Part shown: positions 1 through 64,000 of the stretch, piece by piece
Position numbering within the stretch: position 1 is the first letter of the stretch
Layout: every line of letters begins with the position of its first letter
DNA from: Ophelia neglecta
Lineage: Eukaryota
Direction of reading: 5' to 3'
Length of the DNA: 64,000 nucleotides
Assembly (NCBI GenBank): GCA_965285935.1
Contig: OZ260663.1
Span: forward strand, 66,898,001-66,962,000
The notes under the pieces: model-generated
What the model was told of the DNA's origin: nothing
The model's database searches: none
The model's input: the letters and a program-made list of their open reading frames with translations, nothing else
Program-made: the position numbers and the translations under genes

Positions 1-599
1 GATTTGGCTTTGTCTGATGAGTATCCACCACACCCCTTCTCTTTCTTTTTGCAATTATAAACAAGAATCTATTTTTACAATATTTACTCACAAAATATTG
101 CTAACGCAGAGACATTCAATATGTCGTCAAAAAACGGGAGTGGATACCTGGCAGACAAATCATAATTCAAGAATAGTCTATTTAATAGGCCCAAATGGTC
201 AGGAACCAGCAGCCACAGCCCCATCCCCATCAATAAATTAATATCCAGCTCCTAATAAATAAATAAAGTTGTAATGCGGTTAATAGTAAATGAAAACATA
301 AACTTGATATCACTTGCAGTGAGACGTAGTCACCAGTTTTCCATGATGCGAGTCAGAACACTAGTTATGTGTGTTCATATAAGGAATAAATGTCGGTTAA
401 TTTCTTATTATAATCATAATGGTTCCATTTTTCATTTTAAATACTTATTACTCTATACTTTTATAAAGAGGGGACATTGAGAACTGACGCATATTATATG
501 ATTATTACTTCCACAGATAATGATGCCAGAGGACACGATGGCCATTCTTACCACCGCCACTACGGTGTAGGTTGCGCACCTTCAATTGTCGGGTAAAGG

Positions 600-960
600 C
601 ATCGCATCCTCCCGGATCAAGATGTTGGCGTAAAATAGAACACTCCCGCTCGAGAATGATATTTCATAAAGGAATGTCGTTAAACAGTTCAAACGACAAC
701 TTCCACCGTATTCTAGAACGTTCCCAGATGTTAACCAGGTAAAAATTGCATCAATATAGTTCATATGAGATGCAGAAGAGCGCAGAAACTAACGCGTTTT
801 GCAGATATTAACGACCCAAATGGGTCTTCTTGCCGAATGTTTATCTAGTGTATGGCATATACGAGTAATTATTTTGCGCATATCCAGCGCATTATAGTGC
901 CTCTTGATCCGAGAAAACACGGTTGCTCTGGAAGGGTTTTTATATCCCATAGCATATCCG
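600..960 (-). mobile_element. Possible decayed Penelope-like reverse-transcriptase fragment
   Basis: One minus frame reads GYAMGYKNPSRATVF ... (one stop) ... YIDAIFTWLTSG ... FLYEISFSSGSVLF, resembling the PLE motifs GTAMG, YIDDIF and KFTYEIS...VxFLD. Motif spacing is longer than usual. Confidence 0.35.
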
Positions 961-2643
961 CCCAAAGGATGATGGCACCACGTTCTATTTCAGAGAGACA
1001 ACACGATTAAATTAATTTTTCCAATGAAAATCAATGAACACATTTAACCTTGACCATTTTGTTTCAAGAGTTTTGCTTTATTTAACTCCTATAATATTGA
1101 TACAGTAAAACAAATAGGCCTACATTTAATCAAATGAAACGCTAAATTTTTGCGGACCACGTCTAAAGGCACATTGAAGACTAAAACAAATAGCAGCCCA
1201 TATAACAGAAGCACATTGGTGGTCTATATAGAACACAGATACCGAAAATCATGTTATATGTTTAATTGGAGGTACTACTCAATGGAATATGCTCCAGTCT
1301 CAAATTCTTTAAATAAGTCCGAATGGTAGTTTTAAACAAAAGCTATGTACATTTTTACTATTGACAATGGAATAAAATTAATCAGAATCGAAGAAAGGGT
1401 GATAAAAAGTCGGGTGCGCATCACCCGTTATTTACATTGGAAAGCGAGAAAATTGAATGTGTCTATTGTTACGTACATGTACTGGATTAAGGCTGCTTGC
1501 CTGTGTAAGATGCGCCCCTGCTGTCTTTGGACATTACTGACAATGTTTCAAAAGTTCCCATTCTTTTACGCAGTTAATACTAGTATGAGGTGCCGATTTT
1601 TTATGAATGCGGCACAATGCGGTCCTCCTGTTTTAGCCGTAAAATATCTTATTCGTAGTATTTCCGCCGCACATAATCTATATCTATACACACCAGAGTA
1701 TACTTTATATGCTTCGGTTGCTGAAACAACCAGCATATTACCGTCTACGATAATTTTGGCTAAACCTTACAAAATAAATCCAATTTCGTATGACCTAATC
1801 TACTGGAAGGCCACGACACTTGATACTGTGCTCGCTCTTTCGGTTCAATTGTTTGAGAAACCTGTCTGGTATGCGGTGAACTTGACACATTAACGTTACT
1901 TTTGTGTCTCTTTTCATTCGAAAAAAAACATCATCAATAGCCTTTTCACTCGTGCATTTTGCGCACAAAAACTCCGGAAGAATGTGAGGCCTTAACCCGA
2001 CGATTGAAGGTGCGCGTGCTACTCCGAAGAGGCGGTAGTAAGGTTGGCCACCGCGGAGGAGAGGGAGGGCTGAGGGTTTGTGGCAGCTGATACATCTGGG
2101 GACAGACTTCCAGCACTGTCCGTTTATCACAATTAAATAATAAGGCTTTACGTAATACACTGATGCATCATTACGTCCAGGTTTCGCATACTGTATTTAA
2201 AGGAGCATCAATTAACAGAGACTCAAATAAGCATGTCGATGCCGGCCTTAGAGGACAGTTTGGGGCAATAATTTCCCATAGTAAAATTGTTACAGGCCAT
2301 GTTGATGTATACATAGCCCATGCCGGGCGAGATATTAATGTTTTCGTTAGTTCAAACATGGTATATTATGGCTCATAGCCATGTTACACGGAACAGTGCA
2401 ATATTTCAATATTAGGGCTAAGACAAATATTATTATTATGAAAAAGGCAGCGACGCGGATCGAGCGTGGCTGTATTTATTCAACAGGTCCCCTGGTCCCA
2501 ATAAATTTAGACCGGAATCAGAATGGTCAAAGTGACGGGAGAATTCATGTCTGTAATTGTTAGTAATATTTGTGTTAAACAGAGGTTTACTTGCATGCAT
2601 GCTTTTGTCTAATCCATGTACATACATAGGCTATAAGGGATTC

Positions 2644-2705
2644 AATAAACATTAGTTTTATTATTATTGTTATTATTATGATTATTATGATTATTATTAT
2701 CATTA
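2644..2705 (+). repeat. AATAAA followed by an (ATT)n tail; probable 3' end of an old LINE/SINE
   Basis: caataaac at 2643-2650 directly followed by a degenerate (ATT)n microsatellite. Confidence 0.45.
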
Positions 2706-4512
2706 AAAGAATAGACTTCCTACAATATTCAATAGCGTAATAAGTTTGAAATCAACGTAGATAAATTATGATAGTATGGTTAAAGGCACGTTTTTATCGC
2801 GTTTGTTTTTCGGTCCAAAGTCCATTTCAGAGCCCCGTCTTGTTGACCAGCCATGAAGAGGTATCCAAACATAAGTCGTAGGAAACGACAATTCGCGCTA
2901 TCTTGGATCAGGTGACCTGCAAATACCTACCGTTATCTTTAAGCACGTGGAGTTGGCTCATCGCATATAAAGACACAACGTATAGATAGACTTTAAATAT
3001 GAAGACATCAGGAATGGATAGTATGTTGCTGTGAGAAGTAGTCAACATTTTCCATGCTGTGTGGCAGCGCACAAAACAAACTACACAGTGTTCAACTTTG
3101 GACAGAGAAGAAATATGTCTTATAAAGAGTGCCTGGACCAGTCTCTTAAATTACTTTGAGACTGAATATGATAATTTCTCTCATTAAACACAATATATGA
3201 GATAGATATGATAGGTCCGGCATACTATAGGAAATGGGTATTTATCTCCTTGATAGGACAATAAAGTGTAAACAATGGAAACAGAAACAGCCACGCTTTT
3301 ATTGTGACCGAACACGTGGATTTGTAGATGCAGTAGCTGCAGCATCTGAGGCGCTCAACGATTTATCGCTACAAATTTGATGCTTTTTCAAAATATCCTT
3401 AAACTGCTTCAAATAATCTTTCATCAATTGTACCTCTACTTCGACTGAACACGGCATTCGTTTTTCACTTCAATTGTCCATATTTGATTTAAATCGTTGC
3501 GAACTGAACAATAAGTTCATGCCATTCACTTGTATTTATGAGTTGTTTTATTGCACAAACGAAAAGTTAACCCATCGGCATTTGTCTTTTTAATGTTAAG
3601 TACAACGAGAACGAATCTGATCTACTTACGTGTCTCGAATTATTACTCACCAATCATTGCTTTTGATTGGTTGACTAACAAACGTCCATTTCTAAATTTC
3701 AGAAAATCAACTATCCTCGTCCGATTCTGGACCAAATTCTATATCCACTTCTTGCTCACGTTATATTCTTCCCCTGTTTGCGATATTTCCTTGTATACTT
3801 CGAAAGTTGTGACATTTTCATAAGCTTATGCTAAGCTGTTCGATTTTAATAAGTCACAAATACTTTATGGACCGTTCAAATTCTATGTTGATTCTACTTT
3901 GACGCCCGATTATTTTGTTGTGTGGCCTTATTCACATCATGAAATCCACTGACTGTTTTCCATTGCATATAATATCAGATTTATTATTTTTTCTACTCAT
4001 ATATGGTTACAAATATCTATTTACAGTTTTTAAACTGGAGACTGATGTTTGTCGGCCCGCGGTTATGGTTCCTGGTGGAATTTGGACAATTTTACGATAT
4101 TTTGTTGATATCAGATGTCGGTTTTTCTGCCAGTTATTCAATGACAGGTTTCTCGATTTCGATCATTTAAGACATAAAGCATTTTGTTTGGGCTTTTGGG
4201 CAGGTAAGTATAGGTACCAAACGACTAATAATGGTTTGTGCTGAGGTTTATGGGCTACTAAGACAGGAGCGCAGAGTGTACTGGTCAACTTATGTCCGAG
4301 ATTCCTTGCATATATTAGCTTCTAGGAGGTATGGTTTGTCCTATTAAGTCCCAACGCAGAATTCCTTTAAGTATCGTATGAAGCATGCAGTCCGAAAACG
4401 CGCCATTGAATTTATGATGGGGAAGCTCACACCGACAAAACCATCGCTTTACAGATTAAAGTAGAGTGATGTAGAACCTAGGGAATACCTTGGTCTATTG
4501 TATGATTTTATG

Positions 4513-4702
4513 GATGAGTATCACGTGATACTGGAATGTCCAACGTACAGAGAATTACAGCAAAAGTACGACCACAGTACGAGATAACGTCAGTTCATAT
4601 ATATATCAACTGAAATTGAAAGCGGACGCAATACTTCAGCTTTACAAGAAGCACCTTAATAACTTCTGGTATGAGATGTTTATTCAAAAAGCCTATAATG
4701 AG
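4513..4702 (+). mobile_element. Decayed non-LTR retrotransposon (RTE-X/L2-like) ORF2 C-terminal fragment
   Basis: 4513-4569 translates DEYHVILECPTYRELQQKY, matching the EDEYHFxLxCPxYxxLRxKY zinc-knuckle end of such LINEs. A frameshifted FIQKAYNE at 4679-4702 resembles the usual terminal motif. Confidence 0.6.
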
Positions 4703-7700
4703 GTACTCATACAAACCAAACTTCGGTGCTTTATATTTGTTGGATTTGTTATATGGGGAGTAAAAACTGGAGCATTATGAACAGACGACGGAGCTAATCT
4801 TTAAAAAAAGACACACCGAATAACACAATTCCTGTTTTAAACAGACTAGATCAAGAAAACGCCCACCATGGCCACGCCTAGTACTGTATTGCCTTCTATA
4901 ACATGTTATTGAAAAGACAATCCCTGCGGGACGCCTTTGTTTTTAAGTTCTATAGTTCAATCTACATTTAATAACACAGCGTTATGAAAATGTCAATATG
5001 TTTTTCTTCCGGTCACTTGTTCAAAGATAGCAGTTGGTTTTTCTAGTCACGTGATTGTGGAGACCTCTTCTTCACCAAATGGATCCGAGCTACGATCCAT
5101 GGTCAACCGAAAGGGAATCCTTGCATTTGACGGAAATAATTGTTCCAAAGTTCAACGGTGACGTTCCATTCGGTTACGTGGTCCGAGATGGCGGTTCTAA
5201 TTGATTGTCCTCTAACGTTGGTGGCTGCGTCATCACCGCTAGTGGTGTTTTCCAGTTTGGGGCCTCGCAGGATTCTCACAAAAGAACATGGCATTCCAGT
5301 TGGACTAGAAAACTTCCACTTAGTTTTGGAAACAACGGTTGGAGACTTTCTGTGGATTATAAGGTCAACGAAAACGCTTTTTTCGGTCACGTTACCCAGA
5401 ATAAGATTAACTTCTGGCAACGCCCTTTCGGTTTTGTCGATCCCGGTCACTTTCTGTCTCCATCTCGAACATCAAACAGTTAATGTAAATGCGTTTTACT
5501 TTGTTACCATTATGCATTGTCTATCCGGCCATTGTTTTTTAAGTCTGACCTACTTATTCTTCTGTTTCGTAGATCTGATCCTCTTATTCTTAGAACTATG
5601 CACATACATATACATAGACATACATATATAGTATCCAATATTCCTAAGGATGCAAAGTAGTCGATCATGTGACGAGAATCATAACCGACTGTAACCTTAC
5701 TTACTGAACGCCTTTGAAGTTTAAGTACGGCTACTAGCAAAGCAGACTTGATATAATTTGAAGCAAGCCCTGGAACATATAATTCATAACATGAAACAAT
5801 TTTCCTTGGGCGAAAAGCTATCATTATCGTATTGATCGGAATCGGGATATAAATTTGAAGATATATGACCTTTTCACCCCCATCTGCCTCATTTCACAGC
5901 AATAACTGTAAAAGGGGCATCATGGGCGGTTTTTCTACATTTTTCACTATAGTATAACCTGGAAGCCATTCTCGTGCCAAATGGAAGGGATTCCTCTACA
6001 TCGCCTCCCAAATCATCTCTAAAATTAATTAGAGTCTTTGATAAATAATACGGCTGACTTGTATGGCTCGGCACGTAGCTCTCTGTCTAGCTTGCCTTAT
6101 TCGATGACCGAGCGCCTTTGAACCTGCCCGATGCCCGCGGCCCTCATATTTAGAGAACCTTTGGCTATTTTGTCGGGTAATTCTCTCGTCCTTAGTCTAC
6201 ATAGTGCTAGCCTGAGGCGACTGAGCGGTGTCAATGAGGCAGAGCCGTGCCAAACACGTACGGAAGCACACACGGATTGCCGATGCCTCACACATCCAAT
6301 CGATAGCCCCTAATAGGAAATATTATATTTGGAAGCTTTGCCGAATCGATAGAGTTGTGTGTGATGGTGATGCGGCGTGCTGACGGCGTCAGATCAGTAT
6401 TGGCAAGCCAGTACACCTACAATGCTGGTATTGATAGAAGAGGGCACGCCTAATGACTAGCTACCAGTTGCTTGGGGCTACATCAGCTTCTCCATACTTC
6501 TAGTCTTATTGATATCCAGGAGATGTCCCTTGCCCACTTTAACACCGACCCCACGTCCTCGCCATCACCCGATTGCTTCATCTACTAACAGACTACAGGA
6601 AATTCTAGTTACTTAAACCCTAGTTTCAGATTCAGTACACGGGCGTAACACGGCCACCACTAAACTCTAAATATATTTTATCCTTGGGCAGACAATTTTA
6701 TTTAGGACCAGATCTCTGGTTTCGAAGTAAGACAAATTTACGCCATTCGTTTATTCACCTGTTGAATATGTGGACCCTAAAACAGACCTGTTGCACTAAG
6801 AGTGCAATTCCCTCTTTTGCAGGATATTGAATTGGCTGTTTGGGCTTAAGTGCTGTGTTGTCTGTTGCATGGCACCCAAGCTAATGCTCGCCGCCGCTTT
6901 ATGATGTAAGTGATATTTTCTAAACAGAACCAAATTTGCTGGCATACTGGAAAATCTATAAAGCTCTATGTACAAATGAATCAGCATTTGTATTTTAAGA
7001 TTAATGTCAAGCCGTCAGGGAACCAATACAATCAATGGGCTGTCAAGCTGTTAGTTCCGAGAATGCTTGGGCGATCGACAGCACAACATAACACATAAAT
7101 GTAGTCAAGATAGGACTGTGGGAAGTGGATTTATCGAACTGCCTGTAATACTAGGGATGTTTAGAAGCTTATACGGTGAACATAATATAAAGACATGTTG
7201 GTGTATTGTTAATTTTACAACGAGGGACTACTATTGGTTCCCCTCTCCCGGTGTCCTGAAGTCACTGTGCCATTTGTTTAGTAAATTACCTGTTACCTTT
7301 GCCCAGCCATACCTTACCTGATTGAGAACGTGTATCGTAGATTACCGGCCGTATATATATATGACTCATGGTTATTGTCCATAAAGCTAGTCGCTGTCAT
7401 AATGTTGGCTCAACGTTCTGCCCCCCCCCCCCCCCCCTTATACTGGTGAGCACGAAACCAATTAAACTTGTATGGTGACAGTTTCGATCTCCGCCTACAG
7501 AGGCGTACATGACTTCCAGTTTATATTGTATTTCTGGAGACAAGCGCCAACACGCTCATCGAGCGCACTCCACAAGACAACCTGTTGGATTCCTGACGGC
7601 CTTTGTTTGGCGGCTTTTATTGTGTACCATGAGGAAAGTCATGAGCCGCCTGTTGAGATATTGACCGATGTATATTTGATTAAGAGCAATATAGGTTGGA

Positions 7701-8049
7701 GCCATTTTGATGTGCCTGAGCAGAAGGAAACTCTCCACCTCAAGTAAGAGGTAATTGAAATACCTCGAAGTTTTGAGCAGTTAGGTGGATCGGCACCATT
7801 AATATAATATATATTGTATTGCTTACAACAACATTTGTATGAGGTTTAAACGTATAATGGCCTCAATTCCCATTTGACAATTTAAGCGCCTTTATTTAAA
7901 TGAATCCAAACATTCTGCGTTAGCTTGTATAATCTCGATGATAGTATCACTATAAAGAGGTGTACTCGTGGAATGTCTTAGTTAATATAATACTATAAAA
8001 AAACAAGTTATGGCAAATGCAGAAATCTAAAAACAACCATCAGTTAATA

Positions 8050-10548
8050 ATTCAAAGGTGTGTCTTTTATTCACAAATACCTAATTAAATATTCATTTCA
8101 TTATTGCTTTGTAACACGTTATTACTTTGAACAATAACATTATTATTGCCATGGTTTTGCTACGTTCCTTATTGCATTTATAATTTGCATACATTTTAGG
8201 CTATTCGTTGACTGCAATATCTATGGCTTAATGCAAATATACAAAAAGTTGTCTAATCTCTTCAAAGTAATACTGCTCTTCAGTAACTAATATAATATAA
8301 ATTTCAAAGCAAATAAATAGAGACATTTTAATTCATTAAATAAATAAGCTTTCATTTGATAAATAAATTAATTAATAGCAATGAATCCTATTCTATAATT
8401 AAAATATGTACATTATTGCTAAAATAATTATAAGTGCAAGTTTTTATTTGGTGGTATAGGAAAATACGTCATGTAAAGTGACTTCTATAAAATGGGACTT
8501 GTATCTACATTACATGGAAAAATATCATTTGGGTGTGCTCTTGCAGAGAACAAGATTATTGCCGCTTGGTCTGGCGTCAATGGCTTGATTCTGTCGGGTT
8601 ATTTCTCATGCCTGCCGCCTGCTTCTACTCCCGCCTTTTGGCGGCGACTAGCCGGGCCGGCTCCAAGGGTTCGGAAACCTGGCACCGTTCTATTATCGGT
8701 AGCGGTAACCACTTAAGTTAGAGGGTACAATAAAGACTACACGGCCCATTCTCATGATCGTTTAGCGCCTCTCCCCTCCCCCCGGGCCCTGTTGAGCCTC
8801 CCCTCCCTCGACTTCAGGCTTTGTTGCTCACCAGTTGTTGCTGCAGACAATAGCGCCAAATCTGGACATGTCACGTTCTGCGAGCTCAAGTTATTGCTCA
8901 TCAAAGGCGAGCCGGTTGTACATTTGTCAAAGCCGGGTCGAGTCTGGCGCTAGATGCTCTGGAATGAGCCTCCCTCGCTGACTGATCACCGACAAATAAA
9001 ATGTGCCAACCTTTCAAAGCCGGATCTCACATATAAAGACGAGCCTCGCTGGTAATTTCTTCCCGACAAAGCTTGCTCGGATTTCAACATAATTCTGCGT
9101 GATTCTATTTTACATCATTAGGGGGACATAAACGATAGCTCTGCACTAAACTGGCGGCAATACAACGGCTTTTGTTATAGCATTGCGTAGGTAATATTAA
9201 TCAACGTCGGCCGTGAGAGTCCCGACGGAGACAATAGATGTAAGGGAATCATGGCAATTTATGGGAACATTTGGTTTGTAAGGCGCAGTCGGAATGCCCG
9301 AGGGATCGATTTTGCGACAAATGCCCTGCTTGGGCTTTACACTACCGGCTCTGGTGGTCCTTTGAGGACGCTGATAAATGCATTCATCAGGGCGGAGATG
9401 GCAAAAAAGCAGAGTGCAGCAAAACGCACGAGTGATGTGTGCGGCTTTCTGTCTCGAATTGCCCGCTCATATCCCTGAGAAGGGTGATTCATTCGTGACA
9501 GAACGTGCGCAACAGGCCCTAACACCGGTCCCGGCCGCCAGAAAAAGGCGTCATTACTGGCTTTCATTTTCAAATTGAATTTGCCAGGCGTGGAATGGTG
9601 GAATCAGGTGGCCTGCGATTCGGCCTGGTTATGGATTGCTCCTCCTCGCTTGGTTGGCTTCTCACACGGCCGGAAGATAGCTGGATACTCGTATGTGTAT
9701 TGGCCATAAGGGAGAAGGGACAAGGGCTGGGGTCCGCAATATTCTTAGGGGGGAGGGGGGGGGGGGACTCACTGACTCCTCCATCACCGCCACCACCATA
9801 GCACTATAGCACTACTCGGGCTAATTGTAAGGCGGGTACTCTACTTATCTTTACAGTTGGACACCCTATGGCATTATGTAAATAGACCAACAGAAGAATT
9901 ATGGCAACATGGCGGAGGTGTCGGTTCGATCGATGGGCTTTAAATTCCTGGCGAGGCGCCTTGATTGATTGAAGACGGGTGAAAGGTCCCTCGAACCCTC
10001 TATGTGTCTTTGGGGAGATAGCAGTTATCGCCCTTTCTTAATTTCCTCCGAAATAATGTCACTGAAAATGAATGCGGCATTGAAACCCGATAAGCGGAGA
10101 TTCAGTGCAGGCCAAATACCAGTCCTACCCGTATAATAGCACACACTGTAATCCTGCTTTAAGCCCTACAGGACAACACGCGAGTGATAATGAGCTTTGA
10201 GACCGTTTTTGACTAGACACACTGGTTACTGACTGGTATACTTATGTTCTCATTTTTTTTAAAAAGAAAAAAAAGTATTTGAACAGTTTCTTGGAGTTCA
10301 CATCAAGACTTTCCTGCACAAAAAGTGCCGAGTTTCACCGAATACGCCTATTTTCGTTGTGTCTATATTTTGCCAAACATGGCTGGAATGTCCAATTGAA
10401 TAAAGAGCACGTCCTTCTGCAGTTCCTTCTCATTAAGTCCAGTATAAACACAATTACATAAATAAGTTGGGTTATGCTGTGGATCAGGTCCACTGAGATT
10501 CATTGAGCGACTAAGTTTGAGGGTGGATGAGCGGTTTTCTCAATCCGT
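8050..10548 (-). other. Putative long 3' UTR of scrt-A
   Basis: AU-rich distal segment at about 7960-8520 with minus-strand AATAAA at 8443-8448, 8066-8071 and 7891-7896, ATTTA elements and dense miRNA seed matches. The exact 3' end is unknown. Confidence 0.5.
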
Positions 10549-13194
10549 CTACTCCGGTTCCTTCAGACACGCCGACTCGTAATGTTTGTTCAGATAAGAC
10601 TTGAGAGCAAACGACTTGTTGCACCTTTTACACTGATAGTGTTTGAAGGCGGAGTGGGTCTGCATGTGAGCCCGAAGGTTAGAGCGGTCAGCGAAGGCCT
10701 TGCCGCAGTGGGCACAGCCGTACGGCTTGTCACCCGAGTGGGAGCGAAGATGGCCCTGGAGCAACCATGGCCGCGAAAAGGATTTCCCGCAAAACGTACA
10801 GCAATGTTTGAGTTCGTGAGTGAGTAGATGCATGCTGAGGGCGGGCATGCTGACGTAGACTTTGCGGCAGTGGGGACATTTCTTGGCCTGCTGGGAGTCG
10901 AGACTTCGGTGGGTTTGTTTATGCCGGGAAAGGTTCGAGGAGGTGGCGTAGTGTTTGCCGCACTCACTACATGTAAACCGCTGTTTCTTGTCTTCAGTTT
11001 CTACCGGTTTCTTTCGTTTTTTAGAGCGTCCATCGCTGACTAAAAAGGCGTCGTATGTGTAGCCGACAGTGACGCTGTTCTCAAAGTTGGCGTCTGTTTT
11101 CTCAGTCTCGTCTGCCGTACAGAAGTCTTCGGTGGTGCTGGGAACTTCGGACTGCGTAGATGAGGGCGAGGTCGGGGCGCTGTTGGGCAAGGAAACGCTC
11201 TCAGCATCACTCTCGCTCTCTGCTTTGCCCTCCACTCGATGGTCCTGGCAGGGTGTCGGCCGGATCAGTTCACTGATGTAACCTGCAACAGAGAATAAAA
11301 TGGAGCATTGAGGCTCGTAGTCATGTAAGGGATTCAAAGGCACATTCCCTGAGGACCAATTTTCAACATGATTGGGCCTTACATGAAATGGGATTGATGC
11401 ACTGGGTGAGGTATTAGAAATAGTAGCCATTCGTGCACTTCAAAGTGTCAACTAACGGGCTTTGGTAACAGTAAATGAAGGCACAATAATGAAATATGTG
11501 TTCAATACCGCTGTGCTCAGCCAAGCTTCAAATCAGCGCAAGCCTTGGGTCAGGAGGTGGAAGGAAGGTGGGGGTGATTTACCGTAGCGGTAGGGAACGC
11601 AGGAGGGGAGCAGGTGGTCCGACCAGAAGGGCAACAGGTGATGGGAGAGAGATCTGCCGGCGGGCAGTGGCTTACTCCCCGGGCGCACCCGGCCTGCACC
11701 GCACTGTCTGTGGTACCCAAACAACCCCGGGGTCACTAACGGTCTCGATAAGCTCATCTGTACACTATTAGATGCAAGGGAGCAGGTGGGAAGCTGGACG
11801 ACACACAAAACATACCGATAAATGGGGTTTCTATTACACAACGGGCCCAGATATGACAGGCTGGTTACTGCTGTCGTCTGCCGACATTACCGTGTCATTG
11901 TCGAGAAAGGCACCGGTGGAGAAAGTTCCAGAAACGTGATACTGGACTCACCTTACCTTGTGCTCACCAGAGCTACAGGTGAGGCAGCTACCTGATGACT
12001 TTTTAATGAATTGATGAGTAACAAATTAGTCCACCTGAGCACTGCTCCTGCCTTTGTAGGTTGAGATTTCAAAGTGGCTGGCTCAATGTGAAATCAGAGA
12101 GAGAGGCTGGCTGCCACAAGAAACATGTGCACCCATTTCAATGGGGAGTCATTTGGCCAAGGGCGATTACAAATCTACCGTTAAGGCCCATGATTAATCG
12201 AATAAGTCACTAATCATTTGCCTTTCACCGGCTAGCCCATCGAGTTTTTCTTAATACTAGTGCTTAAGCCTACTTCCAGGTACGAAAATTGCATCGCTAT
12301 TCTGGTATGTAGCAAGAACACATAAATTGAGCAATTCTATAGCGCAGAACGCTGCCAAACACGGCATCTGGGGAGAATTTTGCATGCCAAGCGGCCATCA
12401 GTAGATCCTTACCCGTTCCTAAAGACAAGACAGTCAATGGACAAAGACTTACTGAAGCAACAGTCACCCTTCATACGCCCCGATTATTGCCTATGATTGG
12501 CCAATCTCGTCGGAATAAGCACAGAGAAATAGGACAAGATTTCCCGGCCAGGGCATTGTACTGGTCAGAAGCATCATTAGGGACTTTGATAGAACATTTA
12601 TGGCCCGGACTAAGCCTATTTGCCGTCAATATCTCTCCACTCGGCGCTCAGATGAAAGTTACTCCGAAACAAATCTAGCCGAACCTTCCACTCGCATTAA
12701 CAAATCGATACTAACTACTATGTACTTCAAAGGCGAGCCTCCCAAATGCGAACTCTAAATGTTTTCGAAAATAGGAATTTATATATTAGAGCCATTTCAA
12801 TTACTATCGCCACAGTGAGTCCATTCATTAAGACAAACCCTACCGCGTAGTCAAGTGGCAATTCCCTCATTCCCCCTCTTACTATTACATCCATTGACAA
12901 GAATGCCTAGCGTAGCTGGCAATTGCAGCAAATTACCTGGCAATGGTTCATTACGACCCATAAAAGCCTTTGATCCCCGATCATTACATGCAGTATGAGA
13001 ATGTAAATGGGGTACATACCGTTGCAGATTTTAACCGGAAGGGGCTGTGCCAAGTCCGGTGGGGTGTAGGGGGTGGCTGCATACTCAGTCACCGAGGGTG
13101 GTAGTCCCATGTCCCGAAAACACTTAGAGTAGGGACGGGAGGAGTAATCCTCCCCCCTTCTCTCGGCTTTCTTGATCAGAAATGACCGAGGCAT
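10549..13194 (-). CDS. scrt: Scratch-family (Snail superfamily) zinc-finger repressor, paralog A; complement(join(10549..11282,13020..13194)), 302 aa
   Basis: Exon 1 starts with the SNAG motif MPRSFLIKK (ATG at 13194) and ends AAC G|gtatgt. The acceptor ttttattctctgttgcag|GT TAC restores the frame (ICNG/YISE). Exon 2 encodes the Scratch domain GYTYDAFLVSDGRSKKR and five fingers, from [21 protein letters not shown] to [22 protein letters not shown] (last finger C2HC). 175+734=909 nt. Confidence 0.96.
11283..13019 (-). other. Phase-1 GT-AG intron of scrt-A (1737 nt)
   Basis: Donor GTATGT at 13019 and polypyrimidine tract plus CAG acceptor at 11283 on the minus strand; same position as the scrt-B intron. 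Confidence 0.93.
11611..12037. promoter_or_regulatory. Intronic CAGGTG E-box cluster, including a perfect Scratch consensus site
   Basis: CAGGTG/CACCTG at 11611, 11635, 11783, 11976 and 12032; GCAACAGGTG at 11631-11640. Confidence 0.6.
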
Positions 13195-13559
13195 CCTGCA
13201 AACACTCAAGTCCTGTGATTGTGCTACTGATAGCAGCAAAGGCAGTGGCAAGAAGGATTTTCACGCTGGTTTGTCAGATTCCTGACACTCCGCTGCCTTC
13301 CTGTAGCGCTATGAGTTATCCTCGGCAATCGGGAGTCTTTTGAAGGGCGCTGAAGTCTTTAGAGTGAGTCACGGAGAGCCACAAATAACGTGCTGAAGGC
13401 TGAGCTATTGATGTCGTCTGGTGGCGCGCTCCTCTCGCGCCAAACTGTTGCTTCCACAAGTCTGTTGCTGCCGACTGGTTGTGCCTGGTGTTCTCGGTAG
13501 CGTCAACACGGTCAACCATGTAGGCACGGAGGCGCAATCGGCTTTATGGACACACCCGT

Positions 13560-13890
13560 CCGCAATGATCACCCAAGCGCTGTAATGAATATATTTAAAA
13601 ATTAATCTGAGTGCATCTGGCCTGGTGGCACGCACCGTGACTATTCATCCATGAAAACAAAGACGCGCTGCTGAGTCCGCGGTCCGTTGTGGTTCGAGTC
13701 CGCCGGCAGTCCTTTTATCCTCTGAGCTAACGGAGAGTGAATCAAGGGGAAATTAGCCGGGGCGGCTTGCCTACTTCTAGGAATGGAGAACAGATGCGGC
13801 GGGCTGGCCTCGCTCTGTGATGTCATGCTCTGTAGTCATTGTCTCCTGGTCCCCACTGTCCATTTGTCAAACACGGCCAACCAATCAAAG
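13560..13890 (-). promoter_or_regulatory. Putative scrt-A core/proximal promoter
   Basis: Minus-strand TATA-like TTTAAATATA near 13590-13599 lies about 30 nt upstream of an Inr-like TCATTG (A at 13566). CAGATG E-boxes at 13614-13619 and about 13791; CCAAT at about 13881; locally GC/CpG-rich. Confidence 0.5.
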
Positions 13891-16800
13891 CTTGAGACCG
13901 GCTGAAGCATGGGGCACGCGCGGGCATTACATTATTGAGGCAGCCATCCGTACAGAGACTGATATCTAATACCATCGAAGCAGGCCCAGCGGCGGAGCCA
14001 GCTAGCGTAGCGTACACAATCCTACCAGGCCAGCTCGACAAATAGCTCTACTAGTCTCTCACTAGGCCTTCCCTGCCTGCTAGGCATTTCAATGCAAACA
14101 CACACCCGTTGGATCGATGGCACATCGACAACAGACAAGTCCCTTCCTAAATTCGCCACATGCTACTTTCCACGCAACTGGTACTACATAATAGTTGGGA
14201 GTACGGAAAGCCCACCGGTGGCCTCGTTCGCATGCAAACACCTCAAAGACATCTTAAAAAATCAAAAACGTACTGTCTTATTAGCGGTTTAGACAAAACG
14301 TCTGTTCTGAATGGCTGAGCCTTTGGGGAATATTTGCAAAAAAAGAAGCCTATGCCCTAGAGGTAAATGTGAAAAGAGATAAAGGCTTTGGCTCAGAATC
14401 CTGTTTAGGCTGAATCAAATTAAACGGAAGACGCAACAGGCTTTGCGGAGAAGCTTGCCTGGGAGACTGCCTCCTAGCGTCTGTATTTTACGTGTCTCAA
14501 TGAAAGACTCGCTCTTCTTGTCTCAGCAAGGCCAAAGCTCGCCTTTAATAAATGACATGATACCACACAGACGATAAACCTCGATATGTGTTTATCAAAA
14601 GATCTGCCCATAATTGGTTTCCACAAATCTCGTATCTCTCGGAAGCTCAGCGCTCGAGTGGCAAAGACGTCAGTGCGCGTGAACAGCAGACGACATCAGT
14701 CTTAATCCTGTCAGCGAAAAACGGGCGGATAATCAGAAAGGTCGCTTGGCGGAATCAGCAAGGAAAATAGAACGAAAATGATGTTAATGTCATAAAGAGC
14801 CGCCAGAGCTACCTTCACTCCTGGCAAGCTATGATATATTTGGATCTATCGATCTATGGCCGATGGAGCCTCAGTGCAAATGTTTGCCAATTTGGACCAG
14901 GAAAACTCCGTGGTTGTGGGCAGTACGAGAGAGAGTAAACGCTCTTAGCATGTCCTGCAAATTTTCCATGTTAAATTCCGTTGTTGATAGGCCTACGTGT
15001 TGCGTGTCAGGTCTTAAATTTCCAGGGAAAGTCAAAGCTAATCGACGACTGGCGCTCGCCGAAAATACAATTTTCTGCCATAGAGATTGTCCCCGTCAGA
15101 CATTTATTTTGACAGGTGGCAACTGTTGACAGCGGCCTGGCTCGCGTGATTCGCCGCTAATCTCGTCCTTCTCCGCCAAGTCCACTGACGAAGCTTGTTT
15201 CCTTGTTGCCTATCTCTGTAATTCTATAAAATGCTGGTAAATTGGTTGTCTTTCTTCATGTTTCCTTGCTGATACTTTCCACTTTGGCCCGAATGAAGGC
15301 ACGCGATCGCAGCCGGTTGCTTTGTAACCAGATTCCCAATGTGAGTATTAACCCTGACGGAGCTTCTCCCCTTTGCTGTCTCCCACATGCACCAGTCTAG
15401 TAAACGGCCCAGATTGCTTTCCCAGATATACAGTATTGATTTGGAAATGGATCGTCTTATCTTCATACTCAATTGAATTTCATATCCATTCAAAGTGAGC
15501 ATTTGTGCCGAATTTCCAGGAGCCGAGTTACGTGGCGGGCGCTGATGACTCAAGCCATATCAGAGCGATGTCGGCGATGTCAACTGTGGCGCTGTGCCAG
15601 GTGGTATAGGCCAAATCATCCCAACTCAATGGTGAAAAGATGAACTTTTACGACCACATTTCAATGATTTACTACACTCAGCTTAGCACTAAAAGCATGC
15701 TTGCCCTCTGTCTCCTTGTCTATTGTTTCCTCTGGCTATCTTCAGACGTGCATGTCCAATTGGCTTCACGTCAGACAACTCCCTCCTGCTACTTGCAAGT
15801 CGATATGTTAACCATGTTTTGGCCCGTTTTGTTGCTCTGATGGCCCTTTTATGGGCGACTTGGTTTCCTTTTACGTTTAGAATAAGTCGTGAATGGTATT
15901 CATAGTATTACAACATAAGATAACATTCAAAGATTCCAATTTTAGCAATGACATTATCGTCCATAGTTCAAACGGGGCAGCTATAGACAGAAAAACATTT
16001 TTAAACATTTACCATATCGTTCTTGTTGAGTTGCCAGGACCTATGAGGTGGGGTTGATCATGACTGAATCCGGCACTTTGATCAATATTTTTTTATGTAA
16101 GAGATTAAAGGTTTACACGGTACCCGTTCATCACGTTGCCCACCTGTTGGTTCAGCAGTGCTGAGCTCAAACCCAAATGTACGCCATGAATAATGAATGG
16201 GCGATTGTCTGGCCGTCTGAAATCCAAGACGGCACCACGAGAGATCAATGACGGAAGCTGGTATTTCGCCTGTAAATGGTCGGCCTATGTTCAGATTCAT
16301 GATGGAACTGTTTAAGTTGATGTACAAACAACTTGTCGGGCGTAGAAATCATTGTATGAGGGCGAAATAGAAGAGAATCAAATAGACTGCACTCATCAAA
16401 TATTCATACCCCCATTACGAATGCTAAGATCTGCTATGTTGACTGCCTCTAATGAAGGGAGGATGTGGGCAAACACGTGTATTTATACACGGAATTTCAG
16501 GTAATTTATTGCTGTTTCTGGGGACCGACTATAGGCAGAACTAGATTCTTTAGATAATCTGCTGTTTGGGCTAATGTCCAAATTCTAATCTAAGGTATTA
16601 GGAGACTTGTTATTCCCGAAATCAGGAATGGCAACCTTGTCAATGAGAATATAATCATACATAATGAAATCTGTCATCTTACTCAGGGGGATAATAAGTC
16701 ATCTCTGCTTCATACCTTTGATTATCAAATCATGGAAGAGGCTTTACTACCTATATAGACGGCTTTTGTCGAGGAGTTGGGCAAAACATGTACTATTCCA

Positions 16801-17322
16801 AGTTGTCTGGCTTTGAGAAGGCGTCGATATCATCAAAGACTGCTGCTTAACGTGCACTTTTTTCTTTAATAACTCCAAGAAGAATCAAGTCCCTTCATTT
16901 CACGCGGTCGACACTTCATAAAAATAAAAGTCCTCGAAGTATGCAGGTTATTCTTTTTCAAGATTATTCAAGAGAGGTATTTTTGTCCACATTTCAGACT
17001 TGCAAAAACGTGCGGCTTTAAGAGAAATAAGCATTGTTTTTCGTCCATTTACGACAATAATGGGTGTATAAGGTAACATTTCAAAACTTTCAAATATATT
17101 TCTTGAATTGGTCTATTGGGCAGACTTTGAAATTGAAAGAAATTTAAAAAAACGACGTTATCTTTTGTGACCGTCATAGATTTTGTAATCACCGTTTTTG
17201 TGGTATTTGTCAAATAAACATTATAGTCTAGAAGTACTTCGATAAGGGTATAAAGTTTTCAAACTCTGCATAGGTCCTTTGCCTTTGTCATTAAATTTAA
17301 GTTGACTACGCCCCGCTTGCTG

Positions 17323-17491
17323 CACAGGGGTTCGTATCTGCAAGTTAAATTAATATTCATAAGGTAGCTCATTAATATATAGTGCTATAGCAGACGACTA
17401 CCAGTTATATTGGTAGTCGTCTGCTATAGCACTATATATTAATGAGCTACCTTATGAATATTAATTTAACTTGCAGATACGAACCCCTGTG
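17323..17491. mobile_element. Palindromic (foldback) MITE, 169 bp, with 8-bp target-site duplication; P- or hAT-superfamily-like
   Basis: Perfect 81-bp arms (17323-17403 and 17411-17491) around a 7-nt loop GTTATAT, flanked by the direct repeat GCTTGCTG (17315-17322 and 17492-17499). Termini are CACAGGGG...CCCCTGTG. Confidence 0.9.
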
Positions 17492-18977
17492 GCTTGCTGT
17501 AATAGTTCTAAATAACTTTTCCTCCTCATGCAGCTGTATGCAAATGGGCGTTGAGGCTAGTTAAGAATTAGTTATCTTTGACTAACCCCTTTGAACCAAA
17601 ATGGATAGTTAATTATAGTCTGTTAATTGCCCCAAAACATCCTAACGGTCCCACCTTGCACCTTGAGTTGAGTTGACAAGGTGCACTGTCAAGCAGTGTA
17701 TTCATTTAAAAAGTTGAAAAAAACCTTTTGAAGTGTTCATGGTTATTTCAATCACATCCTAACACCTTTCTTTGTCAAACACCCGCCATTTTGTAGCTTG
17801 TCGTGGAGGTGAACAGTTTAGAGGGCCATGAAAAGCAGATGACAGATGCTGGGCGATAATGGATATTCTAGGAACTCTGTTTAACTGCAGAACGCCTGTG
17901 TCATCATAGCATTTCTATACAGGCGGTCCCGCCCGACTGACTCTGGCACGCTACACCTGCCCTCTTACCAACTGTCGGTGATTCAAGTGCCCTTGTGAAG
18001 TCCTGCACGGGATGTTTATCCTCGATTTATACACACTTAAGACCATCAACGAATATTGATAATTAGCTTTCATTGTATGGTTGGTTATTTACGAATTTAA
18101 CAGCTAATCAAATCGGTCGTCTGATCGTACTGTCTGGTATGGTGGGCTATTTGAAGAACAATGCAGCAGATTTTGAGACTTTCCGATTGCATCAATACGA
18201 TGGTGATTGGCGTATCTGTGATTGAAATCTGGACATTGCATTTAACATTTGTGTGCATTCATCCAGCATGTCTATGGTTAACAGTTCATATTAAAACAAA
18301 GAACATGTTCGCCGACTTGATGCTTGGACAGAGGCGATGGAAAAGGACACGGTGAAAAATTCGACAACACAATGACAAGGGGTAGATACGGGGCATGCTA
18401 AGGAACTGACTCCATTTAAATTACAAAAGAAACTTTCCCCGACTGCATGTCTGTCTCTCCCAGGCTTATTAGTCCGAGTCGCGGGGTGTCCTCCGAGATA
18501 CTGGAGTCCCCGTATAATGAGAAGAAGGTGACACGAGTATAATAGACATTTTTGCCAGTCGAGCGTTTAATACAGTTAATATGATGGCCGATGCAGTGAT
18601 TTAGCGGTTGTGTAGCTGCCTGATAAGATTGTAACTATTGACCTGTTGAGTTGGTGGAATTGGAGGCCAATGCTCTCAAGGAGGGGGACATTTTCGCTTA
18701 AAATGGCAGTATCGTACCAATGACTTGTAAGAGCACCAGTCTGTTCAACTACCCTAGTGGACACACATGGTTATAACACAGCTTTCTTTCATGATAACAA
18801 AGAGCAGGTGTCGAAAACCGAGACTAGTTTCTTGGGGTGCCTGGAAGGACTGACACTGCAGTTATTCGTTGGTTCTAAGATTTTCGAAGAGAGGGGAGAG
18901 GATGACCTATCGTGGTGAGGGTGTGGGATGGGTTCCTGCCACAGAGGGGTGTCTTAATTTGTCCATAGGGTCCAGGA

Positions 18978-19084
18978 CCCCCCCCCCCATTTCTCCCCCA
19001 CCTCTTTCCCCTCCATCACTCCCCACCCCTCCTTCCCCTCCCCCACTTCCCACCCCTTTCTTCTCCTCTCCCCCTCCTCCTCCG
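18978..19084. repeat. C-rich, nearly homopyrimidine low-complexity tract
   Basis: About 105 nt of mostly C/T with many CCC+ runs (G-runs on the minus strand). Confidence 0.8.
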
Positions 19085-19141
19085 GCTTATGGGGGAAGTG
19101 GAAAAGGGCTCTCATACCACTCTGTCTAGAGACTCTCTGGA

Positions 19142-19332
19142 CAGTGGCGGATTCAACCCCCCCCCCCCTTTTTTTTTCCATAAAGTGGGCCTGGACCAGG
19201 GCCTATTTCTTGACACACGCAATGTAGTTTCAGATCGAGGGTTGGTAACGGGGCCAATCCAAACATTTGCCTTGTCAGCCTTGGAAAATATGCCCCCCCC
19301 CCCCCCTTCCTAGAATTTTGGATCTGCCACTG
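19142..19332. mobile_element. Short non-autonomous DNA element with CAGTGGCGGAT-type termini (hAT-like), decayed
   Basis: Starts CAGTGGCGGATTC and ends GGATCTGCCACTG (imperfect inverted repeat); internal poly-C tracts; no recognisable TSD. Confidence 0.55.
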
Positions 19333-22300
19333 CTGTAGGCTGTTAGAAGGGGTAAAGAAAGGGGCGGCCGGGTCTTGACCCCCTCGCCTGCTCTAAATCA
19401 GCCTGTATACAATATTAGAGGTTCCACGAGCTTGGCTCGGTACCGATAAGCCAAAAAATTGTGTTTGATAATATTTTAATGGTGTTTTAACAACTCTTGC
19501 TTGCTATGTTGGAGAATCGTTCAATTCAATGTATTTGCCATTATAGGCCTACATGTTTTTAGGGCAAAATATGCCCATAATGATGTCTACGCCTTCCTGC
19601 CGGCCCATGTAGATGTAACGTCCTTGTCATTTTGTTAATTCTATCTGAAAGTAGCGTTTATCTGAAAGCTCTAAGGTTGCCGGCGATAACCGGCTTGTAA
19701 CTCGATACAGGATAAGAAATCCTACGACATGCTGCCGGACCAGACAATACCAAAATTGGATGTCGGAGAAGCTTTTCTGCCAATTAACCTGTCACATTTC
19801 ATCTCCTAATTCTACCTTTTGTGTTTGTAGAGCAAATATAACTATAATTTGTATAAGAAGACCTTATGCTCTGTGATGCGGCTAGGACACAGCTTGGGAT
19901 ATTCGGAAAATTAAAACCATAGTGACATGTATTGGATTATGAGCAACACGTTTGACAAGCGTTAATCCCGGTTAGACAGTTCTGGCTCGTGTTGACCAAC
20001 GCGCACATTTGAAGGTCATTCTCCATTTTGACAGACACGCGTCTCACCAGGCTCACGTGCGACATCGTGACAGAGGAACCAGTCATCTGCCACGAGGGAC
20101 ACACTATCACACGAGGGTCAAAGTCCCTGGTGTCAATTCAATGGCTAAAGTGCCCCTTGTCCTACTCAAACAAAAAAGTTATCTGACAAGTTTACTCCAC
20201 TTCCAGAAGTCGAGCTAGGTAAACTTTGTCACTTCATTATAACTCGTTAGAGTGGCTCTTATGAAGGATTTGTCTTCAACGATGACCTCCTCAGTAGAGG
20301 AGACCAAACAGTGTTGTTTGAATTGGGATTTGATTATATTATATTATTTCAGAGCCCAATGTCTACATCGAGCGATCATTTAAAGCGAATGTAATGCTTT
20401 TTGATTGCCATACATCCCTCTTACATCTTTTTGTAAATGCAGAGTTTTGGTAATTTAGAAACGTTAAACATGTGCTTCAATACACAAGCCATTTGTTTTT
20501 GTAGCGATGTAATATTGAAGTTTGTTGTAGTAAAATAGTAAAACTGTTTTTAAATACTATTCCATAGCCTATAGGTGAGTTTTCCACTGAATGTTTGAAT
20601 AATTTTAAGCTGTTTTGGTTGTCTCCAATCCTGGAATTGTAATAGTTAAGCCATTTATCAGAACATCAGCCTATCATACGTCTTTGATTTAATGGTGTTG
20701 ATGGTTTGTTAATCAGCGGCCTGCAGGCATTGCCAGGCAGACAGCCACACGAAGCTCGCCATTGTTCTCCGTGCTGCTTTCCCAGGGGAAAGTCGACCCG
20801 ACCACCAGTTGAGGAAATTGGTTGGGGTTTGAGGAGGACAGCAGCCTCAATCCTGGCTTTTGGCACTTCCTGATACAAACACACTCCTTTGGTCGTCTAG
20901 CATGCCTGGTCAGCACGGCGTGTCGTCACGGACGCTGAAGAACTCCATGCGTCTGCGCACTGGCCCGGCACGTGGCCGGCAGGCGGACAGGACAATGGAC
21001 GGTCACGCCCGACAGCTTAGACTGACAACTAAGCAAAACCCACCTGAGGCGATAATGTACATCTCTACCTGCCATCAACAGGCTTTGTATAGTGTCAAAT
21101 GCACTGGGCTTGTCAGAGAGATAAATGACGATTTGCTTGATCACCAAACCCCTGAAGCAAGCACACTTTGTAAGCCTTAACCAATATTCGTTTGTTTGTC
21201 CCTCTTCCATCATGTTAGACCGACTAAAAGTCACTTGTGATGACAGGCCTGTCAATGTCCTTCATCCAAAAGTACAGGAGAGATAGAATGGTATAAACTC
21301 AGGTCGTAGATGCTCCAATAGACATCTGATGAATAGTTTCTATTTATATGTGTTATCATTTAAAACAAATACCTTGGATCCAATTCATTGTCTTGGAAGT
21401 TGAATAACGGGATTACATACCCGACAGGAAGTGCAACATTAACTAGGAAACATTTATTAAACCGTCCGGGTTTCATCAGGATAAACCGGCTGCATTTGCA
21501 CATAGGTATGAAGATGCAAAGTTAAATTTAGGTATAATAACTGAAAACATGTTGCAGCGATGTTCTTGAAGCTATCTTCTTATGTGTTTTCACTTTATTT
21601 CAATCATAAAACGTGTTGGTTCCTTAAAGCCAGTGATTGTGTACCGTCAGGTGTATCAGAATCAGATACGGCGTGAAATTGACTTGTTCCCGGTCCAACG
21701 AAAGCCGAGCTTAGGCGTCAAAATGATGTACAACTAATTCTTCCTGGGGGATTTCGAAGCGCGTGTATTTGTTGCCGCTAGTCGTCAATATGATATGCAC
21801 TCTCATTTGGAGCTTTAATAGCAGCATATGAAATGTTATGATGAAGTATGAGTCTTGAGCAGATTGAGTCGGTTAATTAGGTCACACGCTGGAAGATTGA
21901 GCATTGCTGGTGAAGATATTTTAGATGATGCAAGCTAGTTTGGCTAGCTATAAACTATCCCTGACAGTATGTTTCGTAATACCTGTTGGTTCAGAATGTA
22001 ATATTCTCAAGATACGCAATAAAGCATGACATAGAATATGTGCAGTAAATATTCAATATTATTTGGAAATTTACTCAAAATCTAATAGTCTAGTATAATA
22101 CATGCTAATCTTCAAATAACAAACTTTCTGAGCATGTTGCTCACTCTGAATAATGAGCTTCACTTGTTTGCTATTCTTCTGGTAAACCTTTTTTAGGGCT
22201 ATTTTATTTGACACGCAGCTAATAAACCGATCGATGGGTTAGGAGCTTTTAGTTCTATCTCCGATAAATTAATAAAAATTCCCAGCTCCTTAAAAATGGC

Positions 22301-25300
22301 CTGAGCTTAAATCCATTCTTTGCATAGTGCACCCGTGATTTTGGGAAAATCAATTAATGTTTGCACTGAGCTCAAGCAATGCATCTTCATTTGCTTGTGG
22401 GTGCTTCTTTCCTTCTGAATATCAAATGAGTAATTTGAAACTTAATAAGAGAAGAAAAATGAGACGCATGCTAATTAGAGCGGGTGACTCATAACGATAT
22501 CATTATAGACATGCAAAGAACACCCACCCGTTTGGCGGAAAGACTTCCCTTTCGCTGCATTATAGGATGAATTTCGATTTTTTTAAACTGAAGAACGTCG
22601 ATATAGTCTTACAACAATTATAATGTTCGTCCAAATATTTCGAAGTTTATGGTTTTACTTTATATAGCCAGGTGATTTACATACAAAGTACCCTTGATTG
22701 TTTTCTACCTCAGCCTTATCGTTTACTTGATAAATGTTTTCCTAATCACCAAACACGGGATATTGTTCGTCTGGACAACTGTACATCAGTGGCTTTTATT
22801 AACAGACCTTCATGCAGTCCGTGTGGGCGGATGCAAATATATTGGTGACATGTCTAAATACCATCGTGTTACATACCTCATCATCCCATCTGAGTGGTAA
22901 TTGTTTTCTTTGTGTTGAAATTCTCGCGAGTTATGTTCCTAATGCTAGTTCATACTGGGGATCCATAAGCGCTGTGGAAGATCAAAATGTGTAATATGTG
23001 GATTTTTTTTTCTTTCGTTCTCATGTCTTCTCCGATGATTTGAGGAATGCATGCACCAGACTATCACCGGGTCAGTGAACAGGTGTTTGAAGGTCCTTGA
23101 GGACCTTCTCGCATGTCTGTACTACGGGCCTGGTCTTTGTCTGCAAGCTGCACTATGTCGCTTTGTCAAAATTCATTAACATTGCACTTTATTCTAATTA
23201 AGATCGAATTAACAGTATTTCCTTGCATATCTGTACCCATTGTCATCATCAGTGATGTAATGAACTCACGTGGAATTGGCAATGGGGTGACTTCCGAAAG
23301 AGTCCGTCAGCCATGCATTATTCATCGCCTCTAATTAGGAATACATATCACTGCGCCAAAGGAAGGGATAAATCATTGCGCGGCTCACCTGTTTGGAAAG
23401 TTGATGAAAAATGTCATCACCAGTGAAATTAATATGGGTCTTCTGAGGTTTAAATTGCCGCAAATTTATGGCTAGCAGCGACAGGGGCCATATTTCAGAT
23501 GACACATGAAGGATTCTCAGGCTTGAGAACAATAGAGCGATTGTGGACAAAAGCAATTTGGTTAAATCACGGGTTGAAGATGCAATAATCAGACAAATGC
23601 AGATGGAGAGGTTGGGGTTGAGAGTATAAATGTCGGCTGATAATGTGATGAGAAGGATGAGAAATAGGGGTGAGGGGCGGAAAATAACGTGACGTCACTC
23701 TATTAGACATCAGACGACAGGCCACGAAAACGAGTAAATTCAACTGCCCCAATGGCAAGACCATAGGTGACGAGGTCTTTAGGCCTATTCATCTAGCTGG
23801 ACAAGACAAAGGCAATTATTACACACACAATCAAACTGAAATAATTTGGCAATACATCTTACAGTTCTATATTGCACACCAATCTCGTCAATTCATTATC
23901 GGCAGGTGTTTCTCATTTTATAGAGAATTAAACCAATTCTTCCTGAGCAATGCTAACGGACTTGAACAGTAACGACTGTTATCAATTTAATGACATGAAC
24001 GCTATTCCCATTCACACCTCTAAAAAACAACTGAAAGCTTCTATTTTAGAGATCCTTTTTCCTTCCTAATCCTTTCGTAGAACAAGTCATTGACAAGGGG
24101 CGTAATTTATAAGCGTTCATTGCACTCAACACAGATTCCTTTTGGGTATTGCAAACTACCATGTAACAGATATCGTTTCTAAAATATTTCAAGCCGTGAC
24201 ATAGTCTGTTAACTCTGAGGGGCTGGTGTTGACTTCCCGCGTGACTTTTACTGGAGGTAAGTACAAAATGACCATCTGTCGGCAGGTCACAAAACACCCA
24301 TCCAGATAATTATCATATTAATGTTGTTCCCACACACTCTTTATTTCCAATTCTGGAGACTTCAACAGAAAATATATCCTCCATTTACGAAATACTGAAT
24401 CCAATGATAATCGATACCCTCACTGTCGGCAAGTTTTCTGATTGGCTGATATGATTTGATTCGTTGGTATGAATAGTGGTGTACTCGCATCGCATCATCA
24501 TGGAATAGGCCAAATGTCACATACACGACTAATATTGAAATCTTTGTACACTGTAGGTATATACATTGAAACAGCTATCATGGACCTTTTAATACCGATA
24601 CCAGATATTAGTTAGATTTCATGAGCAACAGCAACACTTATGCCAGGTAAAGATATGACATTGGAAATATCTCAAAAAAAGTTTGACATGTACAGTAAGA
24701 CTTTTTACAAAGGGTTACTGCGCCTGCGAGATTGACATGCATGTCATCACGTGGTTTGACCGAGACTCTCGGCTCAGCCTGTCGCCTAAATAAGAACACA
24801 CGAACTTTTTACTATCTGTTCGTAAACCTCGCGTCACTCGATCCATTACACAGTGCTCCTGAACATAGGTGTGCATGGGTCCGGGGGGTCGGGTCCAATT
24901 AACTAACTATCATAATGATAATTATAGGAAATGCCATGACTATATAAAAAGAAGATTGCGGAGGAACTCGCGAAAATGAAAAGTTTCACAATGTGGGAAA
25001 GCAAAGGCAATGTCGCTAAACTAAAACTGAATTCTACCCTGGTATCTCTCTTAGCTCTAAAATTTCTTTACCCACATTATAGACGCAATACCGCATTTAG
25101 ATATTAATTTGATAGGAAAACATTTTAACCGATAAAACCTGCCCGGTTTTTAAACTTAACAATTTTGTTTATCTTTCATTTCATTAAATCATCTGAAGTT
25201 CTGGACACACTGAACCAATGTGTCCAGAACTCCAGTTTCAAACAGACAAACAAACAAAAATACAGATTAGTTAATTTGTGCATTGTGTTTTTAATTATGT

Positions 25301-25695
25301 AGTGGCACTAAAAATTCTCAGAAAACCAAAAAACAAACAATTTGTTAATTGATGTTGCCTCCTGCACCCTAGTTGTGGCCGGTCAGATGGTTTGGCGTGG
25401 AGGAGGGGGGGGGGCTGTAAAAGACACTCGGCAACAGGAGACGTCTCTCCCCTAAATAGTCGTGCCGCAAGGAACCGATCCTAGAATGGACATCGACCGG
25501 AGGAGTCAAATTCATAGTGAACGAAGCCTACATGTCAAAGAGAGCGTGCCTCAAAGGAATTACATTGATAAATGAGCACATCCCCCAAAAAAGCTAGTCT
25601 TATGGAAGAAGGAATGACACCGTTACATGAAAATTATGTAAGCGTGTCCCGCATAAAAAAGCTCTGGAGGACTTAGGTTCTGACAAGAAAGCTAG

Positions 25696-26874
25696 CTCTC
25701 TAGAGGAAGCAGCCCCTGAGGGATGGACTCTGAAGGACACAGACTCCGGGGCAAGCCTGTGCTAAGGAAAGGACTCTGGAGGAAGCTATCTCTAAGGGAA
25801 GGACTCCGGAGGAAGCTAACTCTAAGGGAAGGACTCCGTAGGAAGCAATCTCTGAGCGGAGGACTCCAAAGGAAGCAATCTCTAAGGGGCGGACTCCGAA
25901 GGAAGCTACCTCCAAGGCAAGGAATCGGAAGAAAGCAGCCTCTGAGTAAAGGACTCTGCAGGAAGCAATGTCTGAGGGAAGCACTCCAATGGACATGGAT
26001 TCTGTGGATAGGACTCCGAAGAAAGCTGACACAGAGGAAAGGTCTCCAAAAGAAACTCCGGGGAAGGACTCCCGAAAGAAGCAGCGTTTGAGGGAAGGAA
26101 TCCAAAGGAAGCAGCCCCTGAGGAAAGCAATCTCTGCGGGGAACACTCAAAATGATGCAGACTCCGATCGAAGGACTCTGATCGAAGGACTCTGATCGAA
26201 GCAGAATCCGAGGAAAGGACTCCAAAGGAAGCAGACTGGGGGAGGACTTCGAAAAAAGCAGAATCTGAGGGGAGTACTCCAAAGGATCCAGCAACGGAGT
26301 GAAGGGCTCCTAAGGAAGCAGACTCGGGGGAAGGATTCAGAAAGAAGCAGACTCTGAGGGAATGCCTCCAAATGTTCCAGAAACGGAGTGAAGGACGCCA
26401 AAGAAAGTAGCCATCCCAAAGAAGAATGAAGAAATGTATTTCAATAAGCAAATTCTAAGGAAAGCACTCCACAGGAAGCAGATTCTGTGGAAATAACTCC
26501 AAAGAAAGAAGTCTTCGAGGGAGGGCTCCTAAAATTGGGGATCGCAGGGAATGACTCCAAGGAAAGAAGATTCTGATGGAAGCAATCCGAAGACAGCAGA
26601 CTCTGAGAAAAGGACTCCGAAGAAAGCCGACTATGAGGATATGCCTTCAATTAAAGCTGACCCTAGGAAAAGGACTCCGAAGTAAGCAGGCTCCGAGGGA
26701 AGGACTGCAAAGGAATCAGACTGTGAAGTAAGGATTCTAAGTCAAACAGACTTGGAGGGGAGAACTCCGAAGGAAGTAGACTCTAGGGGAAAGTCTGCGA
26801 AGGAAGCGACACCGATACATAAGAGCGGATTCTGAAAGCAATACTTCCGAGGGAAACAGAATCCGAAGGAAGCC
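25696..26874. repeat. Degenerate purine-rich 30-bp tandem repeat, roughly 35-40 copies
   Basis: Consensus about aggactccgaaggaagcagactctgaggga; the 30-nt period is clear at 25770-26040 and gives 10-aa periodic ORFs on both strands. Confidence 0.9.
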
Positions 26875-27474
26875 GGGGGATTACGCCACGTACATTGGAA
26901 AAAAGTTAGTTTTTAGGAAAGTGGATCCTTGCCTTTTTGTACAAAAAGAACTTGGTAAGCCGCACTAGCATTTCAATATTGTGCAAATTTGAATGAGCTA
27001 ATGACTAGCGCCCATGGGGAGCGGGGCGGGGGGGGGGGGCAATATAATAGATTTATATCCTCAAAAGCGAATAAAAAGCCCTCTCATATTGAAATGCGCT
27101 TTTAGTTAATCAATAGGCTCTGTATCAGATGATCACATTGAATTTACCTTCAAATTGAACTCAATAGTCAGGTTATATTACTATATATTCATATTTCTAG
27201 GGACTGGTAGGTCTATTGCAGTGCATCTTATAAGAACCGTAAGTGGTTCCACCCGACCATATTAGAGACATACCTACAATTAAAGTATATTCGCGGAGCA
27301 CTATCAGAATGTTGATATTTACACAATTCAATAAATAGCCTTTTCGTATGGTTAAATCAACATCACCCCCTATATTTTGATGAACCAACTAATTACATGC
27401 CTCTGAGAACTTAGGTTGCTGATCTTTCAAAGTTTTATCCCTCTAAACACCCCTGGATAGATTCTTACTAAGAG

Positions 27475-27631
27475 ACCAATCACGTCTCAGAAACCTAGTA
27501 AAACTTTCCCCCAACCAATCACGTTAATCCAAGTCTGATATATAAAGGCCAGCGGCATGTAGAGAGAGACAGAGACCGACACAGTAGAATAAATACATTT
27601 AAAGTCAAACGTTGTTCGTTATTAGGTAAGT
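27475..27631 (+). promoter_or_regulatory. Orphan Pol II promoter-like module with a downstream splice donor
   Basis: ACCAATCACGT twice (27475-27485, 27514-27524), TATATAAAGG at 27539-27548 and a consensus donor AG|GTAAGT at 27624-27631. Confidence 0.5.
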
Positions 27632-29271
27632 TACTTAGATATGGCGATGCTCTAAAATATAACATCATACACTACCATCAAACGTCCAAATATAAGACAA
27701 GGACTGTCTTATAGCACAATGACTTGTAGCAAGGAATATTCTGATAGCCTACCTAAAGTGAAGTAATCGGGCAAGTTGTAACACGGGAATGAAGCGAATA
27801 CACTGTATTACTTCATTATTATATCTGTAGACATTTCCTTTACTGTGTGTCTTTTGACTACAGGTTACTTATTTGTACCCCCCCCCCCCCCCCCCCTCCT
27901 CCTTCGCCATTTAATGGTTTGTCCCATGGATGCAAAGAGCTTCCGACGGTCGAGGTTTGTGATTATGGCTACTACAAAACTCTTAAAGGGATTCAATATC
28001 ACATAATAGTCACATGTATGCCTAAAAATCCCCATCCAAAACGTAAGCAAAACAAATATCGTAATCCGAGCTCAGTTTCTTATTGGTTCGCCTGCTTCGA
28101 TTTTTCTAGAATGTGCATGCTGTGGTAAATGGCACCCACCTTACTTATTACACCGGCGTCAAGAATACCTATAGATACCAGTCAATGACCATTTAGCTAA
28201 CAGGAGAAATCATATAGCATATTGATCGGCTGCTGCTTAGAAAGGTATTTGCCTCATGTATATATAGGAAGAATAAAATGTGCATTCCATTGACAGAAAA
28301 AGTTAAGGAGAGGAACAATGTTCTATTTGGAACGAATTGTTAAGTGCTGTCCAAAATCGAGTTTTTGTTAACTAAGGATATCCAAAAATTCTTCAAGGGG
28401 TAACTGGTGATATTTCCAGGGTAATTCTATGCGGTAATAGATTTTGCAATCGCCTGTCAAATGATTTGCTGATTAGTATATATAAGAAACTAGATACCCC
28501 CTGACCACACTATAATGTATCGCAACTTCGCGCAAATACGGACTCCATAAATATTGTATCACCTATGATATCTCCGGTTACGTTTGGCATAACGACGGAC
28601 GATCAATACGGTGACTGTTGCATCTGGCGGGCTTCTTGGGTCGTCTGCTTTTAAAACGCGCGCCTCCACGAATCAATCTCTCGCCAGATGATACCTTTTA
28701 GTTAATTTGGCTGATGGTATCATGTTCTAAGCCTGTATAGAGAAATGTCATAAGCCAATACTCTATAGATGTTAAAGTAAGTTACGGTCGTTAATATCAT
28801 CGAATAAGTTCAAGCAAAGAAATGACGGGCGCTAAGCTCGTTAGAGAGGGAATTACGGCGGGCTAAGAAGCAGATCACAGTAGAAATCTGCCTGTATGTT
28901 TTATAATTACTCAGGGAGATGTGTCGGAGGTGGTTTCAGTGGTCATGTTTACGAGGCGTTGAGCAGGACACCAGTTGCCGACTTATTCCCCACACCTTCA
29001 TCATATCGCCTGGGGCTCTCGACACCAAACTGCCTTTACAGACACCCGATCCGCCTCTATTGTCGCCTGAGAATGAAGCACCTGGTCCGGCAGAAATCTA
29101 CTCGGCACCATTCAAACACTGCAATATGGCAGAAAATGATTGCTGCTTTGCTAATCTCATTTCATTTTCATCAAGGATGACACATTGGTTTTAATCTGGT
29201 AGATTCCATATGGCTACTGGGTAAGCAGTAACGAGCTGTCTGAAGATGATGCTTTGTGGTCACGACACGCT

Positions 29272-29332
29272 GACTGGCAGGGACTGCCAGGGACTGCCAG
29301 GGACTGCCAGGGACTGACAGGGACTGACAGGG
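29272..29332. repeat. 10-bp tandem repeat, about 6 copies
   Basis: (ggactgccag)3(ggactgacag)2 plus a partial upstream unit. Confidence 0.9.
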
Positions 29333-32300
29333 CCGCCGATCACGCCATCATCAAAACTACAAAATAATGTGGCAAACCAGATTACAGATTAACTTTGTTA
29401 TTTCACAGACTTGTGATCAAAAATATATCAAGAAGTCGACAATCGTAAGCCTGCCGAGTCAGCTACTTTCACGTTTTTTCGACATGATTGATTGATTCAA
29501 TGGCATTTTGTTTAGTGGCATTTATGTTTTAACTAACGTGAATTGCATGGTCGACTCAGGTATAAATATATAACCATAACACACCAAAAAGGTTTGACTT
29601 TCAGTGTTGATTACAAGAATAATATCTAAAGGCACCCTCTTTAGTTCCAGCAGGGGCTGAATGTATCAAACGAGGCTTTTTCTAAGTGCGTTGGTAGTTT
29701 TCACCCTCATAGTCTATCAATAACCTGACTCCATTTTATTCTTCTTGCTTTCCATTTATCTATGATTTTTCATAAAGCTACGTTGTGTTTAAACACCTGC
29801 TCCTGAACGCCGGCGTGAAATAACGCTACCTATATACTATATAATAAATAGGGTGAAATTCTATATATATAGGGCCTATATATACATTTATGTATATATG
29901 TGAATTTACTAAGAAATGTGAAATGTTTGTAAAATTGTGGAAATGTCAAGCTAGCCCCCGAGTAATAGCAGCAAAGAAATAGGAGGGAATTAGAAAGTCC
30001 TTGGTCAAATATGTTTATGTTGCTTTTAACAAAGGGGCCATGCGCCCTTTGAGGCCCGGCCTCTGGAGCACGAATTAAGGAAACCTGTTGTTCTACTTTC
30101 CCTTGATGTAGTTGAAGAAAATGTGTTTTTGACTTGTTAATAGCTATTAGACCTCATTCGAATTTGATAACTTCTATCGATACAAATTTGTCGCATTATT
30201 GTCCTTCTTTGGAGCGAAGGTAATGCTTTAAGCTTGGATTGTGTTCACCTGTTAATTCACACCCAGTTAGACGGACACGTGCGGTTGATAGTTTTCATCT
30301 AGGCCTGGGTGCCGACAAGATTCTTAACGATCGCCTGTGTTCCTCTCCCGCTCTATGTGTCGTCTGCTTCAATGGCCTTTGTCTCTTCTGAATGTCCTCC
30401 TAGGAATGTCACCTATAAGGTAACGTTTTCTCAATGACATTTCTTTATACACGGTGTACGCAGAATATATGAAGATACTTTTGATGGGAAATATCATTGG
30501 ATCGTAGAAGAAGCGTAGACAATTCCCCAGGAAACCTCGTGTCACTGGAAAACCTATAAATATTGTTCAATACAGTAGATCTATTAAGCCCAAAGCGAAG
30601 GTTCTCTTAGTAAAGAAAGTGTAGATCTATATACATCGTCATCTGCTTCAGACTATTAACGAAAAATTGCCAAGCCGTTTATTACGTCGTGTGAAATTCA
30701 AACTGCACGGCTTTCTCCTTTTTAATATCCTATTCCATTATAAACTCAATAATTAATTGTTTGTTCATTATTTATTAATAGGTTTGATTCATGTGCAGTG
30801 TTTTATTTATCACGGCCAGCTGATGGGCGCATTTCGGGGAATCGACAGGTGGTCGGCTCGGCCATAACAAAGCTAATATTGTCCATCAAAGTTTATGGGA
30901 ACATTTTACAAAAGGTCAGGCAAGGTTCATAATAATCAGATTTTCAAGTGAACCACACAACAAAGACCTTCAAATGTCCAATTTCCCGCGGCCTTATCGT
31001 TTTGACATTAGTGAGATCTGCAGACCGTGGGCAGAAATTGTTTTTTTATACCGCACTTCAAAAAGCCATAATTATATGAGGTAAGGCGGATTGAAGTCGC
31101 GATGAATGACACAAAAACTTAACGTAGCTTCCACTGTTCTCCGAAAGGGCCACGTTTGTGAGCCATGGGAAATGAGGGGGGCTGAAAAACGGACCTGTTA
31201 TATTATACACATTCATGTCTATTAGAAAATCAAATATTTTACGCAATGGACCACAAAGACCTTTTTGAAATTTGAATTTTAAGTTATGCATTGTGTTGTT
31301 CGAGTAGAGTTGTGATATAGTGCGCGGTAGGTGTCGAGTGTGCTCCTGCCACGAGTCTCACTGTTAAGCAGTGTCAACTCGACAAAAGATGACACTCGTC
31401 CTCTCCAGATTCCCAGGCAGGACCGTGGGATATTCCTAGCTAGAACTTTTATCACTACATACAGGTGTTAAAAAGATCCATTTGAAAATAACCAGTTCAT
31501 AACATTGTTTGGTGGCGATTTGTCAAATTAATAAGTACTTGTCAACGGGTTCAGTTACGGTAATGTATTTATTGAATTTCGCCTCTCTGCTGTTCTCAGT
31601 CCAGACTATATAGTTTGTGTCCTCCCTGTCTTAGCCCGTTCCTCTGTGTTTGAGTTATTGAATATCAATGTCATTAGTCTATTGATGTCTTTGTCTCCTG
31701 GAGCCCCTTCGGCCACAAGAACACATGTTGTATCGCTTGTTTCCCCAGAGGCGTTCCCCATGGTTTTCAATTACCAAACATGGCCCAAACACAAAGTATG
31801 AAGTCGTTATATCTAATGTTACACTCGCCAGTTGTGTCCGTTCTCAGATGGTGCGGAGGCGGCGAGTCCGTCCAAGGAGGTGGCCAGTGTATTCTACACA
31901 TTCACCTACTCAGCTTCCAAGAATTTACAAGAGAACCGAGTCAATAAATAAATATAAGCCACGTTCTCTCAAATACGTAATGATCCATCGAACATGCCTC
32001 GGGCATTTTGTTTGCAATTGTCTATTGGCTTTTCATCCTCGTCAATGAATATTATCCATTTTTTTATTTTCTTTGCGGCAAATATTGGCCAAACAACAAC
32101 ATAAACTAGGAGACCATATATATAATATCATACGTCAATATCAATCACAAGTTCAGACACACCATATTACCGTACATCAAAAATAATAATGTGTGTACAT
32201 TAAATTGTACATCTGTACCAAGTCGTGAAAAGTTAGCATCGGGGCGCCTTGTATCACCAGGAGAAAGCTATGTACTCGATACCTGAAAATGGCAACAGGT

Positions 32301-35300
32301 ATGGGAAATTGTGAGTCATTTCGACCAATCGATTTTTTGATACCCTGTTGAGTTTCTTTCAAGATGTTGAAAGAAGCACAGTGGATTGGAGAGGAGGGAA
32401 AGCGCCGAGGGAACAGGAAGGTCGACTCGCCGTATATAATCACCTAATGAAAGAGTTTCGCGGAATGACCAATAGCCAAATTAGTCGTCGGCAATTCCCC
32501 TTCGGGAGTAATTGCATCATTAATATAATGAGCGTAAAGTGAAGTGGGACACCGTCAGGGGTATTTTCCATGGCCGAGCAATAGGCTTGAGGTTGCCAAG
32601 GTTATACTCCAAATACATGTAGAGCCTAAATATATATATATACTCTGGTGAAACTATTTTGACGTAAAGAATCAAATTATAGATAGATCTATATAGCTAG
32701 ATATGATATAAATATCGATAAAAATATCGATATCGATATAGATATAGATATGACAACAACCGAAGAAATATTTCCTGTGCAACCGATGCAAAGTAAACTG
32801 TTGTTATTGGCGGAAGAGGAGTGTTTCGTAAGGGTTGGGTGGGTGCTATAGTGTCTGTCTAATGGCAGTGTCACACCTCCCGGAAACCATGTGAATTTCC
32901 GAGATGCCAGCCTGCCAGTGGCGTTTTGGCGAGATGTCAGCACGAATCGCCTAGAAACAAGAAGTTTGGGTCGCCTGCGTTTCCGGGATTCGTGGAACTG
33001 ACACTGTGACACAGTTCGACCATCTGGTGTCATTCATCCCCTGCAATATTGCCTCATGGCTACCACTGCAAATGACTTTAATGTTACAGTACTCATCCAT
33101 AGGTACACCGATACCTATACAAATAACCGTTTTATACTGAATAAGAAGCTTCGTGGACTTCGCAAAGCTTTAAAAGGGCAGTTTTGATATAAACCATCCG
33201 GTGGGATAGTTCTACTCATAGAGCCTACCACATGAAATTAAACAAGTTGTACAAAAATAATAGGCGTCAGTATCGGCCGAAATGTAACTCTGCTCTTCGT
33301 CTCAGCAAATTATTATTGCTGAGAACATGCCATTGCCACTCCAAAGTCTAATGAAGTTCTTCTCAAGTATATAAAGTGAACTGTTGATGACACTGCACGC
33401 CACGACGGCACGACTTGTCTGTTGCCATGGAGCAGTTATTGAATTTTAGGGCAATTATGCATAATTTCCTGCTCATAATTCTACTGACACCTCCTAGCAG
33501 CCTTTGGAAAGATCTTATAACTGGTTTCTACCTGGCTGGATTTACTAATTTACCTGGTCAAATCGGCCGTGAGCTACTATAATGAAATCACGGCAGATTG
33601 GCCAAGGACCAAGCAAGAACAAAGCGAAAACCGTCAAAAGGAATTAGGGCGGCTGATTAGGGACATGCCATCAAAGAAGGCATCCCCCGCTGAGCTCCGT
33701 ATGGACCCGGTTTGTGCTGTTTTACCGGTATAGCCTTCAAACACCTCACTACCACACCACCTGATGCTAGATTTGGTAATTTGGGCGGTCCGATTCTAGG
33801 GGATGAAGACCCGACGCTGGCTTTGGCTAAATGTTCTTTTATGTATATCAGCGTGCCATTGTTTACAGCCACTCGATGGAGTCATTAGAGGCTTTGTCAG
33901 ACTTTCAGGTGCCCCCACAACTTTATTCAACAAAAACGTCATGCTGAGAGGTGGGCATAGTTCACTCCATAAATAGTTGGAGATACAATACTCTCTGATG
34001 ACCGAGGGGTTGGGCCGGGGTGCAGATGTGTTGTTTAGACTTTGGGGACTGAAGAGCATTGTTCCTGGCTGATCCTACCAGTCTCACAGACTAAAGATGT
34101 GCTACTGAGGCAATTTCAGTGATGGCCATTGAGTACTTGGCTTGCATTTTAAAGGGAATTTGGAATGAATTTAGCATGAATCACATTTCAGTGTTGATAT
34201 AATCGACCACTTCTAGCTGGGTAATGATCGCTCCTCTGTGAGGTGGCACGACGAGATGTTTGGAGAACAGGTCTCTTTCTCGAATTACCGACAATTGACA
34301 AACTGTCAGCTCGGTGTTTGTGATCCATCGTTGCCGAATGTTTCGATTGATAGCGAAACTGATTCGCGATCTATAAACAAGGAAAGTGGAGACAATTCAA
34401 ATGTCTCCTTGTTTTAACGGCAAACCTTTTGGCACGTGGCTGTCACATTGCCCTGTTCAAGGCAAACAATATCCGAAATTACGGACGGTTAAACATTACG
34501 TTTCCGAGTGAAAACAATACAGCAATTGGCGTAGCGCCTGCACAAAGGTTGATCTGGGCAGGTGGGGTATAGGTAATCCCTTCGGGCTGAAATCACAACA
34601 GGTGGCCCGCGTCTCGGTCAATATTTTCAAAACAATTGTTGGCCAAGAACAAGTTGTGAAAGTGGCAGACGGAGAGGGATTGGCTGCTCATGAATATGGA
34701 GTTTGGAGTCGGTGAAGTTCGAGGAACCTGTTGCCCCGGTATTAGCTCTACCACTTGGAGGGCTGGTAACTACTCCATCAACAATTCAAATGTTAATGTT
34801 GGCGAAACCTCTGTTGAAAGCCGGGCATTAAAGGATTTTGCCACATGTCATTTCTCAGCAATGATAAATACATCAGAATTATCCGGCGATTGTGCTAACT
34901 GATTGGAATGGCCTCGTCAAGTACACGGTACTTGTAAATATGTTTGATTCTGATAGAAACACACTTCTATGATAATTTCATCAAAGCAAGGGTCTCCCTG
35001 TCAATGTGAAAAACTGATTTAAAAATCAAAGAAAACCACTTTAATTAATAACGGTGCACATTGTACAAACACATTATCAATATTCTAGATCTAGGCCTAT
35101 TGGATGATTCACATTTGCTTTAAAGCTGGACAAAGCGGGTATAAAGTCTTAATAGTTATAGTTTCCCCACAAATTTTATTCTTTATATTGGGGGGGGGGG
35201 GGGCGTTATGGACACGCTCGTAACGGTGATCCAAGCAGTACTGAGATCGGGAAACGTTTGAATAAGGTTTACTGTGTTGAGGATTTATTAGTGAGGTTCA

Positions 35301-36859
35301 CTGTGGTAAGGATATTTAACTGTCTCTTATATATATATATATATGAAATGCAATAAAGGTCAATATTTGGTGCAACCGAATGCACCAAATAGATTGACTG
35401 ATAAAACATAAAAAAAGGATAAAACATGCTTTAGCCATGCGATTTAATTATCATACTCTGGGTGCACCGCCCTTGTTGGAGCAATTATTCCCGAGTCGTT
35501 CTACACAAATTCCTTTTAAAATTGTCGTTTTTCCAACTCGAACGGACTCTAAAAACATTAAAGGTAAACCATTTAATTTATGTTTAGGTAATGGTTTCAT
35601 GTTCATTTGATTTTGAAGCTGTGGAGCTAAATTTAATACCAGTTTCAAATATAACTAAGCAGGGTAAACGTTACTATTTTTCTCCATATTATGCTTCCCG
35701 AAGATGAAACACAGGTAGCCTAAAATGGAACATTTCTCCATATCAGTGCTTCCATCCGGGCTATCAGAGTTTCCTCGCGGTTTCGCTGCAGACATGAAAA
35801 CCAAAGTTACTTTAATCAGGATGGCATGGTCAATAAATAATGAGGAAAATATATAACTACAACTGTCCATTATAATTTTAGTCTTACAGTAGGCTATGGG
35901 GGGAGGGGTTCATGTTTTTTATCTACCATTCTGATACATGACTTAGTTTGTGTCATAAACAGAATCATTGATCCTTTATTAGAACCTGAAGACCGATATG
36001 CCTATTTTTCAAGCAGTCCACTGGTACATTGCTATTTAAGTGTATTCGATATTTTGCCAGATACTGCCTTCTTGTATGTATGACTGGTGTGGTTGTATAG
36101 TTTAACACCACATCTAAGAGCCAGCCGGCGGCATTCGATATCCCTGTCATCTCCTCCTGGCGGAGAAAACCACCTCAAACACTCCGCCTTCTTCACTTTA
36201 TCTCCGATTTCACCAATCTTCCATCTTCCATGTATAACGATGTTGATCGTCGGTATTGCGCCTACTTTAATCGCCTCTGCTGTAGAACGCGTCAAATCGG
36301 CTTTGTGTTGTGGCATTATATCAACAACATCGACGCGGCAACCTTTTAATATATTTGCCAGTGTCAATAGTGTTAAAAGACAGTTTTCCTGTGACACGTT
36401 CGATAAAGTGCTCTGTTCTGCAGCATGATGGTATCGGGGCTGAAGGCATGCGGCAGACGACACCTAGACCAAGCTATACCTGTGTTTTCCTGCCTCACCT
36501 GAGCTCGGAGCGACTCAAATATAGAAATGTGGAAAACGTAATGTCGGCACGCACGAGAGGCTGTGACAGGACTGACAAAGGAAGCAAAGCCCACTAACTC
36601 GGTAATTGGCCACAAATTGAACAATTATTAAAATATCTCCTGTTTTATCAACACCTGAAAGCATGCATGGCCTTAAGAGTATACTGATGCATATTAATTA
36701 ATCGAGACGTATATTTATTCTGGCAATTTTGTGGGGTCTTTATGTAGCCATGATTGGTATGTCTATTTTTCATTTTATTCAAGTGTATAGTCGGCCTATA
36801 ACTTTCCCATTAGTGGTATAGGTTCAGCTTCACATTATTTGCGTCCGAGACCCTAAATA

Positions 36860-37022
36860 CAGTGCAACCTGGCTTAAAGGCCACTTCTATATTCAGATCG
36901 CCTGTAAATTCAGAACACTGATATAAAGACCAAACTGTACCATTCCAATGTGAAATATCCTAACTAGATCAAGCCATTATTTTTACAATCCCTTGGGTGG
37001 TCTGAATTCCATGGTTTCACTG
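36860..37022. mobile_element. Tc1/mariner/pogo-type MITE with TA target duplication
   Basis: TA|CAGTGCAACCTGG ... CCATGGTTTCACTG|TA: CAGT-starting terminal inverted repeats flanked by TA on both sides. Confidence 0.7.
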
Positions 37023-40000
37023 TACTGCGAATCCTCCCTCCGAGGTCTCCGACGGCCTATCTCTCTGAACCCCTCTGCATGATCCCATCTCCCCGGAAGG
37101 GGTCGATATTCTCATCAAGCCACACCCTCGGAGCCTGCACGGTGTCTCCGACTCTACCTGTAGCTATATTCACCAGTTAACTAACACCTGTTGGAGTCGC
37201 ACACATCTAACGCAGGTCTGATCATGAATAATTAAACGCCATCGATCTGAGAGAAGACAAAGTGAAAATATCGACCTGTGTACTGCTCCTACCGGCTCCC
37301 CCTCTCCCACTCATCGATAGTCCGCGGTAAACTCCGCCAGTAAATCCCAGTCCACGGACACAAAGAGCGCCCCCATTTACATGTTCCTCTCCATAATAGG
37401 ATATTTTAGCGGAGCTGACTGGTAATGGAGAGAATAATGCCCACGATAGATCTCCCCTGTGTAACTTTAATGACAGGTTTCTATCGGGTTTTGTTAGAGC
37501 CTATTTAATATGCTTATCGCTAGCCTGGACCGTTTTAGATCACCCATTCCCATATTCTCTCACCAAAAAGCATTCTGAAACATTTATACCAGAGCTAATG
37601 AATCATTCATGGAAATCGCTTTATATTTACAAATTTCAACACAATGCTGACAAAAGAAGCGACTATGACCGATATTTATTAAGAATAAAGGCTTCCAGGG
37701 GGTATTAATGGTCGCCGCCAGCCATCACAGATAATTGCATATACTTGTCCGAAATGTCATAAATGGGTCTTAGACGTAATTCTGCCCCAGTAAGGCGGGA
37801 AGCTGATCACAGACTCAGCTCATCAGTGACGTCTTAACAGTCCGTATCACCCCGCTGCCACTGTATAACTTCACTTCATACTTTTTATGATATTGATATA
37901 GAGATTTGGCATCTCGTAGGCGTGTTGAGAATTTGAATTTTTTATTTTTACTATAGTCTATTGTATCCAGTTGGAGAAGATCCACTTGCATCTCGCCGAT
38001 AGGCCTATTAGTTGACAGAATTAATGCATTGACCTGGCACTGGCATCAGATATAAACATCAGTAGAGACAGACACAAAACGTGTTGAAGTCAAACAGAAA
38101 TGCCGGATTACTCACATTGAATAAAACCCGGAGGGCGTATTCAAACTGCAACATTTAAGAGAGTGAACATTAATAGAACTGGAGAGTCTCTCATATGTGA
38201 TCTAACCATGACCACTGGCTGAAAACCTTCATGGTCAACGTTAACAAAATAAAGAAGACCACGAACGAGTATGTACCTTGTCACGTAATAAATAATTGTA
38301 TATAGACGAACGGTCCTTATTACCAAACGAACTCGAAATACAGCCTAAAAACTGCTCTTTTCTACTCACAAGGGGCGGGGTGTGTTGACACTATCACTCA
38401 AGAATTATTTTTTATGTTCACAAGTTGGTACAATTATCCAAAGATTCAGATCAAATCGTGTCAAAGAAATATAGATAGGCTCAATTTATTTGTCACTGAT
38501 CGATATCATTGTAAATATGAAAAATTCTGATTTAATTTAGGAGCATGACAAAATTTTTGTTTAGCATAATACACCTCCTTGTTACTACTGGCCAACTACT
38601 ATCACTGTGATATTGCTGTTGGCCCAATAGTAGCAGTATTACATATATTTTCGCGAATAAACTACTCATGGGTCAATTTCGAAACATTTCTAGGAATCTT
38701 TACTAGTTGGTGGTGGTTTTGATTATAGTAGTAACTTGTTACACACGTTTCCAGTTATCTTGATGGAGAGAGAGGTTGGACATGCCCTCACTCAATATGT
38801 GGTAATATCCTCAACAATACCAGGGAAGGGGAACACTATAGGTTTGAAATAAACGTTTGGTAAAAGTGCAAGGTACAATTGAGGAACTGCATGAAGATAC
38901 TGTCAGCGGTTGGACATATCAGTTTATAAGACAGTGGGCACAGAGGAAGCGGCTCTTTTTAGGCCTTGTAGGCCTAGTATGGTATTCCCACTTAGCAATA
39001 CCATCATAGTTAATAGCAGGCCTTCTTAATGTTAAAGAATTTAACCCAGCAGACAAACCCTTCTAAAATCAAAGAATAGATCAGTTAATATACCCAGAGC
39101 CGTTAGCAACGACCCCCCCCCCCCCCCATAGCCAGTCTTTCCCCAAATCCCCAACCCATATCCTCTTCTCCACCACAAGTACCATCCTCTCAACCAGGGT
39201 CACACTCTTGCCATTGCCCGTACATAACAGAGACAGGATGCTGAAATGATTCCTAAGTTTACCATGAGACTAACGGAACACTAGTTCGGACCGGAGCTTG
39301 GTACGTATACATCCCATGTGGCGGGAACTCCCGCCAGTGGAAGATACCGCTTTCACCGCGATGCACATATTGTTGAGGGTATTATAACCTATTTTCACTA
39401 CGACAAGAATTACAAATATATCAGCTGGTGATATGTCAGATGTAACCTGACAGAGGAGACCTTTCACCATCTTCCTCTCTCATAGTGTGAATAGAGTCTT
39501 AATATACACCGGTACCAATAAATTTATCTTACAACAAACTTCTCCTCATATCCGAAATGCCCGAGCCTGTGCCCATGCGAGCACTCTGCCCCTTGCTCCA
39601 CACGTAGATATTCATCATCTTAGAATTATTTATCTTCATATTATGAAATTATGATTTGTTTAATGTTATGATCTATTATAGGTTAATTGTAGCTGTCATT
39701 TTTTTAATAAGGATATTAAAGATATTATTATATATATTGTCAAAATGAATGTATATACACCGGGAATTAAACCTTTATAAATTATTACTTGTCAACATTT
39801 TATTCAATCGGTATTATTATTAGACAGCTTTAGTGATTATCTAACGACCAGAAGCACCATTTCTGTGGTACGAGAAAGCTGCAGGATCTGAAACCAATAA
39901 AAGGCTACTACCTTTAAGACAATAGCTTTAAGCAAAGCATACTAAACGAATACAATATTACTCGTTATTTTCGAAAAAGTACATACAAGGAGACCGCAAA

Positions 40001-41271
40001 ATCCGACAGTATGGGCCACCTGGTAAAGGGAAAAGTAAGGGTTCCCTTGCATCTAGTAAAGCTTGAGTATAGTGCCCAAATTACTAACCCAGACTTAGGA
40101 ACTCTGGGGTTAAAGGCAGACATTTTCCAAATTCACAGATAGAACTCTACATATTCCACCAATTTTTTAAGTACACACGCCTTGAGGACTTGTGGGATCA
40201 TATGCAGGAATGCCATCCCTTCCTCGCCGTGCTGTGCCACTAGTTTATTAATTAATTAAATATAGTCCAAATGGCAAAACGGTTCGAGTAACTGCTGCCA
40301 ATCTGGAGCACACCTCAGTCTTGTGGCATTTGACCTTATCCTATATCCCCAAAGAGACAAATTGAATATGGCTGGGGATGAAAACATGAGCCAATAAATA
40401 ATTATTTGATTGTGTCTCTGCTAATAAATATCCAATGTAGTGCACAATAAACGCTTACATGCAGTCATTGTGGTTAACATTGCCCAGGAGCAAGATGGTA
40501 AAAGCTATCTAATATGATATAGTGACTAAACAAATATAAATACAAATTATCTACTTATTAAGATTAATAGCATGACACGCGCACAAGTATGAAGTAAATG
40601 ATAAATCAAAATAATATCAAAATTTTACAAGTACAATTTGTTTTCATGAAAAGATTAAATTGCCAGGTTAAGGTGCGTCTATATCACCTCTACAGGCGGT
40701 TATATGCTTGTTGCCAGCTTGTAACGACATACTTTAGTTGTGACTACTCACAATGTTTTTTTTTTCATTACATGCGAGACTTACAAAAGAGTCACTGGAA
40801 GCCCGCACCCGTTTGCCGTGTTCCAGGATATAGAGCTTTATTTATGGAGAATTTTACCTAACATTCTCCATAACTATGTTACTATAAAAGGGACCCCATT
40901 ATAGTTAGTTAAAAGTTTGTACATATATAAATATAGGTTGTTGAAACAAAAATGTACGCTCTGTATAATTATGATTTCAAATGTCAACGTTTAAGTTTTT
41001 AGGTGTATTGACCAGCTGGCTTACACATTGTCCTTTGTCAGGGCGTCAGTGCGTACAAGTAACATATTGTAAGCAGAGTGCCATGTGTATTGAGGAACAT
41101 TTAATGAAGATTAAACAAGTTTAAGTATAAAATGCATTTAAACATGTATTTATTCCGCTTTTAAAACTTACTTTTATGTTGTGCCAAAGGTTAATCTCAA
41201 AACCAGTTAGTTAATCTATGGCAGTCACGGTCGTATAAATGCATCCAAGATGACCGTACCTACTTTTAGTA

Positions 41272-44222
41272 CCCCACTCCTACGAGGCCATGGGGCGTCT
41301 AGGGGCCAAGTCTCAACTATCCACTTCTCTCAGGCCAGGGGGTCTACTGGTGAAGTCATAAGACTCCCCACTCCTACCAGACCATGGGGCGTCTAGGGGC
41401 CAAGTCTCAACTATCCACTTCTCTCAGGCCAGGGGGTCTAGTGGTTAAGTCATAAGACTCCCACTCTTACCAGACCATGGGGCGTGTAGGGGCCAAGTCT
41501 CAACTATCCACTTCTCTCAGGCCAGGGGGTCTACTGGTTAAGTCATAAGACTCCCCACTCCTACCAGACCATGGGGCGTGTAGGGGCCAAGTCTCAACTA
41601 TCCACTTCTCTCAGGCCAGGGGGTCTAGTGGTTAAGTCATAAGACTCCCACTCTTACCAGACCATGGGGCGTGTAGGGGCCAAGTCTCAACTATCCACTT
41701 CTCTCAGGCCAGGGGGTCTACTGGTTAAGTCATAAGACTCCCCACTCCTACCAGACCATGAGGCGTCTAGGGGCCAAGTCCCAAGACTATCCACTTCTCC
41801 CAGGCCAGGGGGTCTACTGGTGAAGTCATAAGACTCCCCACTCCTACCAGACCATGGGACGTCTAGGGGCCAAGTCCCAAGACTATCCACTTCTCTCAGG
41901 CCAGGGGGTCTACTGGTGAAGTCACAAGACTCCCCACCCCTACCAGACCATGGGACGTCTAGGGGCCAAGTCCCAAGACTATCCACTTCTCCCAGGCCAG
42001 GGGGTCTACTGGTGAAGTCATAAGACTCCCCACTCCTACCAGACCATGGGGCGTGTAGGGGCCAAGTCTCAACTATCCACTTCTCTCAGGCCAGGGGGTC
42101 TACTGGTTAAGTCATAAGACTCCCCACTCCTACCAGACCATGGGGCGTGTAGGTGCCAAGTCCCAAGACTATCCACTCCCCCAGGCCAGGGGGTCTACTG
42201 GTGAAGTCATAAGACTCCCCACTCCTACCAGACCATGGGGCGTGTAGGGGCCAAGTCTCAACTATCCACTTCTCCCAGGCCAGGGGGTCTACTGGTTAAG
42301 TCATAAGACTCCCCACTCCTACCAGACCATGGGTCGTGTAGGGGCCAAGTATCAACTATCCACTTCTCTCAGGCCAGGGGGTCTACTGGTTAAGTCATAA
42401 GACTCCCCACTCCTACCAGACCATGGGGCGTGTAGGGGCCAAGTCTCATCTATCCACTTCTCTCAGGCCAGGGGGTCTACTGGTTAAGTCATAAGACTCC
42501 CCACTCCTACCAGACCATGGGGCGTGTAGGGGCCAAGTCTCAACTATCCACTTCTCCCAGGCCAGGGGGTCTACTGGTTAAGTCATAAGACTCCCCACTC
42601 CTACCAGACCATGGGGCGTCTAGGGGCCAAGTCTCAACTATCCACTTCTCCCAGGCCAGGGGGTCTACTGGTTAAGTCATAAGACTCCCCACTCCTACCA
42701 GACCATGGGGCGTGTAGGGGCCAAGTCTCAACTATCCACTTCTCTCAGGCCAGGGGGTCTAGTGGTTAAGTCATAAGACTCCCACTCCTACCAGACCATG
42801 GGGCGTGTAGGGGCCAAGTCTCAACTATCCACTTCTCTCAGGCCAGGGGGTCTACTGGTTAAGTCATAAGACTCCCCACCCCACTCCTACCAGACCATGG
42901 GGCGTCTAGGGGCCAAGTCTCAATATCCACTTCTCCCAGGCCAGGGGGTCTACTGGTTAAGTCATAAGACTCCCCACTCCTACCAGACCATGGGGCGTGT
43001 AGGGGCCAAGTCTCAACTATCCACTTCTCTCAGGCCAGGGGGTCTAGTGGTTAAGTCATAAGACTCCCACTCTTACCAGACCATGGGGCGTGTAGGGGCC
43101 AAGTCTAAACTATCCACTTCTCTCAGGCCAGGGGGTCTACTGGTTAAGTCATAAGACTCCCCACTCCTACCAGACCATGAGGCGTCTAGGGGCCAAGTCC
43201 CGAGACTATACACTTCTCCCAGGCCAGGGGGTCTACTGGTGAAGTCATAAGACTCCCCACTCCTACCAGACCATGGGACGTCTAGGGGCCAAGTCCCAAG
43301 ACTATCCACTTCTCCCAGGCAAGGGGGTCTACTGGTGAAGTCATAAGACTCCCCACTCCTACCAGACCATGGGACGTCTAGGGGCCAAGTCCCAAGACTA
43401 TCCACTTCTCTCAGGCCAGGGGGTCTACTGGTTAAGTCATAAGACTCCCCACTCCTACCAGACCATGGGGCGTCTTGGGGCCAAGTCCCAAGACTATCCA
43501 CTTCTCCCAGGCCAGGGGGTCTACTGGTTAAGTCATAAGACTCCCCACTCCTACCAGACCATGGGGCGTCTTGGGGCCAAGTCCCAAGACTATCCACTTC
43601 TCCCAGGCCAGGGGGTCTACTGGTTAAGTCATAAGACTCCCCACTCCTACCAGTCCATGGGACGTCTAGGGGCCAAGTCCCAAGTCTATCCACTTCTCCC
43701 AGGCCAGGGGGTCTACTGGTGAAGTCATAAGACTCCCCACTCCTACCAGACCATGGGGCGTCTAGGGGCCAAGTCCCAAGACTATCCACTTCTCCCAGGC
43801 CAGGGGGTCTACTGGTGAAGTCACAAGACTCCCCACTCCTACCAGACCATGGGGCGTGTAGGGGCCAAGTCCCAAGACTATACACTTCTCCCAGGCCAGG
43901 GGGTCTACTGGTAAAGTCACAAGACTCCCCACTCCTACCAGGCCATGGGGCGTGTAGGGGCCAAGTCCCAAGACTATACACTTCTCCCAGGCCAGGGGGT
44001 CTACTGGTGAAGTCACAAGACTCCCCACTCCTACCAGGCCATGGGGCGTGTAGGGGCCAAGTCCCAAGACTATACACTTCTCCCAGGCCAGGGGGTCTAC
44101 TGGTTAAGTCATAAGACTCCCCACTCCTACCAGACCATGGGACGTCTAGGGACCAAGTCCCAAGACTATACACTTCTCCCAGGCCAGGGGGTCTACTGGT
44201 GAAGTCACAAGACTCCCCACTC
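41272..44222. repeat. Tandem minisatellite/satellite, 96/94-bp unit, about 31 copies
   Basis: Unit ccccactcctaccagaccatggggcgtctaggggccaagtcccaagactatccacttctcccaggccagggggtctactggtgaagtcataagact repeated head-to-tail; the 94-bp variant has tctcaactat. Confidence 0.98.
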
Positions 44223-47200
44223 TATGTACATCCGCCTGTGGTTCCATATTTGTATAAGGTTTTTTTACAGCCTAAACATGTGAGAATAACTAAACAATAT
44301 CAAATTTGTTAGGCATTGCCAGCGAGGTTAATTAGTTAAACTATTGTTGTTTTCAACATCTATCCCCCTACCCCCCCCCCCCCCCCCCAAAAAAAACAAA
44401 AAAAAACAAAAACTGACTCGGTAAATCATATAGTTTGCTATTATAAAAATGTTTCGAGTTCGAGGAGGATTGATAGACGATTTTGCTGATGTCTGATTAT
44501 CGATCTTGGCATCAAATGTGTTGGCAGAGGCTTGCTGAACTAGATTAAAGATTGACAAGCCTATAACTGTTGTTTCAATGCTGATTTCGGTTGTTCCTTC
44601 ACATCTCCGCTTGGATTGCCCGCCAATTTCCTCACAATCTCTACAGGTTGATGCTACAGTGCATTATTCAACAACTGAATTGACAGCTCGATCACAGATT
44701 CCCACAAATTGCTTATCGATAATTTTCAGAAATCGACTGACGATATAGAATGCGAACTGTGTGCCAATTTCCTACGCCGTGTTTGTACTGGGGCTGTGTG
44801 GCCGCTCCAGTTACCCCGACCTCTTCGCACCCCTCCTCAGCAGACGACAACTCCCTTCAACGTGACTTTTACAAGCTTTCACCTGTGGTCACGCAACAAA
44901 ATATATTAGCACGATCAATGGTTATATTGATGTGCAAATATAGAGAAAATTAAAGGCGGTTGCTGATCGAGTTGGAGCGATTTACAGGTAGGCTGTGGGT
45001 AAACTTTGCCCCGCGCCAGTCAGAAGACAAAAGACAGCGAAATGACAGACGAGTTTTTTATGTAGTAAGCAACCGGTAGCGCGTGCCTGTCATAACGAGA
45101 TTGATCGTCGACAATTACTCGGTTAGTGTATGGGCACGACAGACACAATCCCGCAGCCAAACCGGCACACAATATTCCCATATCAAAACGACACCAATGA
45201 TTTGATATTGATATCTCAACTTTAATTTCCTGGCTCCTATTTACACAGTGTATCTACTTTCAGACGGCAGTTTTTGTCGTCTGCGATACAACATCGATCT
45301 TTTATCATTTGCCGTGGAGATTCAATACGAATCCATCCGACTTTTGTCTCGGCCGAGATTTGCTTCTGGTCCCCTGCTCGCGTTGTAATTACGCCACCAA
45401 ATTAAAGGGCGACGGTCATGATCTCTTAAATTTGGAAAATTGCAAATCACCAAAATGTAATTAAACATAGAATAGCTCTGAGAGGATTGGGGCGTTGGTC
45501 AAGTCAGATGGAGAGATCAGCAGGCGACTCGCCTTCAGAAAACTAAAAGCCGAATCTTGATAAGTTACATTATAATTTGAACCTTCAGCAACAGCCCCTT
45601 AACAGAACCTCGTTATCACCCCGCAAGGAGCGAGGGAACGCTGGAAGCTGCTGCAGATTTGCACGTCTTGGCCCATTCGACAATAAATCACCAAGTTTTT
45701 GGGCCACTGCCCGAAGTTTACTTATTAAACTGTCTCCGTGGCTGAACTCAATTAACTTCCACACCTAGAGTAGTCGAGACAGATCCCTGCTGACTCCTCG
45801 ATGGCTTTCTAAACGCTAGCATCTCTTCAGTGAGGGGTAGCCAAGCCTCAAGGGGGCTCGTAGACCGGCGCCGCACACCTTTCTAGACACATTCAATTTA
45901 CTTCGATGTCGGCTGTACTGGAGTGATTATCATCCGGTCAATTGTAACTTACCCCAAGCCCAGGAAATGATCAGATTGTTGCAACTCGATCGATATGATA
46001 TGATTATTACGACATGAAAATAAACACCAGTTAATTATGAAAATGTAAATTTTGGTAAACACTTAATAGAGGGTTCTAGTAGGCCTATATGGCATGCCAG
46101 AACATTGTTAGGCATGAATCTTGTTACTGCAGAATCAGGTACACGATTTGTTTATTCGCCTCAGCATGATTTTTTGTTAAATTTAAAGAATAATTGCACA
46201 TCTCCAACTACTTAAAGACAAATGATTTCATTTTCAGAACACTTTCGGGATACACATAATTGTTTTTGGTTTAACATAACATTTTGTGAATGTTTCCTTC
46301 TATAAGATTTGGCAGGTATTTCTGTTCAGGTATATAAGATGTTAACCCGCCATTAATGATATTGGGATCTATACATTCAAAATAAGACACAGGTCTATAT
46401 TTGACATTATTTTGACTTACTTGTCGCAAACTATTGGAAATACAATTTAAATGTATTTCATTCATACTAAAAGGGTTTTATTGTGGGGTATCAGCCCAAA
46501 GAGGCATTTGTCTATTTTTCTGTCAAAAGATTATTGTGTTAAAATGGCGAAATCAAGGCGCTTCTAAATATAATTAAATAAAAAAAACGGGAGGGTCTTT
46601 TCACTAAATATGCTTGGTTCCAACCATTACCTTGAATATTAGTGCAATTGCCAAACTTTGATAAAAACAAACCCTCATATAGATATGCCAAAAGGTATTT
46701 TTCTTTATTTGAACTCATTAGTCGCGATTATAATGAGTATTTTTCTATAAATTTATATAACTAGCTTATTGAATGGATCTCGGGGCGTTAGTTGTCACGT
46801 GGTCAAAGAAAAGAAGTGTTTTGCCTGTAGTGATTGTTGGGAGCACTCATGAAGAATTTCAGGAAAATTTCCAGGGTTTCGTAAAAAGCAGGGTGGGAAC
46901 AAGACTCTTGAAGAAGACAGAAGAAAACGAGGCTCTAGCAAAAGTCAGAAAATACTGTACACAGCAAAAACCAGAACGAGCCGCGGTCTGTAGCAGAAGT
47001 GAGAGGGGGTACACGACTGTAGCTGATAATAGAATCCACAACAAGAACAAGGTTTTGCAGTTGCAGAAACTAGAACGAGAAAAGCGCTGTAGCGGGTCTA
47101 TAGGGCCGGATCGAGGAAAACGTTAAGAGAAAAAATTAATGTACATGTACATAGATAGGCCTAGAAGAGACCTGATCGAGAAAAAGCGGAAGCAGAACGA

Positions 47201-49633
47201 GAAAAAAAGCGGTAGCAGGACCCAGAACAAGAAAAATACATTTGTAGCAGCACCCAGACCGGTAACTTGGCTAAATATAACGCTACAGCATAAACCCGAG
47301 GGATGTCTAACATTAAAGATACATGGCGGAAGTGCATGGAAGAAGAAAGCACCTTTTTCTTTCTTTTAAAATATGTCCTACGAAGTTGTCCTGATAACAT
47401 TAAAGTATTATGTATCTATTTACTACGAGTATCTGGTACAGTAATATACTCATAGCCAGGTATTAGTGTGGTCAAGCTTGTATAGTAGGTCTATGGTCAA
47501 GTTTAATGTTTGATTTAATCTCAATCCATTGCATGCGAGGGCAAAAAACAGCTTTGATTTTCATTAAACAATTACCTCAAACAGACGCATACCTGACATT
47601 TCACCTATACCATTATATCAGCTTTGACATGTTGAAGCCCCCTCATCATAGGATATTGTCATATCAATTAGTAATGATGAGTTTATAAATAAACTTTAAA
47701 CTGGTCTTTGTATTAGAGGAGAATACAATCAATGCCATGTAATTTGGTAGTTGTCACGAACTGTTGGCCGTTGACACCAGTCTTCGTATTGCTGTATTCT
47801 TTCTCTGGCCGTCTGGTGCAACCCCCGCCGAACGCCAAATCCCGTTCATTACCAGACTAAAACGTCTCGGCACGCGGCTTTTGTCCAATAAATCGCAGCA
47901 TTTAAGGTAACATACAATTTCAACGACTTATTCAAGCTTAATGATTGCCAAAGTATCCATTAGCAACAAGGTATCAGCGTGATATTTCTCTCCAGCTTTG
48001 GAGTAGATAATAAACTGGCAGTCATGCCGAATTAAACGCCACAAGTGGAGCTCTCAAAGCAGACACACAGTCCCTTTTGTTCACAAATCCAAGAAAATGG
48101 CCTAGAATTTCCTGGCGCGGAGCTCCGGCGGCCAAATTAAAGTAATGGACTGTATTTTGGATTAATAATTACACCTCCCCGGATCAATACGTTCAATAAA
48201 AGCGGCTTAAGAATCGCGCTCACGCAAAATGAAGATTTTAAGTCAGATCAGCATTGGTACTTTGGCAGATTGTATTTGTGCAGTAGTAGCGACTTCCGCA
48301 CGAGGAACATAATCAAAGTGTAACTGTGTCAGCAACAGCCATGGCTTTATAATTGATTGACATCGTACTTTGTTGCTCGCTGATCGATATTGCGGTCGAT
48401 ACCAAACTGATTTTCCTTTGATTATGTCCCCCAAAGTAACAGAATGATTAGAAACTGACCAAAAAGCTTTCAATGAAGTCAGAAAGTGTTCAATTATTTG
48501 TCAGACTTCTGTTGATAACCAGAAAGTAGACATTTCAGTTTGACGTCTGTAATTGCGGCCGGCTTCAGCCGATCCACTGTATACCGGATATGACGTCCAA
48601 GCAGAACGCTTTAAACTGACAAATCCAACCGATGAATTGACCCCGTTTGTAAAGTACAATGTTGTTTCAATGGCAGAAGCCTGATCCCTTTAGACAAAAG
48701 TCAGATTTTATGGACGTTGGATTTTTTCATTTGGAATGCTTCTTGCCCACCAAATGGCCATCGCTCATTTCGACTGATGCCTCTAGATAGCTGCCGCAAA
48801 CGAATGAGACACGTGTGATAGTTAACGAAATCGAATTGGGCGAGTTATATGACCTCTGTTGACCATTTAGCAGACGACATCAGCGATGCTAAGCCCGCTT
48901 CTGTGATGTGTGATGTCACGGGAAACAGGGCACCATAAGACTGAAGATTTGCAAAACCATTAGAAGGGCTAGGCAATGGTAGCTTTGTCGCCGAAATAGC
49001 CGTGCAGATGTGCGCTGCACGACTTGTGGAAAGCACGCGGGGCTTCAAATGAGCATCATAAATTAGATTATAGGCTCATCGTTGTTCCTCGAGCAGTTAG
49101 AGTGATCTCAAAGGAGAAGACTTCATCACGTCGTCATGCCTGGCCATTGAAGGGACAAATGTGGGTGATGAGCGGCATGGTTGACGCCAGATGCCATCTC
49201 GGTTCATCTTTATTCTCTGTGCATGAGCTTAGACAGACTTCTTTCATATTTGTGCCTTTTTCCACTAAAAGTTATACGTGTGTCAAACTTGACGTGCAAA
49301 TTCTATATAACAACTGTGGGTTTTATCCAGGTAAAAACACCTTTAAAAGAATTTTTGCTTTAAACGTTGAACATAAACTCGATGGAAATGAAATGTATAT
49401 TTATCTATTTAGGCATATATACACATGTATATAGAGAATACAAATTCGCTAACGAAGGGCGGCAAACCAAGTTATGACGCCACCTTGCCCCCAGATAGAA
49501 AAATGAAACGGAAAGAGATATTTATGAGAGACAGCTAATATACTTACACCTCGGAATTGAATGGGAGGGAAACTTAAAACCATTGAAATGGTCAGACAAA
49601 TCAATAGTTTGTTAGGTTAATTCTTTATTGACC

Positions 49634-49697
49634 TCAAATTATGCTTTTTAGAAGCAATAATTCCATCAAATTATGCTTTTTAGAAGCATTGATTCCA
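49634..49697. repeat. 32-bp tandem duplication
   Basis: tcaaattatgctttttagaagcaataattcca followed by tcaaattatgctttttagaagcattgattcca. Confidence 0.85.
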
Positions 49698-52600
49698 AAG
49701 TTTCCATTGTTAATTTTGTAATAAAAATTTAAATGCAATCATCTGTTTGGAATTAGCAGGATTTTGGGGTTATTTTGGACGCTGGTGGGTTTGTATCCAC
49801 AGGAAGAGAATATTGTTATTATGCAAAGGTGCACACGTCTGGTGGTCGGCCAATTAGCACAAAAATACCATTAGAAGTGTGGGGCAGATGCCGTGTGGAG
49901 ATGTCGAGGCTTTCCGGCGGTTACGAGATGTCATCAAGTGAGGGGAGAGCACCCTCCTCCCCCTCTCTGGTCCTCTACCTCGCTCTCTTACACCACTCAC
50001 AGACCTTACCCCTCTCACGGAGTGCTCACCGGGGCTCATACTGACAAGCCCCTATGACTGTTGAACCTCCTCCAACAACTGGGGCAGTTTACAAGAAGAA
50101 ACAACAGGAAACATTGTATTTGAAGCCAAATGAGTTTCTTATAGAAATAGTTTCTTTCTTATGACAATAAGACAATGCACCCTTTCTTCCTCTGATTCTA
50201 CTAAGCAAATAATGAATTTGCAGTACTGTATTAATTGTTCTTAATTGGTCGGTGTATGCATTTGAAGTTATAATCTGATTTCAACTACAAATGTAAGCAG
50301 CAAATCGTTTATCCATGTTTACAGAATGCCCTGAAGCGGTCGGTAGCTTTACCAAGCCGTAATTGCATGCGACAAATTATTACAGTGTGTTAATTCCACT
50401 GTTAGTGGATGGTGCCCGAAAGTCAAGCCGATGGGACATATGGAGGTAGTGTTTCATGTTGTCATTAGCCTTAACCCGAAGGTGTCCAACCGTGCCAACT
50501 AATGACTGGTGCTCTCTTAGAAATTTTCAGGATCGCTGACTCCATTGGTCACAGGTATTGTTACTTTGATTGTGCATAATTTGGGTATTTTCGCTCCAAT
50601 TAAGTTGTTTTTGTTGCAGAGGAGAGCTCAGGGGCAAGGCAACCATCATCAAAGCAGACGACACGGTTGGTAGTCATTCACCCATCATGGCGCATGGACT
50701 GCTGGTGGCGGGAGCTTTAATAATGATGTAACCAACACTTCTTGCATGGCTGATTCAAATCTGAATTACCAAATATAAAATCTGTCATTGTATCTATATT
50801 CGGTAAATTTGGTTCATTAGAAGCCCTTCTCGACCTTTGTTGTGGCCTGTCCCTGTTGCCATGCAGTACCTCAGGAAGAACACCCTGGTAGAACATCGGC
50901 CCGTAGCTCTGTCGTGATTAACTGCCTCCAAGCATACCGTGACAAGGCGTCCACCCATTGCTCTTAGTATATTACAAGTAGTTGGTATTAAGTCATAAAT
51001 CAACGGGATGTGGTGTTATAAAGGATGACACTGTCTTTAACTTGTTATGTCTCAAGCTTTGTTGTCCAACCACGTTACACACCAGATGCGATGGGTGTGC
51101 ATTTTAACTGGGCCAGCTCGGTTTGATCACTCGACCAATTTGTCCCCCCGCCTCTGCTCATCCCCAGCCATCGAGACACACCCGCCACACAATGCCGGCC
51201 AGCGAGATGCCACAGGAGAACTCCTCCCCCTAACATGTTGTCCTATTGTCAACCAAGTGATTTATTTATCATATCAGACTTCCTCATTTTCGAGTTTAAA
51301 CAAAATGACAAAACTACTTTGCAGCCAACTTAGTATCATCTCGCCAGATGACTTACTGATCCGCTCGGCTAATTGGCATTCTAAATCAAATTTTCTGCCG
51401 AGGGTATCATATTATTCATATTATCGCTGGTATCAAAAGGTACCGGTTGAAAGTCGAATTCTTGTTAGTTATGATGTATTACCATCTAAGTGACTCTTTT
51501 CAATACAATCGCAACTCTCGCGGTCGAGACCTCGCTTGGAAAGATGGTGGGCCTAGCAATAAAATAATCCTTAGTAGTCTGTCATTTCGCTGTGATTTAA
51601 AGACAGTCTTATTAGGTTGATCATAATTAGGAGTCGGTGGACTATAGACCTCCAGTTATCTAAATAAATGAATGATTTTAGCGCTTATAATTCGCATCCT
51701 CGGTGATAATTGTGATAAATGCGACTCCCTTGGCGCTCAGCACTAATTCACGCTTGCATTCATCACACTGGTCAACACGCGAAAAGTTAGAAAACTCCTG
51801 AACTCGGTGGTTTGAAATAAATGATGAAGTGTGTTTGGGGAAAATTGAAGATTTTTTAGTTTTCTTTTGTTCTTTGTCTGTCCGGCTGTCGTCTGGTTGA
51901 CCAGGGGTCAACGCGCAGGCCAACCAGCCAAGCAGCGTCAACGATAAGCCATTGTGCGTGTCCAGTTGTCGTGGGTGCGGAACTGACCCTCGACTGGATC
52001 ACAACAGATCATAATAATCGGCTGGCCGCGATTAGATATGCATGGCTAAATATTCCATAGAGACATCGCTCAACCAGCATCACAATGCGATTATTCTCAG
52101 CCGTGATTAAAATATTCTTGAATGTGTCATAATCCATAAGTTTGACTCCCCGTTGTTCTTGATTCCTTTCACTTTTTATTGATTAGATTGATATTTTAAT
52201 ATCAACAGCATGCTAGCGAGACTTCCTAGCTATTAATTAAGTTTATAGAATATTTCCTGTATATGAAGCGTATCATAGATATATACCCTTTGTGAGAACA
52301 AGGGATTGAGTCAGTTCGAGACGCTAAATTGTGTGTCAGATCTGGCTAATGAAGAGATGACCAGATAGATGGACTAGACATTGTCTGGTTAGGTCTGGTT
52401 AGCTAACCGATCACTTCCTGCCAGACTGTCGTCTGCTGTGCAAACTTCCTGTCCTTCTCACTGGCACATCCCTTTTCGCGAAAGCCAGTTAGTAAATTAC
52501 AAGACAGAAGCCGGGCAAGCTTTCTTTGTCGAAGTCCATTTGGTAATGAACCGGTCATTTGTTAGCAAGTCAAAAGCAGTGTCACAATCAAGATATGTGT

Positions 52601-54029
52601 CACTCATTAAGCAATATAACTTTAATTATCGGCATGGCATGCATGGCGTCATTATGTCGTATTATTATACATTTAGGATTATTAGCTCTGTGCAGACTCT
52701 CAACGCATATTATTCAGCTAAAGTCAATAATCAAGCCAGAAAAGGTTACATTTTACCAATAGTTGTAATTTTTGATATATGAAAAGTACAGCGGGGATAG
52801 AAATTACAGATTTTACAGTGAAAACTGAATTCAACCAAGTTTTACAAGGAAGTCACTGTCCTTGCTTATCTGAGCTAGCTTATTTCATCTTTTTACAATG
52901 CCATGTCTGTCTGTTACAAGAATACCAATTATGTTCAGAACAGAATCTCAGAGGTGAATTCTGGCCCTATTCAACCCGACCCAATCACGGCTTGCAAAAA
53001 CAGTTTGGCGAGGGGCACACCAGTGTAGCCTGGCTCCGGTATCATTTGAGTTGGGGGTAAAATAATTAAGGAAGCTAGCTCAGACTAAAGCACCTTTCAA
53101 AGACAGGATAAGAGAGTGGCGAGGAGAGCAACAGAAGTGTAATCAAACTAGACACAAAATCCAATTATATTTCAGCGCTAGGGGGAAGGCAGGCACAAAG
53201 GGCAGGGTCCACAAGTGAAAGACGATCCAATTATCTTCACAACATGTTGGTCAATTGTATTAGCCATTTCTTTGTCGATCTAATTCCCCGTAAAAAGGCG
53301 GTTGGCGTGTTAGTGGGACATTGTTCTGAGAGGAAGAGGAGAAGAAGACTTTTTGCCCCCCTTCGCCTACTCTGTCTGTTGGAGTCTGCCGAGAGGCGGT
53401 TTGACGGGAGAGATTTCCCCATCTTTACTTCTCGCCGAGACTGGCACTCCTGACCAGCGGAGTGTGGCTGGCCGCCCATCCAGCCGGCAGCCTCCTCATC
53501 TGTATGCCGCTTCAGTCTGATTCATCTCAACCCATCAGAATTAAAGACATTAAAATTTGAATCTCCTGTATGGGCCGAGTCGTCCATCATTCGGCCAATT
53601 CCCCTTTATGACGTTTACTTGATGCACGGCTGTTTTGAAGGCGACTCTTGGGGGAGAATGAATCATGGCAGTTCCGGTTGTAGGCATCCTATGGAACGCA
53701 TACAAAACAATGGTCGGTATTGTTGTGGCTGGGGCCTGTCACCTCTGGGACGCTATCTCCTCACTGATACATCTTCAATGGGCTTGTAATGCCACTAAAC
53801 ACACCAGGTCGCCGTATATCTCCGAGTTGCCGTATTCAGCTTGCCCCCATTGATTGCTGCTTACCATATCGGACATTATATAGCCACCCTCAACCCATTT
53901 CTGTCGCTTCATTACATGCATCAAGTGACATGGGCCTCTATGGGACCGCCAGTTTGCCTTTTAACTAATTCACCCTAATCACGCCACCAAGTAATACGTT
54001 ATAACAACAAAGCCATACCACTTCCAATC

Positions 54030-54195
54030 AATTACAGCTCTCTACAACTCTCTACAAATTACAGACCTATACATCTCTCTACAAGTTACAGTTCTCTACA
54101 ACTCTGAGAAAGTTACAGTTCTCTACAACTCTGAGAAAGTTACAGTTCTCTACAACTCTCTACAAGTTACATTTCTCTACATCTTTCTACAAGTT
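54030..54195. repeat. 27-bp minisatellite, about 6 copies
   Basis: Unit aagttacagttctctacaactct(ctac/gaga). Confidence 0.85.
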
Positions 54196-56069
54196 GCGGG
54201 AGATCAGGGTACGCATATATAACATACAACCTAAATTACCATTATTCCTAATACACCTAATAAAGGATATTATTTTGCCAATTTAAAATCTGAACAGTCA
54301 AATCTGTCCAATATTTTAATGAAGTTCTAAGTCTACATTCAGGTTTGGCCCCTTAAAAACGGACAATAAGTTGATCATGTGTTTTATAAAAGGTACACCT
54401 GTCCAAAGCTTTTTGTTCAATAACCGTTAATAGAGGGGAGGTTCGTCAAACCGAATGTTTACTTATTGAATGTTCCTAAATTACTGTTTAAATAATGGTT
54501 ATCCATTGTACTTCTTCTCTGTTCTATAAAATAAAGGTGTTATTTATAATTGAATGTGTATGGTCATATGTATATACACATCGTTATATGTTGGGTATTT
54601 GATAGGAGTACCTACCAGCGCTAGGCTCCTGTGTCCATCAGAAGGCCAGCTCTCGAGTTTCTTTGTCGGTATTCGCTTGTTTTGAGAGACCCACTTCTCT
54701 TTTGACTGGTACTGAGAGCCTTTCAGTTGACTTTTGATCATTTGTATAAATGCATAGGCTATTCAATATGCAATTGTTCCCATGCATTACTGGGCTTTTA
54801 GTCATAAGTATTGCTTAATTGAAAATATTCGCCACTTGGTCGCGTTATTGAGTGATATTGCATTAATCTAGAATCGGGGATATCCAAGGGCTTAGGGCAT
54901 CATTCGCTACTATTTAGTAGAAATTACCTTTTAAGTGTGGAGATTGGCTGAATGGAATCAACAGTGCCCTGCCTGCGAGAGGAATGTAGCGGGTAGCGAT
55001 CAACCGAGGTCCCTTCTATCGATCTGTCCAAACTCTGTCAATACCACGCCAGCTAGCAGCAGCCAAACGCTAAATCTACGTGTGTTTAGTGCCATTTCTA
55101 GATGTGGCACTTTTCAAAATGTTCATCAGTTTTTCCTTCTATGCATTTTGCAGTTTGTAGATTTGCTATATCCTTATAGTAGGCCCCTATTATTACATTC
55201 AAAGTTGGGTCAGTTCCCACTGCTTGTCCATAAGATGTTTGCATGTACTAAGACTTCTAACAATACATCATGCATGCATGCATGCATATCATCCAAACTT
55301 CACTCGGTTAGACATTGTAGGCCTATCTTTGAAAACTTTTCAACCAAAAATGCTCCTTGGATTTTTGACTGATGCTTTAATCTAGTCAGATTGTGGCTTT
55401 TCTCGAAAAGCCTTTATTATTCCCCTTTGCGAATAATCATGACATTAATTAAATGCTTTCTGAGTATCTTTTCAACCTCGGTTTTTGTGACACTTCAGCG
55501 GCTTCCCACAGAAAGCCTGGGTATTCGATTGTTGCAGTATTGTAACTCACGTCAACAAAATATTTCAATATCCCTTCTGAACCATGATTGCTTCGTGGAG
55601 CTTTTTGTTGGGTTTTGAGAGTATTGTGGGGGTGCTTCCGGTTTTGTCGGCGGTCGTAGCAAAATTGAAAAATAATTAACTGTATGGTGGACTGGCGTTT
55701 GGCCTGAGAGCTGGCAGTATTACTGAAAAGTGATTGTTATTGAGGCTGCACGTGGTCGTTTGCAAAAGGTCCGATTGGGGTCCAAAGATTCGTTTGTTTT
55801 GGCCTTCGCAGAAGACATGATACATTGGCAAGTGACAATTCTACACGGGTGCTCTAACACGTGTCCCAGTGTTGTCATTGTCTCTGGCTTTTCATTCATT
55901 GCAGGACTCCGAGATCACTCAATCATTTGGCAAACAGATTACGCGAGGAGTAATCTTTACGGCCAGTAGATTAATGCCCTTCCCGCGCGTCTCACTGGTC
56001 GATGGCTTTCCAACAGGCTCGCAGACGACAGTGGTTGGCGCTGGGGGCCGGGCTCCACGACAGGGAAAC

Positions 56070-56280
56070 CTTCTCATTGGACGGCCAAAGCTCTACGCAG
56101 AAGATTAATCCCTTATTTGGCAAACTTGTTGAAATGGACAGTTTTGTGTCGTAATTTGCAGCGCCATGGGGAAGGTTATGGTGATGAATTGAAACTTAAC
56201 CGTGCTCACTTATCCATAGCACCTGACCAGTCAGAGAAGGATATTTAAGGCGGGCTGCATGGTTCCTGCAGCAAGTGTTC
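56070..56280 (+). promoter_or_regulatory. Putative scrt-B core/proximal promoter
   Basis: TATTTAA at 56242-56248, about 230 nt upstream of the ATG; inverted CCAAT (ATTGG) at about 56076; perfect CArG box CCTTATTTGG at 56111-56120. Confidence 0.5.
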
Positions 56281-56473
56281 TCTGTCTCAGCAGGCGTGTG
56301 GTAGCCAGAAGCGGACTCCTGTAGACGCGTGCAGGACAACAACAGACACGGATGAGGACCAAGCATTGCCGCTTCTCATGTGCAGAGGACATTCATTAGT
56401 AGCTGAAAGCATCTGTAGAACGCAGCACATTGCAACAGTCAGTCAAGGATATCACTTGGAGCAGTTTATCATC

Positions 56474-58011
56474 ATGCCGCGCTCGTTCTTGATAAAAAAG
56501 AAGGGAAAGTCTGAGAAGAGGATAGATGAGATCATTCGAGCGTTTGCTAAGAAGGATATTCACGACAATGATAGTCGACCCGTGGTGACCGAGCCTGTCA
56601 TCTCGGCCGTGGCGCCCTTTACTCCGGCGATGGTACAGCCCATTCAACCCCTAGCAGTCAGACTCTGTAACGGTAAGAACTTTTAATTGCTATGATTGTT
56701 AACTGATCTCGTTACTGGTAGGCCTATCTGCGTTTAAAACGAGGGAAAATATGTTATGATAGTCAACTAAAGGTTTGTTTAATTGGAAACTTAAGACAGC
56801 CAGCGTGCTTTGAATCATTTTTTTGTTCCTATTCATGTGTGATTAAATGGAGGAACCTATAGGGCCTACAATCATTTATTTTATGATGAAATGTGTAAGA
56901 TTTTGTAACGAAGTGTTTACCAACTATATATTTTTACTTCACTTAAAACAGTCGATGGACGATATCCGCTTTATTGCATTAATGCACATTTTTTTATACA
57001 AATATCATATCAAGTTGATCGGTGATTCCATTTACCAAAGCTTTCATTTTTTTTTTGCAAAAGAACAATGACTTATATGTCCTTGTATCTAATGTAGTTA
57101 CCTTCCCCTCAAAGACGGTCTAAAGTTTACATTGCGCATGCACGGGTTGTACTTTCCCCAAAAGAAAGTCAGAAATTGATATTTATCTTTGGTTTATTTC
57201 AGGCTACATTCATGACGTACTCTCGGCTTTTCCGTACTTTGAGCCCCGGGCCTACAGCACGTCGCCCATTAAGAAAGAAACTCCGGAGGAGGAGGCCCGT
57301 TACCGACATACCCCCTCCAGGGACCCCATTCCCGCCGAGAAGAGGGAAATCCCGAGTCCGACTAGTTCCACTCTCAGCTGCCGCTCGGACAAGTCGTCGG
57401 CCGTCGGCTCGCCTCTGTCGCCCTCGTCGACAGGGTCAGCCCGAAAACCGACCGGCTTTCAAGAGGGTATCACCGTCGGTTACACGTATGACGCTTTCTT
57501 CGTGAGCGATGGTCGCTCGCGGAAGCGGAACCCGCTGGGGCTCCCCGACCCCATCAGACAGCGCTACACGTGTAACGAGTGCGGCAAACACTACGCAACT
57601 TCCTCGAACCTCTCCCGACATAAACAAACCCACCGAAGTCTCGACTCACAGCAGGCCAAGAAATGTCCCCACTGCGGCAAAGTGTACGTCAGCATGCCCG
57701 CCCTCAGCATGCACATCCTCACCCACAACCTGAGACACGAGTGTGCAGCATGCGGCAAGTCCTTCTCTCGACCATGGCTTCTCCAGGGGCACATGAGGTC
57801 CCACTCGGGCGAAAAGCCCTACGGCTGTGCCCACTGCGGCAAAGCCTTCGCCGACCGCTCGAACCTCCGGGCTCACATGCAGACCCACTCCGCCTTCAAA
57901 CATTATAAGTGTAAGAGATGTGACAAATCGTTCGCCCTCAAGTCGTACCTTAACAAGCATTACGAGTCGGCGTGTCTCAAGGATGACGGGATCATCGACG
58001 TAGTGGCCTGA
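56474..58011 (+). CDS. scrt: Scratch-family zinc-finger repressor, paralog B; join(56474..56672,57203..58011), 335 aa
   Basis: [13 protein letters not shown] at ATG 56474 (A at -3). Donor AAC G|gtaaga and acceptor tttatttcag|GC TAC give LCNG/YIHD. Exon 2 is open through [17 protein letters not shown] and five Scratch-type fingers to TGA at 58011. 199+809=1008 nt. Confidence 0.96.
56673..57202 (+). other. Phase-1 GT-AG intron of scrt-B (530 nt)
   Basis: GTAAGA donor at 56673 and TTTATTTCAG acceptor ending at 57202; the join keeps the reading frame. Confidence 0.93.
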
Positions 58012-59960
58012 ACCAACATTTAATATATAAACTTGATTATTAAACCAGACAGAGGTTTATTTTTCTACTGACTGTGAGTTGTGACTGCGGTGTGTTGAAC
58101 TATTTGGCAAAATTCGAAGACAAAAAAGTTGAACAACTTTAATTGTGCAATATGGATTGTTCTAGTCAAATTAACCAACCAACATATTAATTATTAATAT
58201 GACAGAAAAGATGAGTTTTGTTAATCTCAGCTTGGGTGTGTATGAAAATATTTTTGTCTAATGGTTATTCCGATTCCAATAGCTATTTATGTCTAAACTG
58301 CTAATCGTTTACAGTCTTACATGTTTATCACTTACAAGACAAAGATGGAGCTTTCAAAAACCAAATAATTATCTCCCCTATTTATGCAAAATGTAATGCA
58401 ATGAGCCTTTTTGATCTGAAATTAATGAGGTACCGTAGATATTCATTGCAATGAGGCATCTGACCCATGTTCCGATTAGTTTTGTCATTCGGTTTATCAT
58501 GGCACGCCGATCATTGTGCGATGATTGTATTGCCGTTATCCATCATTAACTGTGGTGTGGAAAAGATCTCGACATCAGGTGTCTTTTGGGCCCTCGCGAC
58601 ATTATTGCCATAAATCGGGTGTGCTGATTGCCACAAATCGGCCAGCTGATGGCCACGTGGTGGTTGATGATACGACCCCTGCTTTGATTTGTGCGCCTGC
58701 TCGCTATGTGCCCTGTTAGATGTCACCTCTCTGGTCCTCGGCAACACAATGAATGAGGTTTAGTACAGCAGTTTGAACCAATTAGGGACCAAGCAAATGT
58801 ATCAACTGGTTGCTCTTTTAAGATGGGAGGTTTTGTGATGAATCACACGCTGATTGATGATGCTTATTAAAAGCGATGACAAATATTGCCTGGTGTAGGG
58901 AGCGAGAGACTGGCGGAGACCGAGGCAGAGAGGGGCCGCTGATAAAACTCACCTCTCCCCTCCTATCGTCTGTCTAATCTGGGCGAGACTTGCCAGATAT
59001 AAATGACGCCTGGGCCGTATTGGCCATACTCCGTTTGGTAGGCCCTCTTTTGGCTCATGTCGCCGGCCTCCATCGCTTCTTTGGCTTTCTCGTCACGCTA
59101 CTCAGCTCTCCGTTCTATTTCCAAAGGTCTATTTTGATGCGATAGATATAGACTCATTTGATTCCTAGTTGACCTATCGATCACGAAAATCCAAGAATAT
59201 AGAGCTCCTCAAATCTTTTGTTTTCCTCGTCAAAGGAACCGTTTTAAAGTCAAGGGCTGCTGCACACCCTAAAGAATGTTTCTTCCTCTGATTATTAATT
59301 ATGTAAAATACCCACAGAGTTTGTGGCCACTAGCTGAGCTTTAAGTCCAATTCGTTTGTAAAGTGCTCAAATCAATATTGTAGAAAGTTTTCAAAAGTGT
59401 GATTAGATGTTAAATTTCTATTATTACACGGTGTCCACAATTTAGGACCACACAATACTAGGTCTAAAATAGATTCACAGGCATAAGGGTAGCTAGGGCA
59501 ACGAAGAGAATCAAATGTCACGTATTGAGTCGGTTGATAATTATGATTAAGTAATTGTTGGGTTCACAGTGCATATAAAGTTTGAATTATATTTGATTAG
59601 CTTAATTATACATTGATTGTTTATGTGTTATATGTGATCATGTTTACTATTCACCATTATTTAATTCATTTACTTTAAAGATATACAAATCTAGTCACTT
59701 CATTGTTATGTTTTACAAGTACATTTTGCAGGTATTTATTCGGGTATTTGACATTGGACTCATCCATTTATTTATCAATTAATAAGCATTGTGCTAGTTT
59801 TCTAGCTACTTTTGCAAGAATTTAATATAGTTAATGTGCAATAATTGTGAATCGCATTGTAAAGAGCAATATTTCTAAAATATACCAATTATAATATATT
59901 TATATGACATGTGAGATATGTACATTGAAAGTTGATATTAAAACACTAGTCTTTTATGAA
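58012..59960 (+). other. Putative long 3' UTR of scrt-B
   Basis: AU-rich distal segment at about 59560-59950 with several TATTTAT elements and ATTAAA at 59937-59942 (alternative AATAAA at 60199-60204). The exact 3' end is unknown. Confidence 0.45.
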
Positions 59961-62503
59961 AAGTACTTAGTAGTCATCTTCCCTTCCATCTTTTTCTTTG
60001 AATTAACCAGAAAATTAATAATATTATTCCAGAATCAAATTAGATAATAATCAATGAACTTTTACGTGCCTATTTCCTTGTGCTGCACCGTCCCTTTTTG
60101 TTAATGACTTAAACTTATAATTAAGAATCAAAGTCCACAGATTAAATTGTGGAAAAAAACTTTACAACCAAAGATTGTTCAATTTTGATTCATTTCCCAA
60201 TAAAGCTGAATCGTTAATTACTTAATACTAGAATGAACTGCTTTGTTTGAGCCACGCTCCGTGGTGTGAAGTATTGACACAGTAAATACGAGCTGAGGAG
60301 GTGTTGAAACGCACACTTGTACAAGCTCAGAGATGAGCATTCCCTTGATGTTCGTGGGAGGTCCCCAATGGCAGATCGGCAAGTCAACAGCTTAGGGGTC
60401 AAATACAGAACACCATCAAAACCTGACATCAAGTACAGATTTATGTGATTGGTTATTATTGCTGCCGAACTAAACTTATTATTATGAATCACCAACGCCT
60501 GAATTTGAATGCCACCATTTCCCTCCGAAGACTCATCAGAGTATTCGGAAGCAGTCATAAACGTGGACCCGTCTGATTTGTCTTTAACATTTGCTTATCC
60601 AGTCACGAGGGATAACTATTGTTTATGTTTATAACCTGTCCCTCGCTGAACTTGTGTCTACATGTTGCTGATTAATAAATCAGTCATTATAAATCTCTGC
60701 TGAAATTGTCCAGTTAGTAGATCTTTCTCCACTGCTTGTCGTGAAATCCCACGAGAATGGAGACGTGTCTCTAACACGGCGTCAATGCTTAGCAGGAGGC
60801 GGTTAACAGCAGACGACACTCTTATTAAAGTGAAGTAGAGTGTTGTATTACGTTAACCAGGACTCTATGATGAGCCATCTGTTGACGAGTTTCCCTAGTC
60901 AAACTATTACCGTGATTACCCTCTACAGTCAACACTACCAGAGGCTAAAGTGGCCATTACGTGAGCAATTTACGATTAATTTCAATTTGTTGCCCAGTTT
61001 TTTCTTCTTAGTTGTTTTGTCAAGCCCGTAGAAAATCTTTGTGTATAAGCAGCACCTGCAAGCATTTCTGTTTTTTTTCTTGAGATATTTAGCTTACTCT
61101 AACTTTTATGAATTTATTGTTGCTGCAAATCCATCGAAGGCAAATCACAACGTCTTTGTTACAATCAAGCTGATTGATCCCTTTAAACATGAAAAATCAT
61201 TTCCGGTTCGCTTTTCAAATCTGACATTGATAACTCATAGGAATTTTACAGAAGGAAATGTGAATTTTAAACAAGGGCTCCTAGTTTTCCCTCGGGGTGG
61301 GAGAATGAGTCATTGTCCTCTAGAAGACAGGCTAATCGTTTTACATCTTCAATGTACTATCGCAATGCTCCATTCTTAGTTTTCAAACAATAGAAAACCC
61401 AATTAATGGTCACATGAGAGATTACTTCACCGCTTCACAATCAGTTCTCGTAAATAATGAGACTCAGCGAATGATTGCCAGGTCTCCAATGTTGTCCATC
61501 TGAATCATTTTTATTCGTTTCTTTCAACTTTGTAATCTAATATGGCATAGAATTCAGTAGATTCCCCAACAGTATTGTTCCAGTCACCTGCTTGATTAGG
61601 AACCCAATTGAAATGTGCATATTCAGATCATCTGGTGATTAGAGGCGCTGCGGGTTTAATACGAGTTTCTATCATTGGGTGACTAATGCAGGGATGGCCC
61701 GCCACAATCAACATGTATTTGACTCAATGTCACTGATTGGAATAAACCTCTAAATTGAAAATAAAGATCTCCTTGTAACATAATCTGTCTGGCAATTGCC
61801 AGTCGCCTAAGATAGCTTATGTCACAAATCCGAAAGGTTTTTACACTAACCGAGAAACGATACGAGACCAAATGAGGCAAGTAAATCGGAGTGGAACCTG
61901 CACCTAATTCATTACATAAATCCTTCTAACAAATTGGCCAAGGGAGAGGATTCGTCAGAAGACCAAAGCAATTTAGACTTAGTCCCTTATAGAGTATGTA
62001 GATTAAAAATAGGACTTCCGAGGACGAAATGACTAAAAACTGATAATTGGAGAGTATTCGTGTTGATTAAGTAGAAAGCTCATCCGCATAATCAACTGTC
62101 AGTCTCCTCTGTTTAGAAATTGTGTAAATAAAGAAGCAACATCCCGAAAAAGAAGCTTCATGAGACGATGGAGTTTTTTGGAACATATGTTAACTTCGTA
62201 TAGATATAGGGTTACTTCATTGAACTTTGGATATGTTTTGCTTAAATATAAGACATGTTATCCAGTTTGATACCAAGTTTGTGGATTAATGATTCAATGC
62301 AAATAATTACTGACATATTTCTATATCATATTGTTATCTATATCATAATCTGGGAATAGTATAGTCTTATACTCGTCTCTGGTATAATTGCACGAATTTA
62401 GCTTGGTAAACAAATATTGAATATGCTTATAAAAAGCCTATCTATTTTGGGTATTTGCTGCCAAATGGCCCCCAAGAGGAAGAGTGGGCAACTATCCGAC
62501 CAG

Positions 62504-62830
62504 AGGTCACCAGTGGAACACTGTGGAGAGCTCTTCAATTGTTTAGTGCATTGTTTATGAGTTGACCATTGAAAAGGCCGTAAACCTTAGTGGCTTTTTA
62601 TCAGTTGTCCGGCAGCCAGATGGCTCGGAAGAGGTCGGAAAATGACCTGTGACCTTGAACATGTCATGAACTGTCCCTGAAAAGTGTGACCTTTAACCGG
62701 GGGCCGTCTGGGTTCTCCACAATGTCCATTATTCGAGGGCGACATCTTCAGTTGGGTGTCGTCTGCACTGTGACCTTGTGATTTATGGTCAAGGGCACGT
62801 GTACAACATCGGTCAACTTTTTGTTGACCT
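62504..62830. promoter_or_regulatory. Cluster of nuclear-receptor half-sites, including a perfect DR1
   Basis: AGGTCA/TGACCT at 62504, 62643, 62650, 62687, 62771 and 62825; TGACCTgTGACCT at 62643-62655. Confidence 0.4.
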
Positions 62831-64000
62831 TTCAGAATGCAGTGATGTATGAGTAAAAATCACTGCCCATGAGTACGCAGGGCTTTAAAATGTAACCAAG
62901 CGAGCCTTTTACTCGGAATAATTTCTCTCAGATCAAAAGTATTTTAATATCCTTAATCGGATATCGTAGATCATCCCTGGTAACACAAAGGCGGGAGAAG
63001 TCATTGTCTAATCAGGCGACCAAATGACACTCACTGATATGAGAATATTCGTGAGAGGAGCATGCCTAAAACCATATGTCTTCTGAAAAAGTTGATATAA
63101 TGGCACTTGAGGGTTTCATTTTTCAAGACAATGAATCAGACTTCAACCCTTATCTTTTAACGCCACTGGCACCTTCCTGGTATGTCAACCATTTCTGATT
63201 AATTTTTCGATCAATGGGTTAAATACAGAAGAGAAAATCATGTGTGGAAATTATAGCATCTTTTGTTTTGTCTGTTTAATTTCCAGCGTTGATTTGGTCG
63301 TCAAATTTAATAAAAACACAATCGGAAGCCTGCGGTTAGATGAAATCGAATTCCCCGAGTTGGACTTGCCCTTTCTCTATTCTTCTTCATTCAAATCAGT
63401 GAATGGGCCTTTTGTGTAGCGACTCTTCCTCCCTGACTCATTTCATAACTTTCTGCAAGGATGAACGCGTATGGGCTTTCCCTATTAAATCTTCCAGATG
63501 GCAGCTCAGAAAGGCGTGAAACTTTATTAAAGTTGCCACTCGTTGCAAAATGCAAGAGCTTGACATTTCTCGGGGTGATTTTTGTTGGTTTCCGGACGAG
63601 CGCTCGGCGCTTGGAGCAGCATGTCTCGGTGTCATGACATGTCGCCGGGTGTTGGACACTGGATGCCAGTGCGGTAGCAGCCTACCGGCATGGTTGTACG
63701 CTCCTTCCCCGACAGCCGCTTACTAATTGAATTAATCATCGCCGTAGAAAATTGAAGGCATGTCATTCAGTTGTCTTCTCCTGGAGATTCATTGCACTTT
63801 GCCGACCTTAACTGTTGATATCCTTTATATCCGTAAAATACGCTTTGATCGGCCAATGTTATCGTTGGCAGCTGCATTGAGTTGCTATTTTCTCTGGAGA
63901 CCTATTTGCTATAACCGAACATTTCTTCCGATGCTTGTTACCAGCTGGGGCTAATATTTGGGTACCGATCCAGTCACATTTTTCAAAGTAGTAATGCCAA

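Follow-up and report, generated by a model that had tools for sequence, protein, structure and literature searches.

In the Ophelia neglecta DNA analysed here (64,000 nucleotides, hereafter the window), six seed matches to miR-137, a microRNA of nerve cells, lie 1.65-2.45 kb past the stop codon of a scratch gene, a gene involved in building neurons, all in the mRNA sense. We consider it probable (roughly 0.78) that miR-137 acts through these matches in the distal part of a scratchB 3' UTR, and that they represent one instance of a miR-137-scratch link that likely goes back to the bilaterian common ancestor.

The window encodes two scratch genes, for which the following exons were identified.

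13020..13194, minus strand: coding exon 1 of the first scratch gene, with the SNAG start MPRSFLIKK (open reading frame 12907-13260; exon end placed by alignment to a homologue)
10549..11282, minus strand: coding exon 2 of the first scratch gene, with the SCRATCH domain and five zinc fingers (stop codon 10549-10551; scratchB family)
57229..58011, plus strand: zinc-finger exon of a second scratchB gene, divergent from the first

The SNAG domain is N-terminal, and the upstream exon that carries it is presumably spliced to the zinc-finger exon. In both genes the block before the five snail-type fingers aligns with named scratch proteins. The best named relatives of the first gene are from molluscs, ribbon worms, annelids, and a brachiopod, and a quick tree with weak support groups it near annelid sequences. 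PMC2688512 treats the SCRATCH domain as the hallmark of scratchB, to which vertebrate SCRT1 and SCRT2 belong. Under that scheme both window genes are scratchB, and the A and B names that an earlier note on this DNA had given them were not borne out. A third gene of the genome, at C5:54.97 Mb, lacks the SCRATCH block and would be scratchA in the same scheme. It and the three snail genes of the genome have at most one miR-137 match each in the first 2.5 kb past the stop. The two scratchB genes stand head to head, ~43 kb apart (10549-13194 on the minus strand, about 56560-58011 on the plus strand); elsewhere, a single contig carries both L034 and L042, another pair of scratch genes. Tandem-repeat arrays at about 41700-44200 and 25700-26450 of the window give rise to long repetitive open frames.

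Past the stop codon of the first gene, the following elements were predicted.

8045..10548, minus strand: putative 3' UTR of about 2.5 kb, its end placed from the 8066 signal, with an AT-rich distal part
8443..8448, minus strand: candidate proximal poly(A) signal AAUAAA
8066..8071, minus strand: candidate main poly(A) signal AAUAAA, with CA dinucleotides and a GU/U-rich run after it

The transcript would extend to about 8045, as several indirect hints suggest. Sense-strand seed matches run along the putative UTR. The mRNA strand has no other copy of AAUAAA between the stop and 8448, and the distal putative UTR is 66-78% AT, resembling the end of the second gene. A single contig of a public run spans 7450-9730 unbroken, and the three contigs in which the stretch was found come from one sample. 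None of the 12 variants in this interval falls inside the six sites, a comparison of low power in one sample. Six of the 12 fall in the 616 nt past 8066, two of them in seed matches, which in a single sample is a weak hint.

The genome has one mir-137 hairpin (76.6 bits, against an Rfam cut-off of 56.7). Its seed was used to identify the matches, each of which pairs perfectly to nt 2-7 plus A1 and/or nt 8.

8891..8898, minus strand: miR-137 8mer (local AU 0.51)
8556..8562, minus strand: miR-137 7mer-A1 (local AU 0.51)
8413..8420, minus strand: miR-137 8mer, 23-30 nt past the 8443 signal (local AU 0.81)
8169..8176, minus strand: miR-137 7mer-A1 with an overlapping miR-92 7mer-A1
8143..8149, minus strand: miR-137 7mer-A1
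8101..8108, minus strand: miR-137 8mer with the best predicted duplex (-16.8 kcal/mol), which pairs the miRNA 3' end
7817..7823, minus strand: a seventh match, miR-137 7mer-m8, past the 8066 signal and usable only if the transcript extends
59836..59844, plus strand: second gene, perfect miR-92 8mer overlapping a miR-137 7mer-A1 (at 59838)
59865..59871, plus strand: second gene, miR-137 7mer-m8

All six plus-strand copies of TTATTGC reported earlier (8101, 8143, 8169, 8413, 8556 and 8891) are present, as are the 8mers TTATTGCT at 8101, 8413 and 8891, the remaining three being 7mer-A1, and the claimed matches at 59838 and 59865 behind the second gene. The 70% AT on which chance had been reckoned is wrong for the 798-nt stretch, which is 61.5% AT. 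Within the second gene's putative UTR, a GC-richer block (58500-59050), possibly a DNA element, holds, at 58602, a miR-137 match in antisense with a flank similar to that of the 8143 site. The flanks of the two window genes gave no meaningful alignment to each other.

Several measures set this cluster apart from its surroundings. GCAATAA occurs six times in sense and never in antisense in 8050-10548, where the seed word is the top non-homopolymer 7-mer. Shuffles preserving 2-, 3- or 4-mers give a mean of 0.22-0.52 copies per 798 nt, and in each of nine sets none of 3000 shuffles reached six copies. In a genome background of 40 stretches of 10 kb (400 kb), the seed word occurs at 0.11 per strand-kb; when this background is cut into 960 tiles of 800 nt, not one has more than two copies. 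It is the sole non-repeat 7-mer of the 64-kb window with six copies in 800 nt. However, two such clusters, of any non-repeat 7-mer, occur in the 400 kb of background. The count in the window is thus strong evidence that does not settle the matter by itself, and it called for an independent test. The matches at 8101, 8143 and 8169 are spaced by 42 and 26 nt, placing three AU-rich sites within 75 nt; miRNA sites at such spacing are near enough to cooperate. Triggers of target-directed miRNA degradation combine a seed match with extended 3' pairing around a central bulge; among the sites here, notable 3' pairing is present only at 8101, in a weak duplex.

For the independent test, the best 80 of 229 scratch relatives were taken from metagenome contigs. 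Five without a stop in the contig and 12 with less than 300 nt downstream were dropped, and the other 63 were grouped by flank similarity into 41 clusters, each represented by its longest member (at most 2.5 kb; 65,306 nt in total). Downstream of the stop in these 41 loci, drawn from the best 80 of 229, AGCAATA occurs 47 times in sense and once in antisense, and the 8mer AGCAATAA 22 times in sense and not at all in antisense; upstream control flanks have six sense and three antisense copies of AGCAATA. This word, chosen beforehand, has the greatest strand bias of any 7-mer in the 41 loci and is second in enrichment, after the miR-279 match. With miR-92 and AATAAA overlaps removed, the counts are 43 against 3 (18 loci against 2). 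The enriched words extend as the seed predicts, with an A opposite nt 8 and, in 28 of 47 cases, an A opposite nt 9. Strict sites, defined as miR-137 matches that do not double as miR-92 sites, number 52 in the 41 loci, whereas 200 shuffles averaged 9.9 and never exceeded 21. Leaving out the five richest loci still gives 22 against 6.

By lineage the signal is patchy, and 11 of 41 loci reach p<=0.05. Under clade labels that are rough, from a quick tree with weak support, 12 spiralian-like loci have 18 strict sites against 3.1 expected (11 of the 18 in one locus, L024), 10 crustacean-like loci 25 against 3.2, six insect-like loci four against 1.3, and five other arthropod-like loci three against 1.2. 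Four chelicerate-like loci and two short fish loci have one each, and two bivalve loci have none. Two or more strict sites were counted in 10 of the 28 loci that reach 1,200 nt, and none in 13 of the 28, although some of these may end before the cluster. L090, the nearest locus in the quick tree, has a cluster 2.1-2.6 kb past the stop, a distance like that in the window. In the spiralian-like L024 we observed 13 miR-137 matches in 1.5 kb, 36-1448 nt past the stop and more than twice the window cluster. The window flank gave no meaningful alignment to other scratch flanks. Because flanks are unalignable between species, what recurs is how many sites there are and not where they lie, and for the same reason an ancestral link and repeated gain are not separable. 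Conservation in orthologues, proposed earlier as a check, holds patchily at the level of enrichment (47 sense to 1 antisense across the 41 loci, and in human SCRT1), but not at that of aligned positions.

Other microRNA matches are also concentrated behind scratch stops. The most enriched 7-mer there is the miR-279 match TCTAGTC (36 sense, 0 antisense, 22 of 41 loci); its signal peaks in the insect-like loci, which have few miR-137 sites. Matches to miR-92 (43 sense, 10 antisense), miR-981 (25 and 6) and miR-1 (23 and 7) are strand-biased too, as is CCAAAGA (27 and 2), which we take to be a miR-9 match. Overall, the UTRs of scratch genes give the impression of hubs on which neural miRNAs converge. 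A limited literature search listed no paper that deals with both miR-279 and scratch.

Hairpins were found in the genome for miR-1 and miR-981. At least five mir-279-like hairpins occur in 1.2 kb at G000:C8:42791595-42792772, with single copies on C2 and C12. An Rfam mir-92 search of the genome gave no hit among 57 candidates scored, and a pattern search found at least five miR-92-like copies. Five of these span 10 kb at G000:C5:82212426-82222654. The first gene's putative UTR holds the following matches.

10384-10391, minus strand: miR-1 8mer (hairpin in genome)
10353-10360, minus strand: miR-981 8mer (hairpin in genome)
10210..10217, minus strand: miR-279 8mer (hairpins in genome)
9591-9597 and 8960-8966, minus strand: miR-1 7mer-A1
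8204-8210, minus strand: miR-981 7mer-A1

Taken together, matches to miR-279, miR-1 and miR-981 number seven sense and none antisense in 7600-10548, and three sense and five antisense in the next 3 kb. Further miR-279 matches lie near the second gene, at 58161-58168 and 59690-59697 on the plus strand. A SWIRM search of the genome for LSD1, the co-repressor that the earlier note had linked to miR-137, returned genes that we read as MYSM1-like, SMARCC-like and ADA2-like, and no LSD1. At one place (L146/L155, G000:C2 near 47.25 Mb) there is an open frame of 810 residues that combines SWIRM and MPN-like parts; we read it as MYSM1-like, and it is apparently intronless there. In the excerpted human TargetScan list of miR-137 targets, LSD1 is present.

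Published tables place vertebrate scratchB genes among the predicted targets of the same microRNA. In excerpts of TargetScan 8.0 (PMC11212353), human SCRT1 has five conserved miR-137 sites (PCT 0.96) and SCRT2 one 8mer (0.91), and none of the 52 top-scoring rows has more than four conserved sites. TargetScan 6.2, whose conserved list comprises 1,144 genes, includes both as well (PMC3636510). In mice overexpressing miR-137 in neurons, excerpted supplementary tables of PMC6667145 give Scrt1 as lowered 5.86-fold in thalamus (second among 1,650 changed genes) and 3.03-fold in hippocampus (fifth among 873); the values are -2.43 in striatum and -1.34 in cerebellum, and a fifth region has no Scrt1 entry. 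Scrt2 is down in two regions in the same excerpts. These figures reflect overexpression and plain t-tests (PMC6667145), and the Scrt1 effect may be indirect. Scrt1 is named nowhere in the main text of that paper. In MIR137 knockout pig cortex, as partly tabulated, SCRT1 has a log2FC of +0.72 (p 0.037; adjusted p 0.098, which misses the authors' cut-off) and SCRT2 goes the opposite way (-0.94, p 0.30), in a comparison of two with three animals whose sign we took to mean knockout relative to wild type. In flies, scrt was included in a screen as a predicted miR-137 target, and knocking it down did not reduce eye size (PMC12338917); scrt has no row in the supplement of PMC10835047. Chick Scrt2 is fine-tuned by miR-125b, according to passages of PMC7477046.

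Four other explanations of the cluster were weighed. The earlier note had proposed that miR-137 shuts Scratch off as neurons mature, with the choice between the 8443 and 8066 signals setting the number of sites. Both hexamers are present and bracket the densest sites, and yet we find this unlikely. Excerpts of PMC6667145 report both miR-137 and Scrt1 RNAs in wild-type adult mouse brain, and Scrt1 mRNA in mouse excitatory neurons is described as 'unexpectedly stable', with a half-life of 10.8 h (passages of PMC13724279); with both RNAs present and the mRNA long-lived, damping fits better than an off-switch. As for the poly(A) choice, AATAAA is common by itself (119 per 64 kb of window, about 0.9 per strand-kb), and the downstream context of the 8443 signal is less typical than that of 8066. 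Cleavage typically falls 10-30 nt downstream of a poly(A) signal. Since the 8413-8420 site lies within that range of 8443, a cut there would likely remove four sites, not the three that had been suggested. The part of the proposal that stands is miR-137 as the likely reader of the sites, given its hairpin in the genome, the enrichment behind scratch genes, and the prediction and mouse response of SCRT1. That miR-92 is instead the main reader of the shared core GCAAUA, or that the core arises as a side effect of AU-rich ends and poly(A) signals, seems very unlikely. The genome does have its miR-92-like copies, miR-92 matches are enriched behind scratch genes (43 to 10), and one window site overlaps a miR-92 site. 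However, the U that miR-92 requires before the core is missing in five of six window sites; no A follows any of the six, so none lies within AAUAAA; and the enrichment persists when both kinds of overlap are taken out (43 to 3).

It is equally improbable that the words are transcription-factor sites in a downstream enhancer, or sites for an RNA-binding protein. Developmental genes often have downstream enhancers, and one antisense copy lies behind the second gene (58602), but a DNA element has no reason to hold to the mRNA strand, and the bias of 47 to 1 counts against it, as does the extension of the enriched words exactly according to the seed. For an RNA-binding protein, the response of mouse Scrt1 to miR-137 dose is the contrary point. 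Just as little weight goes to a cluster that arose by chance or lies outside the transcript. The two background clusters of six copies speak for chance, and the distance of the sites from the stop, together with a transcript extent that we infer, for the latter. Against chance, a word fixed in advance ranked first by strand bias in independent loci, and the locus closest in the tree, L090, has its cluster at 2.1-2.6 kb. Against a shorter transcript, the mRNA strand from the stop to 8448 offers no other AAUAAA.

If the six matches are indeed miR-137 sites, Argonaute loaded with miR-137 would bind the seeds in the distal putative UTR, with those at 8101, 8143 and 8169 near enough to act together. 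The scratch mRNA would then be deadenylated and less translated, so that the dose of the Scratch repressor would be capped, not abolished, in post-mitotic neurons. Sites for miR-279, miR-92, miR-1 and miR-981 may share in this cap. Between lineages, site number would be retained while positions turn over.

MIR137 is the locus of a top schizophrenia association (PMC6667145). Passages of PMC7018135 describe miR-137 as narrowly expressed, with sites that are nevertheless among the most constrained in vertebrates, and do not name scratch. We lean slightly towards a wider proposal, in which scratch is an ancestral miR-137 target kept since the protostome-deuterostome split via constant site turnover, and in which MIR137, a schizophrenia risk gene, has in SCRT1 a target that is strongly sensitive to its dose and has been overlooked. 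If true, a target that persisted from worms to humans would help account for the retention of miR-137. It would also direct attention to SCRT1, one of the genes that extra miR-137 lowers most in published supplements, where it is undiscussed. To our knowledge, few miRNA-target pairs are common to protostomes and vertebrates.

The mechanism is ordinary, and the mammalian and fly pairs are already in prediction tables; the miR-137-scratch pair is probably pan-bilaterian. No paper devoted to it (mir-234/ces-1 included) was found in a search that was mostly at abstract level, with subscription journals largely outside its scope. Canonical multi-site miRNA targets such as let-7/lin-41 and miR-279/nerfin-1 are genetically validated. 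Like them, the window gene is a developmental regulator with clustered 7mer and 8mer matches in its putative 3' UTR; unlike them, the window pair is a predicted one. In chick, too, miRNAs fine-tune a scratch gene (Scrt2) through its 3' UTR in the nervous system, and control by miR-125b and by miR-200b was tested with a reporter, a sponge and CRISPR (passages of PMC7477046). That system differs in its miRNAs, in having one overlapping element, and in being confined to vertebrates or amniotes, and miR-137 is absent from the text of that paper. The pair in Drosophila scrt is the same, predicted by TargetScanFly or DIANA; the passages of PMC12338917 report an RNAi screen for an eye phenotype only (none was seen) and give no site count or reporter. 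Human and mouse SCRT1 and SCRT2 share with the window gene the same miRNA, the same scratchB family and several sites per UTR, five conserved in human SCRT1 against six here, according to excerpts of PMC11212353 and PMC3636510, where the mammalian pair takes up a single row in a list of 1,314 predicted targets and goes without discussion. The window gene differs from this mammalian pair in being spiralian, in having sites that do not align, and in carrying matches to the protostome miR-279 and miR-981 in the same putative UTR.

Follow-up and report, generated by a model that had tools for sequence, protein, structure and literature searches.

Silent-site patchwork in a head-to-head scratchB pair of Ophelia neglecta suggests recent gene conversion confined to the zinc fingers

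The window analysed here, a stretch of 64,000 nucleotides of the Ophelia neglecta genome (GenBank assembly GCA_965285935.1, contig OZ260663.1, positions 66,898,001 to 66,962,000), contains two scratchB genes arranged head to head, gene A on the minus strand and gene B on the plus strand (Table 1). The genes are saturated at silent sites outside their zinc fingers, and within the fingers they share a tract that is identical at 92 of 95 nt and at 26 of 28 silent sites. From comparison of the sequences we consider it probable, at roughly 0.8, that this tract in the otherwise saturated pair arose by interlocus gene conversion that is recurrent, short and restricted to the fingers, and that the copying was recent. 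The stretch of gene A concerned is itself likely to be a recent conversion tract.

Table 1. Features of the scratchB pair in window coordinates (position 1 is the first nucleotide of the window)
Feature	Position	Strand	Remarks
Gene A predicted exon 1	13020..13194	-	ATG at 13194, GT donor; SNAG start; 3' end falls in a codon that the intron interrupts
Gene A predicted intron, 1737 nt	11283..13019	-	GT-AG ends; no alignment to gene B intron
Gene A exon 2, coding part	10549..11282	-	SCRATCH domain and five C2H2 fingers
Gene A SCRATCH domain	11020..11070	-	6/15 silent sites identical to B, saturated
Gene A zinc-finger block, 139 codons	10561..10977	-	to B: 354/417 nt, 84/122 silent
Main tract, gene A	10829..10923	-	end of finger 1, linker, finger 2; finger codons 19-49
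Diverged patch, gene A	10735..10828	-	finger 2-3 linker and finger 3; codons 50-81: 11/24 silent, 7 aa differences
35-nt identical run, gene A	10640..10674	-	end of finger 4; within wider 10642-10734 stretch, 23/29 silent
Spacer between start codons, 43.3 kb	13195..56473	.	tandem repeats
Gene B predicted exon 1	56474..56672	+	begins with SNAG; 0/8 silent sites in SNAG identical to A
Gene B predicted intron, 530 nt	56673..57202	+	position and phase shared with gene A
Gene B exon 2, coding part	57203..58011	+	SCRATCH domain 57472-57522, five fingers 57565-57981
Main tract, gene B	57619..57713	+	
35-nt identical run, gene B	57868..57902	+	own contig, ~2x depth, three public runs

The predicted spliced frames encode products of 302 aa (gene A) and 335 aa (gene B). 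Both first exons open with an identical 9-residue SNAG motif, as in named scratch homologs, and Pfam assigned no family to either of these exons. Both genes possess a SCRATCH domain that aligns to named scratch proteins, a domain preceding finger 1 that the available sections of Kerner et al. (2009, PMC2688512) describe as confined to ScratchB. They also possess five C-terminal fingers of scratch type, which match zf-C2H2 and whose best named homologs are annotated as scratch. The best named homologs of the pair come from annelids, nemerteans and molluscs and are scratch proteins, the top one for gene B being a Paralvinella protein. In the 762-Mb genome the scored matches include A and B as the only scratchB genes, a single scratchA-like gene (L003) and a cluster of three snail genes (L004-L006). 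The combination of SNAG motif, SCRATCH domain, five fingers and linked paralogs resembles the scratchB family as portrayed in the same sections of PMC2688512, and one scratchA-like gene with several snail genes is also the count given there for Capitella. L003, located at about 54.97 Mb on contig C5, is scratchA/CES-1-like and lacks the SCRATCH domain. It shares its contig with the snail cluster and with genes A and B, all of them inside ~20 Mb.

Self-blastn between the two genes yields a sole match, which covers the SCRATCH-finger region (10559-11072 versus 57983-57470, 81%); introns, exon 1 and flanks gave no alignment. The initial annotation had reported the 95-nt tract with 92 matches, and self-blastn returns the same count; the tract has only two copies in the genome. 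Of its three differences, those at finger-block codons 28 and 40 are silent and the one at codon 38 is an Arg/Gly replacement. An identical 35-nt stretch previously noted at the end of finger 4 is present as described (codons 102-113), and so are all eight synonymous differences listed for finger 3, which account for 8 of its 13 degenerate codons. The accompanying statement that finger 3 is equally conserved in protein holds for its second half only, as codons 51-62 contain six amino acid differences and codon 77 one. These six replacements sit in the finger 2-3 linker and where finger 3 begins. Across the five fingers, A and B have the same helix residues save for one Leu/Met difference.

Silent identity was counted over codons with the same degenerate amino acid in both genes, and the values expected at saturation are site-specific, derived from 35 GC-matched control loci. 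Outside the fingers, silent identity is 0/8 in the SNAG motif, 3/9 in the exon-junction motif and 6/15 in the SCRATCH domain, a saturated total of 9/32. Along the finger block it amounts to 11/16 in codons 1-18 (6.3 expected), 26/28 in codons 19-49, which constitute the main tract (14.0 expected), 11/24 in codons 50-81 (10.1), 13/19 in codons 82-101 (8.5), 10/10 in codons 102-112 (4.8) and 13/25 in codons 113-139 (12.7). Fingers 3 and 5 stand at the saturation level, the tract exceeds it with P=2.9e-7, and codons 82-112, with 23/29 identical, exceed it with P=1e-4, both values being uncorrected. The fingers as a whole differ from the other blocks (84/122 versus 9/32, p=4e-5 by Fisher's exact test) and continue to do so after removal of the tract (58/94 versus 9/32, p=0.002). 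The lower divergence of the whole finger block suggests older, overlapping conversions.

A permutation test that scans all segments is significant with p=0.002 over the 154 alignable codons of the gene. Confined to the 122 finger codons, the scan-corrected test yields p=0.107 and 0.129 and does not reject uniform divergence, and other within-finger statistics range from p=0.007 to 0.60. Among these, window-variance tests give p=0.007-0.03 for windows of 15-28 codons and 0.11 for 40 codons. Longest-run and sum-of-squares tests in the fingers are not significant, and the longest-run test for the 35-nt run alone gives p=0.60 in the fingers and 0.29 gene-wide. Uniform dS, which the initial annotation named as evidence against exchange, is consequently rejected for the gene and not for the fingers taken alone (p about 0.1). 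Its proposal that short conversion tracts homogenise the fingers is supported insofar as it concerns conversion of finger DNA (26/28 in the tract, and the gene-wide test), while the second, 35-nt tract is not independently significant. Seven of the 26 shared tract codons are rare at their sites in the 35 GC-matched controls (frequencies 0.12-0.24). Silent and replacement differences between A and B are weakly co-located (p=0.096). No GC enrichment or GC-biased signature was found in the tract, and no signal of donor direction.

For comparison with distant scratchB genes we used the best 80 of 463 related loci from a metagenome scan; collapsing near-identical loci left 63 distant ones, and L091 (broken alignment) and the scratchA-like L003 were dropped before the counts. 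Conservation of the tract in distant homologs, to which the initial annotation also pointed as an argument against conversion, is not found among these 63 loci. Compared with A or B, these loci have a pooled silent identity of 0.39-0.40 in the tract (maximum 0.71), or 0.44-0.45 for the 35 GC-matched loci, and the tract is no more similar than the other segments. Taken over all segments, their silent identity with either gene reaches at most 0.55, compared with 0.69 between A and B themselves, and the best 95-nt window of A or B against a distant locus contains 87 identities at most (126 comparisons). Among control pairs with similar total identity, 4 of 42 attain a window of 92/95 and another attains 91. 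Three of these four are presumed paralog pairs, and the fourth, L041/L043, is a presumed ortholog pair with its window in fingers 4-5. Of 1953 control pairs, 21 contain identical runs of at least 35 nt; some of these pairs are distant, and runs between distant loci measure 35-50 nt. Gene A has unusual codons in finger 3, where its identity to the controls is 0.33-0.34 compared with 0.44-0.49 for gene B, and part of the finger-3 contrast is therefore due to gene A.

The snail cluster of the same genome provides a second instance of local identity among linked paralogs. As assembled, the three snail genes lie on C5 at about 47.72-47.76 Mb. L004 and L005, on the same strand and 23 kb apart, are identical at 27 of 27 silent sites in codons 106-134 and share an identical run of 73 nt (L004:1835-1907 and L005:1835-1907). 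L005 and L006, head to head at a distance of about 16 kb, are identical at 55 of 64 silent sites in codons 29-101, with identical runs of 47 and 42 nt (L005:1663-1767 versus L006). The scan test gives p=0.001 for L004/L005, 0.003 for L005/L006 and 0.11 for L004/L006. The partner of L005 changes along the gene, with informative sites shifting from 30 supporting L005/L006 versus 10 supporting L004/L005 to 1 versus 26 (p=0.0005 by MaxChi). Such a conflict among three sequences is one that neither constraint nor a single recent duplication would produce, and the snail trio would by this measure be a stronger case for conversion than the A/B tract itself.

Comparable mosaics occur in scratchB genes of other animals. 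The scan test gives p<0.05 in 5 of 8 presumed paralog pairs compared with 1 of 7 presumed ortholog pairs, all of these control pairs having been selected after the tables had been seen; 3 of the 8 presumed paralog pairs have no mosaic. L026 and L032 (L026:5001-5504, L032:5001-5510) lie on one contig in tandem and in the same orientation, and are identical at 38/41 silent sites in codons 81-124 versus 40/76 elsewhere, with GC3 of 0.41-0.49. Four scratchB types (L026, L032, L017 and L018) were observed under one assembly prefix; L017/L026 have 37/49 silent sites identical in codons 53-108, and L018 has no tract.

Another clade contains two paralog types that are distinct in finger 4 and the upstream region, each of them present in many loci. 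In fingers 1-3, two of 140 cross-type pairs stand out, L047/L069 with 78% and L041/L087 with 87%, the rest showing 22-60%. Both pairs drop to 57-59% in fingers 4-5, the high part covering codons 1-81. Fingers 4-5 support the type-2 clade (100/97); fingers 1-3 reject it (AU p=0.006, a result partly exposed to base-composition pull). L047 and L069 are sisters in fingers 1-3 (99/99) and are rejected as sisters in fingers 4-5 (AU p=1.4e-9), and the grouping of L041 with L087 is not rejected in fingers 1-3 (AU p=0.40) and is rejected in fingers 4-5 (p=1.4e-5). L085, an apparent chimera, was excluded from the AU tests. This locus (L085:798-1361) and the proteins P0018 and P0061 seem to join an N-terminal part from one paralog type to the fingers 4-5 and C terminus of another, and are either assembly jumps via identical tracts or natural recombinants. 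Several spiders possess two scratchB types with different linkers and almost identical fingers (P0023, P0103, P0032, P0075). For the spider proteins the finger tree rejects the type-1 clade (p=2.6e-8), and the linker does not reject a spider clade (AU p=0.42).

Several other explanations of the A/B pattern can be envisaged. The finger block could have been homogenised only once, by a long conversion or by a crossover of the inverted arms that swapped the 3' ends, or it could simply evolve more slowly throughout, so that the patchwork is sampling noise. The scan-corrected values within the fingers (0.11-0.13) agree with this possibility, as does the excess that the fingers retain after removal of the tract. 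We nevertheless regard it as unlikely, given that fingers 3 and 5 stand at saturation (11 versus 10.1 and 13 versus 12.7) while the tract stands at 26 versus 14.0, and given the window-variance results at 15-28 codons. Selection acting in this lineage on the DNA or RNA of the tract (an exonic enhancer, transcription-factor or splicing sites, or codon optimality) could maintain identity with no exchange at all. The tract is entirely exonic, with no intron available as a neutral witness, and some ortholog-like control pairs have a window of 90-92/95 in fingers 4-5, which points to local silent constraint in some clades. Against such selection, which appears rather improbable to us, speak the absence of tract conservation in the 63 distant loci, the lack of an unusual RNA fold (z -1.21 and +0.18) and a tract GC3 (21/29 and 20/29) similar to that of the remainder. 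In addition, different pairs have their high-identity segments in different fingers, and the switch of partners in the snail trio would be left unexplained.

A recent duplication whose N-terminal parts diverged fast, again with no exchange, would give similarity throughout the gene, which is contradicted by the Fisher test, and the silent sites of the SNAG, junction and SCRATCH segments are saturated and introns and flanks unalignable. Gene A and gene B do have in common, at finger codons 81 and 138, two residues that are rare in a set of 42 homologs. An A+B clade is absent from protein trees of 44 rows, built on 40 linker columns or 139 finger columns, and is rejected in neither region (AU p=0.73 each). 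On balance we consider a recent duplication very unlikely. An assembly or polishing artefact in which one paralog was overwritten by the other is scarcely credible in view of public runs. Contigs built from short words of three such runs, all of one sample, were compared with both genes; they carry the gene A alleles across the tract and differ from B at the same three sites, and 0.92-0.98 of the sampled words of gene B are found in those runs. Because the three runs reproduce the gene A variants, collapse by the assembler is excluded, although the runs may derive from the assembly's own sample and the contig for the 5' part of gene B is missing from those displayed. The 35-nt run forms a contig of its own at about twice the depth of its surroundings in each run (80 versus 35, 100 versus 30, 24 versus 12). 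Five further runs (X4-X8) contain 0.04 of the words, the X4 contigs being fragments at <90% identity. In one of the three runs (X2) a one-letter difference was seen at the gene A stop codon (window 10549-10551), in the loose end of a contig; it is either an allele or an error.

Recurrent conversion could account for the pattern as follows. Purifying selection on the five fingers would hold about 420 nt at 85% identity (354/417), and finger DNA of this similarity could template repair between the two arms, which lie on one chromatid at a distance of 47 kb. From established gene-conversion biology, tracts of tens to about 100 bases would be copied now and then. Each copied tract would wipe out silent and replacement differences locally, after which the identity would decay. 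The patchwork would then reflect the ages of successive events, with the finger 1-2 tract the youngest, the start of finger 1 and finger 4 probably older, and fingers 3 and 5 long unconverted. Regions outside the fingers would be too diverged for exchange.

The mechanism itself is well known, and A/B is likely a further case, in the Snail/Scratch superfamily. The closest parallel is Dlxa/Dlxb of Capitella teleta, where the accessible text of McDougall et al. (2011, PMC3199776) describes gene conversion in the DNA-binding domain of a linked pair. As in that account, A and B are developmental transcription-factor genes of an annelid, linked and in inverted orientation, with high silent identity in only part of the DNA-binding domain, the rest being divergent and short secondary tracts doubtful. 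The Capitella genes differ, according to the same text, in being tail to tail and of homeobox type, with 100% identity that reaches into the intron (a 150-bp GENECONV fragment). Hexapod engrailed/invected, cited in that text as an example of concerted evolution, offer another parallel: there too conversion affects the DNA-binding domain of linked transcription-factor genes, in this case of the homeobox family. The scratchB genes are head to head and encode C2H2 fingers, and their tract is the weaker case when taken alone because it has 3 mismatches, is wholly exonic and lies on arms separated by 47 kb. Recognition of conversion reportedly turned the 'independent duplications' of engrailed/invected into one old pair; for A and B this step is plausible only. 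In the portions consulted of PMC3924837, a peak-of-divergence model is presented for duplicates under conversion, for example red/green opsins. The diverged patch, with amino acid differences clustered in the finger 2-3 linker and early in finger 3 next to homogenised DNA, resembles that model. Unlike the model as set out there, A and B show no sign of selection on their differences, the helix residues being nearly unchanged and the co-location of silent and replacement differences weak.

In the open-access literature, to which our search was confined (subscription papers being outside its scope), we found no report of gene conversion in the Snail/Scratch superfamily. In the portions available, PMC3342872 contains the search terms in its references only, and PMC10455198 does not address conversion. 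Using trees that draw mainly on the fingers, the sections available of PMC2688512 infer at least 7 independent duplications of scratchB and at least 10 of snail, and interpret linked paralogs as the products of recent tandem duplication. The supported groups in these sections are nearly all paralogs of the same species, which is explained there by proneness to subfunctionalisation; the words 'conversion' and 'concerted' occur 0 times in the text of the paper.

Gene A and gene B can be called old in the sense that their silent sites are saturated and their introns and flanks unalignable. The SCRATCH-linker of gene B is 78% identical to the Paralvinella protein, compared with 55% for the best match of gene A, a contrast that would fit either an old split or faster change in A. 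A search with the non-finger part of gene A for orthologs of A type gave 12 candidates, none of which scored. It is plausible that A and B are an ancient pair that looks recent in finger trees. A wider scenario, possible though doubtful, is that clustered Snail and ScratchB paralogs undergo recurrent finger-restricted conversion across bilaterians, and that many 'independent lineage-specific duplications' are a few ancient tandem pairs, of which A/B would be one. If so, finger-based trees would be biased towards same-species paralog groups and old scratchB duplicates would look young, orthology and expression comparisons between species would be misassigned, and paralogs would retain one binding specificity while their regulatory and N-terminal parts diverge. 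Because the pattern recurs in the snail cluster of the same genome and in scratchB pairs of other animals, this scenario is directly testable with chromosome-level genomes that are already available.

No ATG-initiated open reading frame of at least 150 aa is found in the 43.3-kb spacer. At window positions 41272-44222 it includes a tandem array in which a 96-bp unit occurs 31 times with 95% identity. Open frames of up to 382 aa occur on the minus strand of this array, which is probably non-coding. A degenerate region of 30-bp tandem repeats occupies window positions 25742-26815.

What the first reader, a model, noticed from the sequence alone, without database searches (positions are those of the whole stretch)
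11872..62766. Unexplained dispersed 10-mer TGTCGTCTGC across the whole locus
Seen: exact TGTCGTCTGC/GCAGACGACA at 11872, 14686, 30358, 36453, 44840, 45275, 48870, 50654, 52427, 56021, 60809 and 62757 (12 copies, both orientations). One-mismatch copies occur at 13412, 17390, 17415, 23710, 28639 and 51887. About 0.1 exact copy is expected from composition, and the word contains a CpG. The flanks are unrelated, so these are not simply fragments of one repeat. Copies sit in the scrt-A intron and leader, upstream of both promoters and beside the nuclear-receptor cluster. I recognise no factor with this consensus (only the GTCTG part resembles a Smad box). Inference: the binding site of an uncharacterised, possibly methylation-sensitive, sequence-specific protein marking regulatory DNA. 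The palindromic MITE carries the core in both arms and could be a vehicle for spreading it.
Basis: partly seen in the sequence, partly recalled or inferred. Interest (0 to 1): 0.8.

Follow-up and report, generated by a model that had tools for sequence, protein, structure and literature searches.

The report
Orphan DNA word marking developmental genes
A sharply defined 10-12 base DNA word, (T)RTCGTCTGC(T), is scattered every 3-4 kb through the regulatory domain of two head-to-head scratch zinc-finger genes; it is not part of a repeat, is missing from the neighbouring unmethylated non-developmental genes, and turns up again at the scratch locus of a nemertean, a brachiopod and an annelid, so it is most likely the docking site of an old, still unidentified DNA-binding protein that works on developmental-gene domains.

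Summary
TGTCGTCTGC occurs 12 times at the stated coordinates, against 0.08 expected. The core GTCGTCTG occurs 20 times. Flanks are no more alike than random DNA, and the word is the top 10-mer of the non-repeated part of the window.

Genome-wide there are 7,634 copies, against 312 and 376 for two matched one-CpG control words. The copies are clustered, and the window holds about 19 times the genome mean.

The dense zone runs from about 4 to 80 kb in window coordinates and matches the domain of the two divergent scratch genes. An adjacent 56-kb domain with equally high CpG content, holding Na/Pi-cotransporter genes, has no copies. Low methylation alone therefore does not explain the word. Thirty homeobox loci are about 10-fold enriched.

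New here:
- The word recurs in non-alignable non-coding DNA at the scratch locus of Lineus, Lingula and Paralvinella.
- I found none in Tubulanus, Owenia, Pecten or Capitella (Hox3 locus), and one 8-mer copy in Haliotis.

The palindromic MITE is a real hAT-like family, but it cannot account for the copies.

Best reading: a selected binding site of an unidentified sequence-specific protein, either architectural/tethering or a shared enhancer factor. The protein itself is inferred.

The scan had already noted this word at other developmental loci of this genome.

The parts
4782..4789 (-). core copy GTCGTCTG (CGTCGTCTGT), downstream of scratch-A
10549..13194 (-). scratch-A gene. Exon 1 starts at 13194 with the SNAG peptide MPRSFLIKK. 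The zinc-finger exon ORF is 10549-11430.
11872..11881 (+). exact 10-mer, in the scratch-A intron
13412..13421 (+). core copy (TGTCGTCTGG), 219 bp upstream of the scratch-A ATG
14686..14695 (-). exact 10-mer, 1.5 kb upstream of scratch-A
17326..17490 (.). perfect palindromic MITE with AGTCGTCTGCT in both arms (cores at 17391 on - and 17416 on +). It is flanked by the 8-bp direct duplication GCTTGCTG, which is hAT-like. The family has at least 40 copies in the genome.
18116..18123 (+). core copy (GGTCGTCTGA)
23710..23719 (-). core copy (TGTCGTCTGA)
28639..28648 (+). core copy (GGTCGTCTGC)
30358..30367 (+). exact 10-mer, intergenic
36453..36462 (-). exact 10-mer, intergenic
44840..44849 (-). exact 10-mer, intergenic
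45275..45284 (+). exact 10-mer, intergenic
48870..48879 (-). exact 10-mer, intergenic
50654..50663 (-). exact 10-mer, intergenic
51887..51896 (+). core copy (TGTCGTCTGG)
52427..52436 (+). exact 10-mer, intergenic
56021..56030 (-). exact 10-mer, 444 bp upstream of the scratch-B ATG
56474..58011 (+). scratch-B gene. The SNAG exon starts at 56474 (MPRSFLIKK). The zinc-finger exon ends at 58011.
60809..60818 (-). exact 10-mer, downstream of scratch-B
62757..62766 (+). exact 10-mer, downstream of scratch-B

Best explanation
The word (T)RTCGTCTGC(T), here mostly TGTCGTCTGC(T), is a cis-regulatory recognition site kept by selection. An unidentified protein of high sequence specificity binds it on double-stranded DNA; the sites show no strand preference. 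That specificity fits a multi-zinc-finger or BED-type protein.

The sites are spread at about one per 3-4 kb through the whole regulatory domain of developmental regulator genes. Here that domain belongs to the head-to-head scratch-A/scratch-B pair, and each gene also has a copy within 0.5 kb upstream of its start codon.

The likeliest job is domain-wide. One option is tethering or looping of the many regulatory elements of such a locus. The other is acting as a shared licensing or memory factor (pioneer-like, or Polycomb/Trithorax-recruiting) at each element. The kept CpG suggests that binding needs the site unmethylated.

Shown:
- the excess
- unrelated flanks
- sharpness of the word
- confinement to the domain
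- independence from low methylation alone
- enrichment at homeobox loci
- recurrence in three other phyla or lineages

Inferred: that a protein binds the word, which protein it is, and what binding does.
For: Excess:
- 12 exact copies against 0.08 expected in the window.
- 7,634 copies genome-wide against 312 and 376 for two matched one-CpG permuted words, about 22-fold.

Not a repeat:
- Flanks of 48 copies are no more alike than controls.
- It is the top 10-mer of non-repeated DNA.

Sharpness and the kept CpG:
- Single-mismatch variants reach at most 2 copies each.
- The CG form (7,634) outnumbers the CA, TG and TA forms together (6,993) in a CpG-depleted genome.

Domain limits:
- 21 core copies lie between 4 and 80 kb.
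- None lies in the adjacent 56-kb domain of CpG o/e 0.76-0.85 that holds two Na/Pi-cotransporter genes.
- Few lie in the flanking stretches of low CpG o/e.

Clustering: 46% of the first 100 copies on C1 have a neighbour within 20 kb, against 18% at random.

Other developmental loci: 10 exact copies in 95 kb around 30 homeoboxes, about 10 times the genome mean.

No strand bias: 3,942 forward and 3,692 reverse.

Other phyla:
- The pre-specified 10-mer occurs 6 times against 0.28 expected over nine foreign loci. Lineus has 3, Lingula 2 and Paralvinella 1.
- The 8-mer TCGTCTGC occurs 5, 7 and 4 times in Lingula, Paralvinella and Lineus, against nulls of 0.41, 0.62 and 0.70.
- Only coding exons align between these loci and the window. 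The word is therefore kept while the sites turn over, as expected of binding sites.

Precedents:
- Lineage-specific motifs at loop anchors around developmental genes in annelids (bioRxiv 10.64898/2026.05.18.725834).
- CTEP1/2 zinc-finger proteins binding an unmethylated motif at ctenophore loop anchors (PMC12221973).
Against: - There is no direct evidence of binding, accessibility, methylation state or chromatin contacts. Only the assembly's own DNA runs hold this stretch.
- No known factor's motif fits.
- The evidence from other species rests on one locus of 20-30 kb per species. Five species show nothing or a single 8-mer copy, so conservation is patchy.
- No partner motif was found. There is only a mild rise in GC and CpG within 50 bp, and the CGCG-type words are borderline after correction.
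- An exact word repeated this faithfully is unusual for ordinary transcription-factor sites, which are normally degenerate.
Confidence: 0.7

Rival explanations
1. Smad-type response element: the GTCTG/CAGAC part is a Smad-binding element, and the longer word is a composite site for Smads plus a partner. On this reading the word marks BMP/TGF-beta target genes.
For: - The word contains CGTCTG, which holds the GTCT/AGAC Smad box.
- GACGAC fits the Mad consensus GRCGNC when read on the other strand.
- Many developmental regulators are BMP targets.
Against: - A Smad box is 4-5 bp and degenerate. Here 9-10 bases are fixed.
- The Drosophila silencer arrangement GRCGNC-N5-GTCTG occurs in 0 of 48 copies.
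- Sites every 3-4 kb over whole domains of very different genes (scratch, Hox, NK, Pax6 by earlier notes) do not look like signal-response elements.
Confidence: 0.08
2. Transposon relics: the copies are worn-down remains or footprints of a mobile element such as the palindromic MITE, and have no function of their own.
For: - The MITE at 17326-17490 carries the core in both arms.
- It is a real family with an 8-bp target duplication.
- In placozoans a loop-anchor motif lies in Mutator terminal repeats (PMC12221973).
Against: - Flanks of the other copies are unrelated to the MITE and to each other.
- The MITE has A, not T, before the core, so it adds nothing to the 7,634 exact copies.
- The first look found about 100 candidate MITE sites.
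- Relics would leave many decayed variants, and these are missing.
- The dense domains are poor in repeats.
- The same word occurs in three other phyla without alignable flanks.
Confidence: 0.03
3. By-product of composition, low methylation or a context-dependent mutation or gene-conversion bias in developmental domains, with no factor involved.
For: - The dense domain has high CpG o/e (0.7-0.9), so CpG words survive there.
- Flanks within 50 bp are slightly richer in GC and CpG.
Against: - The neighbouring domain with equal CpG o/e has 0 copies in 56 kb, where about 15 would be expected at the domain's density.
- Permuted one-CpG words average 0.1 in the window.
- Those control words total 312-376 genome-wide.
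- A mutation bias would not yield the same word in a nemertean, a brachiopod and an annelid.
Confidence: 0.04
4. The word acts at the RNA level, or as a DNA signal for something other than transcription control, for example a replication-origin or recombination-hotspot word.
For: None directly. Dispersed exact words can mark origins or hotspots in other systems (general knowledge).
Against: - There is no strand bias genome-wide, in the window, or relative to the genes, which argues against an RNA element.
- Hotspot words erode quickly and are not expected to be shared between phyla.
- Confinement to developmental-gene domains is not expected of origins.
Confidence: 0.05

Closest known systems
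CTEP1/CTEP2 sites at ctenophore loop anchors, and the unnamed species-specific motif at Capitella teleta loop anchors and TAD boundaries
   Same: - Each is a lineage-restricted, high-information motif with no match in motif databases.
- Each is concentrated in the regulatory landscapes of developmental and transcription-factor genes.
- The CTEP motif contains CpG and is bound only when unmethylated (PMC12221973; bioRxiv 10.64898/2026.05.18.725834).
   Different: - No chromatin-contact, binding or methylation data exist here.
- The published motif sequences are only in figures, so I could not compare them.
- This word is shared by several phyla rather than confined to one species.
- I found none at the Capitella and Owenia loci I could test.
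Zelda TAGteam word (CAGGTAG) and GAGA-factor sites in Drosophila (from established knowledge, not tested here)
   Same: Each is a sharp short word in both orientations with unrelated flanks. Each is strewn through the enhancers and promoters of patterning genes and is far rarer elsewhere.
   Different: - The sequence is different and contains a CpG.
- The factor is unknown.
- The animal is a lophotrochozoan with mosaic methylation.
- Timing and activity are unknown.
BED-finger sites: human ZBED1/hDREF hDRE TGTCG(C/T)GA(C/T)A, Drosophila DREF TATCGATA, BEAF-32 CGATA
   Same: - The 5' half TRTCG(Y) is the same as the half-site of the hDRE and DRE (PMC7471704).
- Both G and A variants are used here.
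- BED fingers come from hAT transposases, and the local MITE that carries the core has a hAT-like 8-bp target duplication.
   Different: - The 3' half is TCTGC, not GAYA.
- The central TCG(C/T)GA said to be needed for ZBED1 binding is absent.
- hDRE and DRE sit at promoters of housekeeping and proliferation genes, the opposite distribution.
- The shared part is only 5-6 bases, so this is a lead and not an assignment.
Smad-binding element and the Drosophila BMP silencer element GRCGNC(N5)GTCTG
   Same: The word contains GTCTG.
   Different: 9-10 bases are fixed instead of 4-5. The silencer arrangement occurs in 0 of 48 copies.
PROX1/Prospero site YAAGACGYCTTA (recalled from memory)
   Same: Shares AGACG/CGTCT.
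   Different: That site is a palindrome with AAG, not CAG, and the flanks do not fit. Not tested.

Membership tests
Dispersed repeat or MITE relic | Copies align to a common consensus beyond the word | tested here: not met
   Flanks of 48 copies score like random controls (mean 15.5 against 15.5). Only two overlapping inverted pairs score high.
Dispersed repeat or MITE relic | Copy number of the carrier element can account for the copies of the word | tested here: not met
   The first look found about 100 MITE candidates and scored 40. They carry AGTCGTCTGC, not the exact 10-mer, which has 7,634 copies.
Smad/BMP response element (Drosophila silencer type) | GRCGNC placed 5 nt from GTCTG | tested here: not met
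   0 of 48 copies.
Smad/BMP response element (Drosophila silencer type) | GTCT/AGAC core | tested here: met
   The word contains GTCTG.
ZBED1/DREF (hDRE/DRE) site | Central TCG(C/T)GA within TGTCG(C/T)GA(C/T)A | tested here: not met
   The word reads TGTCGTCTGC. Only TGTCGT is shared.
ZBED1/DREF (hDRE/DRE) site | Location at promoters of housekeeping or proliferation genes | tested here: not met
   The sites blanket a developmental-gene domain and homeobox loci.
CTCF-type boundary site | Concentration at the edges of domains rather than inside them | tested here: not met
   Copies are spread through the whole 4-80 kb domain. Chromatin contacts could not be tested. The CTCF consensus, recalled from memory, shares no run with this word.
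Lineage-specific tethering or architectural protein site (CTEP-like) | CpG-containing motif that lies in unmethylated DNA | tested here: inconclusive
   The sites lie in DNA of CpG o/e 0.7-0.9, and the CpG form dominates its decay variants. CpG o/e is only a proxy for methylation.
Lineage-specific tethering or architectural protein site (CTEP-like) | Sites coincide with loop anchors and are bound by a zinc-finger protein | not testable with these tools
   No Hi-C, ATAC or binding data could be reached.
Selected transcription-factor binding site (general) | The word is kept across species while the surrounding sequence is not | tested here: met
   Lineus, Lingula and Paralvinella carry significant excesses. 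Only coding exons align.
Selected transcription-factor binding site (general) | Enrichment is tied to a class of genes, not to base composition | tested here: met
   Matched control words were used. The adjacent unmethylated transporter domain has 0 copies. Homeobox loci are 10-fold enriched.

The most novel reading that the evidence does not exclude
The word is the docking site of an ancient architectural or chromatin-memory factor that arose at or before the split of nemerteans, brachiopods and annelids. The factor may be a domesticated hAT/BED-finger protein. It would bind only unmethylated sites and knit each developmental-gene landscape into one regulatory domain. That would make it a lophotrochozoan counterpart of CTCF, GAGA factor or CTEP, later replaced in some lineages (Owenia by YY1-like sites, Capitella by its own motif).
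Probability: 0.3. Interest if true: 0.85.

Novelty: new member of a known kind. Interest (0 to 1): 0.68.

Why it matters
How invertebrates other than flies define and hold together the large regulatory domains of developmental genes is an open question. Recent work finds lineage-specific motifs at loop anchors, mostly without a known protein.

This word has features that make the question directly testable:
- It has about 20 bits of information.
- The genome holds roughly 12,000 motif-type sites, by a rough estimate.
- It picks out developmental loci and ignores neighbouring unmethylated effector genes.
- It is shared between phyla.

The word can be used in three ways:
- to predict developmental regulatory domains from sequence alone
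- as a bait to fish out the protein
- to compare lineages that keep it with lineages that seem to have lost it

Tried and rejected
- **Literature search for the word.** Searching the letter strings found only primers and probes.
- **Sequencing runs.** Only the assembly's own DNA runs hold the stretch, with no RNA, ATAC or bisulfite data.
- **Effector-gene control.** The adjacent Na/Pi-cotransporter domain served as the control instead.
- **Second foreign locus.** The Lineus and Lingula Hox3 proteins found were minor isoforms and not on record. One scratch relative had no DNA available. Look-ups were then exhausted.
- **Non-coding alignment.** Between the window and seven foreign scratch loci, and between the home locus and an ENA relative's Hox3 locus, only coding exons align.
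- **Partner motif within 60 bp.** Nothing was convincing; the CGCG-type words are borderline.
- **The tool's built-in reversed-word control.** It is inflated because CGTCTGCTGT overlaps the extended motif, so I replaced it with a permuted word.
- **The ORF at 43073-44173.** It lies inside a 96-bp satellite and is spurious.
- **Assignments rejected.** I rejected the MITE-vehicle reading, the Drosophila BMP silencer arrangement and membership in the ZBED1/DREF site family. CTCF, YY1/Pho, Zic, Maf/CRE, HINFP and PROX1 were compared only from memory and none fits.
Full report
**1. The observation**

The expectation is 0.08, and no shuffle out of 100 reaches 12. Two more core copies lie at 4782 and 18116, giving 20 in all.

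The flanks are visibly unrelated. After masking everything repeated in the window (7% of it), the word is still the most frequent 10-mer. No single-mismatch variant has more than two copies. 300 permuted words with the same letters and one CpG average 0.1 copies, with a maximum of 3. From 48 core copies (window, flanks and homeobox loci) the consensus is T-GTCGTCTG-C-T, with nothing conserved further out.

**2. Is it a repeat?**

Local alignment of the +-100 bp flanks of those 48 copies gives the same score distribution as random segments (mean 15.5 in both). Only two pairs score high, and they are overlapping inverted pairs.

- It is a perfect palindrome at 17326-17490, flanked by the 8-bp direct duplication GCTTGCTG. 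That is the target-duplication length typical of hAT elements (the hAT assignment is an inference).
- It is a true family with at least 40 copies scored out of about 100 candidates.
- It carries AGTCGTCTGCT, not the exact 10-mer, and its numbers are trivial against the genome's total.

**3. Genome-wide picture**

The genome is 762 Mb, and the window is C5:66,898,001-66,962,000.
- The exact word occurs 7,634 times, evenly on both strands. That is 0.64 per 64 kb on average, so the window holds about 19 times the mean.
- The tool's reversed-word control (1,675) is inflated, because the reversed word overlaps the extended motif.
- A clean permuted one-CpG word and its reverse give 312 and 376 copies, so the genome-wide excess is about 22-fold.
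- The CpG form is more frequent than the CA, TG and TA forms together (7,634 against 6,993). That is striking in a genome where much DNA has CpG o/e of 0.2-0.35.
- The core 8-mer occurs 25,213 times. In the enriched regions 54% of cores carry the T..C flanks, against about 6% expected by chance. From that, roughly 12,000-13,000 cores are of the motif type. This is a rough inference.
- The A variant TATCGTCTGC occurs 2,085 times, a modest excess.
- Among the first 100 copies on contig C1, 46% have a neighbour within 20 kb, against 18% at random. No simulation out of 2,000 reaches 46%.

**4. What the dense zone corresponds to**

The window holds two Snail/Scratch-type zinc-finger genes. They lie head to head.
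- Scratch-A is on the minus strand. Its SNAG exon starts at 13194 (MPRSFLIKK) and its zinc-finger exon is at 10549-11430.
- Scratch-B is on the plus strand. Its SNAG exon starts at 56474 and its zinc-finger exon ends at 58011.
- One copy of the word lies 219 bp upstream of the scratch-A start codon and another lies 444 bp upstream of the scratch-B start codon. The rest are spread through the 43-kb shared intergenic region, the scratch-A intron and the DNA downstream of both genes.

I fetched 100 kb on each side of the window. Across the 264 kb:
- 21 core copies fall between window positions 4 kb and 80 kb.
- Only 6 fall in the other 188 kb.
- The zone is bounded by stretches of CpG o/e 0.2-0.35, which probably are methylated gene bodies.

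The key control is a second stretch of high CpG o/e (0.76-0.85) at -92 to -36 kb. It holds two Na/Pi-cotransporter genes and has no copy at all in 56 kb. About 15 would be expected there at the scratch domain's density. The word is therefore not a side effect of unmethylated DNA. It goes with the developmental-gene domain.

As an independent test, 30 loci of 3.2 kb around the best homeobox matches of the genome hold 20 cores and 10 exact words in 95 kb. That is about 10 times the genome mean.

**5. Other species (new here)**

The scratch-A protein has no close relative in the protein collection. Its best hits are about 60% identical, from a nemertean, molluscs, a brachiopod and annelids. The home species is thus a lophotrochozoan of uncertain position.

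I fetched the scratch locus with 10-kb flanks from seven species, plus a Hox3 locus from Capitella and from an unnamed ENA relative.

Pre-specified exact 10-mer:

| Species | Locus size | Observed | Null mean |
|---|---|---|---|
| Lineus longissimus | 31 kb | 3 | 0.058 |
| Lingula anatina | 29 kb | 2 | 0.029 |
| Paralvinella palmiformis | 22.6 kb | 1 | 0.039 |
| Other six loci | – | 0 | – |
| All nine loci | – | 6 | 0.28 |

In Lineus and in Lingula, 1 of 2,204 permuted words reaches the observed count.

Following that lead, the 8-mer TCGTCTGC gives:

| Species | Observed | Null mean |
|---|---|---|
| Lingula | 5 | 0.41 |
| Paralvinella | 7 | 0.62 |
| Lineus | 4 | 0.70 |
| Tubulanus | 0 | 0.47 |
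| Owenia | 0 | 0.26 |
| Pecten | 0 | 0.30 |
| Capitella | 0 | 0.41 |
| Haliotis | 1 | 0.38 |
| ENA relative | 1 | 0.29 |

In Lingula and Paralvinella no permuted word out of 299 reaches the observed count.

In the positive species the sites gather upstream of the gene:
- Four lie within 5 kb upstream in Lingula.
- Five lie within 630 bp, about 2 kb upstream, in Paralvinella.
- One lies 48 bp from the annotated gene start in Lineus.

Apart from the coding exons nothing aligns between these loci and the window. The word is kept while individual sites come and go, which is the usual behaviour of binding sites under selection.

Caveats:
- Only one locus per species was tested.
- The 8-mer test is partly post hoc.
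- A zero count in 20-30 kb is weak evidence of absence.

**6. What it is not**

- The BMP silencer arrangement GRCGNC-N5-GTCTG occurs in none of 48 copies. The GTCTG part alone is too short to explain 9-10 fixed bases.
- The human ZBED1 site is TGTCG(C/T)GA(C/T)A and the Drosophila DREF site is TATCGATA (PMC7471704). They share the half TRTCG(Y) with the word, and both G and A variants are used here. The other half differs, though, and those factors work at housekeeping promoters. A BED-finger protein is therefore a lead, not an assignment. The hAT-like MITE carrying the core fits that lead only loosely.
- No strand bias exists, which argues against an RNA element.
- No partner motif was found. 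GC and CpG are slightly raised within 50 bp.

**7. How it most likely works**

The best reading is that an unidentified protein of high sequence specificity binds the word on unmethylated DNA at many points of each developmental-gene landscape.

Two versions fit the spread of one site per 3-4 kb plus promoter-proximal copies:
- A tethering or architectural factor that pulls the regulatory elements of a locus together.
- A factor shared by most enhancers of such genes, either pioneer-like or recruiting Polycomb/Trithorax memory complexes.

I cannot separate the two without chromatin data.

Recent work gives close precedents:
- In annelids, loop anchors and TAD boundaries are enriched around transcription-factor genes. 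They carry a YY1-like motif in Owenia and an unidentified species-specific motif in Capitella (bioRxiv 10.64898/2026.05.18.725834).
- In a ctenophore, two lineage-specific zinc-finger proteins bind an unmethylated motif at loop anchors (PMC12221973).

I found none of the present word at the Owenia and Capitella loci. That would fit those lineages using other motifs, but this is inference from small samples.

**8. Relation to earlier notes of this scan**

The same word had already been noted in other windows of this genome, around NK1, Pax6, POU3, GATA, coe, BMP3 and engrailed genes. Two follow-ups reached the reading 'unidentified DNA-binding protein marking developmental domains'.

I re-tested the homeobox enrichment and the R variant myself. 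This report adds:
- the control with the adjacent unmethylated domain
- clean matched control words
- the typing of the MITE
- the recurrence in three other lineages

**9. Verdict**

The feature is real, non-repetitive and strongly non-random. It is a new, orphan member of a known kind: a high-information binding word that marks developmental regulatory domains. The binding protein and its action remain inferred.

Noticed in passing
window 1115-56726 (11 copies) and throughout the 264-kb view: The palindromic 8-mer TAGGCCTA, often ATAGGCCTAC, has unrelated flanks and about 40 copies in 264 kb, against about 3 expected from composition. Unlike the main word it is spread evenly and is not limited to the scratch domain. 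From memory it resembles the vertebrate ZFX/ZNF711 site AGGCCTAG.
   Followed up: partly
window 41272-44222: A 96-bp satellite with 31 copies, 95% alike, sits inside the scratch intergenic region in a block of lower CpG o/e (0.44). The 366-aa ORF at 43073-44173 lies inside it and is spurious.
   Followed up: yes
window 17326-17490: A perfect 165-bp palindromic MITE with the 8-bp target duplication GCTTGCTG, which is hAT-like. It has at least 40 near-identical copies on many contigs, including half-length copies that are 100% identical.
   Followed up: partly
L002:8760-9812 and L003/L004 junction (window -81 kb and -70 kb): Two tandem genes with a Na+/Pi-cotransporter domain lie in an unmethylated-looking 56-kb domain that wholly lacks the word.
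   Followed up: partly
G000:C1:3512985-3531364: Seven exact copies of the word lie on the minus strand, spaced 1.9-3.9 kb apart. This could be a tandem gene array or another dense domain.
   Followed up: no
G000:C1:3290393-3290426, C1:6580423-6580445, C1:18984837-18984864, C1:20506279-20506308: The word also occurs in short tandem or near-tandem arrays 12-20 bp apart. Close pairs 40-100 bp apart occur in L048 (915/1011), Paralvinella (L057 8323/8369) and Lingula (L054 5300/5343). This hints at homotypic clustering.
   Followed up: no
L052 1-2011 and L054 1-3501: A NUDIX_2-domain gene lies just upstream of scratch in both the nemertean Tubulanus and the brachiopod Lingula, which may be conserved microsynteny.
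   Followed up: no
G000:C1:34206952-34243668: Four copies of the A variant TATCGTCTGC cluster within 37 kb, next to two NK1-type homeoboxes (L028, L038).
   Followed up: partly
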